DNA of 64,000 nt from a virus (lineage: Duplodnaviria; Caudoviricetes), in the IMG/VR virus record IMGVR_UViG_3300013105_000843, positions 32,001 through 96,000 of that record; one strand, written 5' to 3'. Shown here in pieces: positions 1-64,000 of this stretch. The notes under the pieces were generated by a model. The model saw nothing but the letters and a program-made list of their open reading frames with translations. It was not told where the DNA came from and did no database searches. The stretch's first letter is position 1. The number at the start of each line of letters is the position of its first letter. The position numbers were made by a program, and so were the translations under genes.

Positions 1-214
1 GCCGGCCGCAGGTTGCCTGCCTTGTGCAGGACGATGGGCTGGCCAACCTTGCCATCGAGGCGATGGCCTCGCTCGCGCTGCCGCTCCTGGAATCGCTCGC
101 GCTGCCGCGCCTGGCCGCGCGGGGTCCCCGCAGCATCGTTGCAATTGCGAGGCATTCAGCGGCATAAAGTGCCTATACCTCCATGGAATTATTCAACGTG
201 GAGGTCATAGACAA

Positions 215-607
215 ATGCTGAAACTGAAGCACATCAACGCCCTGAACCGTTTTGCCCTGCTCTACGGTTACGGCTGGCGTCGTCGACTGCTGGCGTCGCT
301 GGAACACGGCGAGGAGATGCCGGCGCGCACCTCAGAGCATGACGCGGGGTTGCTGCGGGAGCTGTTTGCCACCGCCGGCAAGGGCCTCATCGAGAAGTTC
401 AAGCCGCTCGAGGGCGGGTACGGGAAGGTGGCGTATCTGCGCAAGGACCACATGGAGCGTTTCAACACGCTCCGCGCGTGGGTGGTGAACGCCTGGCGGT
501 TGGTGGACGCCGACGGCAGGGACATCATTCAGCCGTGGTCGCACACGAGGACGGAGGCGCGCAAGACGGCGGGCGCCAACAGCATCTTCCTCATCGAGGA
601 CATCTGA
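215..607 (+). CDS. hypothetical protein
   Basis: 130-aa ORF, GGAGG upstream, followed by a terminator hairpin. Confidence 0.6.
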   Translation: MLKLKHINALNRFALLYGYGWRRRLLASLEHGEEMPARTSEHDAGLLRELFATAGKGLIEKFKPLEGGYGKVAYLRKDHMERFNTLRAWVVNAWRLVDADGRDIIQPWSHTRTEARKTAGANSIFLIEDI

Positions 608-646
608 GGTAGTCAAGCGGCGCGTGCCGTATCACAACTCCATGCA

Positions 647-680
647 CGAGGGCGAACCACTGGTTCGCCCTCTTTTTTCT
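647..680 (+). terminator. intrinsic terminator
   Basis: GAGGGCGAACC-act-GGTTCGCCCTC followed by TTTTTT, between convergent genes. Confidence 0.75.
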
Positions 681-702
681 TCCGGGTCGCGCTTACCTCG
701 CG

Positions 703-1128
703 TCAGGCGCTCGGCCACTTACCCGGGGCAGGCACTTCGCACGGGCCTTCGACGCCGATGCTCGTGAAGTCGGCCGGGCCGACGATTTCGAGATATTCCA
801 TGTCGGGCGAGTAGTCGAACAGGAAGTGGCGGATGCCCGGACGCTGGTGGACGCAGTCGCCCGCCGCGACCAGCGTTTCCTGGTCTTCGTACATGAATCG
901 CGCCCAACCCTTAAGCATGTACACGATGTGGAATTGCGCGCCGTGGATGTGCCAGCCGGTGCCGTGTTCCGGCGCCTCGTTCGCTCGCACCAGGTGCGCG
1001 ATGACCTTGCCGTTGGTCGCCTTCGCGATACCCAGGTCGCGGTACACGAAGAAATCGCGCAGGCCGCCGGCCACGAACGGGGTGCTGTCGGTCTTCACGT
1101 GGGAAAAAGTTGTCGTCTCTTCAGCCAT
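703..1128 (-). CDS. cupin domain protein
   Basis: GWHIH...FHIVYMLKGWARF...GDCVHQRPGIRH cupin motifs; start taken at MAEETT. Confidence 0.8.
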   Translation of the reverse strand: MAEETTTFSHVKTDSTPFVAGGLRDFFVYRDLGIAKATNGKVIAHLVRANEAPEHGTGWHIHGAQFHIVYMLKGWARFMYEDQETLVAAGDCVHQRPGIRHFLFDYSPDMEYLEIVGPADFTSIGVEGPCEVPAPGKWPSA

Positions 1129-1214
1129 TTTTGAGTCTCTCTGTTGGGGCGGCTTGTCCAGCCAGGATAACCGGGGCAAATCATCGGTTCGCCCGCCTTC
1201 GGTGTCCGTCCGTG

Positions 1215-1853
1215 TCACCCGCCGTTGACCAGGACACGCAGGCCAGCGGCGAATTCGTTCGCGCCGCCGTTGGCCGGATGCCGAATCTGGCCGGCGGTAC
1301 GAATGTCCATCCGGTGCAGGAGCTGCTCGGCCTTGCGTCCTACCGCCACGACCTTCGCGTGCGGGAAGGCCTGCACGAGCACGGCCATCGCGGCACGACC
1401 CAGCTGCAGCTCCGAGTCGGTCGGCGTGCGGTTCGAGTCGGGGTCGCCAGGTTTGAACGGGTGCATCGGCAGCGCGTTCCAGAGGACGGTGCGCTCGGCT
1501 ATCCCGAGGTGTTTCAGCGTCTTCCAGACAATGGTGGCGCTCGGCTCGCTGTACGGCAGGCGGCGCGTCGTCAGCCGGCCGGCGGGAACCGGCACGCGCG
1601 GAATCGCGCCGTCAAGCAGGAGCCGCTCGCTCGTGAAGGCGATGGCGCTGCGGCGCATCCCGAGGTAGCCGCTTGCTTCCCCCACCACCAGGAATTCGGG
1701 GTGGCAGTCGAAGTGGGCGGCCAAGCGCGCGAGCCGCGCGTTCGCGTCGTTGAGCGCCGTGTCCCCCGGGCACGGGTCCAGCCAGGGGTTGAAGAGCCCC
1801 GGCGTGCCGGTGGGCAACGTCGAGACGAGCCTGTCTACGAGCGCGCGTGCCAT
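1215..1853 (-). CDS. uracil-DNA glycosylase superfamily protein
   Basis: LVVGEASGYLG..SAIAFTSE, SEPSATIVW, WNALPMHP, NRTPT and IRHPANGG motifs. Confidence 0.8.
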   Translation of the reverse strand: MARALVDRLVSTLPTGTPGLFNPWLDPCPGDTALNDANARLARLAAHFDCHPEFLVVGEASGYLGMRRSAIAFTSERLLLDGAIPRVPVPAGRLTTRRLPYSEPSATIVWKTLKHLGIAERTVLWNALPMHPFKPGDPDSNRTPTDSELQLGRAAMAVLVQAFPHAKVVAVGRKAEQLLHRMDIRTAGQIRHPANGGANEFAAGLRVLVNGG

Positions 1854-1864
1854 GCTGCCCTCGC

Positions 1865-2773
1865 TCAGAAGCGAATCGTGACCGCCACGCCAACTTCGCG
1901 CGTACGGCTCTTCGATTCAGTCATCGCGTTCGCGCCGCTGGACGACACGTGCCACATGCGCGCGTACGGCGTGAACACCAGGTCACGGCCGCCGCTGTGG
2001 TACGTGATATCGACCGCCGCTTCGGCGCCGAAGCCGTGCTCGCTGACACTGGCGCCGTTACCGAGGTCAGAATACTGCCGGCCAAGAATGATGTGGCGGT
2101 ATTCGAGCCGCGGCGTGACCGTCCAGGCTTGCGCGAAACGGAACGGACGCGCGACGCCCAGGCTCGCGTAGACGCGGTGATTACGACGGAAATACTGGCC
2201 CGACCGGGCAACGCCTGAGTCGTCGAGCATCCGGTAGCCCACCCCGACGAGCAGCGCGGTCTGATAGAAGCCCGTCTGCCACTTGTAGCGCGCGTCGGCA
2301 ATGAGCATCGAGCGGTCCAGGCCGTCGACGCTGACCGAATGCTCCGGCGCGCCCGCGACCGGGCCGGAATAGCTGCTGGTGCCGCGGAAGTACGACACGC
2401 TGCCGGCAATCTCGTCACCGTTATGCAGCGTCTGCGCTACGCCGAGCTTTACGCCCGGCAGCACGGCTTCATACTTGTGCTGGCCATCGGCGCCGTCCGT
2501 CTCGTAGGATTCGTGCTCGACCGCCGCGCCGACTTCGACGCGCAGGCCAGGGGTCACCGATGCCGCAGCCGACGTCGGCGTGGGCGTGTCCGGGATATCC
2601 AGGTTCGAGGCCGGCCAGTCCTTCAGCGGGGCCTTCTGCCAGACCGGCTCCGAAGGTTGCGCCTGCTCGGGCGCGGGATACGAGCTGAAAGTAAACGTCG
2701 ACCCCTCGGCGAAGGCCGAGCCGGCGGACAGCAGTGCGGCCGCGGCAGCCGCCGCGATTGCGAGCTTCTTCAT
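1865..2773 (-). CDS. secreted outer-membrane beta-barrel protein
   Basis: Signal peptide (MKKLAIAAAA..AFA), alternating amphipathic strands, C-terminal Phe (VTIRF). Confidence 0.7.
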   Translation of the reverse strand: MKKLAIAAAAAAALLSAGSAFAEGSTFTFSSYPAPEQAQPSEPVWQKAPLKDWPASNLDIPDTPTPTSAAASVTPGLRVEVGAAVEHESYETDGADGQHKYEAVLPGVKLGVAQTLHNGDEIAGSVSYFRGTSSYSGPVAGAPEHSVSVDGLDRSMLIADARYKWQTGFYQTALLVGVGYRMLDDSGVARSGQYFRRNHRVYASLGVARPFRFAQAWTVTPRLEYRHIILGRQYSDLGNGASVSEHGFGAEAAVDITYHSGGRDLVFTPYARMWHVSSSGANAMTESKSRTREVGVAVTIRF

Positions 2774-2850
2774 GTACAGTCCTCTATCGTGTATGGTGCC
2801 TCATAGACGGATGCACGCCAGATGGTCGTCGCCCGCCGCGGAGTAGCAGT

Positions 2851-2879
2851 AATATACGTAGAAATAGCATATTCGTCAA
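2851..2879 (-). promoter_or_regulatory. sigma70-like promoter for barrel-UDG-cupin genes
   Basis: TTGACG-17 nt-TATATT on the minus strand. Confidence 0.6.
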
Positions 2880-2940
2880 CGCGAAAGCGAAAATTTTGGT
2901 TTGGAGCCCGTGGAGTGGCTGATGTTCGAGGCATGAGATA

Positions 2941-2969
2941 TTGTCTTGTTGCAATATAATAGGTATACT
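2941..2969 (+). promoter_or_regulatory. sigma70-like promoter for the RNase H operon
   Basis: TTGTCT-17 nt-TATACT. Confidence 0.55.
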
Positions 2970-3029
2970 AATCTCGCCTCAACCTATCTCAATCCGGCCT
3001 GAGGGCCATTCCGAGCGGGGACTTTACCG

Positions 3030-3437
3030 ATGAATCCAGTCATGGCGGCGCTGGCGCCGTTCTGGCACGCGTGGCGGGTGCTCACGTTCAGACACACCGC
3101 GAAGGGCCTGCCGACCAAGGTCAATTTCGACTTCATCACGCTCGCCGCCTTGGGCGCGGCTATTGGCACCGCGCGGTGGAGCATCGGCAATCACAGCATT
3201 CCGCTCGTCACGTTGCTGAGTTACTGCTTCTGGCCGCTCGTCTTCTGCCGGACCATACCTGTCCCTCGCATGGTCGTGGTGCTTCTGGCACTCCTGGGCA
3301 CCGACCTCATCGCCCTCGCGCTGGCGCTGTGCGGGCTCGACACGTCGAACGGCCTCCTCTACAGGGTATTCCTCGTCTGGAATGTCAGCGCCGGCATCGT
3401 CGGGACACGCAACATCGACCAGGCGAAAAAATCATGA
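3030..3437 (+). CDS. small membrane protein
   Basis: Several hydrophobic segments; stop overlaps the next start (ATGA). Confidence 0.6.
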   Translation: MNPVMAALAPFWHAWRVLTFRHTAKGLPTKVNFDFITLAALGAAIGTARWSIGNHSIPLVTLLSYCFWPLVFCRTIPVPRMVVVLLALLGTDLIALALALCGLDTSNGLLYRVFLVWNVSAGIVGTRNIDQAKKS

Positions 3438-3961
3438 CCACCTCCTCTTCCATTGCCGTGAGTTCCAATCGGCTAGCCGGCAGGCCCAGCGGGTCGTGCG
3501 CGTATGCACGGTCTGCCGGTGCGTACACGGTCTACACCGACGGCGGCTGCCGTCCAACCAACCCGGGGCCGGCCGGATGGGGCATCATCGTCGTCGACGG
3601 TGGCACGGTCATCGAGGAAGCCGGTGGATTCATCGGCCACGGCACCAACCAGATAGCCGAGCTTGAAGCAGCCATCCAGGGGCTGCGCCGCACGCCGGAA
3701 GGCGCGACCGTCGAGCTGGTGTCGGACAGTGAGTACGTGCTCAAAGGTCTGTCGGAGTGGCGGCGTGGATGGGAGGGTCGAGGCTGGCGCACGGCCGCTG
3801 GCAAGCCGGTCGCAAACAAGGACCGGTGGCAGCTGCTGTTTGCGCTGGCGGACAAACGCACCGTGCGAACGCGCTGGGTGAAGGGGCACAACGGGGACGC
3901 CTTCAACGAACGCGCCGACGGGCTGGCCACCAAGGCCATCACGACTCGGGAAGGAGCCTGA
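3434..3961 (+). CDS. rnhA: ribonuclease HI
   Basis: YTDGGC..NPGPAGWG, TNQIAEL.A, SDSEYV, WVKGHNG..NERAD.LA; all acidic catalytic residues present. Confidence 0.92.
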   Translation: MTTSSSIAVSSNRLAGRPSGSCAYARSAGAYTVYTDGGCRPTNPGPAGWGIIVVDGGTVIEEAGGFIGHGTNQIAELEAAIQGLRRTPEGATVELVSDSEYVLKGLSEWRRGWEGRGWRTAAGKPVANKDRWQLLFALADKRTVRTRWVKGHNGDAFNERADGLATKAITTREGA

Positions 3962-3962
3962 G

Positions 3963-4496
3963 ATGGGCTGGAAAAATGTCAAGGAACACTACCGCATCGG
4001 ACATATCGTCCGAATGAGCGGGGAAGAAATTCACGTCGGCTCGCCCTACATCTCCGATATTCTGGTAATCAACCAGAAAGGCGAACTGCTGAAGCGCTAC
4101 GACGGTTGGGATGAAGACCTGGCGCGGTATCAGCGCGAAATGGAAGCGGACCCGCAGCGGCTGCGCCAGCTGATTGAAGCGCCCGACACGTTCGGAAGCC
4201 TGACCACCGTGTACACCTACGCGGGTGCGGAGATTATCGAGAAATTCTGCGAGGCACCGGGTTGGCCAAACGTCACGAGCGACGGTGAATTGATGTATGA
4301 CAATGCGTTCTCCACCGACAAGCAGAAGGTCGTCTTGTGGGCGAAACGGTACGCATCTTCAGGGGCGGCCCACTATCGTCGTGATATCGCGGCGGTCGAG
4401 CTGCAGCTCCAGACTTTGAAGACGCGGCTTGCCGAGTGCGAATCGGACCGAGCCGCGCTTGACGCCCGCTATCCGAACGTCTTCATCGAGAACTGA
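3963..4496 (+). CDS. hypothetical protein
   Basis: 177-aa ORF immediately after rnhA with GGAG RBS; C-terminal coiled coil. Confidence 0.7.
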   Translation: MGWKNVKEHYRIGHIVRMSGEEIHVGSPYISDILVINQKGELLKRYDGWDEDLARYQREMEADPQRLRQLIEAPDTFGSLTTVYTYAGAEIIEKFCEAPGWPNVTSDGELMYDNAFSTDKQKVVLWAKRYASSGAAHYRRDIAAVELQLQTLKTRLAECESDRAALDARYPNVFIEN

Positions 4497-4640
4497 CATG
4501 GGTGAAGCGAAACGACGCGGCACGCGAGCAACGCGTGGCCAGCGCGCCGCCGCGTGAGCCCAGGATGGGTGCAGAGGAGCGCCGCCGCATGCACATGGAA
4601 GTCATGAGCCAAGTGCTCGCGCAGGTGCTGACGCCAGTCC

Positions 4641-4823
4641 TTACTGCCCTGCAGCCGCGCTCTCGAGCCCCGATGCCGAAGGCAGAGCAAGAATAGCGTT
4701 GCCGCGCCAGCGGATGACGAGACTGGCTGGCCGCGCGTCGGCGAGCAGCACGTGGTGCCGGCCGGGTGGCATCAGCATTGACATCGAAAGGACCAGGGCC
4801 AGGGCGATACGGGTGATACACAT
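4641..4823 (-). CDS. small hypothetical protein
   Basis: 60-aa ORF with AGGAGG RBS at 4829-4834. Confidence 0.4.
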   Translation of the reverse strand: MCITRIALALVLSMSMLMPPGRHHVLLADARPASLVIRWRGNAILALPSASGLESAAAGQ

Positions 4824-4918
4824 TGCAACCTCCTGTTGCGAATGAAGTTGCTTCGTGTAGCCCGGCTTTTTAGTCCCCCTACTGTGACCCTGGTTATTCG
4901 TGGTCTCGATGCAGACCC

Positions 4919-5170
4919 CTACTTCTCAATCACCACGAGCTGGCTGCGCGGCAGCCATTCGGTTCCGTTTCGCGGCCAACGTACGAGCACCTGGCCAAAC
5001 GAACCCACTTCAACGACGACGCCATCGCAATTGACGGGGGCGCCGAAGCGTACGTGGTTGACGCGCGTACCCGGCGCGATAGGCGGAACTGGTTCGGTGA
5101 ACCACGACAGGATACGGGCGAGAAGGAAGCTCACGGCTGACTCCAGACTTGGGGTGGCCGTATAGCGCAA
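4919..5170 (-). CDS. small SH3-like hypothetical protein
   Basis: PGTRV..V....GVVVEV...VLVRW pattern. Confidence 0.45.
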   Translation of the reverse strand: MRYTATPSLESAVSFLLARILSWFTEPVPPIAPGTRVNHVRFGAPVNCDGVVVEVGSFGQVLVRWPRNGTEWLPRSQLVVIEK

Positions 5171-5234
5171 TCACGTTGGCATGAGCAAAGTTTCTCGGGA
5201 AATCGAACAGTGGGCCCGCGGACCTAACGAAAAT

Positions 5235-5507
5235 TTATCCGGATTGTTCTGTGGTCGGGCCGCCTCGGCGGACCAGCTTGAGGTTTGGGTGCTGGTTCGT
5301 CAGCAGCAGGAAAAATTCCCAGGTCGCGAGGGGTATCGCACGATGGTCCGCGCTGTCCAGCGACGCTTCGTAACGCTGCCAGGTGCGGTAGCCTTTCGAG
5401 CCGGCATCGGATACCAACTGACTGGCTTCAGTTTGAGATAGACCGGCCGCCTTCCGAGCAGTCCTGACTTGCTCGGGAGATGGCTGCGGCAGCTTATTGC
5501 GCTTCAT
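5235..5507 (-). CDS. XRE/KorC-like helix-turn-helix regulator
   Basis: PSPEQVRTARKAAGLSQTEASQLV...RTWQRYE...IPLATWEFFL. Confidence 0.75.
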   Translation of the reverse strand: MKRNKLPQPSPEQVRTARKAAGLSQTEASQLVSDAGSKGYRTWQRYEASLDSADHRAIPLATWEFFLLLTNQHPNLKLVRRGGPTTEQSG

Positions 5508-5562
5508 GATGTGCGGGCAGCGTGCGTTCTCGCGTCGAACGACATCTGCTAGGCTCCCGGTC

Positions 5563-6054
5563 TCAGTCGGACACTGCGTCGGTGGCGCGGGCACAAGCTG
5601 CGCCGAGCCTGGTAAATTCCGCTTCGTCACCTATGCGATGTACGACGCCTTTCTTGACCAGGCCAGCGACGGCCCGGCCTTCCGTGTGGTCGATTCCCAC
5701 TCGCTTGCCTGCCTCGAGCTTCCCTTCGGCCGCTTCGAGTGCACCGCGCACGAACGCTTGCTCCCCTGGCGACAGCTTGACCTTTTTTGCCTCGAGAGTC
5801 AGAAGCACGTCCTCAATCGAGCCTTGGTCGTGTACGCTCTTGGCCCACGACGCGAAGGTCTCGAGGCTCACAACTGCTATCTCGCCGATACGCGACTTCA
5901 TCGCGCGCGTCTTGTAGTCGTACTCTTGCGTCTGTTTGGCGGCCAACAGCTTGTATTTCACGCGCAGCGGCCCTCCTTCGATAGCAAGCACTTCACGCAC
6001 GCCCTCTTTAGCGTCGTGGTAGTACTTTCCAACCTGGATTTCATTCACCTTCAT
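5563..6054 (-). CDS. hypothetical protein
   Basis: 163-aa ORF in a co-oriented run. Confidence 0.65.
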   Translation of the reverse strand: MKVNEIQVGKYYHDAKEGVREVLAIEGGPLRVKYKLLAAKQTQEYDYKTRAMKSRIGEIAVVSLETFASWAKSVHDQGSIEDVLLTLEAKKVKLSPGEQAFVRGALEAAEGKLEAGKRVGIDHTEGRAVAGLVKKGVVHRIGDEAEFTRLGAACARATDAVSD

Positions 6055-6065
6055 GATTTTTCTCG

Positions 6066-6293
6066 TTAGGAGTGCTGAGCCCAGCGGTAAGCCGCGTGAC
6101 GAAACAACGAGTATTCCAACACCTTTCTCGCCTCCTGCTTACCGATGCCCGCGTAATCTGCAAGCTCGACACCGAGGCGACGGACCACTCCGTCAGGGAG
6201 AACAGCCTGCTCGTCGAGCACCTTCAGCTCGCGAATTGCAGCCTTCATGTCGGCATCGGATATCGCATCCAGAAATTCGGTAACGCGTGTCAT
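6066..6293 (-). CDS. hypothetical protein
   Basis: Start at MTRVTEF with AAGGA RBS. Confidence 0.55.
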   Translation of the reverse strand: MTRVTEFLDAISDADMKAAIRELKVLDEQAVLPDGVVRRLGVELADYAGIGKQEARKVLEYSLFRHAAYRWAQHS

Positions 6294-6312
6294 CGGGATT
6301 ATTCCTTGTGGG

Positions 6313-6573
6313 TTAGAGAGCGTCTCGCACCGCACACCGCAGGTCAAACAGCCAGCCCTTGATGTCAAAGTCAGCACGATACTGACAGTGCGCCAGCAAG
6401 ATAGTGTCTGCTGCAATGCTGATGCGGCCCTCGTCCTGCGCATCCAGCGCTTCTTGGGCCTGCTGAAGCCAGCTCGCGGGCGCTTCAGGTACCTGCCCGG
6501 GTTGCTCTTGAGCTGTGAGAACCGCGCATCGCAGCGCATCTTCTACCGATACGTTATGTGCCATTTTGCGCAC
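6313..6573 (-). CDS. hypothetical protein
   Basis: 86-aa ORF directly downstream of a promoter. Confidence 0.5.
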   Translation of the reverse strand: MRKMAHNVSVEDALRCAVLTAQEQPGQVPEAPASWLQQAQEALDAQDEGRISIAADTILLAHCQYRADFDIKGWLFDLRCAVRDAL

Positions 6574-6602
6574 CTGATTTGGGTGATTCCCGGATGACTC
6601 TC

Positions 6603-6631
6603 AAAATACGCCCAATAGGCGTATTTGTCAA
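6603..6631 (-). promoter_or_regulatory. sigma70 promoter with overlapping palindromic operator
   Basis: TTGACA-17 nt-TATTTT; inverted repeat AAATACGCC-caata-GGCGTATTT at 6604-6626. Confidence 0.65.
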
Positions 6632-6700
6632 GTGAACTGACCTCCCAACATGGAAATCCAGATACCAAAAAAGAAGCCCGCAATTGCGGGCTCCAGAGAG

Positions 6701-7273
6701 TCATTCGCTGTAGAAACAGCGTGCACATACCTGCTTGTAGGTGACGTCGCCAATGAGCACTTGCGGCCCTTGCCGGACCCGCTGGCCACGCTCGTCGACG
6801 CGCATGTTCATCGTGGCCTTGGAGCCGCACGCACACACGTTTTTCAGCTCCTCGATGTCTTCCGACAGGGTGAGCAGCATGGCCGAGCCTGCGAACGGCT
6901 TGCCCTGGAAATCCGAGCGCAGGCAAAAGCACAGGACGGGTACATCGAGCTGATGCACGGCACGATGGAGCTGCTGCACCTGCTCGACGGTCAGGAACTG
7001 CGCCTCGTCGATGAGCACGGCACCCAGCGCATCCCCAGCCTGGTCGCGAAATGCGACGACGCGCGCGAACATATCCACGCCGGCATCAAACACTTCCGCG
7101 TCCTTGCTCACGCCAAGCCGCGAAGTGATTTTGCCCACGCCGAAGCGGTTATCTATCTTCGCCGTCAGCAGCAGCACCTGCTTGTTGAGTGCAGCATAGT
7201 TGTGCTCAATCTGCAGCAGTTGCGTGCTCTTGCCGGCGTTCATCGCCGCATAGCGCGTGTAAAGCTTGCTCAT
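6701..7273 (-). CDS. tdk: thymidine kinase
   Basis: AMNAGKST P-loop, LIDEAQFL, LRSDFQG.PF.GS, C.CG.KATMN.R and YKQVCARC zinc site. Confidence 0.95.
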   Translation of the reverse strand: MSKLYTRYAAMNAGKSTQLLQIEHNYAALNKQVLLLTAKIDNRFGVGKITSRLGVSKDAEVFDAGVDMFARVVAFRDQAGDALGAVLIDEAQFLTVEQVQQLHRAVHQLDVPVLCFCLRSDFQGKPFAGSAMLLTLSEDIEELKNVCACGSKATMNMRVDERGQRVRQGPQVLIGDVTYKQVCARCFYSE

Positions 7274-7288
7274 GGTGACTCCAGTGAA

Positions 7289-7597
7289 TCAATATGCGAC
7301 GTCTCGTTGCTGGTAACGCCGCACGTGCTCGGGATTGGCCGGGTCGAACGGCACCTCGGTGATGAAGTAGAACGCACGGTTCACGAGGTGATAGCCTTGG
7401 GCAATGTGGAACTTGCCGTCGTTGACGAGCATCGTCCAGACCGTTTCCGGTGCGTACTTCGAGGTAGCCAGCACCTGGTCCAGGTCCTGCCCCATGGCCT
7501 CAAACCGCGTGACCTCGCCCGAAGCCGGATGCTTGCGCGGATTCTTGATGGGATGAAACGTGTCCACCCAGATATCGTATTGCGTGCGTCGTGTCAT
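7289..7597 (-). CDS. hypothetical protein
   Basis: 102-aa ORF with AGGAG RBS. Confidence 0.65.
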   Translation of the reverse strand: MTRRTQYDIWVDTFHPIKNPRKHPASGEVTRFEAMGQDLDQVLATSKYAPETVWTMLVNDGKFHIAQGYHLVNRAFYFITEVPFDPANPEHVRRYQQRDVAY

Positions 7598-7733
7598 GTC
7601 CTTCTCCTGTGTCCTTGGGTTGAGCCACGAAGCGTGGCGGTACTACGCTCCCGTATAGCCACGCCGCCAGGAGACCCGCGAACGGCCAAAGAAAAACCCG
7701 GGCAGAAGCCCGGGCTGGAGCGAGATGATACCG

Positions 7734-8486
7734 TTATGCCACCTTCTTCTCCGGCGCCGGCAGCGTGAGGAAGTCGGAAATCTGGTGGATGTACACTTCG
7801 GCGCCGCGAATGACAAACCCGTCCACCCGATGGCGCTGCACGTTATCAAACTTGAACACCTTCGACGAAGGCAGGCGCGTCTTGAACAGCTCGCATAGCG
7901 CATGGCGGCTCGCGTCGCAGTCGGCCAGAGCCCACTCACGGTCGTCTTCGATGAGCACGAAGCCGCGCTCGCGTAGGCTGTCGTACCAGCAGTCCTTGCG
8001 CTCTTTGTCCGTCACGGGGGTGTCCGAGTCAATCAGCCGGAAATCGCCGAACATACTGCAGCTGAAGTTTACTTTGCAGACGTACTCGCCGAACGCAATG
8101 TCGGAAATATGCCCGAACCCTTCGTGGCGCCACCACCGCCGTAGCTGTTCGGCCATCTGCTTCAGGCTCATCTGGGTCACTTCAGGAGCCTGCACGTTGC
8201 CGAGCTGCGCTTCGAGTTCGCGGATGCGTTCGTTTGCCTGGCGCAGCTGAACGTAGCGCTGGTCACGCTCCTGCGCGCTATCAGTCTCGATTCCCAGCGT
8301 CTTGCAGAGATACGCCAGCTCGAACTCGGCCACCTTCACGCAGTTGGTTGCCAACTCCGCGTTGATAGCCGTGCCGTCCTGGATGATGCCGAAAATCGTG
8401 CCGACCGCTTCGCGGACTTGACGGATTTGGCGCAGCGCAACCGCGTTCTTGTCGCGCGAAAGCTTGAGTGTCTGGTTAGAAGACAT
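7734..8486 (-). CDS. hypothetical protein
   Basis: Start at MSSNQ with AAGGA RBS; terminator-like hairpin at about 7690-7715. Confidence 0.7.
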   Translation of the reverse strand: MSSNQTLKLSRDKNAVALRQIRQVREAVGTIFGIIQDGTAINAELATNCVKVAEFELAYLCKTLGIETDSAQERDQRYVQLRQANERIRELEAQLGNVQAPEVTQMSLKQMAEQLRRWWRHEGFGHISDIAFGEYVCKVNFSCSMFGDFRLIDSDTPVTDKERKDCWYDSLRERGFVLIEDDREWALADCDASRHALCELFKTRLPSSKVFKFDNVQRHRVDGFVIRGAEVYIHQISDFLTLPAPEKKVA

Positions 8487-8521
8487 GATGGTGTCCTTTA
8501 CGTTGAGGGATGTGTCCTGCC

Positions 8522-10810
8522 TCACCGTATAGCCGCGGGCTCGACTCCCTGGCCGCCCGTCACGTACTGCGGAACCACGAGCGGCGCACCGGCCTTCGGC
8601 GCCCACTCGGCCGGCTTCGCGCAGGCAGCAACGCTGGTCGCCGGCGTGAACGGCTTGAGCACTGTGTAGAGGTCGTTCGGTTGTTGGCCGAGCCCGTTCG
8701 TGAGCATCGACAGGCGCAGGCGCATCGACGTCGTTTCAATGACCGGATGGTCGAGCGTCGAGAGCGGTTCGCGGCCCGTCGGCAGCAGCGGGCCCGGCGT
8801 GGTCCAGCCGCTGCAGCTCACTGCGCGCAGCAGGCTGATATCGTCGGCCAGCAGCTTCTGGTCGGCGGCGCGCGTGACCAGCCGGCCGAGGTCGATGGTC
8901 GCGCCCGGCCGCAGCTCGCGGTCCGAGGCCAGGATGATGGGATAGGGACTCGGTGCGATGTACAGGTGCGCGAAGTGCCGGGCCACCGGCGCGAGGAACG
9001 TGCGGACCTGCTCCTGGCTCGCACCTTCGTTTTCGTCGACGTACAGCTGCAGGATGCCGCCCGGCTTCAGGCAGCGCTTCGCCGCGCTGACGAACTCGTC
9101 GGTGTACAGCTTGTACGCGTTGAACATCATCGCGTAGGTCGACGTGTTGAAGATGAAGTCGTAGCTGCCCGGTGCGCAGTGGCGCACGAAATCGAGCGCG
9201 TCGTCGCGATGAATCGTCGCGTCGGGGCGCGCGCCGACCCGATGGTTGTACGCGGCCATCGTCGGCAGCGCCTGCAGCACGGCCGGCGAAATCTCGACAA
9301 CATCGGTGTGGGCGGAAATGAGGCTGGCGCCGAGCGCGGATTGCCCGGACCCCAGGCCAATCACCAGGCTGCGCGCCAGCGGCGCATCGACCACCTTGGC
9401 CGGAAAGAGCGCCACGGCCGTCTCGCGTTCCGTGTTGAGGAAATGGCTCAGGTGGCCGTCGACGAAGTAGACCCGGTCGAGCGGCACGTTGAGCACGCTC
9501 GCCGGAATCTGCGTGGTGCGCGCCGAGATGAAGCCAGCGGTGCTGCCGAGCACGGTCGACAGCGTCGCGCCCGTCATCCGGAGGGCCGGCAGTTCCTTGA
9601 ACGCGTAGGCCGTTGCTACCGGCTGGAAACCGACACTCACCCCCATGGCCAAGCCGACCGCGGAGGCCACCAGCCAGGTGCCCAGCGCGAGCGGACGCCG
9701 CGGCTGCGTGACCGCGAGCAGGACCAGGACGAGCAGCGCTCCCGCTGCAAGCGCGGGCCAGACTGTCAGGAGCTGCGCGCCGCATGCAATCGCGGCCACG
9801 CCGCCGGCGACGTTGCCGAGCGCCGACACCAGCAGCAGCCGGCTGACGGACACGTCCCGCGCCTCCTTCATGGCGGCCGACAGGCAGCTGAAGAGCGCAG
9901 CGGACACCATCACGGGAAGGCTGAGCAACAGGGCCAGCATCAGCGCATAGGCCTCGAGCTGGATGAACCCGGAATGCAGCAGCCACGCCGGCGCTTCCCG
10001 GTAGCAGAGGAGCCCGGCGGCGAGCCAGACCCCTACCAGCGCGCTGAGCGCGGCCGGCGAGGTTCGCCGGCCCAGGGCCACGAGGCCGCCCAGTGCGAGA
10101 GCGAGCAACACCGCGCCGTTATACAGCCCGTTGTGCATGCGGGCGGGCAGCACGATGTACTGGTAGCCCTTTAGTCCCCAGCCGATAGCGAGGTAACTGG
10201 CGATGCTGGCCAGGAAGACGGCGATGACGGCCGTGCGATGCGCACGCAGCCAGGCTCCCCACGACGGCGCGGGCTGCGTCGCCGCGTCGGTTGCCGGCGC
10301 GCGACGGAGCGCCCTCGCGACCAGCACCCCCAACCCGGTCTGGATGGTGCCCAGCGTGAGCAACACACCCGACAGCGTCGCGAACGGCAACACGAACCAT
10401 TCGAGCGCAATCACGCCGAGCGCCGCACCGAGGTGGTAGACGCCGTAGGTCAGGCCGACATGCCGACGCACGAAGTGCGCATAGAGCGGCAGGTGCACGC
10501 CGAGCGCGAGCGCGGGCGGCGCGAGCAGCGCGACGGCGGCCCAGGTCGGGAGCGTGAGCTGGGCGAGCAAGCCGAGCCGGATGCCGACGCCCAGAGCGAC
10601 GGCATAGAGCCCGGCGCCGACCTCGACGAGTGGCAGCGCGCGCCTCAGCCGGGGCGCGACGAGATTGCCGAGCGCCGAGAAGACGATGAACGAAAGCGTG
10701 GTCAGGTAGTACGTCAGGTAATAGTCGCCGTTGGCAGCGCTGACGACGCGCATGAATACGGCCTGGCTGGCCAGGCAGGCCAGCCCACTGAGCAAGGCGA
10801 AAGGGAGCAT
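8522..10810 (-). CDS. multi-pass membrane protein fused to a spermidine synthase-like SAM-binding domain
   Basis: About 12 TM helices, then LVIGLGSGQSA, DVVEISPAV, DDALDFV, SYDFIF and LYTDEF...LKPGGIL. Confidence 0.85.
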   Translation of the reverse strand: MLPFALLSGLACLASQAVFMRVVSAANGDYYLTYYLTTLSFIVFSALGNLVAPRLRRALPLVEVGAGLYAVALGVGIRLGLLAQLTLPTWAAVALLAPPALALGVHLPLYAHFVRRHVGLTYGVYHLGAALGVIALEWFVLPFATLSGVLLTLGTIQTGLGVLVARALRRAPATDAATQPAPSWGAWLRAHRTAVIAVFLASIASYLAIGWGLKGYQYIVLPARMHNGLYNGAVLLALALGGLVALGRRTSPAALSALVGVWLAAGLLCYREAPAWLLHSGFIQLEAYALMLALLLSLPVMVSAALFSCLSAAMKEARDVSVSRLLLVSALGNVAGGVAAIACGAQLLTVWPALAAGALLVLVLLAVTQPRRPLALGTWLVASAVGLAMGVSVGFQPVATAYAFKELPALRMTGATLSTVLGSTAGFISARTTQIPASVLNVPLDRVYFVDGHLSHFLNTERETAVALFPAKVVDAPLARSLVIGLGSGQSALGASLISAHTDVVEISPAVLQALPTMAAYNHRVGARPDATIHRDDALDFVRHCAPGSYDFIFNTSTYAMMFNAYKLYTDEFVSAAKRCLKPGGILQLYVDENEGASQEQVRTFLAPVARHFAHLYIAPSPYPIILASDRELRPGATIDLGRLVTRAADQKLLADDISLLRAVSCSGWTTPGPLLPTGREPLSTLDHPVIETTSMRLRLSMLTNGLGQQPNDLYTVLKPFTPATSVAACAKPAEWAPKAGAPLVVPQYVTGGQGVEPAAIR

Positions 10811-10923
10811 CAGGAACCCCAGGGTGCGGAACGCGAATAGTATGCCTTATAATGCGTGAAATGCCAACTCCAATGAAAATGGCCGCTCGGTGAGGAGCGG
10901 CCATGGGAGTCAACAGAACGGCA

Positions 10924-11604
10924 TCAGTACAGGTAGCCGTTGAACGTCTCTTCGATGCTGACCTTGTGCTTTTTCGCGTACTTCACGGCCTCGGCGACGT
11001 CGTCGAACGAAGGCCCCGGGGCGGACATCGCCCGGTCGTTCTCCGCCGAGCTGCGCGTCACGTGCAGCGTGCCGCCCTTGAAGTGCCCTTCGACGCCATG
11101 CTCTTTGGCCAGGTCGAGGACGGCCGGCGGGACCGGTTCGGCGTAGCTCGCTTCCGCTGAGCCATAGTCGGCCTGCACCCAGTCCCATACCGACTGCGAC
11201 ACCAGCTTCACGACCGTATCTCCGCCACCCGACAGCACGAGCAGGTACTGCTTGCCCTGGGTGGTGGATTTCGGCCGGGCCACGACATCGAAGCCGAGCT
11301 TGTCCGCCCATTCGCGCAGCATGCGCTCCTGCAGGGCCGGCTCCGTGTGGCGCCAGCCGTAGGTCTGCAGATGCGACACGCCGAGGTTGCCGCCGATAGT
11401 CACGAGCGAGGTGCTGTCGGCGTGATGCACTTCGACCACGTGCGCTGCATTGGCATGACCACCCGAGCCGACGTCCAGCCGGTCCGGACGGTGCGTCATC
11501 ATCAAGCGAATGGCATCGGCGAGGCTCTTGCCGAACGTCGGGTCCTTCTCCAGCCGGTCGAGCGCGTCGACCATCACCACGACAGTAGCGTTGTAGCCCA
11601 TCAA
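10924..11604 (-). CDS. hypothetical protein
   Basis: 226-aa ORF with AAGGAG RBS; terminator at about 10878-10903. Confidence 0.7.
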   Translation of the reverse strand: MMGYNATVVVMVDALDRLEKDPTFGKSLADAIRLMMTHRPDRLDVGSGGHANAAHVVEVHHADSTSLVTIGGNLGVSHLQTYGWRHTEPALQERMLREWADKLGFDVVARPKSTTQGKQYLLVLSGGGDTVVKLVSQSVWDWVQADYGSAEASYAEPVPPAVLDLAKEHGVEGHFKGGTLHVTRSSAENDRAMSAPGPSFDDVAEAVKYAKKHKVSIEETFNGYLY

Positions 11605-11613
11605 TTTTCTCCT

Positions 11614-11862
11614 TTATGCGGCGTCGACGATGTCGAAGCACCAGTTATCGATGAGGTAGGCGTCGATATCCGGGTTGTCCACCGACACGGCAAACGTCAG
11701 CTCCGGCGCCGTCAGCGATTCGCTGTCGACCTCCGTCACCGTCATGCGCAGCGTCTTCATGTGAGCCAACTCGTGGCAGGTGCCATACACCTGCCGCAGA
11801 CCGTGGTCGTTCAGCACGACCGTGTCGCCGACCTTCGGAACAGGATGAGAAAATATCTTCAC
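11614..11862 (-). CDS. hypothetical protein
   Basis: 82-aa ORF with GGAGG RBS. Confidence 0.6.
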   Translation of the reverse strand: MKIFSHPVPKVGDTVVLNDHGLRQVYGTCHELAHMKTLRMTVTEVDSESLTAPELTFAVSVDNPDIDAYLIDNWCFDIVDAA

Positions 11863-11874
11863 GCTGTCCTCCGG

Positions 11875-12159
11875 TCAGGCCACGACGGCTTCGACTTCCA
11901 CCTCGTACGTGATGCCCGCCATCAGCGGTTCATCGGCACGAAGCTCCGCCCAGACATGCGGCGGCGCGTCGAGCGCCACCACCTGGCCGCGGGAGTTCAT
12001 CAGCCCCGCTTCCATCCACTGCTGCGGAAACTTGCTGTAGTGGTCACGCACGCTGCGCGCCTCGTCAGCGATTTCCTTGAGCGACGCGTTGCAGGCGACG
12101 ATGCGGCACTGACCGGCGATGTCGGTGAGTGCCGGCACGATGTAGAAGGTCACTTTCAT
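11875..12159 (-). CDS. hypothetical protein
   Basis: Start at MKVTFY, overlapping the upstream stop. Confidence 0.6.
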   Translation of the reverse strand: MKVTFYIVPALTDIAGQCRIVACNASLKEIADEARSVRDHYSKFPQQWMEAGLMNSRGQVVALDAPPHVWAELRADEPLMAGITYEVEVEAVVA

Positions 12160-12653
12160 GCTGACGCTCCCTTCGTATCCGCAACCGGCACCGTCCAGCC
12201 AGGCAGCACCTGTTCGATGGCCCGGGCATAGTTCGCCAGGTCCGCCGGGTCGCTCGAGGCATCGCCCATGAAACTGTAGGCAAGGTCCCCCAGTTTTTGC
12301 ATTCCGGTGGCCTGCAGGTCGCCGCTGCGCTCGTGCATGGCATCCACCAGCACCTTGCCCAGCTCTTCGGTGACCTCGTACTGGAACACCCCAGGGAACC
12401 CCTCTTCGCACGCGGCGCCCAGGGCAAGCTCCACTTCCGCGACCTTCACGGCCAGTGGCGCCAGCTCGATGAGCCCGTCGAGAAAGCCTGCTCCCGACTG
12501 CTCCTGCACCAGGGTCACAAACGTTCCGGTGTCACCCATCTGGGCATGCATGCCGAACAGCAAGCTCATCGCATTGACGGCAACCCACATCTCACGTTCG
12601 GCGGCGGCCTTCAACTCGCGCGCCACCTTGCATTCTTGTTTGCACATATCCAA
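12156..12653 (-). CDS. hypothetical protein
   Basis: 165-aa ORF with GGAG RBS. Confidence 0.6.
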   Translation of the reverse strand: MDMCKQECKVARELKAAAEREMWVAVNAMSLLFGMHAQMGDTGTFVTLVQEQSGAGFLDGLIELAPLAVKVAEVELALGAACEEGFPGVFQYEVTEELGKVLVDAMHERSGDLQATGMQKLGDLAYSFMGDASSDPADLANYARAIEQVLPGWTVPVADTKGASA

Positions 12654-12676
12654 TCTCCGTATGGGGTTCAGCGAGG

Positions 12677-13105
12677 TCAGGCGGTGACGCCAGCCAGCTG
12701 CGCGAGCTGTGTGTGGTTCAAGTGAAAGACATCGGGGTTGACCGGGTCGACGTTCGCGAGCGCCAGCTCTTCTTCAGCCGCGGCAAGCCGCGCCTTCAGT
12801 ATCGAAATCTGACGTTGCCGGCGGGCCTTGAAGGACTCGAGGGCCTGCTCCAGCGTCTCGTGAGCAAAGCGCTTGCGCGACGTGTCGAGTACGAATTTGC
12901 GTTCGCCTTCAGCGCGAATCCACTTGCCACACCGGGTCACCTTCAGGATGGGATACTCGTACGCGTACAGCTGCGAGTAGCTCGTGCCGTAAGGGTCCCC
13001 GTCCTCGTCGAAACTGCCGACGCGACGCGACTCGACGCGAACCATCGTACCCAGTCCCTGGTCCTGCGAAAAACCAGCCACTCTGATGATGTTGGGATAC
13101 TTCAT
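12677..13105 (-). CDS. hypothetical protein
   Basis: Start at MKYPN with GAGGAG RBS. Confidence 0.65.
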   Translation of the reverse strand: MKYPNIIRVAGFSQDQGLGTMVRVESRRVGSFDEDGDPYGTSYSQLYAYEYPILKVTRCGKWIRAEGERKFVLDTSRKRFAHETLEQALESFKARRQRQISILKARLAAAEEELALANVDPVNPDVFHLNHTQLAQLAGVTA

Positions 13106-13174
13106 CGTTATCTCCTCGGCACAAAAAACAGGGTGAAGCACGCTTCACCCTGTCCTGAGTGCACTGTTTCTGGA

Positions 13175-13996
13175 TTAGCAGTAGCCGGCGTTGAGCAGCT
13201 TGTCGGCCGCCGAGAAAGCGCGGTTGGCGAGCCGGTCCGGGATGCGCGGCTTCCTGCCGTCATCGTCGTCCAGTGCCAGCTGCACCCGCATGCGGCCTTC
13301 CTCGAGGCCCGGAATGCCCAGCGTTGCCGCGCACAGGTACGCGGCCGTCTCGGCTTCCAGGTCGCGCAGGTCGGCTTCCTGCGGCACGCTCTTGCCCGGT
13401 TCATCCGCGGTATGGCCCAGGATGATGCGGGCCATCTCGCGCAGCCGGCCATAGACCGGATGCGCATCGAGCGGCGAGACCGCAATCGCATTGCCGCCGG
13501 CCCAGCCCAGACGCTTCGTGTCCGTGACGCTCGCGAACTCGAACGCACGTTCCTGGATTTCGAGGAAGTCCAGCGCGGCCTTCACGCTCCACTCCTTGCC
13601 ATCCGGTTCCGGCGGCTGATACTCCGCGCCGGCCGTCTGCCCGAGGTGGAACCAGTAGCTGCGCAGCATGAAGCGCGTGAAGCGCTTGTGCTCGACCTCC
13701 TCGCCGGTTTTCTCGTCCTTCTTCTTCGCTTTGACGGGCACCGGCATGACCAGCGCGATGCTCGCCTTCTCCCCTTTCTGGACCGGCCGCTCGACACCCA
13801 GCCAACCCTTGAAGGTGTTGATGGGCATCAGCGGCAGTCCGCGGGCACGCAGCTGCGTGCTCGCCAGCCAGCGGTTGGTCAGGCTGTACTGATGGAAAAA
13901 GCGGTACGCGGCCGCCAGCTGGCCGGGCTCGCGCACGGCCTCTTCCAGCAGCTCGTACCAGTCGGGGCTGTCTTGACGTGCGACGGTTGCTTCCAT
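13175..13996 (-). CDS. ArdC-like ssDNA-binding / antirestriction protein
   Basis: YSLTNRWL..QL..RG....NTFKGW...R.VQKGEKA N-terminal domain; C-terminal zincin-like region with EAETAAYL. Confidence 0.75.
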   Translation of the reverse strand: MEATVARQDSPDWYELLEEAVREPGQLAAAYRFFHQYSLTNRWLASTQLRARGLPLMPINTFKGWLGVERPVQKGEKASIALVMPVPVKAKKKDEKTGEEVEHKRFTRFMLRSYWFHLGQTAGAEYQPPEPDGKEWSVKAALDFLEIQERAFEFASVTDTKRLGWAGGNAIAVSPLDAHPVYGRLREMARIILGHTADEPGKSVPQEADLRDLEAETAAYLCAATLGIPGLEEGRMRVQLALDDDDGRKPRIPDRLANRAFSAADKLLNAGYC

Positions 13997-14138
13997 GGTG
14001 TTTTCCTCCGGTTTTGAGTGCGCGCAGGCTTGTTGCATGACAAACGCGCATTTAACGATATATGTGACCTGCAGCGGAGTATAGGCGTGGAGACGGGTTG
14101 AGAAATCGGATAGACTGCCGGCCGGAGAGGAGGATGGA

Positions 14139-14618
14139 ATGGAAGGGAAACTGTGGTTCAGCCGGCTGGAACTGACGCGCCCGAGCCTGGGGCGTCCGAT
14201 GCAGTTCAACGTGACGCTAACGGGCGGCCCGACCGGCCGGCCGGGCGTCTCCGCGCTGATACTGCGCACGCCCGGGCAGCCGGGGCTCGGCTGGTGCCTG
14301 CTGGCGGACCACCCGGAAAACGACGGGGTGTCGGTGACGAACGGCGCGATGGACTATGCCGACGCGGTATGCCGCGCGCTCGAGTGCTCGCGGATGGACC
14401 TCGCCTGGTTCGAGATGGACTCGATGGGGTGCATCGACGAACTGCATCTGCTCGGTGACGAGGCACGGTTCGCGCCGGTGCACGAGCCGGACTCCAAGCC
14501 GCGGACGCTGGTCGCCTTCCTGCGGCGCGCCGAGCGGGTACTCGGCCCCCTGCCGGCGGAGTTCACGGTGGCCGTCAACGCGTGCGCGCTGCGCTTTGGC
14601 TGGCGGAATCGCGATTGA
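14139..14618 (+). CDS. hypothetical protein
   Basis: 159-aa ORF with GAGGAGG RBS; contains a G.SVTN motif. Confidence 0.65.
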   Translation: MEGKLWFSRLELTRPSLGRPMQFNVTLTGGPTGRPGVSALILRTPGQPGLGWCLLADHPENDGVSVTNGAMDYADAVCRALECSRMDLAWFEMDSMGCIDELHLLGDEARFAPVHEPDSKPRTLVAFLRRAERVLGPLPAEFTVAVNACALRFGWRNRD

Positions 14619-14683
14619 GCGGCGGCGCCACGTGAAAAAGCCCCTGAGCGATGCTCAGGGGCCTGAAGATGGGGTGTGAGTGG

Positions 14684-14788
14684 TCAGCTTTCGTCGGTTT
14701 CCGACGGCTCGAAGCTGATGGGCTCGCCGTCGTTACCGTTTTTCGCTTGCTGCTCCAGGTAGTCTTCCACGTCGAAGTAACCTTCCAT
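14684..14788 (-). CDS. 34-aa acidic peptide
   Basis: GAGGA RBS, MEGYFDVEDYLEQQ...; terminator hairpin at 14635-14661. Confidence 0.5.
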   Translation of the reverse strand: MEGYFDVEDYLEQQAKNGNDGEPISFEPSETDES

Positions 14789-14885
14789 GATGTTGTCCTC
14801 GTATGAATGTTCACGGCGAGGAGTCGCCGCACCCTCGTATAGCGTGCGATTCGAGCATGACGTGCAATCATTTTCTGCGTAGACG

Positions 14886-14963
14886 AAAAAAAGCCCGGGA
14901 GCTTCGCTCACCGGGCAAAATCCCTATCCCTTTCAGTCCGATGAAGATGCTGTCTCCACCGGC
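14886..14963 (-). ncRNA. candidate sRNA B
   Basis: TATACT at 14969-14974; ends in a GCCCGG..CCGGGC hairpin plus U7; no convincing ORF. Confidence 0.4.
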
Positions 14964-15016
14964 AGATGAGTATAGTGTCGCTGACGGCCATGATTGCCGG
15001 TTTCTGGACGGACAAC

Positions 15017-15157
15017 AAAAAAAGCCCGGCAGTGCATGCACTGACCGGGCAAAGTCTCTCGGAGGATTTTCATCCCCACCGGACTGGCCCTTGCGGGCCG
15101 CGGAGGAAACAACACAAAACTCGTTGCAGCTGCGATTCAATTTCTGCCATCCATGTG
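15017..15157 (-). ncRNA. candidate sRNA A
   Basis: TTGACA-17 nt-TAATGT at 15162-15190; ends in a GCCCGG..CCGGGC hairpin plus U7. Confidence 0.45.
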
Positions 15158-15298
15158 AAGCACATTACCGAGATAATGCTTTGATGTCAAGTTAATATTC
15201 ACAAAGTTAACTTAACTGTCATTCTGACGTTTACACGCAACACCCGCATGTAAAACGCCCACCATGCAGGTGGGCGTCAAAGAGACATCGTGCGTTGC

Positions 15299-15997
15299 TC
15301 AGGCGGCCGTGCGAGCCCGCTCGAGCAGCTGGTCGACCTGCCGGTAGAGTCCAGCAAAGTCGCCCTCGCGATTGATGAGCGTAGCGTCGACCTGCGTGTG
15401 GAGCAGCGCGATTTCCGACACATGTTCCCCGCCCGTGTACGCGACCTCGGTGCCCGGGCGAACGATGCGCACGAGCATTGCGCCCATCTCTGCCAGCGCA
15501 ACCGGCTCATTCGGCATGCGGACGTCGGTTACCAGGAAGTCGTCGAGACCGCTGACCTTTTCACAGCCCTGCCGGGTCCAGTAGTCGTCGCCGTACCGCT
15601 TGCGACGATACTCGGTGCCCCAGAGCTGGGTCACCCAGCGCGGCGAGCGCGGTGCGTCCATTGCCGCCTGCAGCTCGTCCGCAGCTACGAGCAGGGTGCC
15701 ACCCGCCCCCACTGCGCCGAGATGCATGAGCGCGACCTCCACGAACTCCTGGTCCTGGCAGTGTTTCAGCGCCAGGTAGTCCTGCTGCGTCTCTTTCAGC
15801 TCACGCTGCTCGAGACGGGCCACCGTGGTGCCGTAGGCTTTCGCCACCTCCTGCTTCAGGCTGTCCGCGAAAGCCACCCGCGTGAAGCCCTTGAGCGCCA
15901 GATAGTCCGCCACCGTATCCTTGCCCTGCGCGAGCGTCGGATAACGCATGCCGGACGGCAGGCCATCGAGGCCGCCACCAATCAGGCCGATAATCAT
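15299..15997 (-). CDS. phage-type deoxynucleoside monophosphate kinase
   Basis: MIIGL...GKDT.A, AFAD.LK, PR...Q.WGTE.RR, DYW, TDVR.PNE and H.SE motifs (T4 gp1-like). Confidence 0.85.
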   Translation of the reverse strand: MIIGLIGGGLDGLPSGMRYPTLAQGKDTVADYLALKGFTRVAFADSLKQEVAKAYGTTVARLEQRELKETQQDYLALKHCQDQEFVEVALMHLGAVGAGGTLLVAADELQAAMDAPRSPRWVTQLWGTEYRRKRYGDDYWTRQGCEKVSGLDDFLVTDVRMPNEPVALAEMGAMLVRIVRPGTEVAYTGGEHVSEIALLHTQVDATLINREGDFAGLYRQVDQLLERARTAA

Positions 15998-16010
15998 CAG
16001 GTATCTCCTT

Positions 16011-17369
16011 TCAGAAAAGGCTGGGCTGCACCGCCGGGGGCAGCGACCACGCGCGGCCGTCGGCCAGTGCTGCGAGCACGTCGCCATGGCAGAGCGCATG
16101 AGGGTTTTCTTTCGTCTTGCACCAGCAGCCGAGCCGCTTGCCCTTGAGCAGATGCACCTTGCCCAGCAACGCCTCGTTGCTTTGCGCATAGTCGGCGAAC
16201 TTCTGGACCACCTCCTCGCGCGTGCCGTCTTCCCCGATACGGAAGGGATTGGCGAACTCCGACTGCTTGAACGCACTGCCATCACCCATCTGCCGGCCGA
16301 TGTAGACGTCATACGGCTCCTCGCGTACATGCACCACGCGCGTCTCCGAGAACGACACATCCGCACCGGTGAGTGGCACCGTCCGCTTGCGCGGACCGAG
16401 CCACGGCTGCCAGGGTTCCGGGAACGAACAGTTGCTCGGCGCCTTCACGAAGAGCGGCGCGACCTGCTCGTCCTGGTAGCCCGCCAGGCCGCACCCGACG
16501 CGCGTGACAAAGAACCGCTCAGCCTCGTGCGCTTTCGCGTACGCGATGAACTTGTCGACGTACTGGCGGATGCTCTCGAGCGACAGGGTCTGTTCGGGGT
16601 CGTTGAACGATGGCCGTTCGTTGCCCGTAAGGGGCCGGCCGTCTTTCGTCGGAATGCCGAAACTCTGACCCTGTAGCCCAGCTCCCACGCCGGCCTGCGC
16701 GCCGAACTGCTCCTTTGCTACCGCAGCAGCTCCTTTGCCATGCCGTCCCGCGAGATTCGAGCCGAAGACGAACACTTCGCCGTTGCACGGCAGCGTGTTG
16801 TCCGGATGGAACTCTCGGTCCTCGGCCAGCACGTGCGCGACAAAGCGGTCGTAGCCGTCCGGCTTGGCCAGGTTGAACACAGGGATGCCCCAGCGGTCCG
16901 CCAGCACAATCGCGGTGGCCGTGCCGCCCGTGTCGCGGGTGCGCTGCGCTTCCGACTCGCAACCATCGCGGGTCCAGCACAGCACGAACGACACTGGCGT
17001 GGCGATATCCTCACCGAGCACCTGTCCTACATTGCGCGCGTGGAGACTGCGCGGGCCGCGCGTGAGGCGCTCCCACGCGGGATGAACCATCTCGGCCATC
17101 TCGTAGTGCGTTTCGCTGGGATACAGTTTCGTATCCGGATGGTCGTTGAAGCCCGGCCACGGCAGCCAGATTTCCTTGATGCCGCGGACTGCGATGCAAC
17201 CTTCCTCGAACGCCGTGTCCGCGCCGGGAGCCGCGCCGGAGCGCAGCACATAACCACGCGCGGCGAGCCTGCCCGCGAGCTTTTTCATCAGCTCCAGCAC
17301 ATGGTCGGGCGTCTCGCGCGAGCCCACGCCGGCATAGAATCGATTTGCAATACCAGTTACAGGTTTCAT
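16011..17369 (-). CDS. three-domain fusion: SLOG/DprA-like, macro-like phage domain, DUF4326
   Basis: YAGVGSRETP..LRSGAA.GAD.AFE; VFVFGSNLAGRHG.GAA..F.VT.VGCGLAG; DVYIGR..ANPF..LGCWC..CHGDVL. Confidence 0.75.
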   Translation of the reverse strand: MKPVTGIANRFYAGVGSRETPDHVLELMKKLAGRLAARGYVLRSGAAPGADTAFEEGCIAVRGIKEIWLPWPGFNDHPDTKLYPSETHYEMAEMVHPAWERLTRGPRSLHARNVGQVLGEDIATPVSFVLCWTRDGCESEAQRTRDTGGTATAIVLADRWGIPVFNLAKPDGYDRFVAHVLAEDREFHPDNTLPCNGEVFVFGSNLAGRHGKGAAAVAKEQFGAQAGVGAGLQGQSFGIPTKDGRPLTGNERPSFNDPEQTLSLESIRQYVDKFIAYAKAHEAERFFVTRVGCGLAGYQDEQVAPLFVKAPSNCSFPEPWQPWLGPRKRTVPLTGADVSFSETRVVHVREEPYDVYIGRQMGDGSAFKQSEFANPFRIGEDGTREEVVQKFADYAQSNEALLGKVHLLKGKRLGCWCKTKENPHALCHGDVLAALADGRAWSLPPAVQPSLF

Positions 17370-17541
17370 GGGGACCTCTCTTCGTAATTGACCTGGTGTC
17401 GTATAGGTCTAAAACGAGTGCGAGAAGGTAGTAGCGAGGCTTCGTTGAGTCGCTATAATATACCACGTAACGCGTAATACGCAACGTCAGAATGTTGCGC
17501 CCTCCAAGGCGCAGGTTCCCCATCACGTTCAGGAGCGTCGA

Positions 17542-17961
17542 ATGGTAGCGGTTGTCGTGCCCCGTCAGCATGAAGAAAAGCCTGTCTTTGTCAGCGTGCC
17601 GCGCAGTGTGGCCCTACCCCTTGCAGTGCGTGCGGCCGCGCGTCTCGAGCGCGAGCTGGCGTCGACCGAGCAGGACATGGTGGACAAAGAGCTGGCCCGG
17701 AGGGAAAGGTGGAACCGGCGCTGGTGGGTGCGGCTGCTGCCGTTTCTGAAGGCTGACACGTCGCGCGCCGCCATCGACGTCTGGGACACCGGTGGCGGCG
17801 ATGTTCTGGCACGGCTCGACGAAGTGTTCCTGCTCTCTTGGCTGGAGTCCCAGGCCAGGGAAGCGCGTCGTGTCGCCGCCGCTGCGCGAGGCGCTACGGC
17901 GGCGAACATTAGCGTCGAGCAACGAGTGCTGGACGTCATCGAGCGGTGGGCGGCGAAGTGA
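17542..17961 (+). CDS. hypothetical protein
   Basis: 139-aa ORF with AGGAG RBS. Confidence 0.55.
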   Translation: MVAVVVPRQHEEKPVFVSVPRSVALPLAVRAAARLERELASTEQDMVDKELARRERWNRRWWVRLLPFLKADTSRAAIDVWDTGGGDVLARLDEVFLLSWLESQAREARRVAAAARGATAANISVEQRVLDVIERWAAK

Positions 17962-18013
17962 CCCGCAGCGCTTCCCCGTCTGAGCGTGTCTGGACTCCGA
18001 TGAACCCCCCCGG

Positions 18014-18562
18014 CTAGTGCGCCTTGCAGGCGACCTCGCCCAGCCACTCAGCCAGGATACCTGGAGCGAAGCTCGCACCGACGTGTCGCTCGAGCAGAGC
18101 GCGGTCCTCCGCGATGGCCGTATCGACGGCGGCGCGCAGTACATCGAAGTGGGCGGCGAACAGTTCTCCGTGCTGATGCCACGGTGCGCAGGCCCGCTTG
18201 GCCCTTGCCTCGAGCCCGTGCGCGTCATATACCGACCAGCTGAACACGATGAGCCAGGGCGTGGCCATGCCGGCGCCGCCCAGTTCGGCGACGCGTGTCT
18301 GCACTGCACGCCGCGTGCAGCCGAGTTTGTACAGCCCCGGCCACGAGGCATTGGCAGCCAAGTACAGATGGCCTGCGCGGGCGGCGCACCAGAGTGGCAG
18401 CCCCTCGACGAGGGCTTCGCGCTCGAGGTCACCGATTTCGCTGTCGTCGAACGTGACCGGCACGCCCCGGCGCGCCTGCTGAACCGCGCGCCGCGCTGCG
18501 GGCAGCGGCTCGAGCTGTTCGAGCACGCGCGGATGTTGCTGCAGCGGGGCCGCGCGGTTCAT
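18014..18562 (-). CDS. T5orf172/GIY-YIG family protein
   Basis: GHLYLAAN..WPGLYKLG.T.R....RVAEL..AG...PW, LE...K, GELF. Confidence 0.75.
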   Translation of the reverse strand: MNRAAPLQQHPRVLEQLEPLPAARRAVQQARRGVPVTFDDSEIGDLEREALVEGLPLWCAARAGHLYLAANASWPGLYKLGCTRRAVQTRVAELGGAGMATPWLIVFSWSVYDAHGLEARAKRACAPWHQHGELFAAHFDVLRAAVDTAIAEDRALLERHVGASFAPGILAEWLGEVACKAH

Positions 18563-19293
18563 ATCAGGTCCAGTTGCCGGACATTGGCCACTGCCCGCAG
18601 CGCCGGCCGAATCACTGACGGCGGGGACACCTGCTCAATCGGGACGCCGCGGCGCAACTGGGCGACGGCGTGGCTGATGGACGTCTTCGCGCCGTCACCC
18701 TGAAGCACTCGGGGGTGCGGGAACAGCGATTTCGCAAAGTCGACGATAGGCGAGCCATCATGGGCCAGACCGAGGCACATCAACGGCACGGGGATTTTTT
18801 CAAAGACCGTGTCGGACACCTCGGCGACTCGCCGCAAGGTCGTCTCGTGGGTCGAAAGCCCCGAGTCGGTAAGATTCGCGGTCTCGTCGGTCAACGAGAC
18901 ATGGATGGCGAGCGCGAGCCTGCCCTGTGCCTGCAAGTGCAGGAACTTGAAGATATCGCTGTAGAAACGGCCCACGTTGCCGAGCTGGACCTCCACGGCG
19001 ACCACCTGGCCGCCGCCGACCTGTCGGCAGAAGTCCACCCGCATGCCATTCGCGCCATCGCTGGCGCCGGTTGCCCGCCATTCGCGCTCCCAGCCCCGGT
19101 CTACCAGTTCCTGTTCGATGTAGGCGTTGAGCACCGGCTGCAGCACGCTTTTGGCCGCCTGCTTTTCCGACTTTCCCCGCCAGTACGGCACCGGCGTAGC
19201 CACGAGTGCGTCAAGCACACTGGCCGCGCATGCCGCCACCTGCTCGTCCCGGAGCGCGCGCTCAGTCTGGTGGTCGAAACGGATGACTTGCAT
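18559..19293 (-). CDS. BglII/BstYI-family PD-(D/E)xK endonuclease
   Basis: LQPVLN..I...L...GW, VDF, VAVEVQLGN and YSD.FKF motifs. Confidence 0.7.
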   Translation of the reverse strand: MQVIRFDHQTERALRDEQVAACAASVLDALVATPVPYWRGKSEKQAAKSVLQPVLNAYIEQELVDRGWEREWRATGASDGANGMRVDFCRQVGGGQVVAVEVQLGNVGRFYSDIFKFLHLQAQGRLALAIHVSLTDETANLTDSGLSTHETTLRRVAEVSDTVFEKIPVPLMCLGLAHDGSPIVDFAKSLFPHPRVLQGDGAKTSISHAVAQLRRGVPIEQVSPPSVIRPALRAVANVRQLDLI

Positions 19294-19377
19294 GTGGCTT
19301 CGCCTTTGGCAAAGCCACGTATAGTTTCAGTTGAAAACCATAAACCGTCGAGTAACGATGGACGCGCTGCCGCGGGT

Positions 19378-19581
19378 CTACTCCGGATGCCCCGCGTAAC
19401 AGCCGAGCAGCGCGAAGACTGCCGTGAACTCGTACTGGCACGTTTCGCACGTGTACTCCTGATGCACCGTCATGGAGCCGATGCCGCACGCCCCGGCGGT
19501 GAGCCGGGTTGACTGGCATGCGGGGCAGAGAGTCAGCGACTGCTTGACCACCCTGGCCTTCCACTCGTCGGAATTCAGCAT
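19378..19581 (-). CDS. small zinc-ribbon protein
   Basis: CPAC...CETC; GGAGG RBS. Confidence 0.6.
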   Translation of the reverse strand: MLNSDEWKARVVKQSLTLCPACQSTRLTAGACGIGSMTVHQEYTCETCQYEFTAVFALLGCYAGHPE

Positions 19582-19708
19582 CGTACCTCCCCTCGCCCTG
19601 GTTCCTGGCATGGTAGTGGGCTTTGGGGATAGCCGCCAGCCGGGCGCGCTCCGGGATTAAATCTGCGATTGGCTCGCGAGCGTTGAGACGTTTCAACGTC
19701 AGGGTAAA

Positions 19709-20218
19709 ATGAAGCACTCGACCGCTTTATCCAGACGCCAGAATCCTGTGAGCCGAAACCTCTCCGCCACCCGCAAACCTGTCCGAAAAACCATCTCTCC
19801 CTTGCTCGGCAAGCTGATGGCGACCGAAGCGGCACCCAATCTCCTTCTCCTCCAGCCCTATGTCGCCCTTGATGTCCTCTGCAGGGGCAAAGGCTCGTCC
19901 GGTGTTGTCACGATATTGGGGCAGCATCTGATTATCTCGGAGCAGTTGTGCCGGGCCGGGTTTGAGCGGACGCAGCTGGGTCCAATCCGGCAAGGCCATG
20001 CGGCGCTCGTGCGCATCGACGGGCAGGCGAAAGAGGGTGGCTCGTGGAGAGCTGAAGGCCAAGATTACGAAGCGCTGCGCGATGCGCTTCAGGTCTACGA
20101 CCGTCAGCTGAGCAGCGCCGCGGCGGCAGAAATCAGGATGGCTCAGTCAGCGATGTCGGAGATGCTCAACTCGCGCCGACAGAAACTCGCTGAGCAGCAG
20201 ACGAGTGCTGTGCGTTGA
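19709..20218 (+). CDS. hypothetical helical protein
   Basis: 169-aa ORF. Confidence 0.6.
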   Translation: MKHSTALSRRQNPVSRNLSATRKPVRKTISPLLGKLMATEAAPNLLLLQPYVALDVLCRGKGSSGVVTILGQHLIISEQLCRAGFERTQLGPIRQGHAALVRIDGQAKEGGSWRAEGQDYEALRDALQVYDRQLSSAAAAEIRMAQSAMSEMLNSRRQKLAEQQTSAVR

Positions 20219-20234
20219 CGCGCGGCATTGCGCT

Positions 20235-20765
20235 TCAGGGCGAAATCGACAGCAGATATGCCGTCGGGTCGCGCAACATGGCCGGCCGCTCCTCGTGCAC
20301 CAGCCATTCGGGCGCGACGCGACTGCCTGCGGTATGGAGTTCCAGGTGCAGCATCGAGCGCGGCCGGCCCTTGTCCCTGGCCAGCACCGGCGTCACGTGG
20401 CCGAGCACCGTGCCCGCCGGCACCCGCGAACCGGAAGTCACACACGGCAGGAGTTCACCATACACCACGACACCTGACTGCCCCTCGACGAACACGGCCC
20501 ACGTATCGAGCCACCACGGTAGCCCCGCGTGCGGCCCGGTGAACGGCGTCACGGCGACCACCTCCCCCTCCTCCACGGCACTCACCGGCGTTCCCTGCGG
20601 CACGTAAAGGTCGACGCCCTCATGAGTGTGGTGCCGGCGCCGCACGCCGAACGCACTAGGGTGCGGCGGCAGCGGCAAGCCCGTGTGCCCGGCGGGCATG
20701 GTGGTGAACGACTCGCCATCGTCGGTGGGCACCAGCAGGAAGGGAATGGGCGTCAGCCAGGTCAT
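20235..20765 (-). CDS. M23 family metallopeptidase
   Basis: HEGVD (HxxxD), P.GTPV.A...G.V and MLHLE (HxE/HxH) motifs; no signal peptide. Confidence 0.8.
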   Translation of the reverse strand: MTWLTPIPFLLVPTDDGESFTTMPAGHTGLPLPPHPSAFGVRRRHHTHEGVDLYVPQGTPVSAVEEGEVVAVTPFTGPHAGLPWWLDTWAVFVEGQSGVVVYGELLPCVTSGSRVPAGTVLGHVTPVLARDKGRPRSMLHLELHTAGSRVAPEWLVHEERPAMLRDPTAYLLSISP

Positions 20766-20778
20766 GATGTGCTGGCGC

Positions 20779-21324
20779 TCAAAAGGCGCACGAGAGCACA
20801 GTGAGTAAGGCGGCAGCCAGCGCCAGTCCTCCAGCGATAATCGGTAGGTACGCGAGCACCACGACGATAGCCGTGGCAACGAAAACCAGTATCTCGGGCA
20901 CGCCACCCGCCGCCAGGAAAGCGTCATATAACGCCTGGGCAGACGGTTGGAACGTGTACAGCCACACGTACAACCCCAGACCGAAGACGAACATCAGCGA
21001 GACGACAGCGATGCGTCGACCCGACCAGATGACCGCATCAACCTTCCAGATGCACAATCCCACTCCGCCGACCAGATGGCCTCCGAGAAGGGCCAACATG
21101 AACCAGCAGAGCACCGGGTGATGTGCGGGCCATTGGATGGCCGCGACGGCCATGCTGATGACGTCGAAAGCACGGGAGAGCCAGTCACCGAGCCGCACAA
21201 GCCCAGGGCCCACGGTGAACGGACTCGTCACCAACAGTACGAGCGCGAAAATGATAACCAGATAGAGACGCAGCGGCGTCACGCGACGCCAATTGGCTGC
21301 AGTCGAATTCGAAGCGGTGGCCAT
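20779..21324 (-). CDS. membrane protein, paralog 2
   Basis: TPLR.YL...TSPFTVGPG and DAF.AAGGVP shared with the upstream gene. Confidence 0.7.
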   Translation of the reverse strand: MATASNSTAANWRRVTPLRLYLVIIFALVLLVTSPFTVGPGLVRLGDWLSRAFDVISMAVAAIQWPAHHPVLCWFMLALLGGHLVGGVGLCIWKVDAVIWSGRRIAVVSLMFVFGLGLYVWLYTFQPSAQALYDAFLAAGGVPEILVFVATAIVVVLAYLPIIAGGLALAAALLTVLSCAF

Positions 21325-21358
21325 GGGAATATCCTTGTCTTGTTGGCTTTCCGCGCGG

Positions 21359-21886
21359 TCACGCGCAGTTTTCTTCAGCTGCCGCACCCACGGTCAACAT
21401 AACGACGACGACCACTGCGCCATGGGGAATGTTGGCTAGAATCACCACCAGCGCGGTTGCAATGAAATTCAGCCATGTCGGTACGCCGCCTGCCGCCGAA
21501 AACGCATCGAACAGGTTTCCGATGGTGGGCGATGCCCAGAAGAACCACTGCTGGGCCGCCACGCCGATGATGCATCCGACTGCGGTCAATGCGATAAAGA
21601 GGCCGCGCGAACCGCCTTTCTTTTTCGCCGGGACGGCCAGTGCGCCGCTAAACAGGGAAAAGCCGATGGCTGCGGTAACGAACCAGGACGAGAGCGGGTT
21701 CCGCGCAGCCCACGCCTTTGTCGAGTCGAACAGACCGGAAAGCACCGTACCGGTATGTGCGAAACCGGGGCCGACCGTGAACGGACTCGTTATGACAAGC
21801 AGAAGCAGCGCCGTGCCGAGAAGGTACGCGCGCAGCGGCGTGAGGCGAAACCCGCAATTGGCGGGGGACTGGGTAACGGTGGTCAT
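21359..21886 (-). CDS. membrane protein, paralog 1
   Basis: Same motifs as the downstream gene; about 4 TM segments. Confidence 0.7.
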   Translation of the reverse strand: MTTVTQSPANCGFRLTPLRAYLLGTALLLLVITSPFTVGPGFAHTGTVLSGLFDSTKAWAARNPLSSWFVTAAIGFSLFSGALAVPAKKKGGSRGLFIALTAVGCIIGVAAQQWFFWASPTIGNLFDAFSAAGGVPTWLNFIATALVVILANIPHGAVVVVVMLTVGAAAEENCA

Positions 21887-21921
21887 GATTTTGGCCTTAT
21901 GTGTGGTCGGGTGCTGAGCAA

Positions 21922-22317
21922 TCAGGTCCGGGAGGGCGGCGGGACCGCGCCCGCGCCGAAAAGCTCACGCAGTCTGGCCACGCGCTCGGTGTCCAACAGC
22001 GCGGGATTCTCGAGCACGCGCTGGGCGCGATAGCGAGCGGCAGACAGCATGTCGAGCTGAACATGAAGCTTCGCGAGCGATTCGCCGGCCGGGCCGAGCC
22101 GTTTCGCTGTGTGCAGGAAGACCTTGCCATGGTCCCAGTCGAAGCCGGCCGACGCGTCGGTGATGGCCACCGTCGGACGGCCGCCCATAATGGTGTAGCC
22201 GGGGTCGAAGGCGATGACAGCAGGCTGGTCGCCCTGCCCTGCCGCGCACATGGCGTTCAGGCGTTCCGCCAGTTCGAGGACAGACAGTCCCAGCTCGTCG
22301 TGAGTCGATGCGGTCAT
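21922..22317 (-). CDS. hypothetical protein
   Basis: GAGGAG RBS; promoter TTGTCA-17 nt-TATAGT at 22345-22373. Confidence 0.7.
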   Translation of the reverse strand: MTASTHDELGLSVLELAERLNAMCAAGQGDQPAVIAFDPGYTIMGGRPTVAITDASAGFDWDHGKVFLHTAKRLGPAGESLAKLHVQLDMLSAARYRAQRVLENPALLDTERVARLRELFGAGAVPPPSRT

Positions 22318-22602
22318 GATGAACTCCTCTACAGAAGTTCATGAACTATACCAATAAATGCCTTATTTGACAAGTTATGTTTGTGCGGGGTCACTCTGTG
22401 GCCCAGGGCACAACGTGCGCGCCGCCGCTTACTGGGCCACACCCATGACCAGGCCGTCGTCACGTGGCATGCCGACGAGGCTAGGCCCATCCGGGCATCC
22501 TTCCTTGTGCGGTGTGCCGATGAGCGCGAGGCAGTGCGGGCAGAGGTTGGCGGCCGCGGCTGGCGTGGTCGGGGGAATTGTGTTGTTCGGGTCCATCGCG
22601 CG

Positions 22603-23040
22603 CTACCCCTGACGAGTTTCGCGAGCTTTGCGGTCTAGAAATTCTACCAACCCAACGGTTTCGCTATTCTCGACCATCACCTCGAACTCTGAACGTCCCC
22701 AACGGGTCAGCCTGGCCTCGCGAAAAAGTCGCACGTTACGGCTGCTGTCAGCCGCAACCTTTCGGTCGGAGGGGGCCATCGATGCGGCAAGCCCTTCTTC
22801 CCACTGCTCGGCACAGATGAAAACCGCGAACGCCACTTTCTGTTCGGCAGCGTCGAGCTGTGCGAGCTTTCGGCCCTTGAGCTTGCGCATCGCCTCTGCC
22901 TCGGCCCGTGCTGCCTTCCAGTGTTCGCTCTCACGCGGATAAGCATCCGCCAGCGCCAGGCGGTCGGCGATGGCGAGAGGCAGCGCACGGGAGAACAACG
23001 TATCGTGGGAAAGCTTGGGCATATCCGGTTCCTTTGGCAA
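22603..23040 (-). CDS. hypothetical protein
   Basis: About 140-aa ORF in a co-oriented run. Confidence 0.6.
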   Translation of the reverse strand: MPKEPDMPKLSHDTLFSRALPLAIADRLALADAYPRESEHWKAARAEAEAMRKLKGRKLAQLDAAEQKVAFAVFICAEQWEEGLAASMAPSDRKVAADSSRNVRLFREARLTRWGRSEFEVMVENSETVGLVEFLDRKARETRQG

Positions 23041-23054
23041 CGACGCGTACTGTA

Positions 23055-23804
23055 TCAGGCCTGGCGCGCGAAGCGGCTACGCCGATGCTGCAGATTCAGC
23101 GACTGCACGGTAGCGTAGCGCGGCACCACCTTCCCGCAGAGCGCTTCGACCCGGGCGCGATACGCGGCAAAGCCGTTTTCGGGTCTTTCGTTGTGCGGAG
23201 GTAGCGCGAGCATGCGGTATCGGCGCTCAGGGACAAAGCCGCCCGGTGCGCGTTCGTTTTCGTCGAGGAAGGCGACCGCCTGGTCCTCGTCGAGATGCAG
23301 GCTGACCGGCGCATCCTGGCGCCCCTGGCCCGCCGCCCACTCGGCGGTTGGCGCATACGTGACCACGACGACTTCGAAGGCTGCCTGATGGCGCAGCTTC
23401 CGGTTGTGCGCGTCCGCCATTTCGACGTGAAGCCGACGCAGCTCATCCGCGCATGCGGCCGACACCGCCGAGACAGTCGACAGATTGCGCAGGCAGCGCG
23501 CTTCCTGGGCCGCCTCCGACTCTTCCCCGCGCGGTCCGGTGTCGATGAACGCCCAGTCGCACACGAGCCGGAGCTGGCCACGGTGCCACATGCGTACCTT
23601 CACCGGCGCGTCGCCGTCGACATCGCGACCCCACTTCAGGTCCAACATCTCGCCGACGAGGTCATCGGCGGTGGTCAGCACTTCGCGCGGGATATTCGGC
23701 CAGTCCCCGTCGCCGTGGTCCGGCGTCATGAGGAAGGCCTTGAGCTTCGCGAGACAGGCGTCGACGGCGGCCTCGTGCTTTTTCATGTTGATGCGGTCGG
23801 TCAT
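23055..23804 (-). CDS. hypothetical protein
   Basis: 249-aa ORF with GAGGA RBS. Confidence 0.65.
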   Translation of the reverse strand: MTDRINMKKHEAAVDACLAKLKAFLMTPDHGDGDWPNIPREVLTTADDLVGEMLDLKWGRDVDGDAPVKVRMWHRGQLRLVCDWAFIDTGPRGEESEAAQEARCLRNLSTVSAVSAACADELRRLHVEMADAHNRKLRHQAAFEVVVVTYAPTAEWAAGQGRQDAPVSLHLDEDQAVAFLDENERAPGGFVPERRYRMLALPPHNERPENGFAAYRARVEALCGKVVPRYATVQSLNLQHRRSRFARQA

Positions 23805-23825
23805 GGTGTGTCCTCGATGCCTGAG

Positions 23826-24341
23826 TCAGTAGAGGTCGTCTTCGCTGCGGACCTTGAGCGCGCCGTCACGCCATCTGAATTCCCACGTCGTGTAGCAGTT
23901 GTGGCTAGTTTCGACGTGCAGGAATCCCCACAGCGAACCGTCCTCGTTCAGCCGCGCGGAATTGATGCGGTTGACGCGAGCTGTGACCTGCTGGCCCGAC
24001 ACATCGTTGAGCAGCTGGCGGCCGTCGGGCAGCGTGACGGCGCCGGCGGCCAGGAGCGCAGCCAGCTGCGCCGAAGCGTCGGCATTCGCCTGCGCGATGT
24101 TGGCCCGCATCCGCTGATTGAGCGAAGCACGGGCTTCGCGAAACGTGTCGATGAGCTGCTGGCCGTCAACGCCGAGACAACGAACCAGCAACGCGACGCT
24201 CGAGTCGTCGCGCTCGACGCCTTTCAGCACGAGGCTCAGCATGATGCTGGCAGAGAGCTGTCGCTCAGCCGCGGTGACGGCTTGCGCCAGGGCCTTTGCG
24301 TCGACCGTGCCGACGCTCCCGGTGACAGCACATTCATCCAT
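23826..24341 (-). CDS. hypothetical protein
   Basis: Start at MDECAV with GGAG RBS. Confidence 0.6.
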   Translation of the reverse strand: MDECAVTGSVGTVDAKALAQAVTAAERQLSASIMLSLVLKGVERDDSSVALLVRCLGVDGQQLIDTFREARASLNQRMRANIAQANADASAQLAALLAAGAVTLPDGRQLLNDVSGQQVTARVNRINSARLNEDGSLWGFLHVETSHNCYTTWEFRWRDGALKVRSEDDLY

Positions 24342-24397
24342 TCGGAACTCCACTAAGAAAGTAGCCGCACGCCGGGTCGACGTGCGTGGCGAGCGAA

Positions 24398-26233
24398 TCA
24401 GACCGTTGCTGGAACCAGGCGAATGCGTCCTTCGCCCGCGAGCACCTTCACGGTCGGGCAGCTGAACGGCTTCAGCGTCTCGGTCGGCACGTAGAGCTTG
24501 GCGCGCCCCGGCGAGTGTTCGGTGACCGTCATACCCCCCTCGCCCACCAGCTCGAGCTGAAGCTCGGACTCCATCGGCACGACGCGGTACTTCAGCCCCG
24601 GCGCGAAGCCGAACTGCTGGAGCCACTTGCCCTGCATCTGCAACCGCTTGCCCTCGGGAATCGAATAGCAGCCAACTTCCACGGCCGCGACCGGCTTGAC
24701 CCGATTGCGCTGGCGGCGAATGCGGCTCGCCTGCGCAACGTCCGACTGGCCCCGGTCGGTGCGCCGAGCCTTGGCGGCCGACTTGTGCTTGGCTGCGCGC
24801 CTTCCATACACGGGAAGCCCGTGGCGCTGCAGGAGCCGTTCAACATCCACTCGACCTACCGGCATCTGTTCGAGCCCCTCGCACAGCGCGGCGAGGTCGC
24901 TGTCCCAGCGCGTCAGGACCAGCCGGCCCGGCAGCGCGATGACCCGAAGCAAGGGCGCGTCGCGCAGCAGCGTCTGCTTGAGCGAGAAGTCGTGATAGGG
25001 CGAGTCCTGCGACGGACTGCCAACCCGGAAACTTGCCGCCGAGGCGGCATCGCACTTCTCGGCCACCAGGGCATTGTGATACTCGACCAGGTGGGCGGCG
25101 TCGCCGATGGCAAAGCCGGCGAGCGACCAGATGCGGCCGTAGACGTTCAGATGACCGTCAAGCACCGTCATGGCCTTCCATGTCGCCGGGCGGGCTTCAC
25201 CGGGCGCAAATACAGACAGGGGTGAAGCATTCCCGACAAGCGGGCGCCGCTCGTTGTCGAGGTCGATGGTGGGCTGCGCGAGCGGAGTGGCCGGCATGTC
25301 TTGTCGCGCGTCTTGCGAATTCGACAGAAGCAGCTCCTTGAGCGTCAGCCGCTGCGGGGTGCCATCGCAGAGGCGACCGATATTGGTTTCGGGCGTCGTC
25401 AAGATGAGCCGCCCGGGCAACGCGATGGCCCGAATCTTGTCAGCGTTGGCGATATCGCACAGCAGGCTGCCGACATAGTGCCGCGGTCGCTCGCTGTTGC
25501 CGTCTTTGACGAGGACGCTGTGCCTAGCGTCCTCGGTACACTTTTCCACGACCGTCGCGTTGCGATAACGGGTGAACCGTATCGCATCGCCAGCCACGAA
25601 GCCCGCGAGCCACCACACCGGGCCGGCAACGCTTGCGGTACGACTGACCGCGCCGGGACGCGTCAGGCAGAGCGTGAAATCCGACCAGCCGCGAACGTCA
25701 ATGCCGTTCGGACACAGTTCGTTTTTCAGCGCGGAGACGATGCCAAGGCCCATCCTTCGCCACATCTCATGCTCGTGCACTTCGACTTGAGCCGCAAGCT
25801 TCAGCGCATCAGTCATGGTCGTAACAATCAGATAGTCCGGACCCTGAACGAGGGCCATCGTGCGGTTGGTAATACGTTTCGGGACTCCGTAATTCCGGAC
25901 CAACGGGAAACCCTTGGACTCGGCACACTGCTGGAACTGCCCGCCGCGCGCATCGCCCCAGATGAGAACGCGATTGCCATGCGTCGCGACCTGAACACCT
26001 CGTTCGGGATGCATGCCGGCTTCGCGCATCAGCTTCACGGGAACGCGTAGTCGTGCCCACTGTCGCTTGAGCCCGAGGTTGGTGTGCACGGCAATGGCTG
26101 GCGCCAGCTCGGGCCAGTGGCGCAGCGCCGGATAGCCCAGCAGCCCAGTGCTTTTCAGTCCCGGGGTCTGCTTCTCGATGGCGGATGCCGGGGTCCCGGC
26201 AGGGGTCGGTTTCGAACTTGTCGATGCGTGCAT
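24398..26233 (-). CDS. multi-domain SymE/AbrB-like repeat protein
   Basis: Repeated units WWLAGFVAGD, WSLAGFAIGD, KWLQQFGFAPG and LMREAGMHP; promoter TTGCGT-16 nt-TATACT at 26261-26288. Confidence 0.6.
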   Translation of the reverse strand: MHASTSSKPTPAGTPASAIEKQTPGLKSTGLLGYPALRHWPELAPAIAVHTNLGLKRQWARLRVPVKLMREAGMHPERGVQVATHGNRVLIWGDARGGQFQQCAESKGFPLVRNYGVPKRITNRTMALVQGPDYLIVTTMTDALKLAAQVEVHEHEMWRRMGLGIVSALKNELCPNGIDVRGWSDFTLCLTRPGAVSRTASVAGPVWWLAGFVAGDAIRFTRYRNATVVEKCTEDARHSVLVKDGNSERPRHYVGSLLCDIANADKIRAIALPGRLILTTPETNIGRLCDGTPQRLTLKELLLSNSQDARQDMPATPLAQPTIDLDNERRPLVGNASPLSVFAPGEARPATWKAMTVLDGHLNVYGRIWSLAGFAIGDAAHLVEYHNALVAEKCDAASAASFRVGSPSQDSPYHDFSLKQTLLRDAPLLRVIALPGRLVLTRWDSDLAALCEGLEQMPVGRVDVERLLQRHGLPVYGRRAAKHKSAAKARRTDRGQSDVAQASRIRRQRNRVKPVAAVEVGCYSIPEGKRLQMQGKWLQQFGFAPGLKYRVVPMESELQLELVGEGGMTVTEHSPGRAKLYVPTETLKPFSCPTVKVLAGEGRIRLVPATV

Positions 26234-26327
26234 GGCCTAAATCTCCTGGAGAGTGGCGCTAGTATACTCATTTAATCACACAACGCAAGTTAAAGATTGG
26301 AAAATCCCAGGCAATCACGGTGCGATT

Positions 26328-26903
26328 TCAGACCGGCGCGCGCCACTGCTGGCGACGGTGCCGCTTCCAGTTGCGGTCGTCACGAGCGGCTACCCCGAAA
26401 TCATCGTAGTCACTCGGCAGGTTCCGGAAGCTGCGTTTGGCGCGCGGCGCCGGTTCGTCCGCCACCACCTGCGCGAGGCGTCGCTCGTTGAGCGTGCCCG
26501 GCCGGCGGAAGTAGTGCCCCCCGCGCGGGCGGCGGACAAACGGCACCGGGCCGATGCCATTCCAGTTCGCCCACACACGGTCGCGGCGGCTCCGCCAGCC
26601 CGGGCGTCGCGAGAGCAGCGGCTTGAAGTCGTCTGCAGTGAGCGACTCGCCGAAGTCGCCGCGCATGATGTAGCGCGACTCGGTGTAGACCGGCTCCGTG
26701 AACCAGCGCAGCCGCCCGGTCAGCGGGTCCTGGACCGGGTAGCGCGCCGCGCGCGAAAACATGCGGAAGTCTGCCGCGACGTGGTTGCACATCCAGCGAT
26801 AGCCGAGCTGGCGAAGGGCGTCGGACATCGACGCGAAGACGCGGACCTCGCCGTCGCGGGAAAACAGCGTGACGGCGGGCTCGTGGGCCTTGATGACATG
26901 CAT
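26328..26903 (-). CDS. Arg-rich hypothetical protein
   Basis: 191-aa ORF with AGGAG RBS; C-terminal LP..YDD...RNWK.HR..QW. Confidence 0.65.
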   Translation of the reverse strand: MHVIKAHEPAVTLFSRDGEVRVFASMSDALRQLGYRWMCNHVAADFRMFSRAARYPVQDPLTGRLRWFTEPVYTESRYIMRGDFGESLTADDFKPLLSRRPGWRSRRDRVWANWNGIGPVPFVRRPRGGHYFRRPGTLNERRLAQVVADEPAPRAKRSFRNLPSDYDDFGVAARDDRNWKRHRRQQWRAPV

Positions 26904-27103
26904 GGTGGGGCTCCTAGAGAAAGTCTCTAGTGCCCGTGCAGTGCAATGTAATTGCGGTAGGTCATGAAGAAGGCGGCGCAGCGAGGGCGGGTTGTTTCAA
27001 TGGAGTATACGTTATAATTGAAATATGGCAAGTTTAGCTGCGCCACATAGAAGAAAGCCCACCATGGTAGGCGGGCTTTCGTGAGGTATTGCGAGACAGT
27101 GCC

Positions 27104-27373
27104 CTATGCCTGCGGATTCGACGCCGCGGCGATGCGCCGGATGTGCTCCCGGTCCGCGAGCGCGGCATAGGCGCCTCGCGCGACACCATCGAGCAGCGAC
27201 ACGGCCACCCAAACCGTGCTGTCTTTCGACCACACGACCTTGCGCGGCTCTATCTTGTCCACCGCCCACATGTTGCCGACGCACGGTTCACGGCCCTCGT
27301 TCAGCGTGTGGAAGAGCTGGACAGCGAGCTTACAGGCCTGGGTCGGGTTGTCGACCGGAAACTGACCGGACAC
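27104..27373 (-). CDS. hypothetical protein
   Basis: 89-aa ORF; terminator-like hairpin at about 27053-27080. Confidence 0.5.
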   Translation of the reverse strand: MSGQFPVDNPTQACKLAVQLFHTLNEGREPCVGNMWAVDKIEPRKVVWSKDSTVWVAVSLLDGVARGAYAALADREHIRRIAAASNPQA

Positions 27374-27376
27374 GGC

Positions 27377-27646
27377 TCAGTGCAAGGTCGCTTCGTAGCG
27401 GTCGGTCAGCACCTGGACAGCACGCAGGGTTTCGACCACCAGCCTGTTGCGGGTGTTGGTCTCGACGTCGTAGTGCTGCTCGATGAGGTCGGCAAACTCG
27501 TCGAGCCGGTATTCACGCGGGGGCTGGCTCGACAGCAGGAAGCCGTAGGCCTCGATGGCGAAGTCGACCAGATGCCCCTGGATGGATATGGCGCGCACGC
27601 TCGTGCGGCAGATAGCCCGGGCGGGCGTAACAGTCAGGATGTTCAT
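27377..27646 (-). CDS. hypothetical protein
   Basis: GAGGA RBS, start at MNILTV. Confidence 0.55.
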   Translation of the reverse strand: MNILTVTPARAICRTSVRAISIQGHLVDFAIEAYGFLLSSQPPREYRLDEFADLIEQHYDVETNTRNRLVVETLRAVQVLTDRYEATLH

Positions 27647-27730
27647 GATGTGTCCTCGGTTGTATTTCGGGAACTGCGCACGGTATAGCGCGACCGAGGG
27701 CACCAGGTGAGTGGAGGAGGACCCCCTGTA

Positions 27731-27988
27731 TCAATCTGCTGCTGTGTTGGAATCTGACGGGTGCAGCCGGTCGAAGGCGGCCTTGGGGTTCTCTGCGGCC
27801 AGGTCAGCCAGCTCCGGGGCGAGCGCCTTCAGCGCGTTCCAAGCCCAGGCGCGGTGCTTGTGTGCGCATTCGCGAAAATACTGGATGGCGACCAGCTCGC
27901 GAAGGCAAGTGGTCAGGGCATCATCGGTCAGCGGCGGAATCTCCGCGCGCGGCACATATTCGACGCCATCGATGACGACGGTCGGCAT
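27731..27988 (-). CDS. hypothetical protein
   Basis: 85-aa ORF, V.IDGVEYVP start. Confidence 0.6.
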   Translation of the reverse strand: MPTVVIDGVEYVPRAEIPPLTDDALTTCLRELVAIQYFRECAHKHRAWAWNALKALAPELADLAAENPKAAFDRLHPSDSNTAAD

Positions 27989-27991
27989 GAG

Positions 27992-28252
27992 TCACTTCCC
28001 GGAAAGCTGCTTCACCGAAACCTGGGCCGGAGCGGGTGTCAGGTGCCGGACCGGGAGACTGAAGAGTCCCTTGTCCGTGGTGATGGAGCACGCGGCGTGT
28101 ACCTGGCAGGCCTGAACGTCGGCCAGTTCGAGCTGGCCGCCGACATAAACCGCGAGCCACAGGACGCCGACCACCGCGGCGACCTTGAGTCCCAGCTGAA
28201 ACATGAGGATGTCCGCGAACAGTTCGCTCAGCAAATCGAGTACTTCAACCAT
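27992..28252 (-). CDS. small membrane protein
   Basis: GGGAG RBS; one TM segment. Confidence 0.5.
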   Translation of the reverse strand: MVEVLDLLSELFADILMFQLGLKVAAVVGVLWLAVYVGGQLELADVQACQVHAACSITTDKGLFSLPVRHLTPAPAQVSVKQLSGK

Positions 28253-28298
28253 GTCGTGCTCCCAGGCTTTCGCCGAAGGTGGTGTGTGCCGCGCAGGG

Positions 28299-28673
28299 TC
28301 AGGCCATCACGCGGTGCAGGTACGGCAGTCCGAAGGCGAAGAAGGCGCCCGCCGCGTAGACCGCGAGCGAGGCCAGATACGTAATGCGCGAAATGCGCTT
28401 GTAGCGCGCGCAGGCGGCAGCGAGACGCTTGTCGACGGGACAGGCCGCGGGCCGCAGCTGCCACAAACCGCCCGCGAGCAGCATGACGAGCGCGCCGCCG
28501 AACACCAGCCCCTTGTGCATCGAAATCCAGACGAGTTGCGGCACGGCCGACACCAGCGCCGCGAGCGTGGCGCCGGCGCCCAGACTGATAAGCAGTGCCG
28601 GCAGCGCGCAGCACACCAGTGTCGAGCTGCTGGTGGCCAGCGCGAGCCACATGAATCGGGTTTCTCCCTTCAT
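28299..28673 (-). CDS. MerT-like metal transporter
   Basis: TM1 Cys pair (LVCCALP), cytoplasmic C..C loop, 3 TM helices. Confidence 0.7.
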   Translation of the reverse strand: MKGETRFMWLALATSSSTLVCCALPALLISLGAGATLAALVSAVPQLVWISMHKGLVFGGALVMLLAGGLWQLRPAACPVDKRLAAACARYKRISRITYLASLAVYAAGAFFAFGLPYLHRVMA

Positions 28674-28680
28674 GGCCGCC

Positions 28681-29007
28681 TCAGCACGACAGGTCGCGAG
28701 CCTCGGCGAGGCTCATGTTGGTAGGCTTGACCGACTTCATCGTGAAGCCATTTGACTGCAGCGTGAGGCCCAGGCTCAGTTCATTGACGTGCGCCCCGGG
28801 TGCCATCTCGAGGAAGAGGAGCCCGCATTCAAGGCGCGGCAGAACCTCTTCCGCTCCAGACATATGCTTGAGCTGGGCCTTCATCGCGTCGCTGCACAGC
28901 GCGCAGTTGAGCCCCTGCAGCGAAACCTCGACCGTGCCGGCCATAGCTGCGGCCGACATTGCAAGCGCCGCCAGCATGAGACCGGCGCGAAGCTGTTTGG
29001 TGAACAT
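28681..29007 (-). CDS. periplasmic HMA (MerP-like) metal-binding protein
   Basis: Signal peptide followed by GLNCALC (GxxCxxC). Confidence 0.7.
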   Translation of the reverse strand: MFTKQLRAGLMLAALAMSAAAMAGTVEVSLQGLNCALCSDAMKAQLKHMSGAEEVLPRLECGLLFLEMAPGAHVNELSLGLTLQSNGFTMKSVKPTNMSLAEARDLSC

Positions 29008-29105
29008 GACAACCTGCTCGAATGAAAGTAGTGGATGTATATCGCCACGGAGAGTTGATGCCTGCGTCGAATTCGCGCCGCGCGCTATCGCTGTCTGCAT
29101 GCGCA

Positions 29106-29486
29106 TTACAGCCCGAACAGGCGCCCCAGGACCGAACGGCTGAAGCATGCCCGCCCTTCTTGTTCGACCTGTTTCTGATAGGCGGAAGCGCGCGCCATGA
29201 CCTCGGCCTTGCTCGGGCCGCACAGATTTTCGATGGGCTCCTCGACCGGCACGCGCGTCGAACGATTCACCCGGGTCCCGTAGGCACAGTATTCGAGCTT
29301 GCCGCGCGCGTCGCTCGGAATCACGAGGATGAACTGCAGTTCCGCCGCCTTGGAAGCCTTTTCCGGGCAGCCCGAGAAGCCATAGGCGATAAAGCCGACG
29401 ACCAGCGCCACTAAACCGCAAAGCTGCACGCGCCATGCAAGTCGCAGATTCCCCTCAGACAACCGGTTGGTGGCGTCGTCCGTCAT
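29106..29486 (-). CDS. membrane-anchored Cys-containing hypothetical protein
   Basis: Starts 1 nt after the smpB stop; one TM segment. Confidence 0.55.
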   Translation of the reverse strand: MTDDATNRLSEGNLRLAWRVQLCGLVALVVGFIAYGFSGCPEKASKAAELQFILVIPSDARGKLEYCAYGTRVNRSTRVPVEEPIENLCGPSKAEVMARASAYQKQVEQEGRACFSRSVLGRLFGL

Positions 29487-29487
29487 G

Positions 29488-29937
29488 TCACATCTCCCCG
29501 CGCGCTGCGGCGCGTGCCAGGTCGCGTTGCTTGAGCGTTTCGCGCTTGTCGTGTTGCTTCTTGCCGCGGGCAAGGCCAATCACGAGCTTCAACGTGCGCC
29601 GGCGCACCACTGCGAGCGGCACGACCGTGTAGCCTCGCTCGGCGACCTTGCGGCCGAGCTTCTCCAGCTCGTGCTTTGTCAGCAGCAGCTTGCGCAGCCG
29701 ATTGGGCTCGCGCGGCGTGAGCAGGCCCTGGTGATGTTCCAGCAGCGGCGTGATAGTCATGGCGTCGAGAAATGCCTCGCCGCCAGTGAAACGGATGAAT
29801 GCGCCGCCGCCGTTGAAATTGGCGCGGCCGCCGAGCATCGCCTTGACCTCCCACCCCTCGAGCACGAGCCCGGCTTCGAGCGTGTCCTCGATGGTGTACA
29901 GATGGCGAGCCTGGCGATTTTCGATTACGGTCGTCAT
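29488..29937 (-). CDS. smpB: SsrA-binding protein SmpB
   Basis: NRQARH.Y.I...EAGLVL.GWEVK, R.RKLLL, GYTVVPL and ARGKK.HDKR motifs. Confidence 0.95.
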   Translation of the reverse strand: MTTVIENRQARHLYTIEDTLEAGLVLEGWEVKAMLGGRANFNGGGAFIRFTGGEAFLDAMTITPLLEHHQGLLTPREPNRLRKLLLTKHELEKLGRKVAERGYTVVPLAVVRRRTLKLVIGLARGKKQHDKRETLKQRDLARAAARGEM

Positions 29938-29982
29938 CGAAGTCTGCCCTGCGTGCTTTTGCTGTTGTTTGCGTTAACGAAT

Positions 29983-30011
29983 AGTATATTCGTTAAATGC
30001 GATATCGGCAA
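29983..30011 (-). promoter_or_regulatory. sigma70 promoter of smpB
   Basis: TTGCCG-17 nt-TATACT. Confidence 0.65.
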
Positions 30012-30096
30012 GTATTGGGCGAAGCGCAAACGCCCCGGCGGTCCGGGGCTCAAGGTTAGGCAGGGAACGCGGTTGGATGCCGTGTGCGGCTGTCGG

Positions 30097-30831
30097 TCAG
30101 CCTGGCATCTGGTGCGAGGACAGCGCTGCGGTCATCGCATCGTACATCCTGAGGGCATCCTGGATATTGTTCCGGAATTGCCCGGTCATGAACTGGTCGA
30201 CGGTCACGTAGCCCTTTTTCCCGCTAATGCGGATGACAATCTTCGAATCCGGGTGGATTTTGCGCAGGCCTTCGATATCGTCGGGCGTGGCAACGAAGTC
30301 GTACCGTTCGGTGACGCCGCCAGGCAGCTGGTCAGTGTCAACCCGAATATTCTTGAAATCGCGCGAGAAAACCACTTCACCATCGACCATCACGGCCACC
30401 TGTTCCATGAAAAGCCAGCCGTTCGGGCCAAAGTAGTATGGCTTCATGACCAGGACGGGCATCTTGCCATCGCGCAGGGAGATGTAGGTCTCGAGGGACG
30501 TGTCAATTTCCAGCTGGACACCCGGCGTGTAGAAGCGCAGATTTCGGAACGCATCGCGTTTTCCGAACGCCAGTGCACGTGGTATCCGTTTCGAGGCGGG
30601 AGGAAACTCGAAGTACGCGAGAAAGCTGGTGACGCCGTCCTTCTCGTCCTTACGCTGTTTCTCCTGGTAGACGCTGCCGAGCGCTCTCGTCCAGTCGGCC
30701 ATCGTGGGCGGCGGCGCGGCCGGAGCGACGGCCGCCGCGGGAGACCCCGAAGCAGCCTGCGCTACGGGTTTTGAGCATCCACCTAACGCGAATACAGCCA
30801 GCACGGCCACCACAATCGGCGTCTTCATCAC
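30097..30831 (-). CDS. lipoprotein of unknown function
   Basis: Signal peptide with LGGC lipobox. Confidence 0.7.
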   Translation of the reverse strand: MMKTPIVVAVLAVFALGGCSKPVAQAASGSPAAAVAPAAPPPTMADWTRALGSVYQEKQRKDEKDGVTSFLAYFEFPPASKRIPRALAFGKRDAFRNLRFYTPGVQLEIDTSLETYISLRDGKMPVLVMKPYYFGPNGWLFMEQVAVMVDGEVVFSRDFKNIRVDTDQLPGGVTERYDFVATPDDIEGLRKIHPDSKIVIRISGKKGYVTVDQFMTGQFRNNIQDALRMYDAMTAALSSHQMPG

Positions 30832-30942
30832 CCCTCTCCCCGTTTTTGTTGCCTGCGGAGCGTCTTAGGCCCCTTTCAGTTGACAAAAGCGTAGCGCAGG
30901 ATTGAGGGCTTGCAAAGCCGGGTTGGGCCTCATACGGCGGAG

Positions 30943-30980
30943 TAAAACAAAACGCCCCGGCTTTGGACCAGGGCGTTTTG
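30943..30980 (-). terminator. intrinsic terminator of the tmRNA transcript
   Basis: AAAACGCCCTGG-loop-CCGGGGCGTTTTGTTTT on the minus strand. Confidence 0.75.
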
Positions 30981-31256
30981 CGCGACTTTGGGCGACCGGG
31001 CAATCGCGGCCCGGTGGCAGTTTAGGCAACTGCCAGATAACGGCTGTCGTTAGCAGTTATTTTTTGCGTCTTTCGCCGCGCGAAACGCGCCGCCGGGCAT
31101 GCGCCTGCCCTCGTTGCCGCCTTTGCCTTCATGCGCTGTCAAAACCTGTCAGCCCCATCACATGCACACCTGAGACAGATGCGCAGGTGGTGGAGCTGGC
31201 GAGGAACTCGAACCCCACTTCCAACACACGTCAACTCTGGAGGAGTTACAACGATT
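30945..31256 (-). ncRNA. ssrA: circularly permuted (two-piece) tmRNA
   Basis: Acceptor piece first (..GGGGTTCGAGTTCCTCGCCAGCTCCACCA, ending at 31188), a 31-nt spacer, then the coding piece starting GGGGCTGACAGGTTTTGAC at 31156; G3:U acceptor pair; tag frame 31054-31022 encodes ANDSRYLAVA-stop. Confidence 0.9.
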
Positions 31257-31261
31257 GAATG

Positions 31262-31290
31262 AGTATATCTCTAATATCGCAAAATGGCAA
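31262..31290 (-). promoter_or_regulatory. sigma70 promoter of the tmRNA
   Basis: TTGCCA-17 nt-TATACT directly upstream of the acceptor piece. Confidence 0.8.
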
Positions 31291-31292
31291 CA

Positions 31293-31592
31293 TTATCGTG
31301 CGGCCTCTGCGTGCGGAGAAGCCAGTTCTTCCATCCATTCGAGCCGTTCGAGCGCCTCCTCCCCGACGAGCGAAGGTGTCACGATGAACTCCGGGGCGTA
31401 GTGGTCGCCGTTGTCGCGCACAAAGATGAAGCCCGCATTTTCGAGGAGGCGCGCGGCCGTCGAGACCTGCTTCCTGGTCAGCTGCTGTTCAGCCACGCAC
31501 TCCTCCAGCAGGCGCCGCGCGTGACCACCGAGCCCGCGCAACACCACAGCGGATGCGCGAGCGTCTTCCTCGGTTTCGTGCGCCAGCAGCAT
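31293..31592 (-). CDS. small hypothetical protein (winged-helix-like)
   Basis: 99-aa ORF after ligA; LENAGFI pattern. Confidence 0.55.
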   Translation of the reverse strand: MLLAHETEEDARASAVVLRGLGGHARRLLEECVAEQQLTRKQVSTAARLLENAGFIFVRDNGDHYAPEFIVTPSLVGEEALERLEWMEELASPHAEAAR

Positions 31593-31606
31593 GACAGCGT
31601 TCTGGC

Positions 31607-33598
<1,992 letters not shown>

Positions 33599-33671
33599 TC
33601 ATTCTCCTTATGATGCATTAAATATATCGAATAATGGCAATTTAAGCAAGCGAAGTTGGCGGTTTCGCCGG

Positions 33672-35150
33672 TCAAGCGCGACCCGTCCCGTCCGCCGCGG
33701 GGGGCGCCAGCGGCGTGCCGAGCGTCACGGCCGCTTCCAGGTCGAAATCACCGCGGCGAACGAGCTGCAAGCCGCCGCCGTGCCAGTATGCGAGGCGTCG
33801 GCAGACGTTGAGCTGCATGGCAGCGGGCCCACCTGGGAAAGTCAGGCCGCCGGCCGGATAAGGCAGCAGTTCAAGCGCGGCCGTGCGGGTGGCGTAGACG
33901 TAGTAGACGGTACTGAGGCGCTCATTGCGCACGCCGACTTCGAGCGTGGTGCCCGCCTGGGCAGCCACGTGTTCGCAAAACAGCTGGAGCAGCTTGCGCA
34001 TCAGCGCTTGCAAGGCCTGCTCCGCGGCAGTCGTCAGGGGCGCCGGGCCCCGACGGAACGCCACGTGAGGAAAGTCATGTGCCAGCCCTTCGACGAGACC
34101 GCTGAAAATATGGGAGGTGTTGACGAGCGACGGCGTGAAATCGAGTGCCGTCACCTGGGCGAATTGGCGCAGGCTATCCAACGTGAACTGGAGCTGCGCA
34201 TGCGCCTCCTCCACATCCTTACGGACATCAGGCGCCAGCCGCTTGTCCACCACCAGGGCGTCGACGGTGTCGTAGGGTGCATACAGGGTTTCGGCGGCCT
34301 GGTGCACGAAGTCGTCGGTCGTCTCGGTCAGCACAATGCGCTGAGCTTCCAGTTCGCTTTCGAGCCGGGCCAGCTGTTCGTGCAGGCGCAGGACTTCGTC
34401 GCGGTAGGTCTGGTCATCGGTGACGTCGCGGATGGTCGCACTGAAGTGGTCATCTCCGAGATAGACGGCGCGCAATTCGAGTGATTTGCCAATGGTTGGA
34501 AACCAGCTCGTGTAGACGCAGGTTCTCGTTTGATGGAGCCGCGCGAGCTTGGAAAAGAATTCGGGATGATTGCGGTAGAGCGCCGGCCAGCGTTCTGAGG
34601 CTGGCGTTTCGCTCGGAGCAGGAAATTCGCCGAAAGCAATCTCGGTAGCAGTGTTCGCATCAAGCAGGACGAAATCCCGGCCTTCCGGCAGCATGGTCGT
34701 GAGCCGGCAATGGGCATGGCCGATGGGCAGATGCTCAAGCATCATCCTGAAGCGGTACGGGCTCTGCCAGTAGAGCGGCGAGCGAAATGCCGTCCGTGAC
34801 CGCACGACCGACTTGGGCAGGAATCCAGCGTAGTAGCCTTGTTCGTCGAACACCGGAATCCCGCTGGGCTCGATGCGTTCAAGCGCGCGCTGGAACGCCG
34901 TCGGTTTCGCCTGTTTCGCGAGCGCGGCGAGCCGACGTTCGGCCAGCCATGTCGGCACGCGCAGGACCGTCCAGGCCACGAAGAGTGCCAGCACGCAGTC
35001 CAACACCCCGTGCAAGCCGACGTACAGCCAGAACGGTAAGTCCGAGACCAGGCGAGAGGCGGCTTCCAGCCCCACATATCCCGCGCAGATAGCTACAGCG
35101 ACCGCGACTGTCGCACGACTCGGAGCAAGAGAGCGAAGTTTTGCCACCAA
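33672..35150 (-). CDS. degenerate membrane sensor histidine kinase-like protein
   Basis: 2 TM, PAS-like region ending IRDVTD, coiled coil, H-box-like FVHQAAETLYAP, C-terminal VCRRLAYWHGG. Confidence 0.6.
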   Translation of the reverse strand: MVAKLRSLAPSRATVAVAVAICAGYVGLEAASRLVSDLPFWLYVGLHGVLDCVLALFVAWTVLRVPTWLAERRLAALAKQAKPTAFQRALERIEPSGIPVFDEQGYYAGFLPKSVVRSRTAFRSPLYWQSPYRFRMMLEHLPIGHAHCRLTTMLPEGRDFVLLDANTATEIAFGEFPAPSETPASERWPALYRNHPEFFSKLARLHQTRTCVYTSWFPTIGKSLELRAVYLGDDHFSATIRDVTDDQTYRDEVLRLHEQLARLESELEAQRIVLTETTDDFVHQAAETLYAPYDTVDALVVDKRLAPDVRKDVEEAHAQLQFTLDSLRQFAQVTALDFTPSLVNTSHIFSGLVEGLAHDFPHVAFRRGPAPLTTAAEQALQALMRKLLQLFCEHVAAQAGTTLEVGVRNERLSTVYYVYATRTAALELLPYPAGGLTFPGGPAAMQLNVCRRLAYWHGGGLQLVRRGDFDLEAAVTLGTPLAPPAADGTGRA

Positions 35151-35256
35151 GCTAGACCCAGAATAACAAGCGTCGTATTTTAGCGCTAGATAGTTGTAGA
35201 TAATGAATAAATCGGCTCAATTGATTGTATTCCCTATCGAACTTGACACCCCAGAA

Positions 35257-36225
35257 TTAGAGCGATTCCACACGTGCAAGATGACGAGTCGTCGCCCGCA
35301 ATTCCTCGTGGCCCAGGAATTCCTGCACCTCCTCGGTGGTATATCGACCACACGCCAACGCGTTTCTGGCGAATGTATTGCGCAGAATACCCGCGCCCTG
35401 TCGTGGTGCATTGATGCCAGCCGACTCAAACCACGCGGCAAGCCGACGAAACAGACCTGATGGCGAATACGGCGTGCCGCCGAGCGTCGCCGGACACAGC
35501 CATACACCGGGAATTACGCGCCGCGCGCGCTCCTCGGTCCAAGTCCCGAGCCAACCACGCCATGGCCCGTCGGGCATCACCAGCGTGGTATGTGGAGCAT
35601 GCACTCCCTGCGGTTCGATTCGCACACGGAACGTATCGGACACCGCGTGCACCGGCAGCGCGACGAGTTCATTGGCGCGCAGACCCGCGCCGAGCAGCAG
35701 TGCGCACACCGCGCGGTCGCGAGCCCCCTTCCAGCCGGTCAGGTCAGTCAGCGCGGCCACGAGCATCGCCTGGTCCCCGGCATCCAGTCCGACCGGCAGC
35801 GGCACCTCCAGGGGACGCTCCTTCTTCAATTCCTCGCGCAACGGATTCGCCCGGTCCCAGCCGACCTGCCGCAGCTGCCGATAAACCTTGTCGAGCAGCT
35901 GAAGGTACCGGCGGCGCGAGACAGGCTCCAGCGCGTGCAGGGAAAAGAAATCATTCGCATCCTGCTGAGTCGCCTCGAGCAACGACAGCGAATGATTCTC
36001 CAGATGCCGCATCCACGCGGCAAACATTGCCGCATATGTCTCGCACGAGGTCTCACGAAACTGGCGGGACCCCACGCGCTGGCCCGCAAGCCAGGACAGG
36101 AAGGTCTCTGCAGGCGAGCGCTCCCATGCGTGCAAACTTTGCGCCGGCCAGAAATCTGGCGTCGGCGCCACGGTCGCCACTGCCGCACGCGTGGCGGGCA
36201 GGTCGTGCGCGGAAGGACGCGGCAT
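35257..36225 (-). CDS. tyrosine recombinase-family protein (catalytic residues altered)
   Basis: RDRA...LLLGAGLR..EL, ILRNTFA and VQEFLGH motifs. Confidence 0.8.
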   Translation of the reverse strand: MPRPSAHDLPATRAAVATVAPTPDFWPAQSLHAWERSPAETFLSWLAGQRVGSRQFRETSCETYAAMFAAWMRHLENHSLSLLEATQQDANDFFSLHALEPVSRRRYLQLLDKVYRQLRQVGWDRANPLREELKKERPLEVPLPVGLDAGDQAMLVAALTDLTGWKGARDRAVCALLLGAGLRANELVALPVHAVSDTFRVRIEPQGVHAPHTTLVMPDGPWRGWLGTWTEERARRVIPGVWLCPATLGGTPYSPSGLFRRLAAWFESAGINAPRQGAGILRNTFARNALACGRYTTEEVQEFLGHEELRATTRHLARVESL

Positions 36226-36376
36226 CAGGCTGCTCCAAAAACAGGCCAGACCGTAGTGTACTTTCACCGGTACCGAGGTCAAGCCGTGCTGGTATACGCG
36301 AAGCCTCGAAACTTGACAGAAGCGTTTTTTATAATGATACTAATATGGCCATGACGCCCTCACACACGTACCAGCC

Positions 36377-37132
36377 ATGAACGATTGCATCTATCGCGAC
36401 TTCGATATCGCGCTCAGCCCGGTGGACCACAACGAGTCTGCCACGCCGGCCCTGCCCTGTCTGCACGTGACCCTGACGCACCGGCCTTCCGGTGAATCCC
36501 AGAGCTTCGAACTGCGCGGCGTGCTGGGTGGGATGGACCAGCTGCTTGAAACGCATGTCCGCCTGCGCTTTCCCGGCTCCGGTGCCGCGCTGCAGCTCGA
36601 GCGCCAGGCAGGCGAAGTCCTGCACCGGCTGAACCGGAACTGGCGCCAGGGGCTGGCGCGCAAGGTCGGCCTGGCGCTGATGAGCCTGTGTGACGGCCCC
36701 GGCGCGGCCTTCTGGTGGCACCAGCTCCAGTCGATGCCGCGCATTGTGCAGTACATGATGTTCAAACGCACGGAAGAGCTGTTCGAGCCGCTCGCCGGCG
36801 TGCACCCGCTGAAAGACTTTTCGAGCGCGCTGCGCGGCGCGTGGACGGAAGTGTTGAATGACGCGAGCGGGCTCGACGGCTGGCGCGATGTGCAGCTGAC
36901 CGCTCTCTCGCGCAAGGGCTGGCCCATCGCCGACCTCGACAGCCGGACCCACGCGCAGCTGGCGGCCATCAGTGAGCGGGCGCGCCTGGCCAGCATGGCG
37001 CTCGGCTATCTGAGCGACCACGACTGGCAGCAGATGCTCGGCTTTGTGCTGGAATCGCGCCGCCGGCCCGACGGGTCGAGCGCGGACACCGGTCGCAGCC
37101 GCACAGAAAACCGCGTCCCGGATGGAGCCTGA
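36377..37132 (+). CDS. hypothetical protein
   Basis: 251-aa ORF; TTGACA-containing promoter region at about 36312-36341. Confidence 0.65.
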   Translation: MNDCIYRDFDIALSPVDHNESATPALPCLHVTLTHRPSGESQSFELRGVLGGMDQLLETHVRLRFPGSGAALQLERQAGEVLHRLNRNWRQGLARKVGLALMSLCDGPGAAFWWHQLQSMPRIVQYMMFKRTEELFEPLAGVHPLKDFSSALRGAWTEVLNDASGLDGWRDVQLTALSRKGWPIADLDSRTHAQLAAISERARLASMALGYLSDHDWQQMLGFVLESRRRPDGSSADTGRSRTENRVPDGA

Positions 37133-37135
37133 CCC

Positions 37136-37633
37136 ATGCTCGAGTTGAAAGGGATAACGATGGCTGACAACCCGCATGGCGGCGGCGTCGTGACGCTGAA
37201 GTATGAGGTCGTCCACAATGTCTCCTCGCTGCGCACCAGGCTCACGCTGCCGCTCTCCCTCCAGCTGAACCTCGACACGAACAAAGTGAAGGCAGCACTG
37301 GACGTGTCCAGCGTTGAGGCGGACAGCGTCGACGAAGCGCTCGACCGGCTCGCGAACTGGTGCGACCGCAGCGCGGAAGCCCTCCGCGAGCGCGCGCGCA
37401 AGCCGGGTATCGACCTTCCGGTCTTCACCCGCCTGTCCTTTGATTACGAGAAGCTGACCACCTGGCAGAAGCAGCTGTACGACCAGGTCGTCGCCGACCT
37501 GGGGGCCCTGCCAGAAGACGAGGAAGGCGAATACATCAAGCGGATGCACGCAGAGCATCACCCGATTGTGTTCCTGCGCGATGCGCTCGAGTGCGCGCGC
37601 GCTGCGGTGGCCAATGCCCGGGAGGCCGGCTGA
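37136..37633 (+). CDS. hypothetical protein
   Basis: 165-aa ORF, closely coupled to both neighbours. Confidence 0.65.
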   Translation: MLELKGITMADNPHGGGVVTLKYEVVHNVSSLRTRLTLPLSLQLNLDTNKVKAALDVSSVEADSVDEALDRLANWCDRSAEALRERARKPGIDLPVFTRLSFDYEKLTTWQKQLYDQVVADLGALPEDEEGEYIKRMHAEHHPIVFLRDALECARAAVANAREAG

Positions 37634-38442
37634 TGTCTACCAGCTACCCGCGGGTGTTGCACATTGGTCGCGGTCGCGGCCGGGACTTCGTCATGGGTGA
37701 CGTTCACGGCGCGTTCGACCTGGTCGACATCGCGCTGCGCCGGGTCGACTTCGACCCGGCAGTCGACCGCCTGTTCTCGGTGGGAGACCTGGTGGACCGG
37801 GGCCCCTGGTCGGCCCGTGCACGCGAGTATCTTGAAAAGGACTGGGCTTTCGCGGTGCGCGGCAATCATGAAGATGCCGTGCTCGAGTGCCATGCCGGCG
37901 GCATCTGCAACGAGCGCCTACTCAACTGGCACATCGAGCACAACGGGCTGGGTTGGTGGCTCACCACGCCACAGGACCAACGCGAACAGCTGCTTGCTGC
38001 CTTCGCCCGACTGCCCCTTGCGATGGAAATCGAGACCGCCAGTGGGCGTGTCGGTCTCGTGCACGCCGATGTCCCGCACGGTATGTCGTGGCAACGCTTC
38101 ATCGCCCTGCTCGAGGCAGGGAACACGGGCGCGCGGAACTGTGCGTTGCTCAGCCGGGAGCGCGCCACTCAGCAGGACGCCAGCGGTGTGGCCGGCGTCG
38201 GCCGGGTGTACGTGGGGCATACGCCGCTACTGGGCGGCGTGCGCTGCCTCGGCAACGTCTGGATGATTGACACGGCCGCGGTATTCGCCCGTCTCGGCCG
38301 TACCGACCGCGGTGAGCTGTCGGTCCTCGAGCTGGACCTGCCGCAACGCGACCTGCGGCACCCGGAGCGAGCCTCAATGGTCGCCACTTATCGCGCGCAA
38401 CCCCATGGTCTGAAAAATTGGCTACGCCGGTGGGGTTCGTAG
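37633..38442 (+). CDS. Ser/Thr phosphatase-type metallophosphoesterase (lambda NinI/PphA-like)
   Basis: GDVHG, VGDLVDRGP, RGNHE, VHA, GHTP and IDT motifs. Confidence 0.9.
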   Translation: MSTSYPRVLHIGRGRGRDFVMGDVHGAFDLVDIALRRVDFDPAVDRLFSVGDLVDRGPWSARAREYLEKDWAFAVRGNHEDAVLECHAGGICNERLLNWHIEHNGLGWWLTTPQDQREQLLAAFARLPLAMEIETASGRVGLVHADVPHGMSWQRFIALLEAGNTGARNCALLSRERATQQDASGVAGVGRVYVGHTPLLGGVRCLGNVWMIDTAAVFARLGRTDRGELSVLELDLPQRDLRHPERASMVATYRAQPHGLKNWLRRWGS

Positions 38443-38543
38443 GGTGCGTGCGATACTGCACCCCTCTCAGGTTCTGGCTTCAAGCCCTCGGAAGGGCCAG
38501 AACTCTTCAGACCGGCATTCCCTGCCGGTCTTTTTTTGCCCGG

Positions 38544-39245
38544 CTACCCGCCCAGTATTTTGACAAGCAGCGCCGCGATACCGCCCATCGCGAGCGCCGG
38601 CCCAAACGCCAACGGCTCGCAGGTGTCGCGACCGCGAAGGCGAAGCGTCACGATGACCGCCATCTGCAGCGAGCAGCCCACTGCCAGCACAACCGGTAGC
38701 GCGAACACGCCTAGCCACGCGCCGAGCGCGGCCAGCAATTTGAAGTCGCCGTAACCGAGCCCTTCCAGCCCCGTGGCCAGCCGCCAGCCCCAGTACAGGC
38801 TCCACAGCACGAGGTAGCCCACGACCGCGCCTTCCACCGCTTCCGGCAAGGGCGCGAGCACCCCGCACAGATTCACCAGCAGACCCGCCCAGATGAGCGG
38901 CAGGGTCAGGTCGTCCGGCAGCAGCCGCAAATTCAGGTCGGTCAGGGCGAGCCCCGCCAGCACGAGCACCAGGCCGCACGCGGCGAACCCCGCAGCCGTC
39001 GTGCCCATCAGCACGGGCATCGAGAGCGCAAGCACTGCGCCGGGCACCAGCACCCGGGGCCAGCGTCGGAACGCGCCGCGCGCGCAATCCCCGCACCAGC
39101 ACACCCATGGCGGGTGGCCGGAATCCAGGCCGGCGCCGCACAGCGAGCAGACTTCTCCCTCCGGCGCGGGCGCGGCCCGGGCGGCCGCTGGATGGTCGGG
39201 CTCGGGCAGAGTATTCAGGTCGGTCATCAGCGCAACGGTTGGCAT
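38544..39245 (-). CDS. A24 prepilin peptidase-like protein
   Basis: TDL...LLPD.LTLPL.W.GL, GLGYGDFKLLAALGAWLG and AFGP.LA; CxxC/CxxC pairs at the N-terminus. Confidence 0.85.
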   Translation of the reverse strand: MPTVALMTDLNTLPEPDHPAAARAAPAPEGEVCSLCGAGLDSGHPPWVCWCGDCARGAFRRWPRVLVPGAVLALSMPVLMGTTAAGFAACGLVLVLAGLALTDLNLRLLPDDLTLPLIWAGLLVNLCGVLAPLPEAVEGAVVGYLVLWSLYWGWRLATGLEGLGYGDFKLLAALGAWLGVFALPVVLAVGCSLQMAVIVTLRLRGRDTCEPLAFGPALAMGGIAALLVKILGG

Positions 39246-39413
39246 ATTACGTATTTACGAGTATATTACGCATCCGGCCGACCACCGGCAAGTCCTGTCC
39301 GCCAATCCTGCCGCGTCAACCAGCCCGATATCGCAAAACAGCCGAATTGCCCCGCGCATCGACCTATACGGTCTTGCAGCAATTTTGCTGTTTCTAACAA
39401 GAGGAAACAAAAC

Positions 39414-41645
39414 ATGAAGAACGCACTCTACAACCACACCCTCGGCAAGGACATGCTGTCCGAGTCCAAGTTCTACATGGGGTACTCCCGGTGGAACGGC
39501 GCCAAGGCGGGTTACGAGACCTGGGAAGAATCGGTCGAGCGCGTGATGCAGATGCATCGCGAGAAGTATTCCGAACGGCTGTCCCCGGAGCTGGAAGCCT
39601 ACCTGGCGAAGGCGGAGCTGGCTTACAAGAGCCAGTGGGTGCTGGGCGCACAGCGTGCCCTGCAGTTCGGCGGCGAGCAACTGCGCAAGCACGAGGCCCG
39701 CATGTACAACTGCTCGGTGTCGCATTGCGACCGGCCGGCCTTCTTCCCGGAAGCGATGTATCTGCTCCTGTGCGGCTGTGGCGTGGGCTTCTCGGTGCAG
39801 AAGCATCATGTCGCGATGCTGCCGACGCTGAAGAAGCGTTCGGCCAAGCGCGTCAAGCTGTTCCAGGTGCCGGACAGCATCGAGGGTTGGGCGGACGCTT
39901 TCGGCGTGCTGCTCAGCTCGTACTTCGGTGAGGGGCCCTTCCCGCAGTACAAGGGCTGTCATGTCCACTTCGATTTCAGCCTCATCCGTCCGAAGGGCGC
40001 GATGATTTCGGGTGGTTTCAAGGCTCCGGGACCGGACGGTCTGCGCAACGCGCTCAACAAGTGCGAAGCCCTGCTCGAGCGCACGCTCGGTGAGGCTAAC
40101 GAGGTCGCGATGCCGCCCATCGTGGCGTACGACTTCGTGATGCACATGAGCGATGCCGTGCTGGCTGGCGGTGTGCGCCGTTCGGCGACCATCTGCCTGT
40201 TCGACAAGGACGACGAGGAGATGCTGAGCGCGAAGACGGGGGACTGGTACGTCAAGAACCCGCAGCGTGGCCGCAGCAACAACTCGGTGGTGCTGATGCG
40301 TGACGAGTTGACCCGCGAGGAATGGGCGCAAATCATGAGGTCGGTTCGCGACTTCGGTGAGCCCGGCTTCATCTTCACGGAGAACAAGGAGTTCGCGTAC
40401 AACCCGTGCGTGGAAATCGGCATGTTGCCGAAGACGGAAGACGGCGAGTCCGGCTTCCAGTTCTGCAACCTGACCGAAATCAACGGCGGCAAGTGCACGG
40501 ACGAAGAGCGCTTCTACAAGGCATGCGAGGCCGGCGCCATCCTGGGCACGCTCCAGGCAGGTTACACCGACTTCAAGTACCTGACGGAAGCCACGCGTCG
40601 CATCACGGAGCGCGAAGCCCTGATTGGTGTGTCCATCACCGGCTGGATGAACAATCCGGACGTGCTGTTCGATGAAGCCATCCTGAAGAAGGGGGCGGAA
40701 ATCGTGAAGGCAACCAACAAGGCAGTGGCCAAGCTGCTGGACATCAACCCTGCCGCGCGCACCACCTGCGCGAAGCCTTCGGGCAACGCGTCGGTGCTGC
40801 TGGGCACCGCTTCGGGCATCCACGGGGAACACGCGCCGATGTACTTCCGCAACGTGCAGATGAACGAGGACGACGAAGTCGCCAAGCTCATCATGGCCAT
40901 CAATCCCAAGATGGTCGAACGCTCGGTGTGGAACAGCAATGGCACGGACGTCGTGGTCAGCTTCCCGGTCGTCACGAAGGAAGGTTCCATTTTCAAGCGT
41001 GACCTGATGGGCGTGAAGCAGCTGGAGTTCGTCAAGAAGGCCCAGCAGCACTGGGTCGAGAATGGCACCGATGTCGAGCTGTGCGTGGACAAGCATCTTC
41101 GCCACAACATCTCGAACACCATCTCGGTCGACGACTGGGAGGCGGTGGAGCAGTACATTTTCGATAATCGCCAGTGGTTCGCAGGCATCTCGCTGCTCTC
41201 GGCGTCGGGGGACAAGGGCTATGCCCAGGCTCCCTTCACCGAAGTGCATACGCCGGACGAAATCCTGCGTACGTACGGCGAGGCCAGCATGTTCGCCTCG
41301 GGTCTGATTGTCGAAGGGCTGCACGCCTTCGATAACAACCTGTGGATGGCCTGCGATACGGCGATGGGCAACGGGCTGAAGCTCACGAACGAGGCAACCG
41401 ACCTGCTCAAGCGCGACTGGGTGCGTCGCTTCAACAAGTTCGCGGACAACTTCTTCAACGGTGACCAGCAGAAGACGGCGTTCTGTCTCAAGGACTGCCA
41501 GAATCTGCACAAGTGGGTGGCCATCATGAAGAGCATCAAGGAAATCGATTTTGCCTCGGTGCTGTCCGAACAGACGTTCGTGGACGCGAATACGTTGGCC
41601 TCCCAGGCCTGCGCCGGCGGAACCTGCGAAATCAGCTTCGGCTGA
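39414..41645 (+). CDS. nrdJ: ribonucleotide reductase, probably class II monomeric (B12-dependent) type
   Basis: YNC, NPCVEI, CNLTEIN, KPSGN and C-terminal CAGGTCEI; no beta subunit adjacent; GAGGA RBS. Confidence 0.8.
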   Translation: MKNALYNHTLGKDMLSESKFYMGYSRWNGAKAGYETWEESVERVMQMHREKYSERLSPELEAYLAKAELAYKSQWVLGAQRALQFGGEQLRKHEARMYNCSVSHCDRPAFFPEAMYLLLCGCGVGFSVQKHHVAMLPTLKKRSAKRVKLFQVPDSIEGWADAFGVLLSSYFGEGPFPQYKGCHVHFDFSLIRPKGAMISGGFKAPGPDGLRNALNKCEALLERTLGEANEVAMPPIVAYDFVMHMSDAVLAGGVRRSATICLFDKDDEEMLSAKTGDWYVKNPQRGRSNNSVVLMRDELTREEWAQIMRSVRDFGEPGFIFTENKEFAYNPCVEIGMLPKTEDGESGFQFCNLTEINGGKCTDEERFYKACEAGAILGTLQAGYTDFKYLTEATRRITEREALIGVSITGWMNNPDVLFDEAILKKGAEIVKATNKAVAKLLDINPAARTTCAKPSGNASVLLGTASGIHGEHAPMYFRNVQMNEDDEVAKLIMAINPKMVERSVWNSNGTDVVVSFPVVTKEGSIFKRDLMGVKQLEFVKKAQQHWVENGTDVELCVDKHLRHNISNTISVDDWEAVEQYIFDNRQWFAGISLLSASGDKGYAQAPFTEVHTPDEILRTYGEASMFASGLIVEGLHAFDNNLWMACDTAMGNGLKLTNEATDLLKRDWVRRFNKFADNFFNGDQQKTAFCLKDCQNLHKWVAIMKSIKEIDFASVLSEQTFVDANTLASQACAGGTCEISFG

Positions 41646-41671
41646 TAACGCAACCTGCCAAGCCGTGACTC

Positions 41672-41702
41672 AAAAGCCACCTGGTTCTCCAGGTGGCTTT
41701 TC
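41672..41702. terminator. bidirectional intrinsic terminator
   Basis: AAAAGCCACCTGG-ttct-CCAGGTGGCTTTT. Confidence 0.8.
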
Positions 41703-41778
41703 TTATGCCGGCGCCACTCTCAAGCCACCAATGGGAAAGGCGCACCTTCGTGCGCCCTGAGCGAGGCAGTTCTTGATG

Positions 41779-42924
41779 TCAGATAGCGTCGGCCGCGCGC
41801 TGCCAGTCCGGGCCCAGCATCATCCCGTGGCCGCTATTCGGCAGCTCGAGCAGCTCTGCGCCGTAGGCCGCTGCCGTGCGCCGGACGAGGTCGAGCGGGA
41901 TGACCTTGTCGCGCGCGCCGCCCAGCACGGTGACAGGCACCCGGATGTCTGCCGGCCGCACCGCGGGTGATACGGCCAACGCCTGCGCCAGCACCTCCTT
42001 GGACCTGTAGCTGAAGAGATTGTCCTGCGCCTGCTTCAGTTCCTCGCTGCTCAGCTTGTTATGTGGCACCGCGCCCATCAGCACCGCCTTGCGTGCGTCA
42101 TTGCGGCTGAGCCAGTGCTGCACGACAAAGCCGCCCATCGAATGCCCGACGATGATAGGCACCGCCTCGAGCGACCGGGTCACCTCCTCCACATCGTTGA
42201 CGTAGGTGAGCACCGACTCGACGGCCGACAAGCGCCGGCTGCGCCCGTGGTTCGTGAGCGAGACCGCGTGCACGTCGTAGCCCTTCGCGGCCAGGTACGG
42301 CACGAACTTGATGCGCCATTGCCAGCAGCAGCCACCCGCGCCGTGCACCAGCACGACCGGCGTGGCGCCGGCGTGCCCGGCCCGTTTTTCCAGCACCTCC
42401 AGCCCCGAATCGAGGTGATACACCCGGACCTGACTGGAGGCCTGCCGCTCAACCACCTGGATGCTGGCCGTGCATTCGTCGTCATCGGCGGCGAGGGTGG
42501 CACCGGCGCGCGATACCAGCGACGCCATGCGGAAGTTTCGCCGCATGAACATCACGTAGACGGTCGAAATGCCGCGCTTGCGCGACTCCTCGAGGCTCGC
42601 AGCCAGCATGCGGCTCGACAGGCCGCGGCCGCGCACGCGCCGGTCGACGCTCACGCCCAGTTCCGCGACGGGATGGCCACGCTCGTCGAAGACCGCGAGG
42701 TGGCAGAGGCCGGCCAGGCCGAACGCGCCCCACACGCCCAGCACGACGTCACGGTTGAAGTCGATATGCGCCACATACTCGCGCAGCGCGATATCGCGAA
42801 TCACGCGGGAAAACCGCAGGCAACGGTCCTCGTCGTTGAGCGCCAGCAGATGCTGGAGGATGGCTTGCGAATCCAGCTCGGTCAGCCGGACGGGACCACC
42901 TAAATCATGAATGAAATCTCCCAT
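41779..42924 (-). CDS. GNAT acetyltransferase / alpha-beta hydrolase fusion
   Basis: AELGVSV....RGRGL (GNAT); LVHGAG, GHSMGG, GG..D and GH (hydrolase triad). Confidence 0.85.
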   Translation of the reverse strand: MGDFIHDLGGPVRLTELDSQAILQHLLALNDEDRCLRFSRVIRDIALREYVAHIDFNRDVVLGVWGAFGLAGLCHLAVFDERGHPVAELGVSVDRRVRGRGLSSRMLAASLEESRKRGISTVYVMFMRRNFRMASLVSRAGATLAADDDECTASIQVVERQASSQVRVYHLDSGLEVLEKRAGHAGATPVVLVHGAGGCCWQWRIKFVPYLAAKGYDVHAVSLTNHGRSRRLSAVESVLTYVNDVEEVTRSLEAVPIIVGHSMGGFVVQHWLSRNDARKAVLMGAVPHNKLSSEELKQAQDNLFSYRSKEVLAQALAVSPAVRPADIRVPVTVLGGARDKVIPLDLVRRTAAAYGAELLELPNSGHGMMLGPDWQRAADAI

Positions 42925-43012
42925 GGGACGATACCTATATGCAGTCAAACTAGCTCCCGTATAGGCTGTTTCTGGTGGATGACCTCCTGACTTTGCGGCT
43001 CGACGACGACCG

Positions 43013-43225
43013 TCACGCAAGCCGATAGGTGCGCAGCTCGCTCACGAGCCATTGGCCGGACAGTTCGTCGAGCCGGGCGCGTAGCTCGCCGGCCGTGCCG
43101 GTGAACTCGGCCAGCATGAGCCGCTCGCGCGTCTCGACGAGATGAATTCCCGCGATTGCCCGTATCGGAGCTTGGTCTTCGATGGGGGCAGGCACCGAGT
43201 CCTTGCGCATAATCACGTACCGCAT
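43013..43225 (-). CDS. small hypothetical protein
   Basis: AAGGAG RBS, 70 aa. Confidence 0.6.
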   Translation of the reverse strand: MRYVIMRKDSVPAPIEDQAPIRAIAGIHLVETRERLMLAEFTGTAGELRARLDELSGQWLVSELRTYRLA

Positions 43226-43369
43226 GTCGGCTTCTCCTTGGTTGAACGCCTACCAAGAAATGGCAGCCAGCGCGGAAAACCGGCAACGCGAAGCACCGAA
43301 AAATGAAAAACCCCGTTTGCACGGGGTCTTGAGAGTCGAAGTTGCTTTGTCCGGTCCTGCGTCATTCAG

Positions 43370-43666
43370 CTATGCCCCGGGTATGCGCTGTCGTCCGCGC
43401 GGCGGCTGCCGCACGTGCCGCTGCGCAAACTTCTGATACCAGTTCAGGTTCTCGGTCAGCGCAACCGACTCCTTCACCTCCGCAAGGCGGGGATACACCA
43501 GCGGCGGAACCGGTACGTCTTCGCCGAGCGCTCGCAGTGCCTCAGGCACGTTGTGCGCCGTGACGACTTCATAGCCGTGGGCCCGCAGCGCCTGCACGAT
43601 GGCAGCGGCCGCAGCGGCAGAGTCCACCACCAGGATGCGCTCCATCGTTTTTGTATCTGCGTCCAT
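43370..43666 (-). CDS. hypothetical protein with a receiver-like N-terminus
   Basis: RILVVDS......I..AL...GYEV..A....EAL; GGAGG RBS. Confidence 0.55.
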   Translation of the reverse strand: MDADTKTMERILVVDSAAAAAAIVQALRAHGYEVVTAHNVPEALRALGEDVPVPPLVYPRLAEVKESVALTENLNWYQKFAQRHVRQPPRGRQRIPGA

Positions 43667-43736
43667 TTGTATTTCCTCCACTGAAGGTTTAGACGCAGTC
43701 GTATAGGCACGCACGCCGCGGCGTCGTGGGCATGCG

Positions 43737-44906
43737 CTAGTTGCCTTCCGTCTCGGCGGGGAGCCAGGCGAGATAGCGCTCGCGGTTGTCGGGCCGGAAG
43801 TAGCCGCGGCCCGCCACCTCGTCAAAGAGCTTGCGCATGTCGTCCAGCATCCTGCGCCGTGCCGGCGCGGGCAGCAGGCCAAAGCCGTGGTTCAGGCAGA
43901 TGGCCATACTGCAAAGCAATGCGCGGTCGGGTTCATCCGGCAATGCTGCTGCGGGGTGCTGACGCAGGTACTCGAGCCGGCTCGCGTCAATCGCATCACC
44001 GCTATAGCCCGTGCGGCGCAACAGCGTCGCGGCACGCTCGAGCGCGTGGTCGATGCAGACAGCAATCGCCTCGCCGGGGCTCGGCGTCCACGCGGTGGCG
44101 GGCGCTGGCTCGCCCACCGGTGGGACCGGACGAATCTCGCATTCGCGCAACTCACATGAATCTGGCGCGCGTTCGATGATGAACGGCGCGCCGCCGTCTT
44201 TCGGCGTGCACTCGTAGCGCTGTACAGCGCTGTCACTGGCGTGCGCAGCGATAAAGCGCTGCACGGCCGCATCGATGGCGGCATAGTCGGTCGACGCGAG
44301 CAACGACTCGTTTTCCCGAGCCCACTTCAGCAAGTCCTCCGCCGTAGTTCGGGTCAGCCCCGCGATGACCAGCTCGATTTCGGCGAATACCCGGTAGCGG
44401 CAGTCCTGCCGATGATGCTCGATGTGCGGTGTCTTGGTAAGGCACGTGCAGGCGGCCGCCTGGGCCATGCGCACCTCGCGGAGGTGGCGCCCCGCGAGCC
44501 GAAACAAACCTTCTGCACCCGGTATGGCAGGCGCGCCGAGCGTGGACTGCTCATGGCCGCGATGTCGGTCTGCAGCCGGGCGATGAGCCCAGCCGCGCCA
44601 TGCGTGTTCGGTCGCATCGTTCCAGAACGTCGCCGGGCCCACTCCCGTCAACGTGGTGATGCCTCCTTTCTCCGCGCACGTCGTCAGGTCGTATCCCTGG
44701 CCACGCGCGAACTGCCTGAAGTCATCATAGACGACGCTGGGGGTACGTGCTTTCGCCACACGGCTGTGCGCCGCGCGTTCACGGTCCAGAGCAATCAGTT
44801 CGCGCACGCGCGCAGCAGAAAACATAGCGCGGCCGTCAGCAAGCTGGGGGTCAAGCGATGTCCAGTCGGTTGATGCCTGCGGGTATCCCGGCTCGTTGTT
44901 TGTCAT
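43737..44906 (-). CDS. modular hypothetical protein
   Basis: 389-aa ORF with GGAG RBS; contains CTC..H...C. Confidence 0.65.
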   Translation of the reverse strand: MTNNEPGYPQASTDWTSLDPQLADGRAMFSAARVRELIALDRERAAHSRVAKARTPSVVYDDFRQFARGQGYDLTTCAEKGGITTLTGVGPATFWNDATEHAWRGWAHRPAADRHRGHEQSTLGAPAIPGAEGLFRLAGRHLREVRMAQAAACTCLTKTPHIEHHRQDCRYRVFAEIELVIAGLTRTTAEDLLKWARENESLLASTDYAAIDAAVQRFIAAHASDSAVQRYECTPKDGGAPFIIERAPDSCELRECEIRPVPPVGEPAPATAWTPSPGEAIAVCIDHALERAATLLRRTGYSGDAIDASRLEYLRQHPAAALPDEPDRALLCSMAICLNHGFGLLPAPARRRMLDDMRKLFDEVAGRGYFRPDNRERYLAWLPAETEGN

Positions 44907-44921
44907 CCGAATGCTCCAAGC

Positions 44922-45251
44922 TTATTTTGTGGGCGGAGTCTCGCCGGGCTCCGCCGAACGCAGCACATAGCACTCGCCCAGCTGGGATGTGATTTGTCCG
45001 GTGTCACTCAATTTCCAGCACGATGCCCCGGCGCTCTTAACTCCCCCGTTGACGATGCGAATCGGTGGCTGACCTGCCGCGCTGCTAGCGGCTATGCCCG
45101 GCGCTGGCCGTTGCTCGCTATAGAGTGTCACCACCGTGACAGCGCTTCCGCTGGGCGCGATAGCCGTTGCCGGCTCAGCAGCGATGGCTGCGGTCATCAT
45201 GCAAAGCAGGCAAACACCTGCAGGCAGAACGGAGCTGTTTCGAGTCATCAT
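44922..45251 (-). CDS. small secreted protein
   Basis: Signal peptide-like N-terminus, two Cys in the mature part. Confidence 0.5.
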   Translation of the reverse strand: MMTRNSSVLPAGVCLLCMMTAAIAAEPATAIAPSGSAVTVVTLYSEQRPAPGIAASSAAGQPPIRIVNGGVKSAGASCWKLSDTGQITSQLGECYVLRSAEPGETPPTK

Positions 45252-45600
45252 CTGAGGATGTATCTTGGTTAGCTAAAGCGGATTAATCCACCTCGGCGGC
45301 GGCTTTCATACCGTTTGACCTGATTTTGTCGAGCCGATACTTCACTTTGTTGCCGAGTTAGCGCATGGCGTGTTTCTGCGGTGAAGTTAAAAATTCTACG
45401 CGCTATGCGCAGCTTGTCAAGCAATGAACATGTGTATTTTGTTGTATAACTGGTATGCTGCCGCATCGAGAGACATGACCGCCGGCCCATTGCGCACGGA
45501 AACCGAGTCGCTTTACCCATTTCCCACCCGGACTAATTGACAATCAATCGATTAAGGCTATATTATTCTTGCACCTTCACCGCTCATCCCGGAGTACAAC

Positions 45601-46434
45601 ATGAAGTTTCCGCGCCTGTTGGCCGTGGCGACCGCGCTCGCCCTGGCCGTCTCGCCCCTGACGTGGGCCAAGGGTTCTGGCTTCAGCTCGAGCCGCTCGT
45701 CGTCGTCTTTCAGCCGCTCTTACAGTTCGTACAGCTCCAGTTCGTACAGCCCGAGCCGTTCCAGTTCGTCCTGGTCGTCCAGTCCGTCGTCGACCTCTTC
45801 CGCAAGCCGCAGCTCGGGATTCGGTTCGGGAGCCAGTTCATCCGGCAAGAGCGCCGCCGCAACCGGGCTCGGCAGCACGCTGTATGCCGCGCATGCGAGC
45901 AAGGCCGCCGCCGACACCTACACCCGACAGTCGAGTGCGGGCTCTGACACCGGGAGCGCACGCCCCTCTGGCAGCCAGATGGCAAGCAACCAGTCGGCAT
46001 CCGGTTACGCCGCGGCTCCGAGCCGCTCAGCGAACTACCAGCCGACCGAAGTGCATCACTACCACACGGTCGACACCTCGAGCAGCTCGAACAATTTCCT
46101 GCTGGGCTACATGCTCGGTCGCTCCGGCGAGCGCCACGACACGGTGGTCGTCCAACAGGCGCCTGCTCCGCAGTACGCACCGGCGCAGTACACACCGCAA
46201 CCCGCAGGCGTGGTGACGCCGGAAGGGGTTCAACCGGCCGCCGCGCACGCGCAGCCGGCAAGCGACCCCGGTGTCGCCGCTTCTGAAAAGGCCCGCCAGT
46301 CGGACTTCCACTTCATGGGGGTGGTGGTCTGGATGCTGGTCCTCGGTGGCGTCGCTTTCGTGAGCTACCAGGCGTTCAAGCGCTGGTCGGTCCGCAAGGC
46401 TCGCTATACCTCGACGAACCACTACAAACTGTAA
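45601..46434 (+). CDS. Ser-rich exported protein with C-terminal TM anchor
   Basis: Signal peptide, Ser/Gly low complexity, FLLGYMLG motif, C-terminal TM; promoter TTGACA-16 nt-TATATT at about 45537-45564. Confidence 0.7.
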   Translation: MKFPRLLAVATALALAVSPLTWAKGSGFSSSRSSSSFSRSYSSYSSSSYSPSRSSSSWSSSPSSTSSASRSSGFGSGASSSGKSAAATGLGSTLYAAHASKAAADTYTRQSSAGSDTGSARPSGSQMASNQSASGYAAAPSRSANYQPTEVHHYHTVDTSSSSNNFLLGYMLGRSGERHDTVVVQQAPAPQYAPAQYTPQPAGVVTPEGVQPAAAHAQPASDPGVAASEKARQSDFHFMGVVVWMLVLGGVAFVSYQAFKRWSVRKARYTSTNHYKL

Positions 46435-46442
46435 GGAGCCGC

Positions 46443-47240
46443 ATGGGAATCTTTAACCTCGCGGGCCGCGTGCTCGACAAGAAACTCGACGATGCAGCTC
46501 GCGCGCATGCGCCGAAGCTCGACCGTGTCGACACGGGGCTGCCGTTCAACGCGCAAATCGGCGCCCTGCTCGAAGTGCCGCGCACCGATTTCGCGGTGCT
46601 CTCGGGTTCGCTGCTGACCGTGCCGAAAAGCGCTCAGCTGCCCCTCGTGGCCGTGAGTCGCGTGCATCTGAACGTCGACGATGACCTCGCGCTGTTCCGG
46701 CTCTACACCGACACGGGCGCCGACCGCTCGGGAGCCGGCCAGAGCTTCCTGCAGGTGCTCTGCCGCGCCAGCAATGTCGACGACATTCGTGACCTCACGT
46801 ACTACCAGTTCCTGTGTCGCCAGTATCCCGTCAGCGATGAGGAGCAGGCGCCGTTTCGCGGTGAAGGTTTCGGCCTTGGCGAAGTGAACTACGAAATGGC
46901 CGAGGACCAGCTCGCCACCATCCAGCAGGCCGCCGGCAACATCAGCGCGCTCCTGGCGGGTGCCGAATCGCTGAGTTTCACGCGCGACGCGCCGGGCGGC
47001 GACTACGTGACGCCCTATACCGGTCGCGAGAACCGCCTCGACGATGCCGTCGGTGAGAAGGGGCTGACCAAGCAGCTGTCCTTCATGCCCTACGTGCGCG
47101 ACCTCGATGGCGGCCGCCAGGAGCGCCTGCTGATTTCGTTCGACTACATCCGGAGCATGGACGGCAAGTCCGCGCCGGCCGTGTACGTCGATTTCCTGGC
47201 CGGGCTCGCGCTCGACCGCAACAAGGTAAAGGTCCTCTGA
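46443..47240 (+). CDS. YjfK/DUF2491-like protein
   Basis: L.RLY.D....FLQV, M.Y.R......E.LLIS and G..L C-terminus; adjacent to a PspA-like gene. Confidence 0.6.
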   Translation: MGIFNLAGRVLDKKLDDAARAHAPKLDRVDTGLPFNAQIGALLEVPRTDFAVLSGSLLTVPKSAQLPLVAVSRVHLNVDDDLALFRLYTDTGADRSGAGQSFLQVLCRASNVDDIRDLTYYQFLCRQYPVSDEEQAPFRGEGFGLGEVNYEMAEDQLATIQQAAGNISALLAGAESLSFTRDAPGGDYVTPYTGRENRLDDAVGEKGLTKQLSFMPYVRDLDGGRQERLLISFDYIRSMDGKSAPAVYVDFLAGLALDRNKVKVL

Positions 47241-47284
47241 CACAGCGGACCACTCATCCCCCAACTTTTCGCAAGGAGACTTTC

Positions 47285-48037
47285 ATGTCCGGCTGGAAAC
47301 TGACTGCTGCACTCATCACGAAACACGTCGGCGTGCTCGGCGACAAGCTCGCCACCGCCATCGCCGGCTTCGACCCGGAGACCGCGACGCAGGTCGACCG
47401 GGACAACCTGCAGGCGAAACTGCGCGAGGTGGCGCTGAAGCTCGCGGATGCGAAGCACAAAAACGACGCCGCGCAGAAGACCGCGACCGACCTGGCCGCC
47501 AGCATCGCGAACGACGCGAAAACGGCCGAAATCCTCATCGCCAAGTTCGACAAGAAGGAAATCGACGAGGCGATGCTCAACGAGTTCGCGAACAACCTCG
47601 AGGCCGACAAGGCGCGCCTGCCGGGTATCCAGCAGGATGCAGCCTCCGCGCAGCAGTTGGTCGACACGCTGCAGGAAATCCTCAACACGGTCGAGCAGAA
47701 CCTCAACGAGTTCGACGCGAAGGCCAAGGCAGCGATGCGCAACCTCGAGCAGGCGCGCGCCGACGAGCAACGCGCGGAGATGCAACAGCAGCAGCAGGCC
47801 GAACTGAGCGAGCTGCGCTCGAGCGTCGGCGGCACATCGACGGGGTTGGCCGCGTTGAACCGTGCGGCCGACAAGGCGCGCGTGCAGGCGGACGCCGCGC
47901 AGACCGTCGCCGACATCGGCCAGAAGCCGATTGACCGCGCGAACGTCATCGAGGAAGCCCGCAGCATCGCCGCGGGCGACGCGCCGGCGGCCACCGAGTC
48001 GACCGCGGACCGCCTGCGCCGCATCGCCGGCAAGTAA
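47285..48037 (+). CDS. PspA/IM30-like coiled-coil protein
   Basis: Continuous Ala/Gln-rich coiled coil, DPE near the N-terminus, ends ..DRLRRI. Confidence 0.6.
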   Translation: MSGWKLTAALITKHVGVLGDKLATAIAGFDPETATQVDRDNLQAKLREVALKLADAKHKNDAAQKTATDLAASIANDAKTAEILIAKFDKKEIDEAMLNEFANNLEADKARLPGIQQDAASAQQLVDTLQEILNTVEQNLNEFDAKAKAAMRNLEQARADEQRAEMQQQQQAELSELRSSVGGTSTGLAALNRAADKARVQADAAQTVADIGQKPIDRANVIEEARSIAAGDAPAATESTADRLRRIAGK

Positions 48038-48101
48038 GCCGGGCGTTCCTGGCATGGCCGGCTTACTTGCCGGTCGAGCCAGCGTTCAGCGCTTTGCACA
48101 C

Positions 48102-48133
48102 AACCCACCGGGACCCCGGTGGGTTTTTCTTTT
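48102..48133 (+). terminator. intrinsic terminator
   Basis: AACCCACCGG-gacc-CCGGTGGGTT followed by a T-run. Confidence 0.75.
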
Positions 48134-48234
48134 ACTCCAAAAAATTAACTTGACCATATAGCTATTTCGCAGCATACTGTTTTCGAAATGGAGTATCCCC
48201 GTGGCCGTGTGCCGGCCGTCCCAGGAGAGAATCG

Positions 48235-49008
48235 ATGACCCAGCTGCAAATGAGTGAATTCGTGAACCAGAAAAAGGCCGCCCTCATCAAGTGGGCGATT
48301 ATCGGCGCATGCTGCGTGGTCGCTGCCCCGGCCGCGCTGATGGTGCTCAAGGGCGTGGTCGCGCTGGCCGTGGCCGGTGTGGTGGGCGCGGGCAGCATTT
48401 TCTTCGCTCCGGTCGTGGCCCAGCGAATGGCGATTCAGCGGGTCAAGATGGAAGTCAGGAGCGCCGAAGAGAACCCCATCGAGACGCTGCAGAACGAATA
48501 CATCCAGATGCAGAAGGACGCAGAGTCCTTCGAGAAGGAAGTGACGGCGTTCGCCGCGGAGGTCGACAGCTTCGCGCAGCAGACGCAGGAATACAAGAAG
48601 GAGTACCCGGACGACGCCAAGTTGTTCGAGGACCAGTTGACGGCAATGCGCACCCTCCAGACGTACAAAGAAGGGAAGTTCAAGCAGGCGCAGGCCGACC
48701 TGCACACGTTCGACGGCGTCGTGAAGCGCGCCAAGGCGATGTGGAAAATGGCGCTGTCGGCCAAGCGCATGAATGAAATCGCCGGCCGGCAGAGCGTCGA
48801 TGTGTTCTCGCAAATCCGCAAGGACACCTCGCTCGACACCGTGCGCCAGGCGACGTACCAGTCGTTCGCGGAAGTGCGAACCGCCCTGCTGAAGAAGGTG
48901 GACATGCCGGGGGCCGGCGGGCAAGCCAAGCTTGCCGCCCCGCAGCCGCCGCAAACGCTCGGGTTGGTGGGTGATATCGCCCAGAAACAACCGAACGTCA
49001 ACCAGTAA
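48235..49008 (+). CDS. membrane-anchored coiled-coil protein
   Basis: 2 N-terminal TM, NPIETLQ, long coiled coil; promoter TTGACC-17 nt-CATACT at about 48150-48178. Confidence 0.7.
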   Translation: MTQLQMSEFVNQKKAALIKWAIIGACCVVAAPAALMVLKGVVALAVAGVVGAGSIFFAPVVAQRMAIQRVKMEVRSAEENPIETLQNEYIQMQKDAESFEKEVTAFAAEVDSFAQQTQEYKKEYPDDAKLFEDQLTAMRTLQTYKEGKFKQAQADLHTFDGVVKRAKAMWKMALSAKRMNEIAGRQSVDVFSQIRKDTSLDTVRQATYQSFAEVRTALLKKVDMPGAGGQAKLAAPQPPQTLGLVGDIAQKQPNVNQ

Positions 49009-49033
49009 GTTCACACACTGATAAGGCAAAGCC

Positions 49034-50152
49034 ATGTTGAAAAAAGCTCTCGGCGCCGTCGTGGTGCTTTTCGTGATGGCCCTTGCGTGGTTCTTCACGC
49101 AGGGCCCCGGCGCACTGATGCTGCAAGGCCGCATGTCGCCTGTGCAACCGGTTGCGACTGCGGCCCCCGCGCTCGCCCCCGCTCCCGTGACGCCGCCGGG
49201 ATTCCAGCCGGCTGCTGATGCGCTTCAGTCCATCAAGACGAACGGCATCGTGCGCGTGTCGAACCAGAATCCGAGCGAGCCGTTCTACGGCGTGGCCAGT
49301 GGCGTACCGCACGGCTTCAACGTCGATTTCGCCAAGCTGCTGTTCGCAGACCCGTCGTTCGCCTCGCCGTCCCGTCCGGGCATCACGGTGGACTTCAACC
49401 ACAGTGTCGACACCTACGCGGGCGTGCCGCAGCAGCTGTTGGCCAAGGACAGCGCGGGCAATGCCACGGTCGACGTCGCGATGGACGGCCTGACGTTCGC
49501 CGACAACAGCCCGGCGGGCGTCGTCTACACGCTGCCGTACATCGACGATTTCGGCTACGCCCTGATTGTCCAGCGTGGCTCGGCCATCCACTCCGTCAGC
49601 GACCTCGCTGGCAAGAAGGTCGGCATCCTGAAGGGAGACCCGGACGTCAAGGCGTACGTGGCCCGTCAGCTGCCCGGCGTGACATTCGTCGAGGTGGACG
49701 ACGCTGACCCGGCCTTCATTCCGAAGGCGGTTGACAGCCACACGGTGGACGCGTTCATCTACGACTACCCGTTCGCGGTGGAATCCATCAAGGGCTCAGA
49801 CCTGCAGTTTGCGGCGACCAAGCTCGACGGCTCGAACATCGCATACAAGATTGGCGTGCGCACGCAGGACCAGTCGCTGCTGATTTACCTGAACGCTGCT
49901 ATCGCGAAGCTCAAGCAGTCGCCGCAGTACCTCGAGCTGCTGCGCAAATATTTCGTCAGCAACCAGACGGTGACGACGGCCGCGACCCCCGGCGAACGGG
50001 TGTACGTGGTCAAGCAGGGGGACACGCTGAACCTGATTGCGGCGAACGTGCTGGGCAGTGGCCAGCGCTTCCGCGAGATTCAGCGGCGAAACAATCTCGC
50101 CAACCCGAACCTCATTCTGGTCGGCCAGCATCTGGTCATTCCGGTGCGCTGA
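49034..50152 (+). CDS. family-3 solute-binding domain plus C-terminal LysM protein
   Basis: IK..G.VRV, GF.VD, I.SV.DLAGKKVG and VDAFIYD; LysM YVVKQGDTL..IA...NLANPNLI.VGQ.L.IP. Confidence 0.85.
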   Translation: MLKKALGAVVVLFVMALAWFFTQGPGALMLQGRMSPVQPVATAAPALAPAPVTPPGFQPAADALQSIKTNGIVRVSNQNPSEPFYGVASGVPHGFNVDFAKLLFADPSFASPSRPGITVDFNHSVDTYAGVPQQLLAKDSAGNATVDVAMDGLTFADNSPAGVVYTLPYIDDFGYALIVQRGSAIHSVSDLAGKKVGILKGDPDVKAYVARQLPGVTFVEVDDADPAFIPKAVDSHTVDAFIYDYPFAVESIKGSDLQFAATKLDGSNIAYKIGVRTQDQSLLIYLNAAIAKLKQSPQYLELLRKYFVSNQTVTTAATPGERVYVVKQGDTLNLIAANVLGSGQRFREIQRRNNLANPNLILVGQHLVIPVR

Positions 50153-50214
50153 ACCAGGCGGCGCGCTACGCACCGACGGCAACCCCTGGTTGCCGTTTAC
50201 ACGATGGAACTGAA

Positions 50215-50709
50215 ATGAAACGACTCGCATTGGTCATGAGCCTTTTCGCAGGCACGCTCCTCTGTGGCGCGCTTAGTGGCTGTGAGCGTGTCCCGCAGGC
50301 TATCGCAACCGCTGGGGCGAAGATTCTCGAGCGCGTCGTCCCATCCGAGTTTGAGCGGCTGAAGATTGAAGAGGGTGGGTTCGGCTTCGGCAGACACGAG
50401 CGTTGCCTCGCGGAGGTATCGCCCGCACATGCGCAGGATTGGCTCGCTGGCGGTGACAGCACAATCTGGGCTGTCGGGCCGCGCGATGACTTCCAGATGA
50501 TGGCTCTCGATGCCGTGAAGAAGAATGGGCGCTGGGTGCTTCTCAGCACGGACGCGGACCCGGAAAGCATGGACGCAAACGAATTTCAAACCCGCGTGAC
50601 CGAATGCATCGACAGCCTGCGTGAAGCTCGCGACGCGTCACGCGAGCGTGCGAGGCAGCAAACTGAAGAAGCAGCGCGCAACCGCCAGACGTGGGCGGCT
50701 GCGCGCTGA
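50215..50709 (+). CDS. lipoprotein of unknown function
   Basis: LSGC lipobox. Confidence 0.6.
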   Translation: MKRLALVMSLFAGTLLCGALSGCERVPQAIATAGAKILERVVPSEFERLKIEEGGFGFGRHERCLAEVSPAHAQDWLAGGDSTIWAVGPRDDFQMMALDAVKKNGRWVLLSTDADPESMDANEFQTRVTECIDSLREARDASRERARQQTEEAARNRQTWAAAR

Positions 50710-50878
50710 CCATACATTAACCCCTCGAGGAACCCAGCATGTTGAAGAACGGAGTTACCCATATGGCGTTGCGCGCCATGAACAGGACGCGCAAGCCGCA
50801 TGTCGCACAACCGCAACCCGCGCCGGCTCAGCCGGAGGCGCAGGCTGTGCGCCCGTCGAAGCGCCGTACCGGGCTGTC

Positions 50879-51139
50879 CTATCGGACCTTCGCCGCGCCG
50901 TCGCGCGCAGACGAATAAAGCGCTGGCATATCGAGCGTCCCCGCGACGATGGCGTGCAGCACGTCATCAGAGAGCGCTTTCACGACACCCAGCGAGCGGG
51001 CTGCCAGCTCGGTACGCGCCGCCTGGCGCCAGGCGGTTTCGAGCAGCAGGTCGGGCTCCAGGTCGGGATGGGTCGAAACGTAGCCGGCAAGTGCGCTGCG
51101 CGCTTCCTGGCGAATGGTCGCTGGGGTTCTCGTGGTCAT
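50879..51139 (-). CDS. hypothetical protein
   Basis: Short helical ORF. Confidence 0.45.
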   Translation of the reverse strand: MTTRTPATIRQEARSALAGYVSTHPDLEPDLLLETAWRQAARTELAARSLGVVKALSDDVLHAIVAGTLDMPALYSSARDGAAKVR

Positions 51140-51188
51140 GACTGGAATCAAGGTCGGGGCACCAGCCGGAAGCCTACACCAATCTGAA

Positions 51189-51383
51189 CTAGAGGCCGGC
51201 CGGCATCTTGCCGCTGTTCTGCGCCTGACGCAACACCTCCATCCCCGCGGCTTCCGCTTCGGCTTTCGTTGGCAGATGGTCAGCCAGGATGGTGCCTTCG
51301 TAGGTAATGGCGTACCAGTCCGATTCGGTGCGACATGAGGTCTGCCACCAGACCACCCGCCCGTTCACGACCTCTTGCGACAT
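51189..51383 (-). CDS. hypothetical protein
   Basis: Short ORF. Confidence 0.45.
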   Translation of the reverse strand: MSQEVVNGRVVWWQTSCRTESDWYAITYEGTILADHLPTKAEAEAAGMEVLRQAQNSGKMPAGL

Positions 51384-51518
51384 CGTACTGACCATTCATG
51401 GACTCCCGTTGATTACTTTCCTTTGACCCGAGGAAAGATATCAGCATGGAGCCCTTGTGCTCAAGGGAAAAACCCCTGCAGCTGCTGCAGGGGCTTGAGA
51501 GCGTCAGGTCTTCCGGCT

Positions 51519-52235
51519 CTAGTTCATCCTGAGCGGACGAACCACCAGTTCGGCGGGCGTCGCTCCAGTCAACAGCGGTGTTTCCTGGTGGTCGTGCGCA
51601 TACGCTTCTGCCTTCGCACACTGACGCAGGAAGTCGTGGTACGGCTTGTCACAGCGCAGTGCGAGCGCACGGTCACGGTGCGCGCTGACCAGGTGCACGA
51701 GGTCACCGAACACGTTGCGGTCCGCCAGCAGGCACCAGCCGGTGCCGTCGACCTTGCGCGCCAGTTCGTGGGCACGTGCCTTCGCCATCTGCAACGGTGT
51801 CAACGCGTAACCGCCTTCGGGCAGATGGACCATCACCGCATCGGCGACCGCATCACGGATGTACAGATACCCTTCCGCCCGCCCAACCAGTCGTGCGCCC
51901 GTAAAGGTCCAGCGTGCCCGGGTAGGCTCCATCTCGAAGACGGAGACCCCCGCGGCAGCAAGACGCTCCAGCCAGTGCGCGACGGCTTGCCCAGCCAGAC
52001 CACCATTGGCAAACGGCAGCTGCTCAAGCGCCTTGTTCTTGAACGCCTGCAGCCGGTAGATGACGTCGTCGACGTCGCCAACCAGATTGCTCATCTTGCC
52101 GTCGGCGAGCGCATCCTCCCAGTTCGCAAGCAGCTCGCGTGCGGCGGCGCGCGCGGCATAGCCAGTCAGTGCGCCGCCTGTCAGTTCGTTTTCAGCGAAA
52201 GCACGGATGTCGTTGATGTGCGGGTCAAATTGCAT
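51519..52235 (-). CDS. hypothetical protein
   Basis: GAGGA RBS, start at MQFDP. Confidence 0.65.
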   Translation of the reverse strand: MQFDPHINDIRAFAENELTGGALTGYAARAAARELLANWEDALADGKMSNLVGDVDDVIYRLQAFKNKALEQLPFANGGLAGQAVAHWLERLAAAGVSVFEMEPTRARWTFTGARLVGRAEGYLYIRDAVADAVMVHLPEGGYALTPLQMAKARAHELARKVDGTGWCLLADRNVFGDLVHLVSAHRDRALALRCDKPYHDFLRQCAKAEAYAHDHQETPLLTGATPAELVVRPLRMN

Positions 52236-52424
52236 TTGGTCCTCTCCAGATGATGCGGCCGTTCCCATGGGGATTCGGTCCGCGCAGGTTGAACAGATAT
52301 GTCCACCTGCGTATAGCTTCTGGAAAACCAGCTTCGCGGTGACGCGCCGGGTGTGTGTGTGGTGTGTGTGTGCGCACCTATACCTCATGGCAAGGCCACA
52401 ACACATAACCATGAGGATTCGAAC

Positions 52425-53330
52425 ATGAAACAGGAACAAATCTATGTCGGTATCAACGGCGCTACCCTCACCCTTACCAAGGGCAAGGCTGTCGCCGTGT
52501 TTCCGCCGCGCAAGGGCGAGAACGGGTCGCACATGCTTCTGGAATCAGGTCAGGTCGTGAAGGTGTCCGGCACGCGCATCAACGGCGTGGGGGTGCCTCG
52601 CTACCTGAAGGAGAACGGGTTTGCGCTGGCGGAGCCGGGTAATGCACTGGCGGCACGCCTCGCAGACCTGGTCGACATCCGGGACGGCACGGACCTTGTG
52701 GAAGCCGCGAGTCGGGTCCAGGCCGCAGAACTTCAGCGCAAGTTCGCCGGACAGACGTGCACGTTCGTGCCATTCGACGAATCGCAGCCCAGCGTTGCCG
52801 TCCAGGTTCAGGAATCGAAAGGCTCCCAGGCCATCAGCTTTGACCTGAGGGCGGCCTTCAGCTCGGGCACGGTCGGAATCGCGTATGTTCCCGGCGGCCG
52901 CCTCGGTTTGGAAATCGCGCTCAGCGCCGGCTGGCTGGTGGGCCCGGACGGTGACGTCGGCAGCATGCCGCGCAACACCGAGTACGGCGGTCTCGTCGAG
53001 CAGGCGGTGTACGTCATCTGCAACTGCGGTCTCGGCACCCTGGTCGGTGCGCGGAATCTGGTGGCGGACGACGAGGCCCCAGTGGACGCTCCGTACCCGC
53101 GCGGGTTGCTCGAGTTCGCCGTGGCCAACGGAGACCGCGTGCAGGTCGGCGGTACGGGCTGCGACGAACTCGAAGTGGTCTATCGTCGTGCTGGTGACGT
53201 GCTGTATTCACGTTCGGGCATGACGAAAGCAAGGCTGGGTGAGGTCATCGGCGATATCGCGGCCGTCATGGTGCGTGTCGGCGAGATGGACGCGCGGCCG
53301 GCGAAGAAAGCGGGGACGAAGGCTGCATAA
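52425..53330 (+). CDS. hypothetical protein
   Basis: GAGGA RBS, start at MKQEQ. Confidence 0.7.
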   Translation: MKQEQIYVGINGATLTLTKGKAVAVFPPRKGENGSHMLLESGQVVKVSGTRINGVGVPRYLKENGFALAEPGNALAARLADLVDIRDGTDLVEAASRVQAAELQRKFAGQTCTFVPFDESQPSVAVQVQESKGSQAISFDLRAAFSSGTVGIAYVPGGRLGLEIALSAGWLVGPDGDVGSMPRNTEYGGLVEQAVYVICNCGLGTLVGARNLVADDEAPVDAPYPRGLLEFAVANGDRVQVGGTGCDELEVVYRRAGDVLYSRSGMTKARLGEVIGDIAAVMVRVGEMDARPAKKAGTKAA

Positions 53331-53466
53331 CCAGGCAATCTGTCACTCGAACCTCGGCTTCCCGCCGAGGTTTTCTTGCGCCTACTGACCCGACGTACCT
53401 GGACAAGCGGATAGAATGACTGCGACGTAATTCAACTGAAAGACCCCGTATAGGACACGCAAGTAG

Positions 53467-54168
53467 ATGACCCGCGAGACCAGGCCGCGCCCCCTCGATT
53501 CCGATGACTTCCAGACCTTCACACAGGTCAGCAAGGGTCTGCCGGACATCAAGCCGCGCACCGTGCAAAAGAAGCTGGAAGCGTTGTACGAAACCCTTCG
53601 CCGCGAAAAGCTTTCGGAGGGCAGCCTCAACGGCCTTTTCGTGACGCTCGGTGAACTCGAGGAGCTGTATCACACGACGCTACGCACCGGGTATGAAACC
53701 AATGTGGTTTCCCCCGCAGGGGCACGGGCCCTGGTGCGCCTGTACAAGGCCGGCGCGCTCGACATGAAACCGCGCACCAAGCCCGGCGAGGTGACGCCGG
53801 AGCTGACTGAGTATTGCGAGAGCGAACCCAAGTTGATGGCGCGCGCGAAGGAGCGCCTGGCCCAGCGTGCCGCCTACGAAGCCAAGGTCGCCAATCCGGA
53901 AACCATCGTTGAGGGGGAATTCACCTGGTCGCTGCTTAACGCCGTGTTCTTCCGACACGGCAAGGACACGCGCGAAATGGTCGTCGGCGGCCGCACAGTT
54001 TCGAAACACCTGCATCCCTTCCGTAGCAACAGCGGCAAGTCGACGGACTTCAACGTCACGTTCACCTGGAAGTCGACAGACGGCACGGCGCGGCAGTTGG
54101 AAAAACAGAGCCTATATGAGTCCAACCGGCGCAACGACGAGGACCGCAACTGGGGGTTGCCGGAATAA
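53467..54168 (+). CDS. hypothetical protein
   Basis: 233-aa ORF ending at a bidirectional terminator. Confidence 0.7.
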   Translation: MTRETRPRPLDSDDFQTFTQVSKGLPDIKPRTVQKKLEALYETLRREKLSEGSLNGLFVTLGELEELYHTTLRTGYETNVVSPAGARALVRLYKAGALDMKPRTKPGEVTPELTEYCESEPKLMARAKERLAQRAAYEAKVANPETIVEGEFTWSLLNAVFFRHGKDTREMVVGGRTVSKHLHPFRSNSGKSTDFNVTFTWKSTDGTARQLEKQSLYESNRRNDEDRNWGLPE

Positions 54169-54184
54169 TTCAAAGCTACCAAAT

Positions 54185-54213
54185 AAAAAGGCGCTTGAAA
54201 TAAGCGCCTTTTT
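54185..54213. terminator. bidirectional intrinsic terminator
   Basis: AAAAAGGCGCTT-gaaat-AAGCGCCTTTTT. Confidence 0.8.
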
Positions 54214-54231
54214 GAGTTTGCATCCGAATGA

Positions 54232-54675
54232 CTAGCCGCCCATCGCGAGCGCACCGAACAGGTCCTGCCGGCTTTCGATGTAGGCGTGTGCTGCGTTGGT
54301 TGCCTCATGGTCTTCCGGGTTGAGTGCCCAGAGGTGACCCAGCGTGACGTCCTCGATGACCACGTCGATGTCCTCGTCGGGGCGGGCGCCGTGCAGCGCG
54401 CGCCAATCCCGGTCAGAGTAGTCGTCATAGGCTGACATCAACTCGACCTCGCTGCGAATGCCGAGGGCATCCACCACCTGGCCGCCCGACAGCGCACCAA
54501 AGGCATGCACCAACGTCTTGCTGCCATCCTGTCGTGAACGAACGAGCACCGCGCGCATGGGCACGTTGAAGCGCTCACGCAACGCGTTCGCGAACAGGCA
54601 GCACAGACCGCTGGTCCAATCCTCTGGTTCGACCGACTCGTAAAGCGGATTGGTGTAGTCCTTGAAGGGCTGCAT
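54232..54675 (-). CDS. hypothetical protein (papain/transglutaminase-like C..H..D spacing)
   Basis: G.C..FA.AL, LVHAF and VDA.G; AAGGA RBS. Confidence 0.6.
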   Translation of the reverse strand: MQPFKDYTNPLYESVEPEDWTSGLCCLFANALRERFNVPMRAVLVRSRQDGSKTLVHAFGALSGGQVVDALGIRSEVELMSAYDDYSDRDWRALHGARPDEDIDVVIEDVTLGHLWALNPEDHEATNAAHAYIESRQDLFGALAMGG

Positions 54676-54697
54676 GATGAAGTCCTTTGAGAACGGG

Positions 54698-55192
54698 TCA
54701 GAGGCGGCCTGATTTCGAGTGCTGCAACAGCAGCTTGTCGTGCGCCCACTCGGCCCAGGTCTGGGCCAGGATGAACAGCATGAGCGCCTGCACCGGCGTA
54801 TCGCAGTTGTGCGGGGTGTATTCGACGACCGAGCCGACATGCTCGACGGCCTGTACACCCTCCTCCGCGAGTCGCCCCAGTGTTTCAGGCTCGGCGCCGA
54901 TGCTTGCACCGAACACCGGGTCGGTGACAAAACGCATGGGCATGGCCGTGCCGGGAAACAGCACGAGCTGCGCGCGACTGAGCAGAGTCTTCTTCATTTT
55001 TTCGATGCGGGAAATCCGCTCGAGCGCGCGCATCTGGAGCTGCTGGTACTCCTCGACGGCAACCTCGACGGCATGAAGCCGTGCGAGCGCCTCCGTGGCC
55101 ACCACCAGCACGAAACCCGCCGCCTTCGGCCCGCGAATCAGGTCGAAACCTTCGAAGCGGTAGAAGAACTCGCGCAGCTCAGGCTTCTGCAT
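54698..55192 (-). CDS. hypothetical protein
   Basis: 164-aa ORF; Y.PHNCDT..QA..L. Confidence 0.65.
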   Translation of the reverse strand: MQKPELREFFYRFEGFDLIRGPKAAGFVLVVATEALARLHAVEVAVEEYQQLQMRALERISRIEKMKKTLLSRAQLVLFPGTAMPMRFVTDPVFGASIGAEPETLGRLAEEGVQAVEHVGSVVEYTPHNCDTPVQALMLFILAQTWAEWAHDKLLLQHSKSGRL

Positions 55193-55565
55193 GATGGCTC
55201 TCCAGCATCTGCTCGATTTCCGAGAGCAGCCGGAACCGGCAGCCGGCCTGATGTGCGCGAAAGTCTTCGTTTTCCTTCATCGGGCAGTTGCATGCGCCGC
55301 GTTGGAGAGACTGAACCAGCGAGACGTGCTTGGACGGCATGACGTCCGCCGGCTCTTCTCCCTCGTCGACGCTGTCGACAGCGGACCGCAGGTCGGTACC
55401 GTTGTACTCCTCGAGCATTCTCGAGACGATGTCCCAGGCAGATACGGCTCGCGGGTTTTCGCTGTGGCGAACAGTCTTGCCCGAGAAATCAAAACCAAAC
55501 GCTTGCAGCAGCTCTCGAGCCATACGCTCGGCGCCTTCCACCACTTCCTTGTCGGTCATTGCCAT
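55179..55565 (-). CDS. hypothetical protein
   Basis: AAGGA RBS; C-terminal CNC..H...C module. Confidence 0.6.
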   Translation of the reverse strand: MAMTDKEVVEGAERMARELLQAFGFDFSGKTVRHSENPRAVSAWDIVSRMLEEYNGTDLRSAVDSVDEGEEPADVMPSKHVSLVQSLQRGACNCPMKENEDFRAHQAGCRFRLLSEIEQMLESHHAEA

Positions 55566-55626
55566 GATTTCGTCCTTTTCCTCAACAGGTGAACGGGTTG
55601 TTGCCTGTTGACGTATAGCCACGTCG

Positions 55627-56463
55627 TCAGCGCGTGCCGCGTATCCGGATGGAGGTGGGCGACAGGACTTCGACGAGCATCAGGGTCGACTCCGGCAGCT
55701 TCTGGAAGCGCTGCTGCAGCTCGCGTCCGCCGAACACACGCGGCGTCCTGTTGCCGGTCGACGTCCGGTTAATCGTCCCGTGGAGGGGGGCTGTTTCGTC
55801 GCCGAAGAAAATCTCGAGGCGCTCGCCGCCGGCGCCGAGCAGCCCGTTCGCCGCCACGCCGCCGTTGAAGAAGCCCCCTTTCCGGTAGCTGGGCTGCAGC
55901 GTGAATTCGAACGTTCCCTGGTGAGCGGACTCGTCGTCCTTCGGCCGCTCCCCCGCCTGCCCGGCGACCGCATCCGGTGCGCCGGCGGCGGGCACCGCAC
56001 CCTCGGCCAGCTCCGCCGGCTGCAGCTCGACCAGCTCCGGTTCGCCATCGCGGCTCTGCTCCTTCATGAGCCTGTTCGCGACGATGTTCCACTCGGGGCG
56101 CAGCGTGGCGATGATGCTGGCTTCGAGGCCGGCGGCGAGATTGAGGTGGAACGGCCCGTAGTGCATCAGGCCGGAATCGGGCAGCGCGTAGACTTCGACC
56201 GCGACCCCTTGGGCCAGCAGGTCGCGGATGTTGCGGTTGTTCCGGCTGTTGGTGGTGCTTTGGGGCCCTGGCGACCGGTACCCGGCCATGCGCTCGCGCA
56301 AGGTCTGCGTGGACACGCCGACGTACATCACCTCGCCATCGCCGACGAAGGCGTAGAGGATGTTGGGCTGCTCGGCAAGCTGCCGGAAGGCAATGCGCAG
56401 GGTGCCGTCTTCAAGGAACCAGTCGCCGGCGACCCGGAAGCCGATATCAAGCAGTCTGTTCAT
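55627..56463 (-). CDS. GIY-YIG nuclease domain protein
   Basis: NILYAF..GEVMYVG.S...L..RM.GY, GLE..II...RPEWN; extra C-terminal domain. Confidence 0.75.
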   Translation of the reverse strand: MNRLLDIGFRVAGDWFLEDGTLRIAFRQLAEQPNILYAFVGDGEVMYVGVSTQTLRERMAGYRSPGPQSTTNSRNNRNIRDLLAQGVAVEVYALPDSGLMHYGPFHLNLAAGLEASIIATLRPEWNIVANRLMKEQSRDGEPELVELQPAELAEGAVPAAGAPDAVAGQAGERPKDDESAHQGTFEFTLQPSYRKGGFFNGGVAANGLLGAGGERLEIFFGDETAPLHGTINRTSTGNRTPRVFGGRELQQRFQKLPESTLMLVEVLSPTSIRIRGTR

Positions 56464-56620
56464 GGCGGTGTGCGCGTGCTGTCGGGGAGCCATAGTCTAT
56501 GCGGTCTCCGTCGTACGCGACAGCACAAAGTAGTTGCTCTGCCTGGGCCTGCCGCGCGCTTCACCCGATTACGCGCTTACGTGACCGCAAGCAGCGGCAG
56601 CAAAAACAAGGGCACCCGTT

Positions 56621-56896
56621 TCAGGCAGGGCTTCGATATAGTGACGCAGGCCTATAGTGCAATCCATGCGGCGGCAGCGGGTCAATTTCAAGGCTCGCGC
56701 AGGCGTTCGAGTGAACCCTGGCATATTCCTTCGTCCACTCCTTAGGAACGCCATTTGCGGACTGGCGGCGAAGGTAGTTCTTGACCTTGTACCAGCCCGC
56801 TGAGTCTAGCGGTCGGGCAATCCCGAGTTGGTCAGCCGTTGAATCAAAAAGGAGGTGAACGGCTCGTTCTTCGGACTCTGATAACGCTCTGTACAT
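56621..56896 (-). CDS. hypothetical protein
   Basis: 91-aa ORF, lower GC than its neighbours. Confidence 0.45.
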   Translation of the reverse strand: MYRALSESEERAVHLLFDSTADQLGIARPLDSAGWYKVKNYLRRQSANGVPKEWTKEYARVHSNACASLEIDPLPPHGLHYRPASLYRSPA

Positions 56897-56944
56897 GACT
56901 TGATTAGTTCCGTTTGATTCGCGGGTTTCGGTATAACGTGGCGG

Positions 56945-57283
56945 TTAATCCGGAGCGCGGGCGCTTGCCCCCGGTCCGGTCACCTTGGGTGGGAAGGCCC
57001 AGTGTCGCGGCAATCTCGGTACGCCTGCCTCATCGGGCTTCACCTCGAAATGGGCGCAGTAGCCGGTGGCGCATCCACCAGCGATAGCGGCGCGACATTG
57101 CCGGCCGTCCGCGCAGCGGTGCAGCTTCCAGTCCGGGTCACCGGGGACGTACTCCGGGTTGCGCGGCAGTGTCGCGCGCCAACCCTGCCACGTGAGCTTG
57201 TAGCGCAGCCACGGCCAGAAGCTCCAGTTCGACCACGGCACGCGTTGGGCGATTCGATGCAGTAGCGTCATGATGTGCGTCAC
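56945..57283 (-). CDS. Trp/Cys-rich hypothetical protein
   Basis: Follows the HD-kinase gene directly. Confidence 0.45.
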   Translation of the reverse strand: MTHIMTLLHRIAQRVPWSNWSFWPWLRYKLTWQGWRATLPRNPEYVPGDPDWKLHRCADGRQCRAAIAGGCATGYCAHFEVKPDEAGVPRLPRHWAFPPKVTGPGASARAPD

Positions 57284-57287
57284 CGCT

Positions 57288-58466
57288 TTAGTTCGTCACA
57301 TAGCGCACCGCGTGCGCCTCGGTCGGCATCGGCGGCTCCCACTTCACGAGCATGGCCTGCAGCGTCTTGTTGGTCAGCGACGTGTCGCGCTTACTGTTGC
57401 GCGCGAGCAGCTCCGCGCGCGGCCGCTCGAGGTACACGACTTCGACCTCGGCGTGATAGGCGTAGAGCAGGTCGAGGCTGCGCGAGCGCATCTGCTCGGA
57501 CAGGTGCGTCGCGTTGAAGACGAACGGCTCGTGCGCGCGCAGCAGCGTTTTCGCCTTGTCGTGCGCGCGGTGCGCGACCATCCCCTCGTTCTTGCCGTGG
57601 CGCAGGCCCAGCTCCTCGCGTGCATCGTCGAACGACACCACAGGCCACCAGCCCACGTGCTGCTCGACCCATGTGTTCTTGCCCGAGGCCGGCAGGCCCG
57701 ACATCAGGATGACCTTCGAGCCTTCCGGCTGGTGCAACGCATAGTCGGGGTGGACGTTCGCCCCGCGAAAGTAACTCACGCGCGTGTGGGCGTCGGCAAA
57801 GGCACGCGGCGTGCCGTAGCAGCCCTCCTCGAGCGCCAGTTCGCGGAACAGCTCGATGTTGTCGAGCGCCTTCGACGCGTCAGTACAGATGCGGCCGAGC
57901 ATGTCCGCTTTCGCCAGCATCGTGAGCAGGCGCAGGTCCAGCTGGTACGACAGCGCGCGCACGCGGAATTCGGGCTGCGTAGCCTTGTGCTGGTCATCGG
58001 GGCCGCGGCTCGCGCGCTGCTCGAAAGCGTGGAAAGGCACCTGGTGTACTTGAATGAGCCGGCAGATGGCCTCGCGCACGTCGAACGGCGCGCCGGCGTC
58101 CCAAAGCGCGATGCGCGCGTCGACGGCACCCTTGCGCGAGTGGCCGGGATGCCCGATATGGCCCGTCTCGGGATGGATGTCCGTGGTGCTGTACTTCGCG
58201 ATGTCGTGCAGCAGCGCGGCCAGGAACACGGTCTCCTGGTCCTCGCGCGCGGCGGCCTGGTACTCCGGCTGCGCGAGCAGCGCCTCCACGACCATCTGCG
58301 TGTGCGTCCAGGCGTCGCCCTCGGCGTGCCAGACCGGGCTCTGCGGCGTGGTCTTCGCGTGCTCGAGCGCCGGGAAGGCCGCGAGGCATGCCGCGTAATC
58401 AGGCAGCGCGCCGGCGGCGGGCACCAGCGCCCGGATGTCGTTCCAGTTCATGTCCATGTTCCTCAT
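57288..58466 (-). CDS. HD phosphohydrolase plus P-loop polynucleotide kinase-like protein
   Basis: WHAEGD.WTHT, AALLHDIAK, HS.KGA and AD..GR; SGLPASGKNT, SFDD.R and NAT. Confidence 0.85.
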   Translation of the reverse strand: MRNMDMNWNDIRALVPAAGALPDYAACLAAFPALEHAKTTPQSPVWHAEGDAWTHTQMVVEALLAQPEYQAAAREDQETVFLAALLHDIAKYSTTDIHPETGHIGHPGHSRKGAVDARIALWDAGAPFDVREAICRLIQVHQVPFHAFEQRASRGPDDQHKATQPEFRVRALSYQLDLRLLTMLAKADMLGRICTDASKALDNIELFRELALEEGCYGTPRAFADAHTRVSYFRGANVHPDYALHQPEGSKVILMSGLPASGKNTWVEQHVGWWPVVSFDDAREELGLRHGKNEGMVAHRAHDKAKTLLRAHEPFVFNATHLSEQMRSRSLDLLYAYHAEVEVVYLERPRAELLARNSKRDTSLTNKTLQAMLVKWEPPMPTEAHAVRYVTN

Positions 58467-59531
58467 TCAGCGGCCTGGCTCGCACACGGGTGTGCCCGCC
58501 GGCACGAAGGTGCCGAGCAACCCCGCGGCCTTTAGCGCCTTGCGGCAGCCCGTGTCTTCAAACAGCGGCCCTGCCTCGCGCAGCCCGTCCGGGCGCAGCA
58601 CGTTGCCCCACTTGTCATAGCGCCGGCCGGGTGTGAGCGCCGGCGGCAGCCGCACCGCGGTGATGCCGGCTGCGCGCCGCACGTCCTCGACGCTGAGCGT
58701 CGTCATCTCCGCGGCCCAGTGGTGCGCCGCGCAGACCGCCGCGCCGTTCTCGACGTAGTAGCCGCCATCGCTCCAGAGCTTGCGCTCGAGGATGTGGTGC
58801 GCGTCGACGGCGGGTGCCGGACAGAACACGCAGCGCCCGTGCGAGCGTGCCTTCACCTGGCGGTCGAATTCGTCGCGGGTGAGCAGTGTCATCACCCCCT
58901 CCCTGGCCCGCAGCCTGTTCGGCACGATGGCTGCGTGCATCCAGTGCTCGTCGGTTTGCACGTGTTCCGCTCGCACCCACTTCGCGTACGCGCGGCCAAA
59001 GTCCTCAAAACGGATGCGGCCGGCGCGCCGCATCACGAGCCCCTCTTCCTGCGTGGTATCCAGCTCGCGCACGAGCCGGTGAAGCACGCCCTCGTCGAAC
59101 TCGCCGCGCCACACTTCGGGGACCGGCGTGACGTCAAGCAGCGCGAACACCTCGAGCGTGTCGTCCCAGGCGAGCGCCGTATTGGTCTCGTCCCACACCG
59201 AGAAGCCCATGAAGTAGCTCGGCAGGTCCGTGTACGCGAGCGAGTGCCGCGCATAGAGGTTTTCGCCGCAGATGCGCCAGCCGTGCGGAATCTCGTGCGC
59301 AAAGCGCGCATGCCAGCCCGCGAGCCAGTCGCGTGACGGGTGATGCCGGCTGTCGATGGACTTGGCGTGGAAGCCGTCGCGATACAGGCTCGTGTTCTCG
59401 CCGTCGCGCTTGAGGGTGACGACGACCTCCTCGCCGCGAAAGTGCGCGAGCGAGCGAAGCGTCTTGTCGTCGGAGGTGGCGCCCGGCGAGAACGGCATGT
59501 GCGGGGTGCGCGGATATTTCTGTCGGCCCAT
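58467..59531 (-). CDS. ATP-dependent RNA ligase-family domain fused to an HNH nuclease
   Basis: KYPRTPH, KRDGEN (KxDG), GENLYA.HS, EGLV and AKWVR; then CVFC..DAHHI..NGAAVC..HH. Confidence 0.85.
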   Translation of the reverse strand: MGRQKYPRTPHMPFSPGATSDDKTLRSLAHFRGEEVVVTLKRDGENTSLYRDGFHAKSIDSRHHPSRDWLAGWHARFAHEIPHGWRICGENLYARHSLAYTDLPSYFMGFSVWDETNTALAWDDTLEVFALLDVTPVPEVWRGEFDEGVLHRLVRELDTTQEEGLVMRRAGRIRFEDFGRAYAKWVRAEHVQTDEHWMHAAIVPNRLRAREGVMTLLTRDEFDRQVKARSHGRCVFCPAPAVDAHHILERKLWSDGGYYVENGAAVCAAHHWAAEMTTLSVEDVRRAAGITAVRLPPALTPGRRYDKWGNVLRPDGLREAGPLFEDTGCRKALKAAGLLGTFVPAGTPVCEPGR

Positions 59532-59567
59532 TGCCTCTGTCCTGGTCTTCAAAACAGCCTGCGTATC

Positions 59568-59737
59568 AAAGTCAATTTACGGACAGCAGGCTTGCCCCTT
59601 CATCACACCGCCCGCCCTGTCCGCGGTTTTCGGTCTATCCGGATTCGGCTATTCCGATATGGAAATTCCGAAAAGCGCGGGCAAAAAATCGAGCAGCCAG
59701 GTCGGTGGCGCGGGATGGCTGTCCGTAAATTGACTTT
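59568..59737. repeat. perfect 20-bp inverted repeat enclosing a long hairpin
   Basis: AAAGTCAATTTACGGACAGC (59568-59587) and GCTGTCCGTAAATTGACTTT (59718-59737). Confidence 0.85.
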
Positions 59738-59764
59738 CGCCGCTCGACACCTGAGGCGCTCGGG

Positions 59765-60109
59765 TTAGCTGGCCGGCGACTCCGCCGAGTTTTGCGCCCG
59801 CTGCTCGAGGTCCCGGACATCATGGAACACCACCACCGAGTCGAACAGGAAACACGTAAGCTGATAAAACGCGGCGAGTACCGCGACAATCACCAGCTCG
59901 CTACCCACGCGGGGCATGGCGGATACCAGAAGCGTGGAGAACAGCAGCGTGGCAAAGGCCAGAGTGTTCGTTGCGAGATGCGCGATTCGCTCGTCCATCG
60001 GCAGCGTCCGACGCAGCAGGGCTCGCTCGCGCAGGAGCCGATACTGCATCAATCGCTGGTAGCGCGCTTCCATGCGCTGGGAATCGAGTCGGCTGAGGTT
60101 CATGTGCAC
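59765..60109 (-). CDS. 2-TM membrane protein
   Basis: AGGAG RBS; two hydrophobic helices. Confidence 0.6.
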   Translation of the reverse strand: MHMNLSRLDSQRMEARYQRLMQYRLLRERALLRRTLPMDERIAHLATNTLAFATLLFSTLLVSAMPRVGSELVIVAVLAAFYQLTCFLFDSVVVFHDVRDLEQRAQNSAESPAS

Positions 60110-60199
60110 TCCTTTTGTTGAGGTTCCCCGTATAGCCCCGCTACGGGGCCATCACGCACACGCGCCTCGCCATTCGCCCGCCGCTCAATGCCCCGTCGC

Positions 60200-60430
60200 T
60201 TAGACTGCCGACGAAATGAAGAACGCCAGCGGCAGGAGCGCACTCCCCAACACCGCCAGCGTCACATTGCCGGTCAGCAAAATTGCGACGTAGCTTGCGT
60301 TCGCGTCGAGGCGGCCAAACCGCACCCCGTACCGGAACGCCAGCAGCCAGCACACGACCGCGTAGAGCGCGAACAGCGCCACCGCGCCGAGCGGGATAGC
60401 CACGGAAACATTCGACTTCTTAAGCATCAC
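60200..60430 (-). CDS. small membrane protein
   Basis: Hydrophobic 76-aa ORF with AGGAG RBS. Confidence 0.5.
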   Translation of the reverse strand: MMLKKSNVSVAIPLGAVALFALYAVVCWLLAFRYGVRFGRLDANASYVAILLTGNVTLAVLGSALLPLAFFISSAV

Positions 60431-60668
60431 GTTCTCCTTTTATTGCGACCGGCGAAGGCCGCGTGACCTTTCTGGCCAAGCCCATAAATCCGTAAACAGT
60501 GAGCGCGCCGAGCACGACCGCCAGGCCATAGCCCCATCCATCATGTGTCACGCTCGCGCGGCCCAAGTGCAGGCCCGCACCCCAACCCATCAGGATTAGG
60601 GCGGCAAGCTGGTGTCGCCGACGGTCGCCCTTCTCCGCCACTACCCGTCCGTTCATGCGTTGACCCAC
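60420..60668 (-). CDS. small membrane protein
   Basis: 2 TM segments, directly after the parM-like gene. Confidence 0.5.
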   Translation of the reverse strand: MGQRMNGRVVAEKGDRRRHQLAALILMGWGAGLHLGRASVTHDGWGYGLAVVLGALTVYGFMGLARKVTRPSPVAIKGERDA

Positions 60669-60672
60669 TTGT

Positions 60673-61800
60673 TCAGATGTCGTCGCTCTCGGCGGTCGCC
60701 GCCACAGCAGGCGTCGCGGCTGCCGCAGCCGACGCGCTGGCCACCGGCGCTACCTTGGCTTCGTAGCGCAGCACGGTCAGCGCCGGCAGCTCGGTATCCG
60801 CGCGCGGCACCGGCTTTACCTTTGCGTGGGCCTCGCCCGCCGCCTGAAAGCCCTTGACGGTCGCGAGTTGCGCATCGCCCAGCACATACACAGTGTGGTC
60901 CTTGTACGCGTTCACGAGCGTGCGGGCGAAGATGGGCTGGCCGCCACCGAACATGATGATGTTGTCGATGTCCGCACCATCGCCCGCGATGTTGCGCATG
61001 TAGTTCACGCTGCCTTCGATGGCCGGCTTCGCGTACCGGATGTGCTCGAGCAGGTCTTCGGTCTTGCCGTTGATTTTGATGCGCCGGCGCGCGATGGCCT
61101 TGTCCGCTGCCGTCAGGTTGTCGTACTTGACGCCAAACTTGTTCGACAGCGACTCACAGATGGCGCGCAACACCTTCGACACGCCGCCCGGATGCGCGCT
61201 GCTGCGCGCGTCGTTGATTTTCTTGCCGTTGGTCAGCAGGAAATCGAACGTCAGATAGCCCGGGTCGACCAGCAGGTTCGTCTCCTCGTCCAGGAACTCG
61301 AACTCGGGCCGCTGCTTCGCCTGCGACAGGCAGTAGTACAGCCCGCCCATCGGCTGCGGCAGCACCAGCACATCCTTCACCGTCACGGTCGTCGCGTCGT
61401 TGATTTTGTGCTCGCCCACGCACAGCGCCTTCAGGTCGTTCGCGCGATGAATCGTGGTGAGCGGCAGGCCGACGACCAGCAGGTCGATGACCGGCTCGCC
61501 GATGTAGTGCAGCGCGCCGTAGAAGACGGCCTTGTACTGGTCGCTGTAGATGTACGAATCGGAGAGGTTGCGCGTGCTGTCGTTGCTGTCGAGGTCCGCG
61601 CTGTCCGGGCCGACCTCGTAGAGCGTGCCTTCGACATTCACCACCACCGTATCGCGCTGGCCCAGCAGCGCATTCGACAGGTCGCGCCCCGTATGACGCG
61701 GGGCGAGTGACGGAAAGCTCAGAAACTCGAGCTTGCCGTCGACCAGACGGGCATATTTGGCAAAACCGGAGCCAAGGTCGAGCGGGCGGACGACAGCCAT
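60673..61800 (-). CDS. ParM/StbA-family actin-like ATPase
   Basis: LDLGSGFAK, VVGLP, V.PQP.GG, VDPGYLTFD and FGGG; promoter TTGCCA-17 nt-TATACT at 61828-61856. Confidence 0.88.
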   Translation of the reverse strand: MAVVRPLDLGSGFAKYARLVDGKLEFLSFPSLAPRHTGRDLSNALLGQRDTVVVNVEGTLYEVGPDSADLDSNDSTRNLSDSYIYSDQYKAVFYGALHYIGEPVIDLLVVGLPLTTIHRANDLKALCVGEHKINDATTVTVKDVLVLPQPMGGLYYCLSQAKQRPEFEFLDEETNLLVDPGYLTFDFLLTNGKKINDARSSAHPGGVSKVLRAICESLSNKFGVKYDNLTAADKAIARRRIKINGKTEDLLEHIRYAKPAIEGSVNYMRNIAGDGADIDNIIMFGGGQPIFARTLVNAYKDHTVYVLGDAQLATVKGFQAAGEAHAKVKPVPRADTELPALTVLRYEAKVAPVASASAAAAATPAVAATAESDDI

Positions 61801-61986
61801 AGGTCACCTCAAATTTTGGTAGCTTTTAGTATAGCATTTTGAGATTGTATTGGCAAGTTTCAGGTTAACTTAGGCAGGACTCGCGCATGACTTGCAGATG
61901 AGCGTAATTATGATATACGTCGACGCACCAGCTTAGCACGGGCGCGCGCGACAAGCAGGCGTAGCCCGCTGGCCGCGGCGCCATAC

Positions 61987-62541
61987 TCACGCCGCTACCG
62001 CCTGCTCCGGGGTCGTTTCCGCTGCTGGCAGTTGCGTGGCCCAGTCCCGGTGCATCCGCGCGTGAAATACGGTGAGCGCGGGCGGCGTGTAATACCAAAA
62101 CTCATCGAGCACGATGAATTGCGCCCGCACAAACCGGGTGAGACGCCGCGCAAGCTTGCGACCAATCAGGGTTTCGAGCTGCGCCTTCGGCCAGCCGAGC
62201 ACCCGCGGACTGGATGCAGCAAACACTCCGTCGCCCGCGCCCATCGTCGGGCCGCGCGCCACCAGTGTCGCCAGCCGGTTCAGTTCCGCGCCAGAGTAGC
62301 CGGCCCGGTACAGCCGGCGGCGCAGCTTCGTCCTCGAGAGCCTCGCGGGCGGCCGCTGCCGCGTCGACGTCGGTGTGCACGGCGGACTGACGCACTCGGT
62401 CACGCGATAGAAGGCGTCGGGATGCGTGTCGCGCGTCGGCGGCACGTCCGTCGCATCGTTCATCCAGGCATCGTGGTCGTAGTCGGGTTTCCAGCTCACG
62501 CGTACCACCTGGTCGCGCGGCATGATGCGTTTGTGGCTCAT
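61987..62541 (-). CDS. hypothetical protein
   Basis: GAGGA RBS, 184 aa. Confidence 0.55.
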   Translation of the reverse strand: MSHKRIMPRDQVVRVSWKPDYDHDAWMNDATDVPPTRDTHPDAFYRVTECVSPPCTPTSTRQRPPARLSRTKLRRRLYRAGYSGAELNRLATLVARGPTMGAGDGVFAASSPRVLGWPKAQLETLIGRKLARRLTRFVRAQFIVLDEFWYYTPPALTVFHARMHRDWATQLPAAETTPEQAVAA

Positions 62542-62562
62542 GGTGATGTGTCCTCGATGGGG

Positions 62563-63078
62563 TCAACTCTGTTCGATGCCGTACAGCCGCTGGCACCCTG
62601 CGCGGGCGCGCGTTTCCTCGGCCGCCTGCCGCAGGTACTCCTGCTCGCTGGCCCAGGAAAACATCGCGTCGGACTCGCCGGAGGTGAAGCGCCGGTTCGC
62701 CGCGCGCACCTGGTCGCGATAAGCGACGAGCCCCGGTGTTTTCTCGCAAAGCTCCGCCAGCTCCAGGCATTCGCTTTCTGCGAGCCAGTCATAGTCCTCG
62801 GCGACCAGGTGCAGCAGCGAGATGAGTGGGCGCACGAATGCGAGCCAAAAAACGACCGCGCCCAGCAAACCGCAGGCAGAGGAATGCACCACCAGCATGA
62901 CCCAGTTTAGGGGGCAGACGGGCGCATGCCCCCGACTCAGCCCCCGGCCGGCTGCCCAGGCAGCCGCGGCAAAGCCCGCGAGCACGAGCATCCCGCGAAC
63001 CAGGCCGCCAATACGGCGACGCCGGTTGATGACTGCCTCGTCGAGCAGGCGCATCGAAAATTCAGCGGTTTGTTCCAT
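62563..63078 (-). CDS. 2-TM hypothetical protein
   Basis: GAGGA RBS, two TM segments. Confidence 0.6.
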   Translation of the reverse strand: MEQTAEFSMRLLDEAVINRRRRIGGLVRGMLVLAGFAAAAWAAGRGLSRGHAPVCPLNWVMLVVHSSACGLLGAVVFWLAFVRPLISLLHLVAEDYDWLAESECLELAELCEKTPGLVAYRDQVRAANRRFTSGESDAMFSWASEQEYLRQAAEETRARAGCQRLYGIEQS

Positions 63079-63101
63079 AGGATTCCTCTCAATTTTTCAG
63101 T

Positions 63102-64000
63102 TCAACAGGTCGGCAGGTACTCGCCCGTCACCGGGTCCTTCCGCTCACCGAGGCCGACCTCCCCGACCGGCAGGACCGCGCCGCCTGACGCCTGCCGTGG
63201 CTGGCCGGGGCCCGCGCCGAGATGCGTGCGCGCAAGCTCCGTCACGATGCGCCCGCGAGGCGTGCGCTGCAGGAAGCCCTGCTGAATCAGGAATGGTTCG
63301 ACCGCATCCTCCAGCGTGTCGCGCGCTTCGCTGAGGGCCGCGGCCAACGTGTCGATGCCCACCGGGCCTCCGTCATAGAACTCGACCATCGCCTGCAGCA
63401 GGCGCCGGTCCAGGGCATCGAGCCCCCGCGCGTCGACACCGAGCATCGCAAGTGCGGCGGCCGCGTCGTCGACGCTCACTTCCACCGCGCTGCCACCACG
63501 CACCTGCGCATAATCACGCACGCGCCGCAGCAGCCGGTTCGCAATGCGTGGCGTGCCGCGAGAGCGCCGCGCCACCTCCAGCGCCGCATACGGCGTCATC
63601 ACCACACCGAGCAACCCCGCCGAGCGCGCGACAATCCGTGCCAGCTCGTCGTCGCTGTAAAACTCCAGCCGGCCGGTAATGCCGAAACGGTCGCGCAGCG
63701 GCGCCGACAGGCTGCCCGCGCGCGTGGTGGCGCCCACGAGGGTGAACGGCTCGAGCGGCACACTCACCGACCGGGCCTGCTCCCCTTCACCGACCAGGAT
63801 GTCGAGCCGGCAGTCTTCCATCGCCGAATACAGCACCTCTTCAACGACGGAGGGCAGCCGGTGAATCTCGTCAATGAACAGCACGTCTCCCCGCCCCAGG
63901 CCCGTGAGCAGCGCCGCGAGGTCGCCCGCGCGCTCGAGCACGGGGCCCGAGGTCGTGCGCAGGTTCGCGCCCAGCTCGACCGCGATGATTTGCGCAAGCG
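63102..64000 (-). CDS. ruvB: Holliday junction branch migration helicase RuvB (5' end outside the window)
   Basis: [39 protein letters not shown] and EPFLIQ.G...RTPRGR. Confidence 0.95.

Follow-up and report, generated by a model that had tools for sequence, protein, structure and literature searches.

The backbone of a conjugative megaplasmid lineage in the Burkholderiales is entirely free of the tetranucleotide GATC, a state that we are inclined to explain as extreme restriction-site avoidance, with the cutter met in recipient cells. The stretch of DNA analysed (the window) comprises 64,000 bases, positions 32,001–96,000 of IMG/VR record IMGVR_UViG_3300013105_000843. A sequence-only reading had found no GATC in it by eye, had estimated its GC content at about 65% and had put the chance expectation at about 200 sites. 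Measured GC content was 63.8%, and an exact count gave 0 GATC, far from the 262 ± 15 seen in dinucleotide-preserving shuffles, the 213 expected from base composition and the 204 expected under a maximal-order Markov model; the purge is larger than had been claimed. Among the 4-mers of the window a comparable deficit was seen for GATC only, the next being CTAG (observed/expected, O/E, 0.48). An excess of CATC, AATC and TCGA was rejected as separate evidence, being an arithmetic consequence of the absent GATC. The whole record (129,556 bases) likewise contains 0 GATC versus approximately 400 expected, and the 203.5 kb read of its 417.8-kb parent metagenome contig, flanks included, contained none and met no GATC boundary. 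The parent contig was located by exact protein matches, scans of genome and metagenome contigs for the exact sequence at the end of the record having found nothing. The window, over positions 1–64000 and irrespective of strand, is GATC-free and GAGCTC-free backbone DNA and belongs to a longer tract, which spans no less than 203.5 kb of the parent contig. This tract disregards the “provirus” limits of IMG/VR and reaches far beyond the window (at least 203 kb); the purge does mark the window as one coherent element, as had been proposed.

That element is a conjugative megaplasmid and neither a phage nor a provirus. Among 20 large proteins scanned against PHROGs, none was a capsid, portal or true terminase. 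Phage or provirus identity was rejected on this ground and because the relatives are conjugative plasmids of the F type; in addition, GATC-free mobile DNA of the same sort extends into the flanks. Megablast of 20 kb of the window gave no match among INPHARED phages, and its ParM-like protein had no relative in a viral contig collection. GATC density here exposes a wrong “provirus” call. The best explanation is that the window is backbone of the “tRNA-carrying megaplasmid” lineage of Burkholderiales, little-known giant transferable plasmids of soil Betaproteobacteria whose gene content comprises F-type transfer, a type IV pilus, ParM-like partition, a tRNA array and a phage-like DNA-metabolism kit. 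Two backbone genes led to the relatives. The Variovorax megaplasmids were found through nrdJ, encoding a class II ribonucleotide reductase (39114–41645, plus strand; PHROG ribonucleotide reductase, 7.6e-92), which shares 75–79% DNA identity with Variovorax plasmids (78.7% in one comparison), where the homologous stretch has 0 GATC. A 225,409-bp contig of Novimethylophilus kurashikiensis (C7, NZ_BDOQ01000007.1) was found through the gene for a ParM/ALP-type actin-like partition protein (60673–61800, minus strand; Pfam ALP_N, 86 bits), which has a 72%-identical counterpart there. The same contig also encodes a homologue, at 53% identity, of a protein of the window with a weak ArdC-N-like (anti-restriction) domain (13175–14269, minus strand; Pfam ArdcN, 22.4 bits, with the cut-off at 22.6).

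The purge is a property of the element and of its family, and host chromosomes and newly acquired cargo retain GATC. C7 contains 0 GATC versus 748–870 expected, whereas contigs C1 and C2 of the same isolate carry 85–98 per 20 kb. It encodes F-type TraF, TraH, TraG, TraN and TraD, it has a homologue of the TraD-like protein of the window's element, and 29 of the 120 record proteins match it; it showed no terminal overlap that would mark it as circular. The finished plasmid 2 of Variovorax sp. WDL1 (816,468 bp) carries annotated F-type tra genes and has 985 GATC in total, all of which lie within one IS5, two IS21 copies, one 2.7-kb segment and one 139.8-kb cargo block bearing IS1071. The cargo block accounts for 915 of them in 140 kb, and the backbone outside these segments, about 663–668 kb, has 0. 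Divergence of this backbone by 1% under neutrality would have made approximately 122 GATC. Matches to 23 of the 120 record proteins were found on the Variovorax plasmid (median 39% protein identity), none of them in the cargo block. Depletion was therefore unequal between element and host or foreign DNA in both relatives in which such DNA could be reached, and these two are the cases covered. The absence of GATC is common to independent assemblies (ENA, Logan, JGI, NCBI and PLSDB). As had been proposed for the window, GATC density can serve as a boundary map; on the Variovorax plasmid, and more generally on these replicons, it separates ancestral backbone from recent cargo and IS elements at base-pair resolution.

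Avoidance is achieved through synonymous codon and codon-pair choice, with coding capacity kept. Codon-context counts on crude gene calls (30,247 codons) agreed with the earlier observation that codon pairs avoid GATC. Before a codon starting with C, aspartate was encoded by GAT in 0 of 338 cases, versus 20–28% elsewhere; after a codon ending in G, isoleucine was encoded by ATC in 0 of 173 cases, versus 78–82% elsewhere; and serine after an xGA codon was never TCN (0/5). Codons preceding isoleucine end in G in only 18% of cases, compared with 40% overall. Reading frames are intact despite the avoidance, and the changes are synonymous. The 33 tRNA genes of the record are all without GATC. An IS3 copy inside the tract reads CAA-ATC at the position where a 97%-identical Burkholderia copy has its single GATC (CAG-ATC). 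A single substitution would turn any of 7,293 four-letter words of the record into GATC. Avoidance of other words is confined to single lineages, a sign that restriction acts on these plasmids generally: GAGCTC is absent from the window's element (0 versus approximately 54 expected) and present in relatives, and TACGTA is absent from C7 (0 versus 15 expected). These data support the earlier claim of strong, long-term selection against GATC and show it to be specific to the mobile element.

The window also encodes an orphan nuclease, P0001 (244 aa; 18559–19293, minus strand), with the predicted fold and the catalytic motif of the BglII/BstYI/BamHI family of Type II PD-(D/E)XK enzymes. Its score against Pfam Endonuc-BglII was 23.2 bits, just below the cut-off. 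A single-sequence search of the PDB returned nothing, and matches came from the profile search alone: a profile of the family matched BstYI (1.2e-10), BglII (2e-5) and BamHI (0.022), as well as OkrAI, and no others. The catalytic motif, D87…E101-V-Q103, aligns with DF…VEVQ..N of BglII, and D87, E101 and Q/E103 are invariant across 17 sequences sharing 24–67% identity. An AF2 model (pLDDT 88.6) returned only BglII, BamHI, OkrAI and BstYI among its top 16 Foldseek hits in the PDB (E 2.5e-9 to 2e-6), with the next hit at E >5e-3. BglII, BstYI, BamHI and OkrAI all recognise NGATCN sites. A T5orf172-domain gene (18014–18562, minus strand; Pfam T5orf172, 29.6 bits) overlaps the stop codon of the nuclease gene (ATGA), and the two are probably co-transcribed. 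No conserved controller or inhibitor was recognised upstream of the nuclease, since the small upstream ORFs are unrelated between members.

No D12 (PF02086), N6_N4 (PF01555) or C5 (PF00145) methyltransferase (MTase) was found in the record or on C7, and the neighbours of the nuclease gene are unrelated genes. The window does encode a 762-aa protein with a weak SAM-methyltransferase-fold domain (8522–10810, minus strand; Pfam Spermine_synth 23.6 bits, Methyltransf_12 21.3 bits); it matches none of these three DNA MTase families and stands as a caveat to calling the element methylase-free. Most members of the family carry the methylase-less nuclease. The homologue on C7, P0002, is 27% identical to P0001 (pairwise E 8e-14), and the position of the gene is not syntenic between members; no homologue was found on the Variovorax plasmid. 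Every locus of the orphan clade is GATC-free, namely those on the window's element, C7 and the Paraburkholderia-like, B. ubonensis and JGI contigs (0 GATC versus 23, 9, 73 and 74 expected on these last contigs). IS elements within the nuclease-positive tract have 0 GATC versus approximately 9 expected. In a distant clade (30% identity) the nuclease lies in an operon with an N6_N4 MTase, and the surrounding DNA has 107 GATC per 11.5 kb, only 3 of which are RGATCY; this RGATCY depletion is the sole hint, and an indirect one, of putative GATC-core cleavage. One carrier of the nuclease is in culture, N. kurashikiensis La2-4.

We searched hosts for GATC-directed enzymes. N. kurashikiensis has no gene of the DpnII/MboI or MutH/Sau3AI families; among 401 sampled Burkholderiales species genomes, the former family was found in 1 and the latter in 1–2. 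Within these two families, no cognate restriction enzyme was found in the hosts. Of 381 Burkholderiales species genomes sampled, 56 encode MTases of the D12 (Dam) class, with strong Dam-like scores in approximately 20. The one in N. kurashikiensis, which lies in an island flanked by integrase, was rejected as a true Dam (59 bits versus an NCBIfam dam cut-off of 115). A sample of its chromosome contained 819 GATC in 176 kb, with all ten NGATCN classes present; the under-representation of AGATCT in this sample (O/E 0.31) was rejected as a signal, because each of the four palindromic hexamers with a GATC core is low in it. A split restriction-modification system with a chromosomal methylase was likewise rejected: the one N6_N4 enzyme of the host is a Type III Mod subunit and has no relationship to the MTase that accompanies the nuclease in the distant clade.

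On balance, we favour the view that these backbones exhibit restriction-site avoidance against an enzyme encountered in recipient cells. Under this explanation, new GATC words would arise constantly by single substitutions, and purifying selection on the DNA sequence itself would hold the backbone of the lineage wholly GATC-free, purging each new site via synonymous codons, the choice of neighbouring codons and tRNA T-loop variants. A single GATC would leave the plasmid open to a double-strand cut by a GATC-directed endonuclease once it exists in a new cell as unmodified duplex DNA; on this view, a replicon of hundreds of kilobases has carried site avoidance to its limit. We infer that selection acts through cleavage and that the main cutter is met in recipient cells and is not the nuclease of the plasmid itself; the purge does not depend on that nuclease, because the nuclease-free Variovorax backbone has 0 GATC. 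The IS3 copy is one observed removal. Several points weigh against this explanation. No GATC-specific restriction enzyme was found in any host examined, and the rarity of both candidate families makes the known external pressure look weak for an absolute purge. Because no other 4-mer is purged, the GATC-directed pressure must be special; nor is GATC lethal in every host, given the 140 kb of GATC-rich cargo on the Variovorax plasmid. A further difficulty is the published pattern in which large plasmids show weaker target avoidance than small ones and depend on methylases (PMC10359461), since this family has none of the three main kinds of DNA MTase. In addition, a conserved GATC-family nuclease on most members would be an unlikely coincidence if it had no role. 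The sequence-only reading had ascribed the absence to a phage or plasmid evading GATC-directed restriction or Dam-dependent systems. Selection is upheld, and the element is a conjugative megaplasmid rather than a phage; as to restriction or Dam, the agent is still one that we infer, because the cultured host lacks DpnII/MboI and MutH/Sau3AI genes and both families are rare in Burkholderiales.

The nuclease itself suggests a second, less probable explanation, in which the purge is self-imposed: the plasmid might carry its own methylase-less cutter of GATC or of GATC-core sites (a putative specificity) and have erased all of its own targets. It is possible, if doubtful, that the plasmid would then be the sole immune DNA in the cell and that the enzyme would act on competing plasmids, phages or, if unleashed, the host. 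Such a putative GATC-core endonuclease would constitute methylase-free restriction with self-protection solely by erased targets, a tentative proposal. The absolute nature of the purge would follow, because any new GATC on the plasmid would be suicidal. Profile, motif and fold all place the nuclease in the GATC-core family, all orphan-clade loci are GATC-free, neither the record nor C7 has a D12, N6_N4 or C5 MTase and, by contrast, the distant clade linked to a methylase sits in GATC-bearing DNA. Consistent with this reading, IS elements of the nuclease-positive tract are free of GATC, and the nuclease-free member is the one with GATC-bearing IS-sized segments and cargo; conceivably, where the nuclease has been lost, as in Variovorax, such IS elements and cargo begin to accumulate. 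However, the Variovorax backbone is GATC-free without the nuclease (0 versus the approximately 122 sites of 1% divergence), which calls for either a very recent loss or some other pressure that is sufficient. In the cultured carrier, GATC density on the chromosome is normal and no protecting methylase is evident, so that a freely active GATC cutter should kill the host. The relatives of solved structure have 6-bp sites, and such a specificity would not demand the loss of every GATC. The nuclease is also non-syntenic, only 27% identical between the window's element and C7, and adjoined by no conserved controller or inhibitor gene. Were the self-imposed reading correct, for which the chances are well short of even, the plasmid would be told from rival plasmids, phages, cargo and host by sequence content and not by epigenetic marks; a mobile element may then distinguish its own DNA from foreign DNA through a word that it lacks, not through methylation.

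An improbable third explanation takes methylation as the target of selection. Dam-class marks might invite DpnI-like or Type IV-like restriction in the next host, or MutH nicking or SeqA sequestration; having no GATC at all would, on this improbable account, remove both liabilities, as has been proposed for enterobacteriophages. Dam/MutH-linked counter-selection of GATC is reportedly established in those phages, through work attributed to McClelland in 1985 and to Deschavanne and Radman in 1991, and D12 MTases do occur in the order (56/381, approximately 20 Dam-like) and, within its integrase-flanked island, in N. kurashikiensis. Against it, the MutH/Sau3AI family is all but absent from the order and was not found in the cultured host, the GATC specificity of the host's D12 enzyme is putative given its score, and the conserved BglII-like nuclease is left without a role. 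Finally, a non-selective absence, due to a bias of composition or mutation that extends across the host or to an error of assembly or sequencing, can be dismissed as next to impossible: GATC-bearing host contigs accompany the GATC-free contig in N. kurashikiensis, cargo and IS-sized segments of the same Variovorax replicon are GATC-rich, independent assemblies agree, and frames are intact with synonymous avoidance, the refuting element-versus-host contrasts being those of the relatives and not of the window's own host DNA.

Restriction-site avoidance in phages and plasmids was reportedly described by Sharp in 1986, and the genome of Staphylococcus phage K is said to lack GATC. The phenomenon has since been documented in both kinds of element (Rusinov et al. 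2018, PMC6286503; PMC10359461). The megaplasmids resemble such cases in that a short palindromic target is rare in the element and not in the host and is removed synonymously. They differ from published avoidance in completeness, with 0 sites of a 4-bp word in 225 kb, more than 203 kb and a 668-kb backbone, and from typical avoidance in that no cognate enzyme was found among the host families searched.

The closest described replicons are the tRNA-carrying megaplasmids of linuron-degrading Variovorax (pWDL1-1, pPBL-H6-1, pSRS16-1 and pPBL-E5-1; Ozturk et al. 2020, PMC7313664), in whose description GATC occurs 0 times. The window's element shares with the Variovorax megaplasmids nrdJ, an RF-like protein, topoisomerase II, ligase and others, together with a tRNA array, F-type transfer and type IV pilus genes and a GATC-free backbone. 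The Variovorax megaplasmids differ in lacking the BglII-like nuclease, in carrying GATC-rich catabolic cargo and in being distant at the protein level (median 39% identity); a RepB-ParAB module is annotated on the Variovorax plasmid, and the window has the ParM-like gene instead.

The window nuclease shares with BglII, BstYI, BamHI and OkrAI its predicted fold, the D…E-x-Q/E motif and similarity at profile level. Unlike Type IIP enzymes, it has no adjacent or element-borne MTase, and its replicon is site-free rather than methylation-protected. Another parallel is PacI, cited in Ershova et al. 2012 (PMC3488263) as a restriction enzyme that stands alone in a host whose whole genome is devoid of its rare 8-bp site: as in that account, a restriction enzyme would stand without a methylase, with self-DNA safe by absent sites. 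In contrast to PacI, only the plasmid is site-free, the word has 4 bp, and the host chromosome sample is rich in it. The element is also similar to enterobacteriophages in that GATC is specifically removed from a mobile replicon; PhiX174, for example, is cited in PMC5014478 as devoid of GATC. Unlike in enterobacteriophages, the hosts are Betaproteobacteria, in which the MutH family was essentially not found (1–2/401).

We found no report in the literature of the full removal of a 4-bp word from a plasmid backbone of 225–668 kb across genera. Large plasmids have been described as avoiding restriction targets less than small ones do and as relying on methylases (Shaw, Rocha and MacLean 2023, PMC10359461). 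In contrast to those large plasmids, this family carries none of the three main MTase families, and its GATC-free backbones contradict the general view of large plasmids as unable to purge short targets and dependent on methylases.

An exact count found no GATC in the window, where dinucleotide-preserving shuffles predict 262 ± 15 sites, base composition 213 and a Markov model 204; the proposal of the sequence-only reading that the word had been purged is thus confirmed. The deficit was unmatched by any other four-letter word, the next lowest being CTAG with an observed-to-expected ratio of 0.48. The whole 129,556-base IMG/VR record also lacked GATC (about 400 expected), as did the 203.5 kb (positions 188,098–391,561) that we read of its 417.8-kb parent contig, and no boundary of the GATC-free tract was met.

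Within the record, the avoidance is visibly synonymous. Among 30,247 codons from crude gene calls (GC3-based ORFs), GAT was never chosen for Asp ahead of a codon starting with C (0 of 338, versus 20–28% elsewhere), and ATC was never chosen for Ile behind a codon ending in G (0 of 173, versus about 80% elsewhere), which bears out the earlier impression that codon pairs dodge the word. In addition, G-ending codons before Ile were halved in frequency (18% versus 40%), and TCN was never used for Ser after xGA. The 33 tRNA genes of the record were likewise devoid of GATC, and none used a TTCGATCC T-loop. Because 7,293 four-letter words in the record sit a single substitution from GATC, the word must arise and be removed continually.

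Two relatives delimit the purge. The ParM-like protein at window positions 60673–61800 has a 72%-identical counterpart on NZ_BDOQ01000007.1 (C7), a 225,409-bp contig of Novimethylophilus kurashikiensis La2-4 that matched 29 of the 120 record proteins at 27–72% identity and carries the F-type transfer genes TraF, TraH, TraG, TraN and TraD. C7 contained no GATC, where a Markov model predicts 748 sites and base composition about 870; in the same isolate, contigs C1 and C2 held 85–98 sites per 20 kb. The window's nrdJ, encoding a class II ribonucleotide reductase, was 78.7% identical in DNA to that of Variovorax plasmids; RefSeq names the homologue at NZ_LR594690.1 84347–86767 a ‘recombinase’, probably a misannotation. 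The Variovorax plasmids were described by Ozturk et al. 2020 (PMC7313664) as ‘tRNA-carrying megaplasmids’, in a paper where GATC is not mentioned. We rebuilt the full 816,468-bp sequence of plasmid 2 of Variovorax sp. WDL1 from pieces and found 985 GATC sites, every one within five places: an IS5 (76.7–77.9 kb), two copies of IS21 (106.2–108.5 kb and 208.4–210.6 kb), a 2.7-kb segment at 645 kb, and a 139.8-kb cargo block (492.9–632.7 kb) with IS1071, catabolic and metal-efflux genes. The remaining 668 kb, which holds the RepB-ParAB module, tra and pilus genes and the tRNA array, had none, and all 23 proteins common to the record and this plasmid were encoded outside the GATC-rich block. As judged from these relatives, the purge is element-specific and family-wide.

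GATC is the sole word purged by the whole family. GAGCTC (the SacI site) was absent from the record (about 54 expected) and from the 203.5 kb of parent contig. Its counts matched or exceeded expectation in C7, Burkholderia-type loci and the Variovorax backbone (495 versus 227 expected), which points to a second avoided word that is lineage-specific. The only other word clearly avoided in C7 (loci L009–L020) was TACGTA (the SnaBI site; 0 versus 15 expected), missing from C7 alone among the family members compared. Among 5-mers, none were more under-represented than TAGCA and TGCCA, in the record (42 versus 93 and 261 versus 348 expected) as in its distant relative C7 (220 versus 312 and 667 versus 804).

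The IMG/VR label of ‘provirus’ (CheckV completeness 63%) looks wrong: the record is an arbitrary 129.5-kb slice with the same mobile DNA on both sides, and its relatives are conjugative megaplasmids. Exact-protein look-ups placed it at ∼225.8–355.4 kb of a 417,768-bp ENA metagenome contig (ERZ27252505:k141_4075589), with its ends falling on gene ends. Mobile-element genes run on into the flanks, among them those for type IV pilus secretin and ATPases, HipA, IS605 TnpB, an IS3, NAD salvage and topoisomerases, and a scan of 20 large proteins turned up no capsid, portal or terminase; the ‘provirus’ limits are therefore biologically meaningless. The window also encodes (16011–17369, minus strand) a three-part fusion of a DprA-like domain, PHROG 2072 and DUF4326 that is common to C7 and the Variovorax plasmid.

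The element encodes a putative nuclease of its own, the 244-aa P0001 (window 18559–19293, minus strand). As a single sequence P0001 scored 23.2 bits, just below the Pfam threshold of 26. Some of its 19 homologues bear the NCBI name ‘BglII/BstYI family type II restriction endonuclease’, and D87, E101 and Q/E103 were invariant in a 17-sequence alignment. Within the PDB, a family profile matched only BstYI (1.2e-10), BglII (2e-5), BamHI and OkrAI; the BglII match was full length, with DF...VEVQ..N aligned. The top 16 structural matches to the model, predicted with confidence (pLDDT 88.6), were again confined to these four enzymes, all of which cut NGATCN sites. The C7 homologue, at 27% identity (pairwise E 8e-14), retains the catalytic motif, and loci with closer homologues (Paraburkholderia-like, Burkholderia ubonensis and JGI contigs, up to 699 kb) contained no GATC, versus 23, 9, 73 and 74 expected. 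By tblastn the family had no match in PLSDB or INPHARED, and among 401 sampled Burkholderiales species genomes only N. kurashikiensis gave a strong match. A more distant clade (30% identity) lies in phage-like DNA, where the nuclease gene overlaps an N6_N4 methylase gene; this canonical restriction–modification pair (L035:3083–4755, JGI 3300037310 contig) stands beside a phage sheath gene. The locus held 107 GATC in 11.5 kb, a three-fold enrichment, with RGATCY at 3 of the 107 and no GGATCC, which suggests that the methylase-linked nuclease may have BstYI-like specificity.

What imposes the purge? We lean towards nucleases encountered on transfer as the main driver. The elements are conjugative, and their additional 6-mer avoidance differs by lineage. 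Moreover, the Variovorax plasmid has no P0001 homologue (profile search of the whole record, E up to 1), and its 663-kb backbone is nonetheless free of GATC, where 1% neutral divergence would create about 122 sites. Against such an external agent, the DpnII/MboI and MutH/Sau3AI families were not found in the cultured host N. kurashikiensis, whose sole N6_N4 methylase serves as the Mod subunit of a Type III system, and they occurred in only 1 and 1–2, respectively, of 401 Burkholderiales species genomes. Dam-class methylases were commoner (56 of 381 species genomes). The only one in N. kurashikiensis (C3:358000–374000) lies in an integrase-flanked island beside a DUF87/HerA-like ATPase, a nucleotidyltransferase and an HD protein, in what looks like a defence island.

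It is possible, if doubtful, that the plasmid's own predicted GATC-family nuclease imposes the purge. That the conserved orphan enzyme falls in the single structural family whose members read a GATC core would otherwise be a coincidence, the purge is absolute, and searches of three Pfam families (D12, N6_N4 and C5) found no DNA methyltransferase in the record or C7; one further protein (window 8522–10810), weakly matching the SAM-methyltransferase fold, falls beyond these families. The sole nuclease-free member is also the one that accepted GATC-bearing IS-sized segments and cargo, a correlation with very few independent lineages behind it. Two IS elements within the nuclease-positive tract had no GATC (about 9 expected). 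One of the two, an IS3-family element (L047:15100–16400), shares 97% identity with copies borne by Burkholderia plasmids (such as B. savannae pMSMB0852), which hints that the host may be Burkholderia-like. It departs from one such copy exactly at that copy's sole GATC, CAG-ATC there being CAA-ATC here; this IS family is itself nearly GATC-free, with 0–1 sites per ∼1.2 kb where ∼4.6 were expected in the 1.3-kb stretch counted. Against the self-imposed purge stand the Variovorax backbone, clean without a homologue of this nuclease, and a host chromosome with normal GATC and no evident protection; the GATC specificity of P0001 is, moreover, a prediction from profile and model. Both mechanisms, external and self-imposed, are avoidance of cleavage at GATC; a methylation-linked pressure on the word seems to us quite improbable. 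The GATC sites on C1 and C2, and the GATC-rich cargo of the Variovorax plasmid, exclude both an artefact and a bias shared by the whole host.

Restriction-site avoidance, including GATC-free phage genomes, has long been known; this megaplasmid family differs in replicon type and in scale. Shaw, Rocha and MacLean 2023 reported that avoidance weakens as plasmid size grows, large plasmids carrying methylases instead (PMC10359461), whereas here the opposite is seen, a 4-bp word being purged over hundreds of kilobases. A solitary restriction enzyme shielded by the absence of its site has a precedent in PacI (PMC3488263). In contrast to PacI, the methylase-less, predicted GATC-family nuclease described here resides on DNA whose host still carries the word.

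Follow-up and report, generated by a model that had tools for sequence, protein, structure and literature searches.

A permuted two-piece tmRNA gene with its own smpB on a megaplasmid-like element of Burkholderiales

Anatomy of the locus

The window (the whole 64-kb stretch of DNA analysed, part of a 129.5-kb record) carries on its minus strand a two-piece tmRNA gene followed by a lipoprotein-like open reading frame (ORF), smpB and a small cysteine-containing ORF (Table 1). An original prediction, made from the letters of the window, had described a tmRNA promoter TTGCCA-17-TATACT at 31290–31262, an acceptor piece ending at 31188, a 31-nt spacer, a coding piece starting with GGGGCUG at 31156, a tag frame, a terminator near 30945 and, 1 kb downstream, smpB with a similar promoter. 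Every coordinate that it gave holds in the sequence. A promoter scan recovered the tmRNA promoter and the similar smpB promoter (TTGCCG-17-TATACT at 30011–29983), the acceptor end, spacer, coding start and tag frame lie where they had been placed, and cofolding yields a 15-bp hairpin with a U-run that ends near 30944.

Table 1 Features of the tmRNA–smpB locus, in window coordinates
Feature	Position	Strand	Description	Basis
126-aa ORF	29106..29486	-	Starts 2 nt past the smpB stop; N-terminal membrane helix, four conserved cysteines	
smpB	29488..29937	-	149 aa; complete β-barrel core; C-terminal tail with GKKQHDKR	
smpB promoter	29983..30011	-	TTGCCG, 17-nt spacer, TATACT	Promoter scan
Lipoprotein-like ORF	30097..30828	-	Between tmRNA gene and smpB; signal peptide ending LGGC	
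Terminator-like hairpin	30944..30978	-	15 bp and U-run	Cofold; aligns with RF01850 3′ hairpin
Coding piece	30944..31156	-	About 213 nt	Rfam alignments, covariation, cofold
Tag reading frame	31022..31054	-	Resume codon GCU, peptide ANDSRYLAVA, stop UAA; AAAAAAUAACU directly before	
Intervening spacer	31157..31187	-	31 nt; folds as a hairpin (-13.5 kcal/mol); predicted to be removed from the precursor	
Acceptor piece	31188..31255	-	About 68 nt; 5′ end placed from the promoter position	Rfam alignments, cofold, covariation
tmRNA promoter	31262..31290	-	σ70-type; TTGCCA (31290-31285), 17-nt spacer, TATACT (31267-31262)	Promoter scan

The acceptor piece comprises the 5′ strands of the outer P2 helix and of helix 2a, a T-arm and the 3′ strand of the acceptor stem, and closes with CAGCUCC, a discriminator A and an encoded CCA. 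The coding piece opens with the GGGGCUG acceptor strand bearing G3, a D-loop-like GGUUUUGAC and the 3′ strands of P2, and continues through two hairpins, the tag frame and a post-tag pseudoknot to the terminator hairpin, which was absent from the output of a simple terminator scan. Together the pieces form a 7-bp acceptor stem in which GGGGCUG pairs with CAGCUCC, with a wobble at G3:U70, the alanine identity pair, followed by A and CCA. The T-arm, GUGGGG-UUCGAGUU-CCUCGC, has 6 bp with two G:U pairs and an 8-nt loop, the product of a 1-nt insertion relative to a related locus, L096. The resume context UAACU-GCU is intact and leads into the codons GCU AAC GAC AGC CGU UAU CUG GCA GUU GCC UAA, a tag that ends in AVA rather than the usual AA.

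The three pairings named in the original prediction (the acceptor stem P1 with G3:U, helix 2a and GCAACGA/UCGUUGU) were recovered by an unconstrained two-strand fold and are borne out by covariation in 11 homologues. The fold energy of the window tmRNA was no better than that of shuffled sequences (z -0.14) and is uninformative; the evidence beyond chance therefore lies in the E-value of the Rfam match and in covariation.

A divergent member of the betaproteobacterial permuted form

The permuted tmRNA model RF04321 (tmRNA_permuted) matches the window at 31253–31022(-) with 73.8 bits against a gathering cut-off of 47 (E 2.8e-12 for the 64-kb window), spanning model positions 1–213 of 213. The betaproteobacterial two-piece model RF01850, the best model of clan CL00001, aligns over its full length (1–331, E 5e-19) but scores 63.7 bits, below its 84-bit gathering cut-off, and ARAGORN found neither a tmRNA nor a tRNA in the 64-kb window. 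We class the window tmRNA as a divergent representative of the betaproteobacterial permuted form that lies below the curated threshold, and the window copy is the weakest member of its tmRNA family. An independent permutation event, which had been put forward as a possibility, finds no support, since the RNA can be aligned with RF01850 from one end to the other; relatives score 96–127 bits with this model, above its cut-off.

SmpB scores 141 bits against PF01668 (cut-off 27), 135.5 bits against the NCBIfam equivalog TIGR00086 (cut-off 119.1) and 147.8 bits against NF003843 (cut-off 130), and aligns to Escherichia coli SmpB from ribosome complexes such as 7acj (E 8e-30). The proposal of an element-encoded permuted tmRNA with its own SmpB, located on mobile DNA and not on a main chromosome, is supported. 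The dN/dS values of smpB, 0.11–0.31 against relatives and 0.11 against L096, show the gene to be under purifying selection. In its basic tail, which contains GKKQHDKRETLKQRD, Leu140 occupies the position of E. coli Trp (W147), and the Trp of the beta- and gammaproteobacterial RDW/REW motif is missing from 16 of 16 tails of the element clade. This Trp is not a universal feature, because the SmpBs sampled from Bacillota, Chitinophagales and Gemmatimonadota also lack it. The SmpB phylogeny, proposed as a check in the original prediction, places the element SmpBs in a deep clade of their own on a long stem, apart from the SmpBs of lineages with a chromosomal permuted tmRNA; on present sampling it is a clade found solely with these elements.

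The lipoprotein-like ORF had no match in Pfam, PHROG or NCBIfam and appears to be cargo, not a component of the rescue system. The 126-aa ORF, which had neither a Pfam match nor an Atlas lead, lies directly 3′ of smpB in six relatives at 27–31% identity and may be a co-transcribed smpB companion. The promoter pattern TTG[AC]C-N16-18-TATACT occurs at six sites in the 129.5-kb record, against 0.18 expected, and the tmRNA promoter is one of them; a single strong promoter class is common to the tmRNA gene, smpB and the tRNA array.

Conservation and covariation among related loci

In 11 of 12 loci (counting the window and ten relatives), the same tmRNA precedes, in the same orientation, an smpB of the same clade, with about 0.1 to 3.4 kb between the two genes among the relatives. 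Across 11 homologues, 85.3% of cells in the alignment are paired, against 42–53% in slid controls, and 29 pairs have changes on both sides. The acceptor stem is paired in 100% of cells, G3:U occurs in 11 of 11, UCCACCA is invariant and the -10 element TATACT is kept in 10 of 11. Five relatives exceed the 84-bit RF01850 cut-off (L011, 109.7; L097, 127; L098, 126.8; L201, 124.1; L204, 95.8 bits), and five more pass RF04321 alone, as the window does. The T-loop has 7 nt, the canonical size, in L096, L097, L098, L201 and L011; L112 also has an odd T-loop and keeps the remaining tmRNA structure.

ARAGORN called intact tags in nine of ten relatives. The L096 tag encodes a peptide identical to that of the window, from which it differs by three synonymous changes and TAA to TGA, with zero replacements. 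Other relatives encode tags such as ANDEVFAVAA, ANDSQYLAAA and ANDERYAVAA, and one-piece tmRNAs of sampled genomes encode ANDDTFALAA and ANDNSYALAA. The suggestion that the element redirects tagging is therefore unlikely, since these are ordinary tags of the AND....A(L/V)AA class with the same length as those of the sampled one-piece genomes.

Spacers vary from 31 to about 170 nt across the plasmid sub-group, and in five relatives the loop of the spacer hairpin contains an extra structured domain of about 135 nt. This insert had zero Rfam matches at E up to 1 and gave nothing but inconsistent calls with ARAGORN at lowered thresholds, and its core motif was not found elsewhere among 213 loci or in IMG/VR. 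A blastn search of a phage collection with the tmRNA gene returned zero matches. A search of genome, metagenome and viral collections with the single SmpB returned almost exclusively chromosomal SmpBs at 45–53% identity and recovered L112; the SmpB locus search patterns favour the canonical KKQHDKRE tail and are a weak guide to the frequency of the element clade.

The carrier element and its host

IMG/VR labels the record a provirus, with a CheckV completeness of 63%, and it is a 129.5-kb excerpt of its replicon whose two ends both cut through ORFs. It encodes a TrwB-type T4SS coupling protein, TraT, an S26 peptidase, a ParM-like protein, paralogues of GyrA, GyrB, LigA and RuvB, an RNase R-like exonuclease, a release-factor gene and an NrdJ-like gene. 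About 30 tRNA genes form a single array at 7.7–18.4 kb of the record, and an RNA ligase and an HD/P-loop kinase (Pnkp-like) are paired at 57288–59552 of the window. The genes follow the same order as on a 629-kb Paraburkholderia contig, and relatives are located on 500–840-kb contigs or plasmids of Paraburkholderia, Burkholderia and Variovorax. Carriers include Paraburkholderia sp. EG287A (GCA_040965615.1), B. multivorans (GCA_019039935.1) and Variovorax sp. SRS16 and WDL1. Despite its provirus label, the record looks like part of a conjugative, tRNA-array-bearing megaplasmid. By gene content it has the marks of the Burkholderiales tRNA-carrying conjugative megaplasmids of the pSRS16-1 type, namely a tRNA array, conjugation genes and shared markers. 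At the level of type, the host is a Paraburkholderia/Burkholderia-type soil bacterium.

The original prediction had called the locus a second, mobile ribosome-rescue system. Conjugation and partition genes, the tRNA array and the megaplasmid relatives uphold the mobile part, and the word 'second' depends on the one-piece tmRNA of sampled chromosomes. A standard one-piece tmRNA is present in Paraburkholderia xenovorans and in one Pandoraea genome, and we infer that the host of the record also has its own one-piece system, which would make the element pair a second one. Among 400 sampled Burkholderiaceae species genomes, none had a second SmpB, a count that holds with or without the one genome flagged as unpublished (G220). 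One Paraburkholderia species genome (G509) combines a chromosomal one-piece ssrA and smpB with a permuted tmRNA on a 729-kb contig. We rejected this contig as the same element, as SmpB, LigA and other shared genes are absent nearby and the tag is different; its extra permuted tmRNA is a related phenomenon.

A proposed accessory rescue module

We consider it likely that the locus is an intact accessory trans-translation module on a conjugative megaplasmid-like element of a Paraburkholderia/Burkholderia-type host, and that it serves within a translation kit. What the sequences show of the module is its gene anatomy, its family membership, its conservation and covariation, and purifying selection; its processing, charging and tagging activity would follow the paradigm of the Caulobacter and betaproteobacterial two-piece tmRNAs. 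The strong σ70-type promoter would produce a precursor of about 310 nt, with transcription probably starting 1–2 nt ahead of the outer P2 helix. The tRNA-like fold, with its 7-bp stem, G3:U, T-arm, A and CCA, would direct RNase P to cut 5′ of G31156, and tRNA 3′-end enzymes would trim the precursor to the CCA at 31188. Both cuts would free the 31-nt spacer hairpin and leave the acceptor piece of about 68 nt paired to the coding piece of about 213 nt. Host AlaRS is predicted to charge this two-piece RNA through G3:U, and the element SmpB would bind the tRNA-like domain and, with EF-Tu, bring the RNA to ribosomes stalled on broken mRNAs. Translation would resume at GCU and add (A)ANDSRYLAVA, directing the product to host proteases. 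Besides the module, the kit includes RNA ligase and kinase genes, a release-factor gene, an RNase R-like exonuclease and about 30 tRNAs, and as a whole it may lessen the dependence of the giant plasmid on host translation upkeep.

The module could instead be kept mainly against RNA-damaging attack by anticodon nucleases, ribotoxins or toxin–antitoxin mRNA interferases, such that, with the tRNA array and RNA-repair enzymes, translation of plasmid and host survives RNA cutting. We regard this emphasis as unlikely, and it is compatible with the mechanism proposed above. It draws on the RNA ligase/Pnkp-like kinase pair, the RNase R-like exonuclease and the roughly 30 tRNAs of the element, on RNA ligase and RNase H genes within 2–5 kb of the tmRNA in L097 and L098, and on the discussion of plasmid tRNA arrays as putative anti-defence devices (PMC12803027). 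However, all of this evidence is contextual, the surroundings of the module yielded no partner nuclease or toxin, the tags are of the ordinary kind, and the same gene content fits a general translational self-sufficiency of very large plasmids equally well (bioRxiv 10.64898/2026.09.01.748738).

A more speculative extension, to which we give little credence, is that the plasmid pair is a natural orthogonal rescue system in which SmpB prefers the plasmid two-piece tmRNA over the host one-piece RNA. If this were true, the megaplasmid would hold private control over rescue and tagging in any host. It would also follow that the permuted gene form of betaproteobacteria had passed between such plasmids and chromosomes, which would explain a beta-type tmRNA beside an SmpB unrelated to the SmpB of those lineages; in one version, the Rhodocyclales-type chromosomal gene could descend from a plasmid copy that replaced a one-piece gene.

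Decay of the window tmRNA seems improbable, and so does a shift from full trans-translation to a non-canonical role, for example the titration of SmpB or of host factors. The low RF01850 score, the failure of ARAGORN, the enlarged T-loop with its G:U pairs and the AVA end of the tag would all fit this reading, and a phage tmRNA consisting of the tRNA-like domain alone has been reported to inhibit host tmRNA (PMC4131195). Against this, the acceptor stem, G3:U, discriminator, CCA and resume context are intact, the tag differs from that of L096 only synonymously, smpB is intact and constrained, both strong promoters are preserved, and L112 combines an odd T-loop with an otherwise conserved structure.

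That the module belongs to a (jumbo) prophage and serves its lytic cycle, as the IMG/VR label would imply, is very unlikely. Huge phages do carry tRNA arrays, tmRNA and SmpB (PMC7162821), and the RNA ligase, NrdJ-like and LigA genes, together with a Phage_30_3 domain in L096, are phage-like; the provirus class and the CheckV estimate also count on this side. Yet Pfam, PHROGs and NCBIfam gave zero matches to phage capsid, portal, terminase or tail families in about 50 ORFs scanned, a part of the ORFs in the record; the coupling protein, TraT and ParM-like protein are present, the record ends cut genes, and, of the annotated relatives, the closest are plasmids that bear F-type tra genes (PMC7313664). 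It is most unlikely that the pair is the sole, chromosomal ssrA–smpB of a betaproteobacterial lineage with a known permuted tmRNA: the RNA is of the beta permuted type and a Zoogloeaceae metagenome-assembled genome (MAG), which lacks a standard tmRNA, and an Accumulibacter genome have chromosomal permuted examples at 240–267 bits, but the element SmpB clade is separate from the SmpB of those lineages, the named carriers are Paraburkholderia, Burkholderia and Variovorax, and the genes present are those typical of conjugative elements, with the tRNA genes in one array rather than scattered.

Implications

The pair is real and conserved across a giant-plasmid family, and adds one more case to a known kind of system without representing a new mechanism. 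The occurrence of tmRNA and SmpB on huge phages and large plasmids has already been published (PMC7162821). The locus places on giant conjugative plasmids of soil Burkholderiales a complete, selected rescue pair beside a tRNA array, a release-factor gene and enzymes of RNA turnover and repair. It is a concrete example, described down to its anatomy, for the view that some of the translation infrastructure of very large plasmids is encoded by the plasmids themselves. With one-piece and two-piece systems and two very different SmpBs expected in each cell, such hosts offer a test bed for SmpB–tmRNA specificity, and the plasmid pair bears on how the permuted gene form has spread. In practical terms, the window allele escapes both ARAGORN and the clade-specific Rfam threshold, in a record that carries a provirus label.

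Comparison with known systems

We found no description in the literature of a tmRNA–SmpB pair on Burkholderiales megaplasmids, and the text of the supplement to the paper on the tmRNA database, which counts 11,946 permuted sequences, does not list Burkholderiales megaplasmid carrier taxa. Several known systems share parts of the arrangement. In the Caulobacter two-piece tmRNA (Keiler, Shapiro and Williams 2000, in the account given by PMC11915505), the mechanistic paradigm, tRNA-processing enzymes cut one precursor and the acceptor and coding pieces stay base-paired; as cited there, it differs from the window tmRNA in representing an independent (alpha) permutation and in being chromosomal and the sole system. 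Phage tmRNAs, described from mycobacteriophage cluster C and Bacillus phage G (PMC4131195) and, in two-piece form, from the marine phage Melnitz and its relatives (PMC9004378), resemble the window tmRNA in being extra tmRNA genes on mobile elements, some of them two-piece. They differ in that no cognate smpB is described with them and that their carriers are not plasmids. According to its description, the Melnitz gene is nearest to alphaproteobacterial (SAR11-clade) tmRNAs; a riboswitch is linked to it.

A tmRNA together with SmpB is also carried by huge phages and by large putative plasmids (Al-Shayeb et al. 2020, PMC7162821), and SmpB is a predictor of plasmid tRNA load (bioRxiv 10.64898/2026.09.01.748738). 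These elements, mobile DNAs of several hundred kilobases, carry like the record tRNAs, release factors, tmRNA and SmpB. The surveys deal mostly with phages and describe neither the anatomy of the RNA and the form of its gene nor the phylogeny of SmpB or the family of the element; the window differs from their elements in its conjugative carrier and permuted beta-type RNA.

The RNA itself corresponds most closely to the betaproteobacterial two-piece tmRNA (Sharkady and Williams 2004, as cited in PMC9004378 and PMC11915505). This form shares with the window RNA the order of promoter, acceptor piece, spacer, coding piece and terminator, a long P2 that pairs the coding piece with the 5′ leader of the acceptor piece, G3:U, an encoded CCA, a 10-codon AND... 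tag and a single pseudoknot with a hairpin after the tag. Chromosomal betaproteobacterial examples, each the only tmRNA of its cell, reach 240–267 bits (RF01850 type), against 64–127 bits for the plasmid sub-group, which is further set apart by its location on giant plasmids, its adjoining, divergent smpB and its variable spacers.

[quoted passage not shown] They differ from the record in host family (Comamonadaceae), in an N-terminal extension of SmpB (166 aa) and in a tmRNA–smpB distance of about 80 nt, against 1 kb in the window. Like the record, they carry a full tRNA array and tra genes, and their smpB, whose product is 65% identical to the SmpB of the window, comes immediately after a permuted tmRNA of the beta type (109.7 bits). 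With a coupling protein 53% identical and an NrdJ-like gene 78.7% identical at the DNA level, these megaplasmids appear to belong to the same element family as the record.

A two-piece tmRNA gene and its smpB

A permuted tmRNA gene with its own smpB had been proposed on the minus strand at 31290-29488, and every feature described there was found, base for base. The permuted architecture was borne out by Rfam, whose permuted tmRNA model RF04321 matched at 73.8 bits (cut-off 47, E 2.8e-12). ARAGORN made no call for the tmRNA region of the window, probably because the T-arm carries a 1-nt insertion relative to that of Paraburkholderia sp. EG287A (L096, the nearest relative), giving an 8-nt loop, and contains two G:U pairs; the window allele is the least canonical member of the family. 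An unconstrained two-strand fold of the predicted pieces returned the expected pairings (a 7-bp P1 stem with G3:U, a 9-bp helix 2a and the outer UCGUUG/CAACGA helix), together with the T-arm and CC/GG pairs. Because the energy of this fold has no advantage over shuffles (z -0.14), it is not usable as evidence for the tmRNA.

As predicted, smpB lies downstream behind a similar promoter; a consensus scan of the tmRNA/smpB region found two such sites, where shuffled sequence would give 0.6. Across the 129.5-kb record, TTG[AC]C-N16-18-TATACT occurs at six sites, all on the minus strand, compared with 0.18 expected, and these look like a common strong-promoter class for the translation and partition genes of the element.

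Directly 3′ of smpB, in the window and in six relatives (27-31% identity), lies an ORF of 126 aa in the window, with an N-terminal membrane helix and four conserved cysteines (xCP, G[KR]LEYC, CGxxKAE, C). It matched no Pfam family and gave no Atlas lead, and may be a companion of the tmRNA-smpB module.

Features of the module, its carrier and its relatives (window positions unless a record, genome or locus is named)
Feature	Position	Strand	Remark
TTG[AC]C/TATACT sites	record (G000:C1) 10946-10973; 18707-18734	minus	in or at head of tRNA array
TTG[AC]C/TATACT site	27004-27031	minus	before uncharacterised ORF
TTG[AC]C/TATACT site	61828-61856	minus	before ParM-like gene
tmRNA promoter	31290-31262	minus	TTGCCA-17-TATACT; consensus scan
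Predicted transcript start	~31255	minus
Acceptor strand	end at 31188	minus	CAGCUCC, discriminator A, encoded CCA
Spacer	31187-31157	minus	31 nt
Start of coding piece	from 31156	minus	GGGGCUG
Tag frame	31054-31022	minus	GCU...UAA, ANDSRYLAVA
Hairpin with U-run	end near 30944	minus	15 bp
smpB promoter	30011-29983	minus	TTGCCG-17-TATACT; consensus scan
smpB	29937-29488	minus	149 aa; PF01668 141 bits; both NCBIfam equivalogs passed
SmpB tail	29488-29560	minus
ORF after smpB	29106-29486	minus	126 aa; begins 2 nt past smpB stop
Release-factor fragment (RF-1 + PCRF domains)	G000:C1 1-498 (L012)	minus	truncated by record start
RNB-domain exoribonuclease	G000:C1 105009-107156 (L014 13009-15156)	minus
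RNA ligase (PF09414) and adjacent HD-domain/P-loop kinase protein	57288-59552	minus
NrdJ/RTPR-like B12-dependent reductase homologue	39114-41645	plus	843 aa; under equivalog cut-offs
ncS54 match (RF02871)	38460-38538	plus	44.5 bits, cut-off 43
Spacer inserts	L096 7020-7186; L097 7439-7601; L112 3021-3174; L199 4579-4742; L200 2605-2765
Extra permuted tmRNA of G509	G509:C3:538804-539053 (L210, L213)		132.5 bits

Comparative evidence for the tmRNA

The evidence beyond chance comes from comparison: we aligned the window gene with ten homologous tmRNA genes from contigs encoding the same SmpB clade and counted covariation on the structure written from the window sequence. Standard pairs fill 85.3% of cells, compared with 42-53% after shifting the partners by 1-3 columns; both sides change in 29 of 62 pairs, and none of 500 shuffles reached the observed covariation score. 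The acceptor stem is paired in 100% of cells, G3:U is present in all 11 sequences, and compensatory changes fall in helix 2a, the T-stem, the pseudoknot after the tag and the terminator. The -10 TATACT is conserved in 10 of the 11 genes, and ARAGORN read intact tags in nine of the ten relatives. In L096, whose SmpB is 89% identical, the tag is ANDSRYLAVA as in the window; three codons differ synonymously, the stop is TGA rather than TAA, and no residue is replaced. At 11 of 12 loci, window included, the element-type smpB is preceded by a permuted tmRNA gene in the same orientation (in L202 none was found within 5 kb), and the intervening ~0.1 to 3.4 kb hold variable cargo.

The original prediction had also raised an independent permutation event. 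This is unsupported: the alignment of the window RNA to RF01850, the betaproteobacterial two-piece model, spans the model's full 331 positions, promoter and terminator hairpin included. RF01850 was the best of the tmRNA clan (63.7 bits, E 5e-19), under its 84-bit cut-off, which five relatives pass with 96-127 bits. Chromosomal genes score 267 bits in a Zoogloeaceae MAG, which lacks a standard tmRNA, and 240 bits in an Accumulibacter genome. The plasmid genes, at 64-127 as against 240-267 bits, therefore make up a divergent branch within the beta form already known.

The spacer hairpin that separates the tmRNA pieces is enlarged in five relatives by a conserved structured insert of ~135 nt; the window spacer is without it. 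Of the 51 pairs predicted in the consensus fold of the insert, 18 show compensatory changes; a T-arm-like hairpin, GCGGUUCGAGUCCGC, and an AGUA/GAA motif are part of it. The insert matched no Rfam family at E up to 1, does not read consistently as a tRNA, and its core motif was not found elsewhere in 213 loci or IMG/VR. Possibly it is an RNA housed within the tmRNA precursor that the same processing sets free.

A distinct SmpB clade

The window SmpB aligns with the E. coli SmpB of ribosome complexes through the GKKQHDKR tail motif, and dN/dS within its clade is 0.11-0.31. In a 40-sequence tree, 16 element SmpBs form one clade (support 100/99) on a long stem (0.93), outside the clade (97/95) of all sampled beta- and gammaproteobacterial chromosomal SmpBs. 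A topology uniting them with Rhodocyclales-type SmpBs is worse by 18.5 log-likelihood units (p-AU 0.022), and one uniting them with Burkholderiaceae SmpBs by 24.3 units (p-AU 0.046), both constraint groups having been chosen after the tree was seen and long branches being present. The element SmpB therefore was not copied recently from a host gene, nor is joint inheritance with the beta-type RNA obvious. None of the 16 proteins has the Trp that belongs to the RDW/REW tail motif in beta- and gammaproteobacteria; E. coli W147 aligns to Leu140 of the window SmpB. The clade divides into a Burkholderia-type group of 149-152 aa and a Variovorax-type group of 161-182 aa with an N-terminal extension.

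Carrier element and relatives

The carrier record (129,556 bp) is labelled a provirus in IMG/VR. It encodes a TrwB/TraD-type coupling protein, TraT, an S26 signal peptidase, a ParM-like actin, an ArdC-like domain, paralogues of GyrB, GyrA, LigA and RuvB, an NrdJ-like reductase, an RNase R-like exonuclease, an RNA ligase, an HD plus kinase protein and ~30 tRNA genes in an array. Capsid, portal, terminase and tail families had no matches among the ~50 ORFs scanned. As ORFs run off both ends, the record is an excerpt of something larger; given the conjugation and partition genes, the cut ends and the missing structural matches among those ORFs, it appears to be part of a giant conjugative plasmid-like element, and the provirus label looks wrong.

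RNase R is the partner of tmRNA-SmpB in non-stop mRNA decay; the best match of the RNB-domain enzyme is the RNase R equivalog, at 349.6 bits, under its 597.85-bit cut-off. The HD/kinase protein has weak Pnkp-like and CCA-enzyme-like matches and, with the adjacent ligase, looks like an RNA-repair pair; two relatives (L097, L098) have RNA ligase and RNase H genes near the tmRNA. The ncS54 match, a double hairpin with a terminal U-run just downstream of a metallophosphoesterase gene, is to a Burkholderia sRNA and fits a Burkholderia-lineage host.

SmpBs 60-96% identical to that of the window fall into at least 120 sequence clusters, many on 366-809-kb contigs, among them contigs of Paraburkholderia sp. 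EG287A, Burkholderia ubonensis and B. multivorans and one from a compost metagenome. Genes on the EG287A contig follow the same order as in the window (integrase-like gene, gene without assigned function, LigA, tmRNA, SmpB, SymE-like gene). In PLSDB the only close relatives are four 800-840-kb Variovorax plasmids, published as 'tRNA-carrying megaplasmids' with F-type tra genes in a paper that does not mention tmRNA or SmpB (PMC7313664). Like the window element, they encode an SmpB (65% identical), a coupling protein (53%) and an NrdJ-like gene (78.7% DNA identity over window 39454-41640); the last, annotated there as 'recombinase', is the most conserved stretch between both elements. Their permuted tmRNA lies 80 nt upstream of smpB.

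Co-residence with a one-piece tmRNA

Standard one-piece tmRNAs scoring >200 bits are present in P. xenovorans LB400 and a Pandoraea genome (tags ANDDTFALAA and ANDNSYALAA). Exactly one SmpB, at most 53% identical to that of the window, was found in 394 of 400 sampled Burkholderiaceae species genomes, which include the unpublished G220, on which no result depends. One of 151 sampled Paraburkholderia species genomes (G509) combines both gene forms, which shows co-residence in Paraburkholderia: its chromosome carries a one-piece ssrA (212 bits) and smpB, and a 729-kb contig the extra permuted gene. The latter has no SmpB within 10 kb, the genome having a single SmpB, and its tag, as we read the frame, is ANDGSYTLRANG, which differs from the window tag and has a non-canonical end; this gene is an accessory two-piece tmRNA of the orphan kind. 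We infer co-residence for the SmpB-bearing element and also for the record's own host.

Proposed role and comparison with known systems

If the RNA behaves like the two-piece RNAs of Caulobacter and betaproteobacteria (cited in PMC11915505), RNase P would cut the precursor at G31156 and 3′ trimming to CCA at 31188 would remove the spacer hairpin, leaving the acceptor and coding pieces paired via P1 and P2. AlaRS would charge the RNA through G3:U, the element SmpB would bring it to stalled ribosomes, and the tag would send the product to host proteases.

Part of a wider translation kit of tRNAs, release factor, RNase R-like enzyme and RNA ligase plus kinase genes, the module is best read, in our preferred interpretation, as helping to make a giant plasmid generally self-sufficient in translation. 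A candidate alternative, compatible with this, is an anti-ribotoxin role. Redirected tagging, also suggested originally, is unlikely because the N, D and aromatic residues are kept in the tags, as is a hydrophobic end (AVA in the window).

Our literature search found no description of the pairing seen here, a beta-type permuted tmRNA with this SmpB clade specific to plasmids. Second ssrA alleles have been reported 'sometimes on a plasmid', while just one plasmid was found to carry smpB (Hudson et al. 2014, PMC4131195), and two-piece tmRNAs were already known on phages (PMC9004378). Al-Shayeb et al. 2020 (PMC7162821) report tmRNA and SmpB from huge phages and 'analogous suites' from putative plasmids of large size, and in a 2026 preprint SmpB is one of the genes that best predict the tRNA load of a plasmid (10.64898/2026.09.01.748738). 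The plasmid pair is a further instance of an already known type of system.
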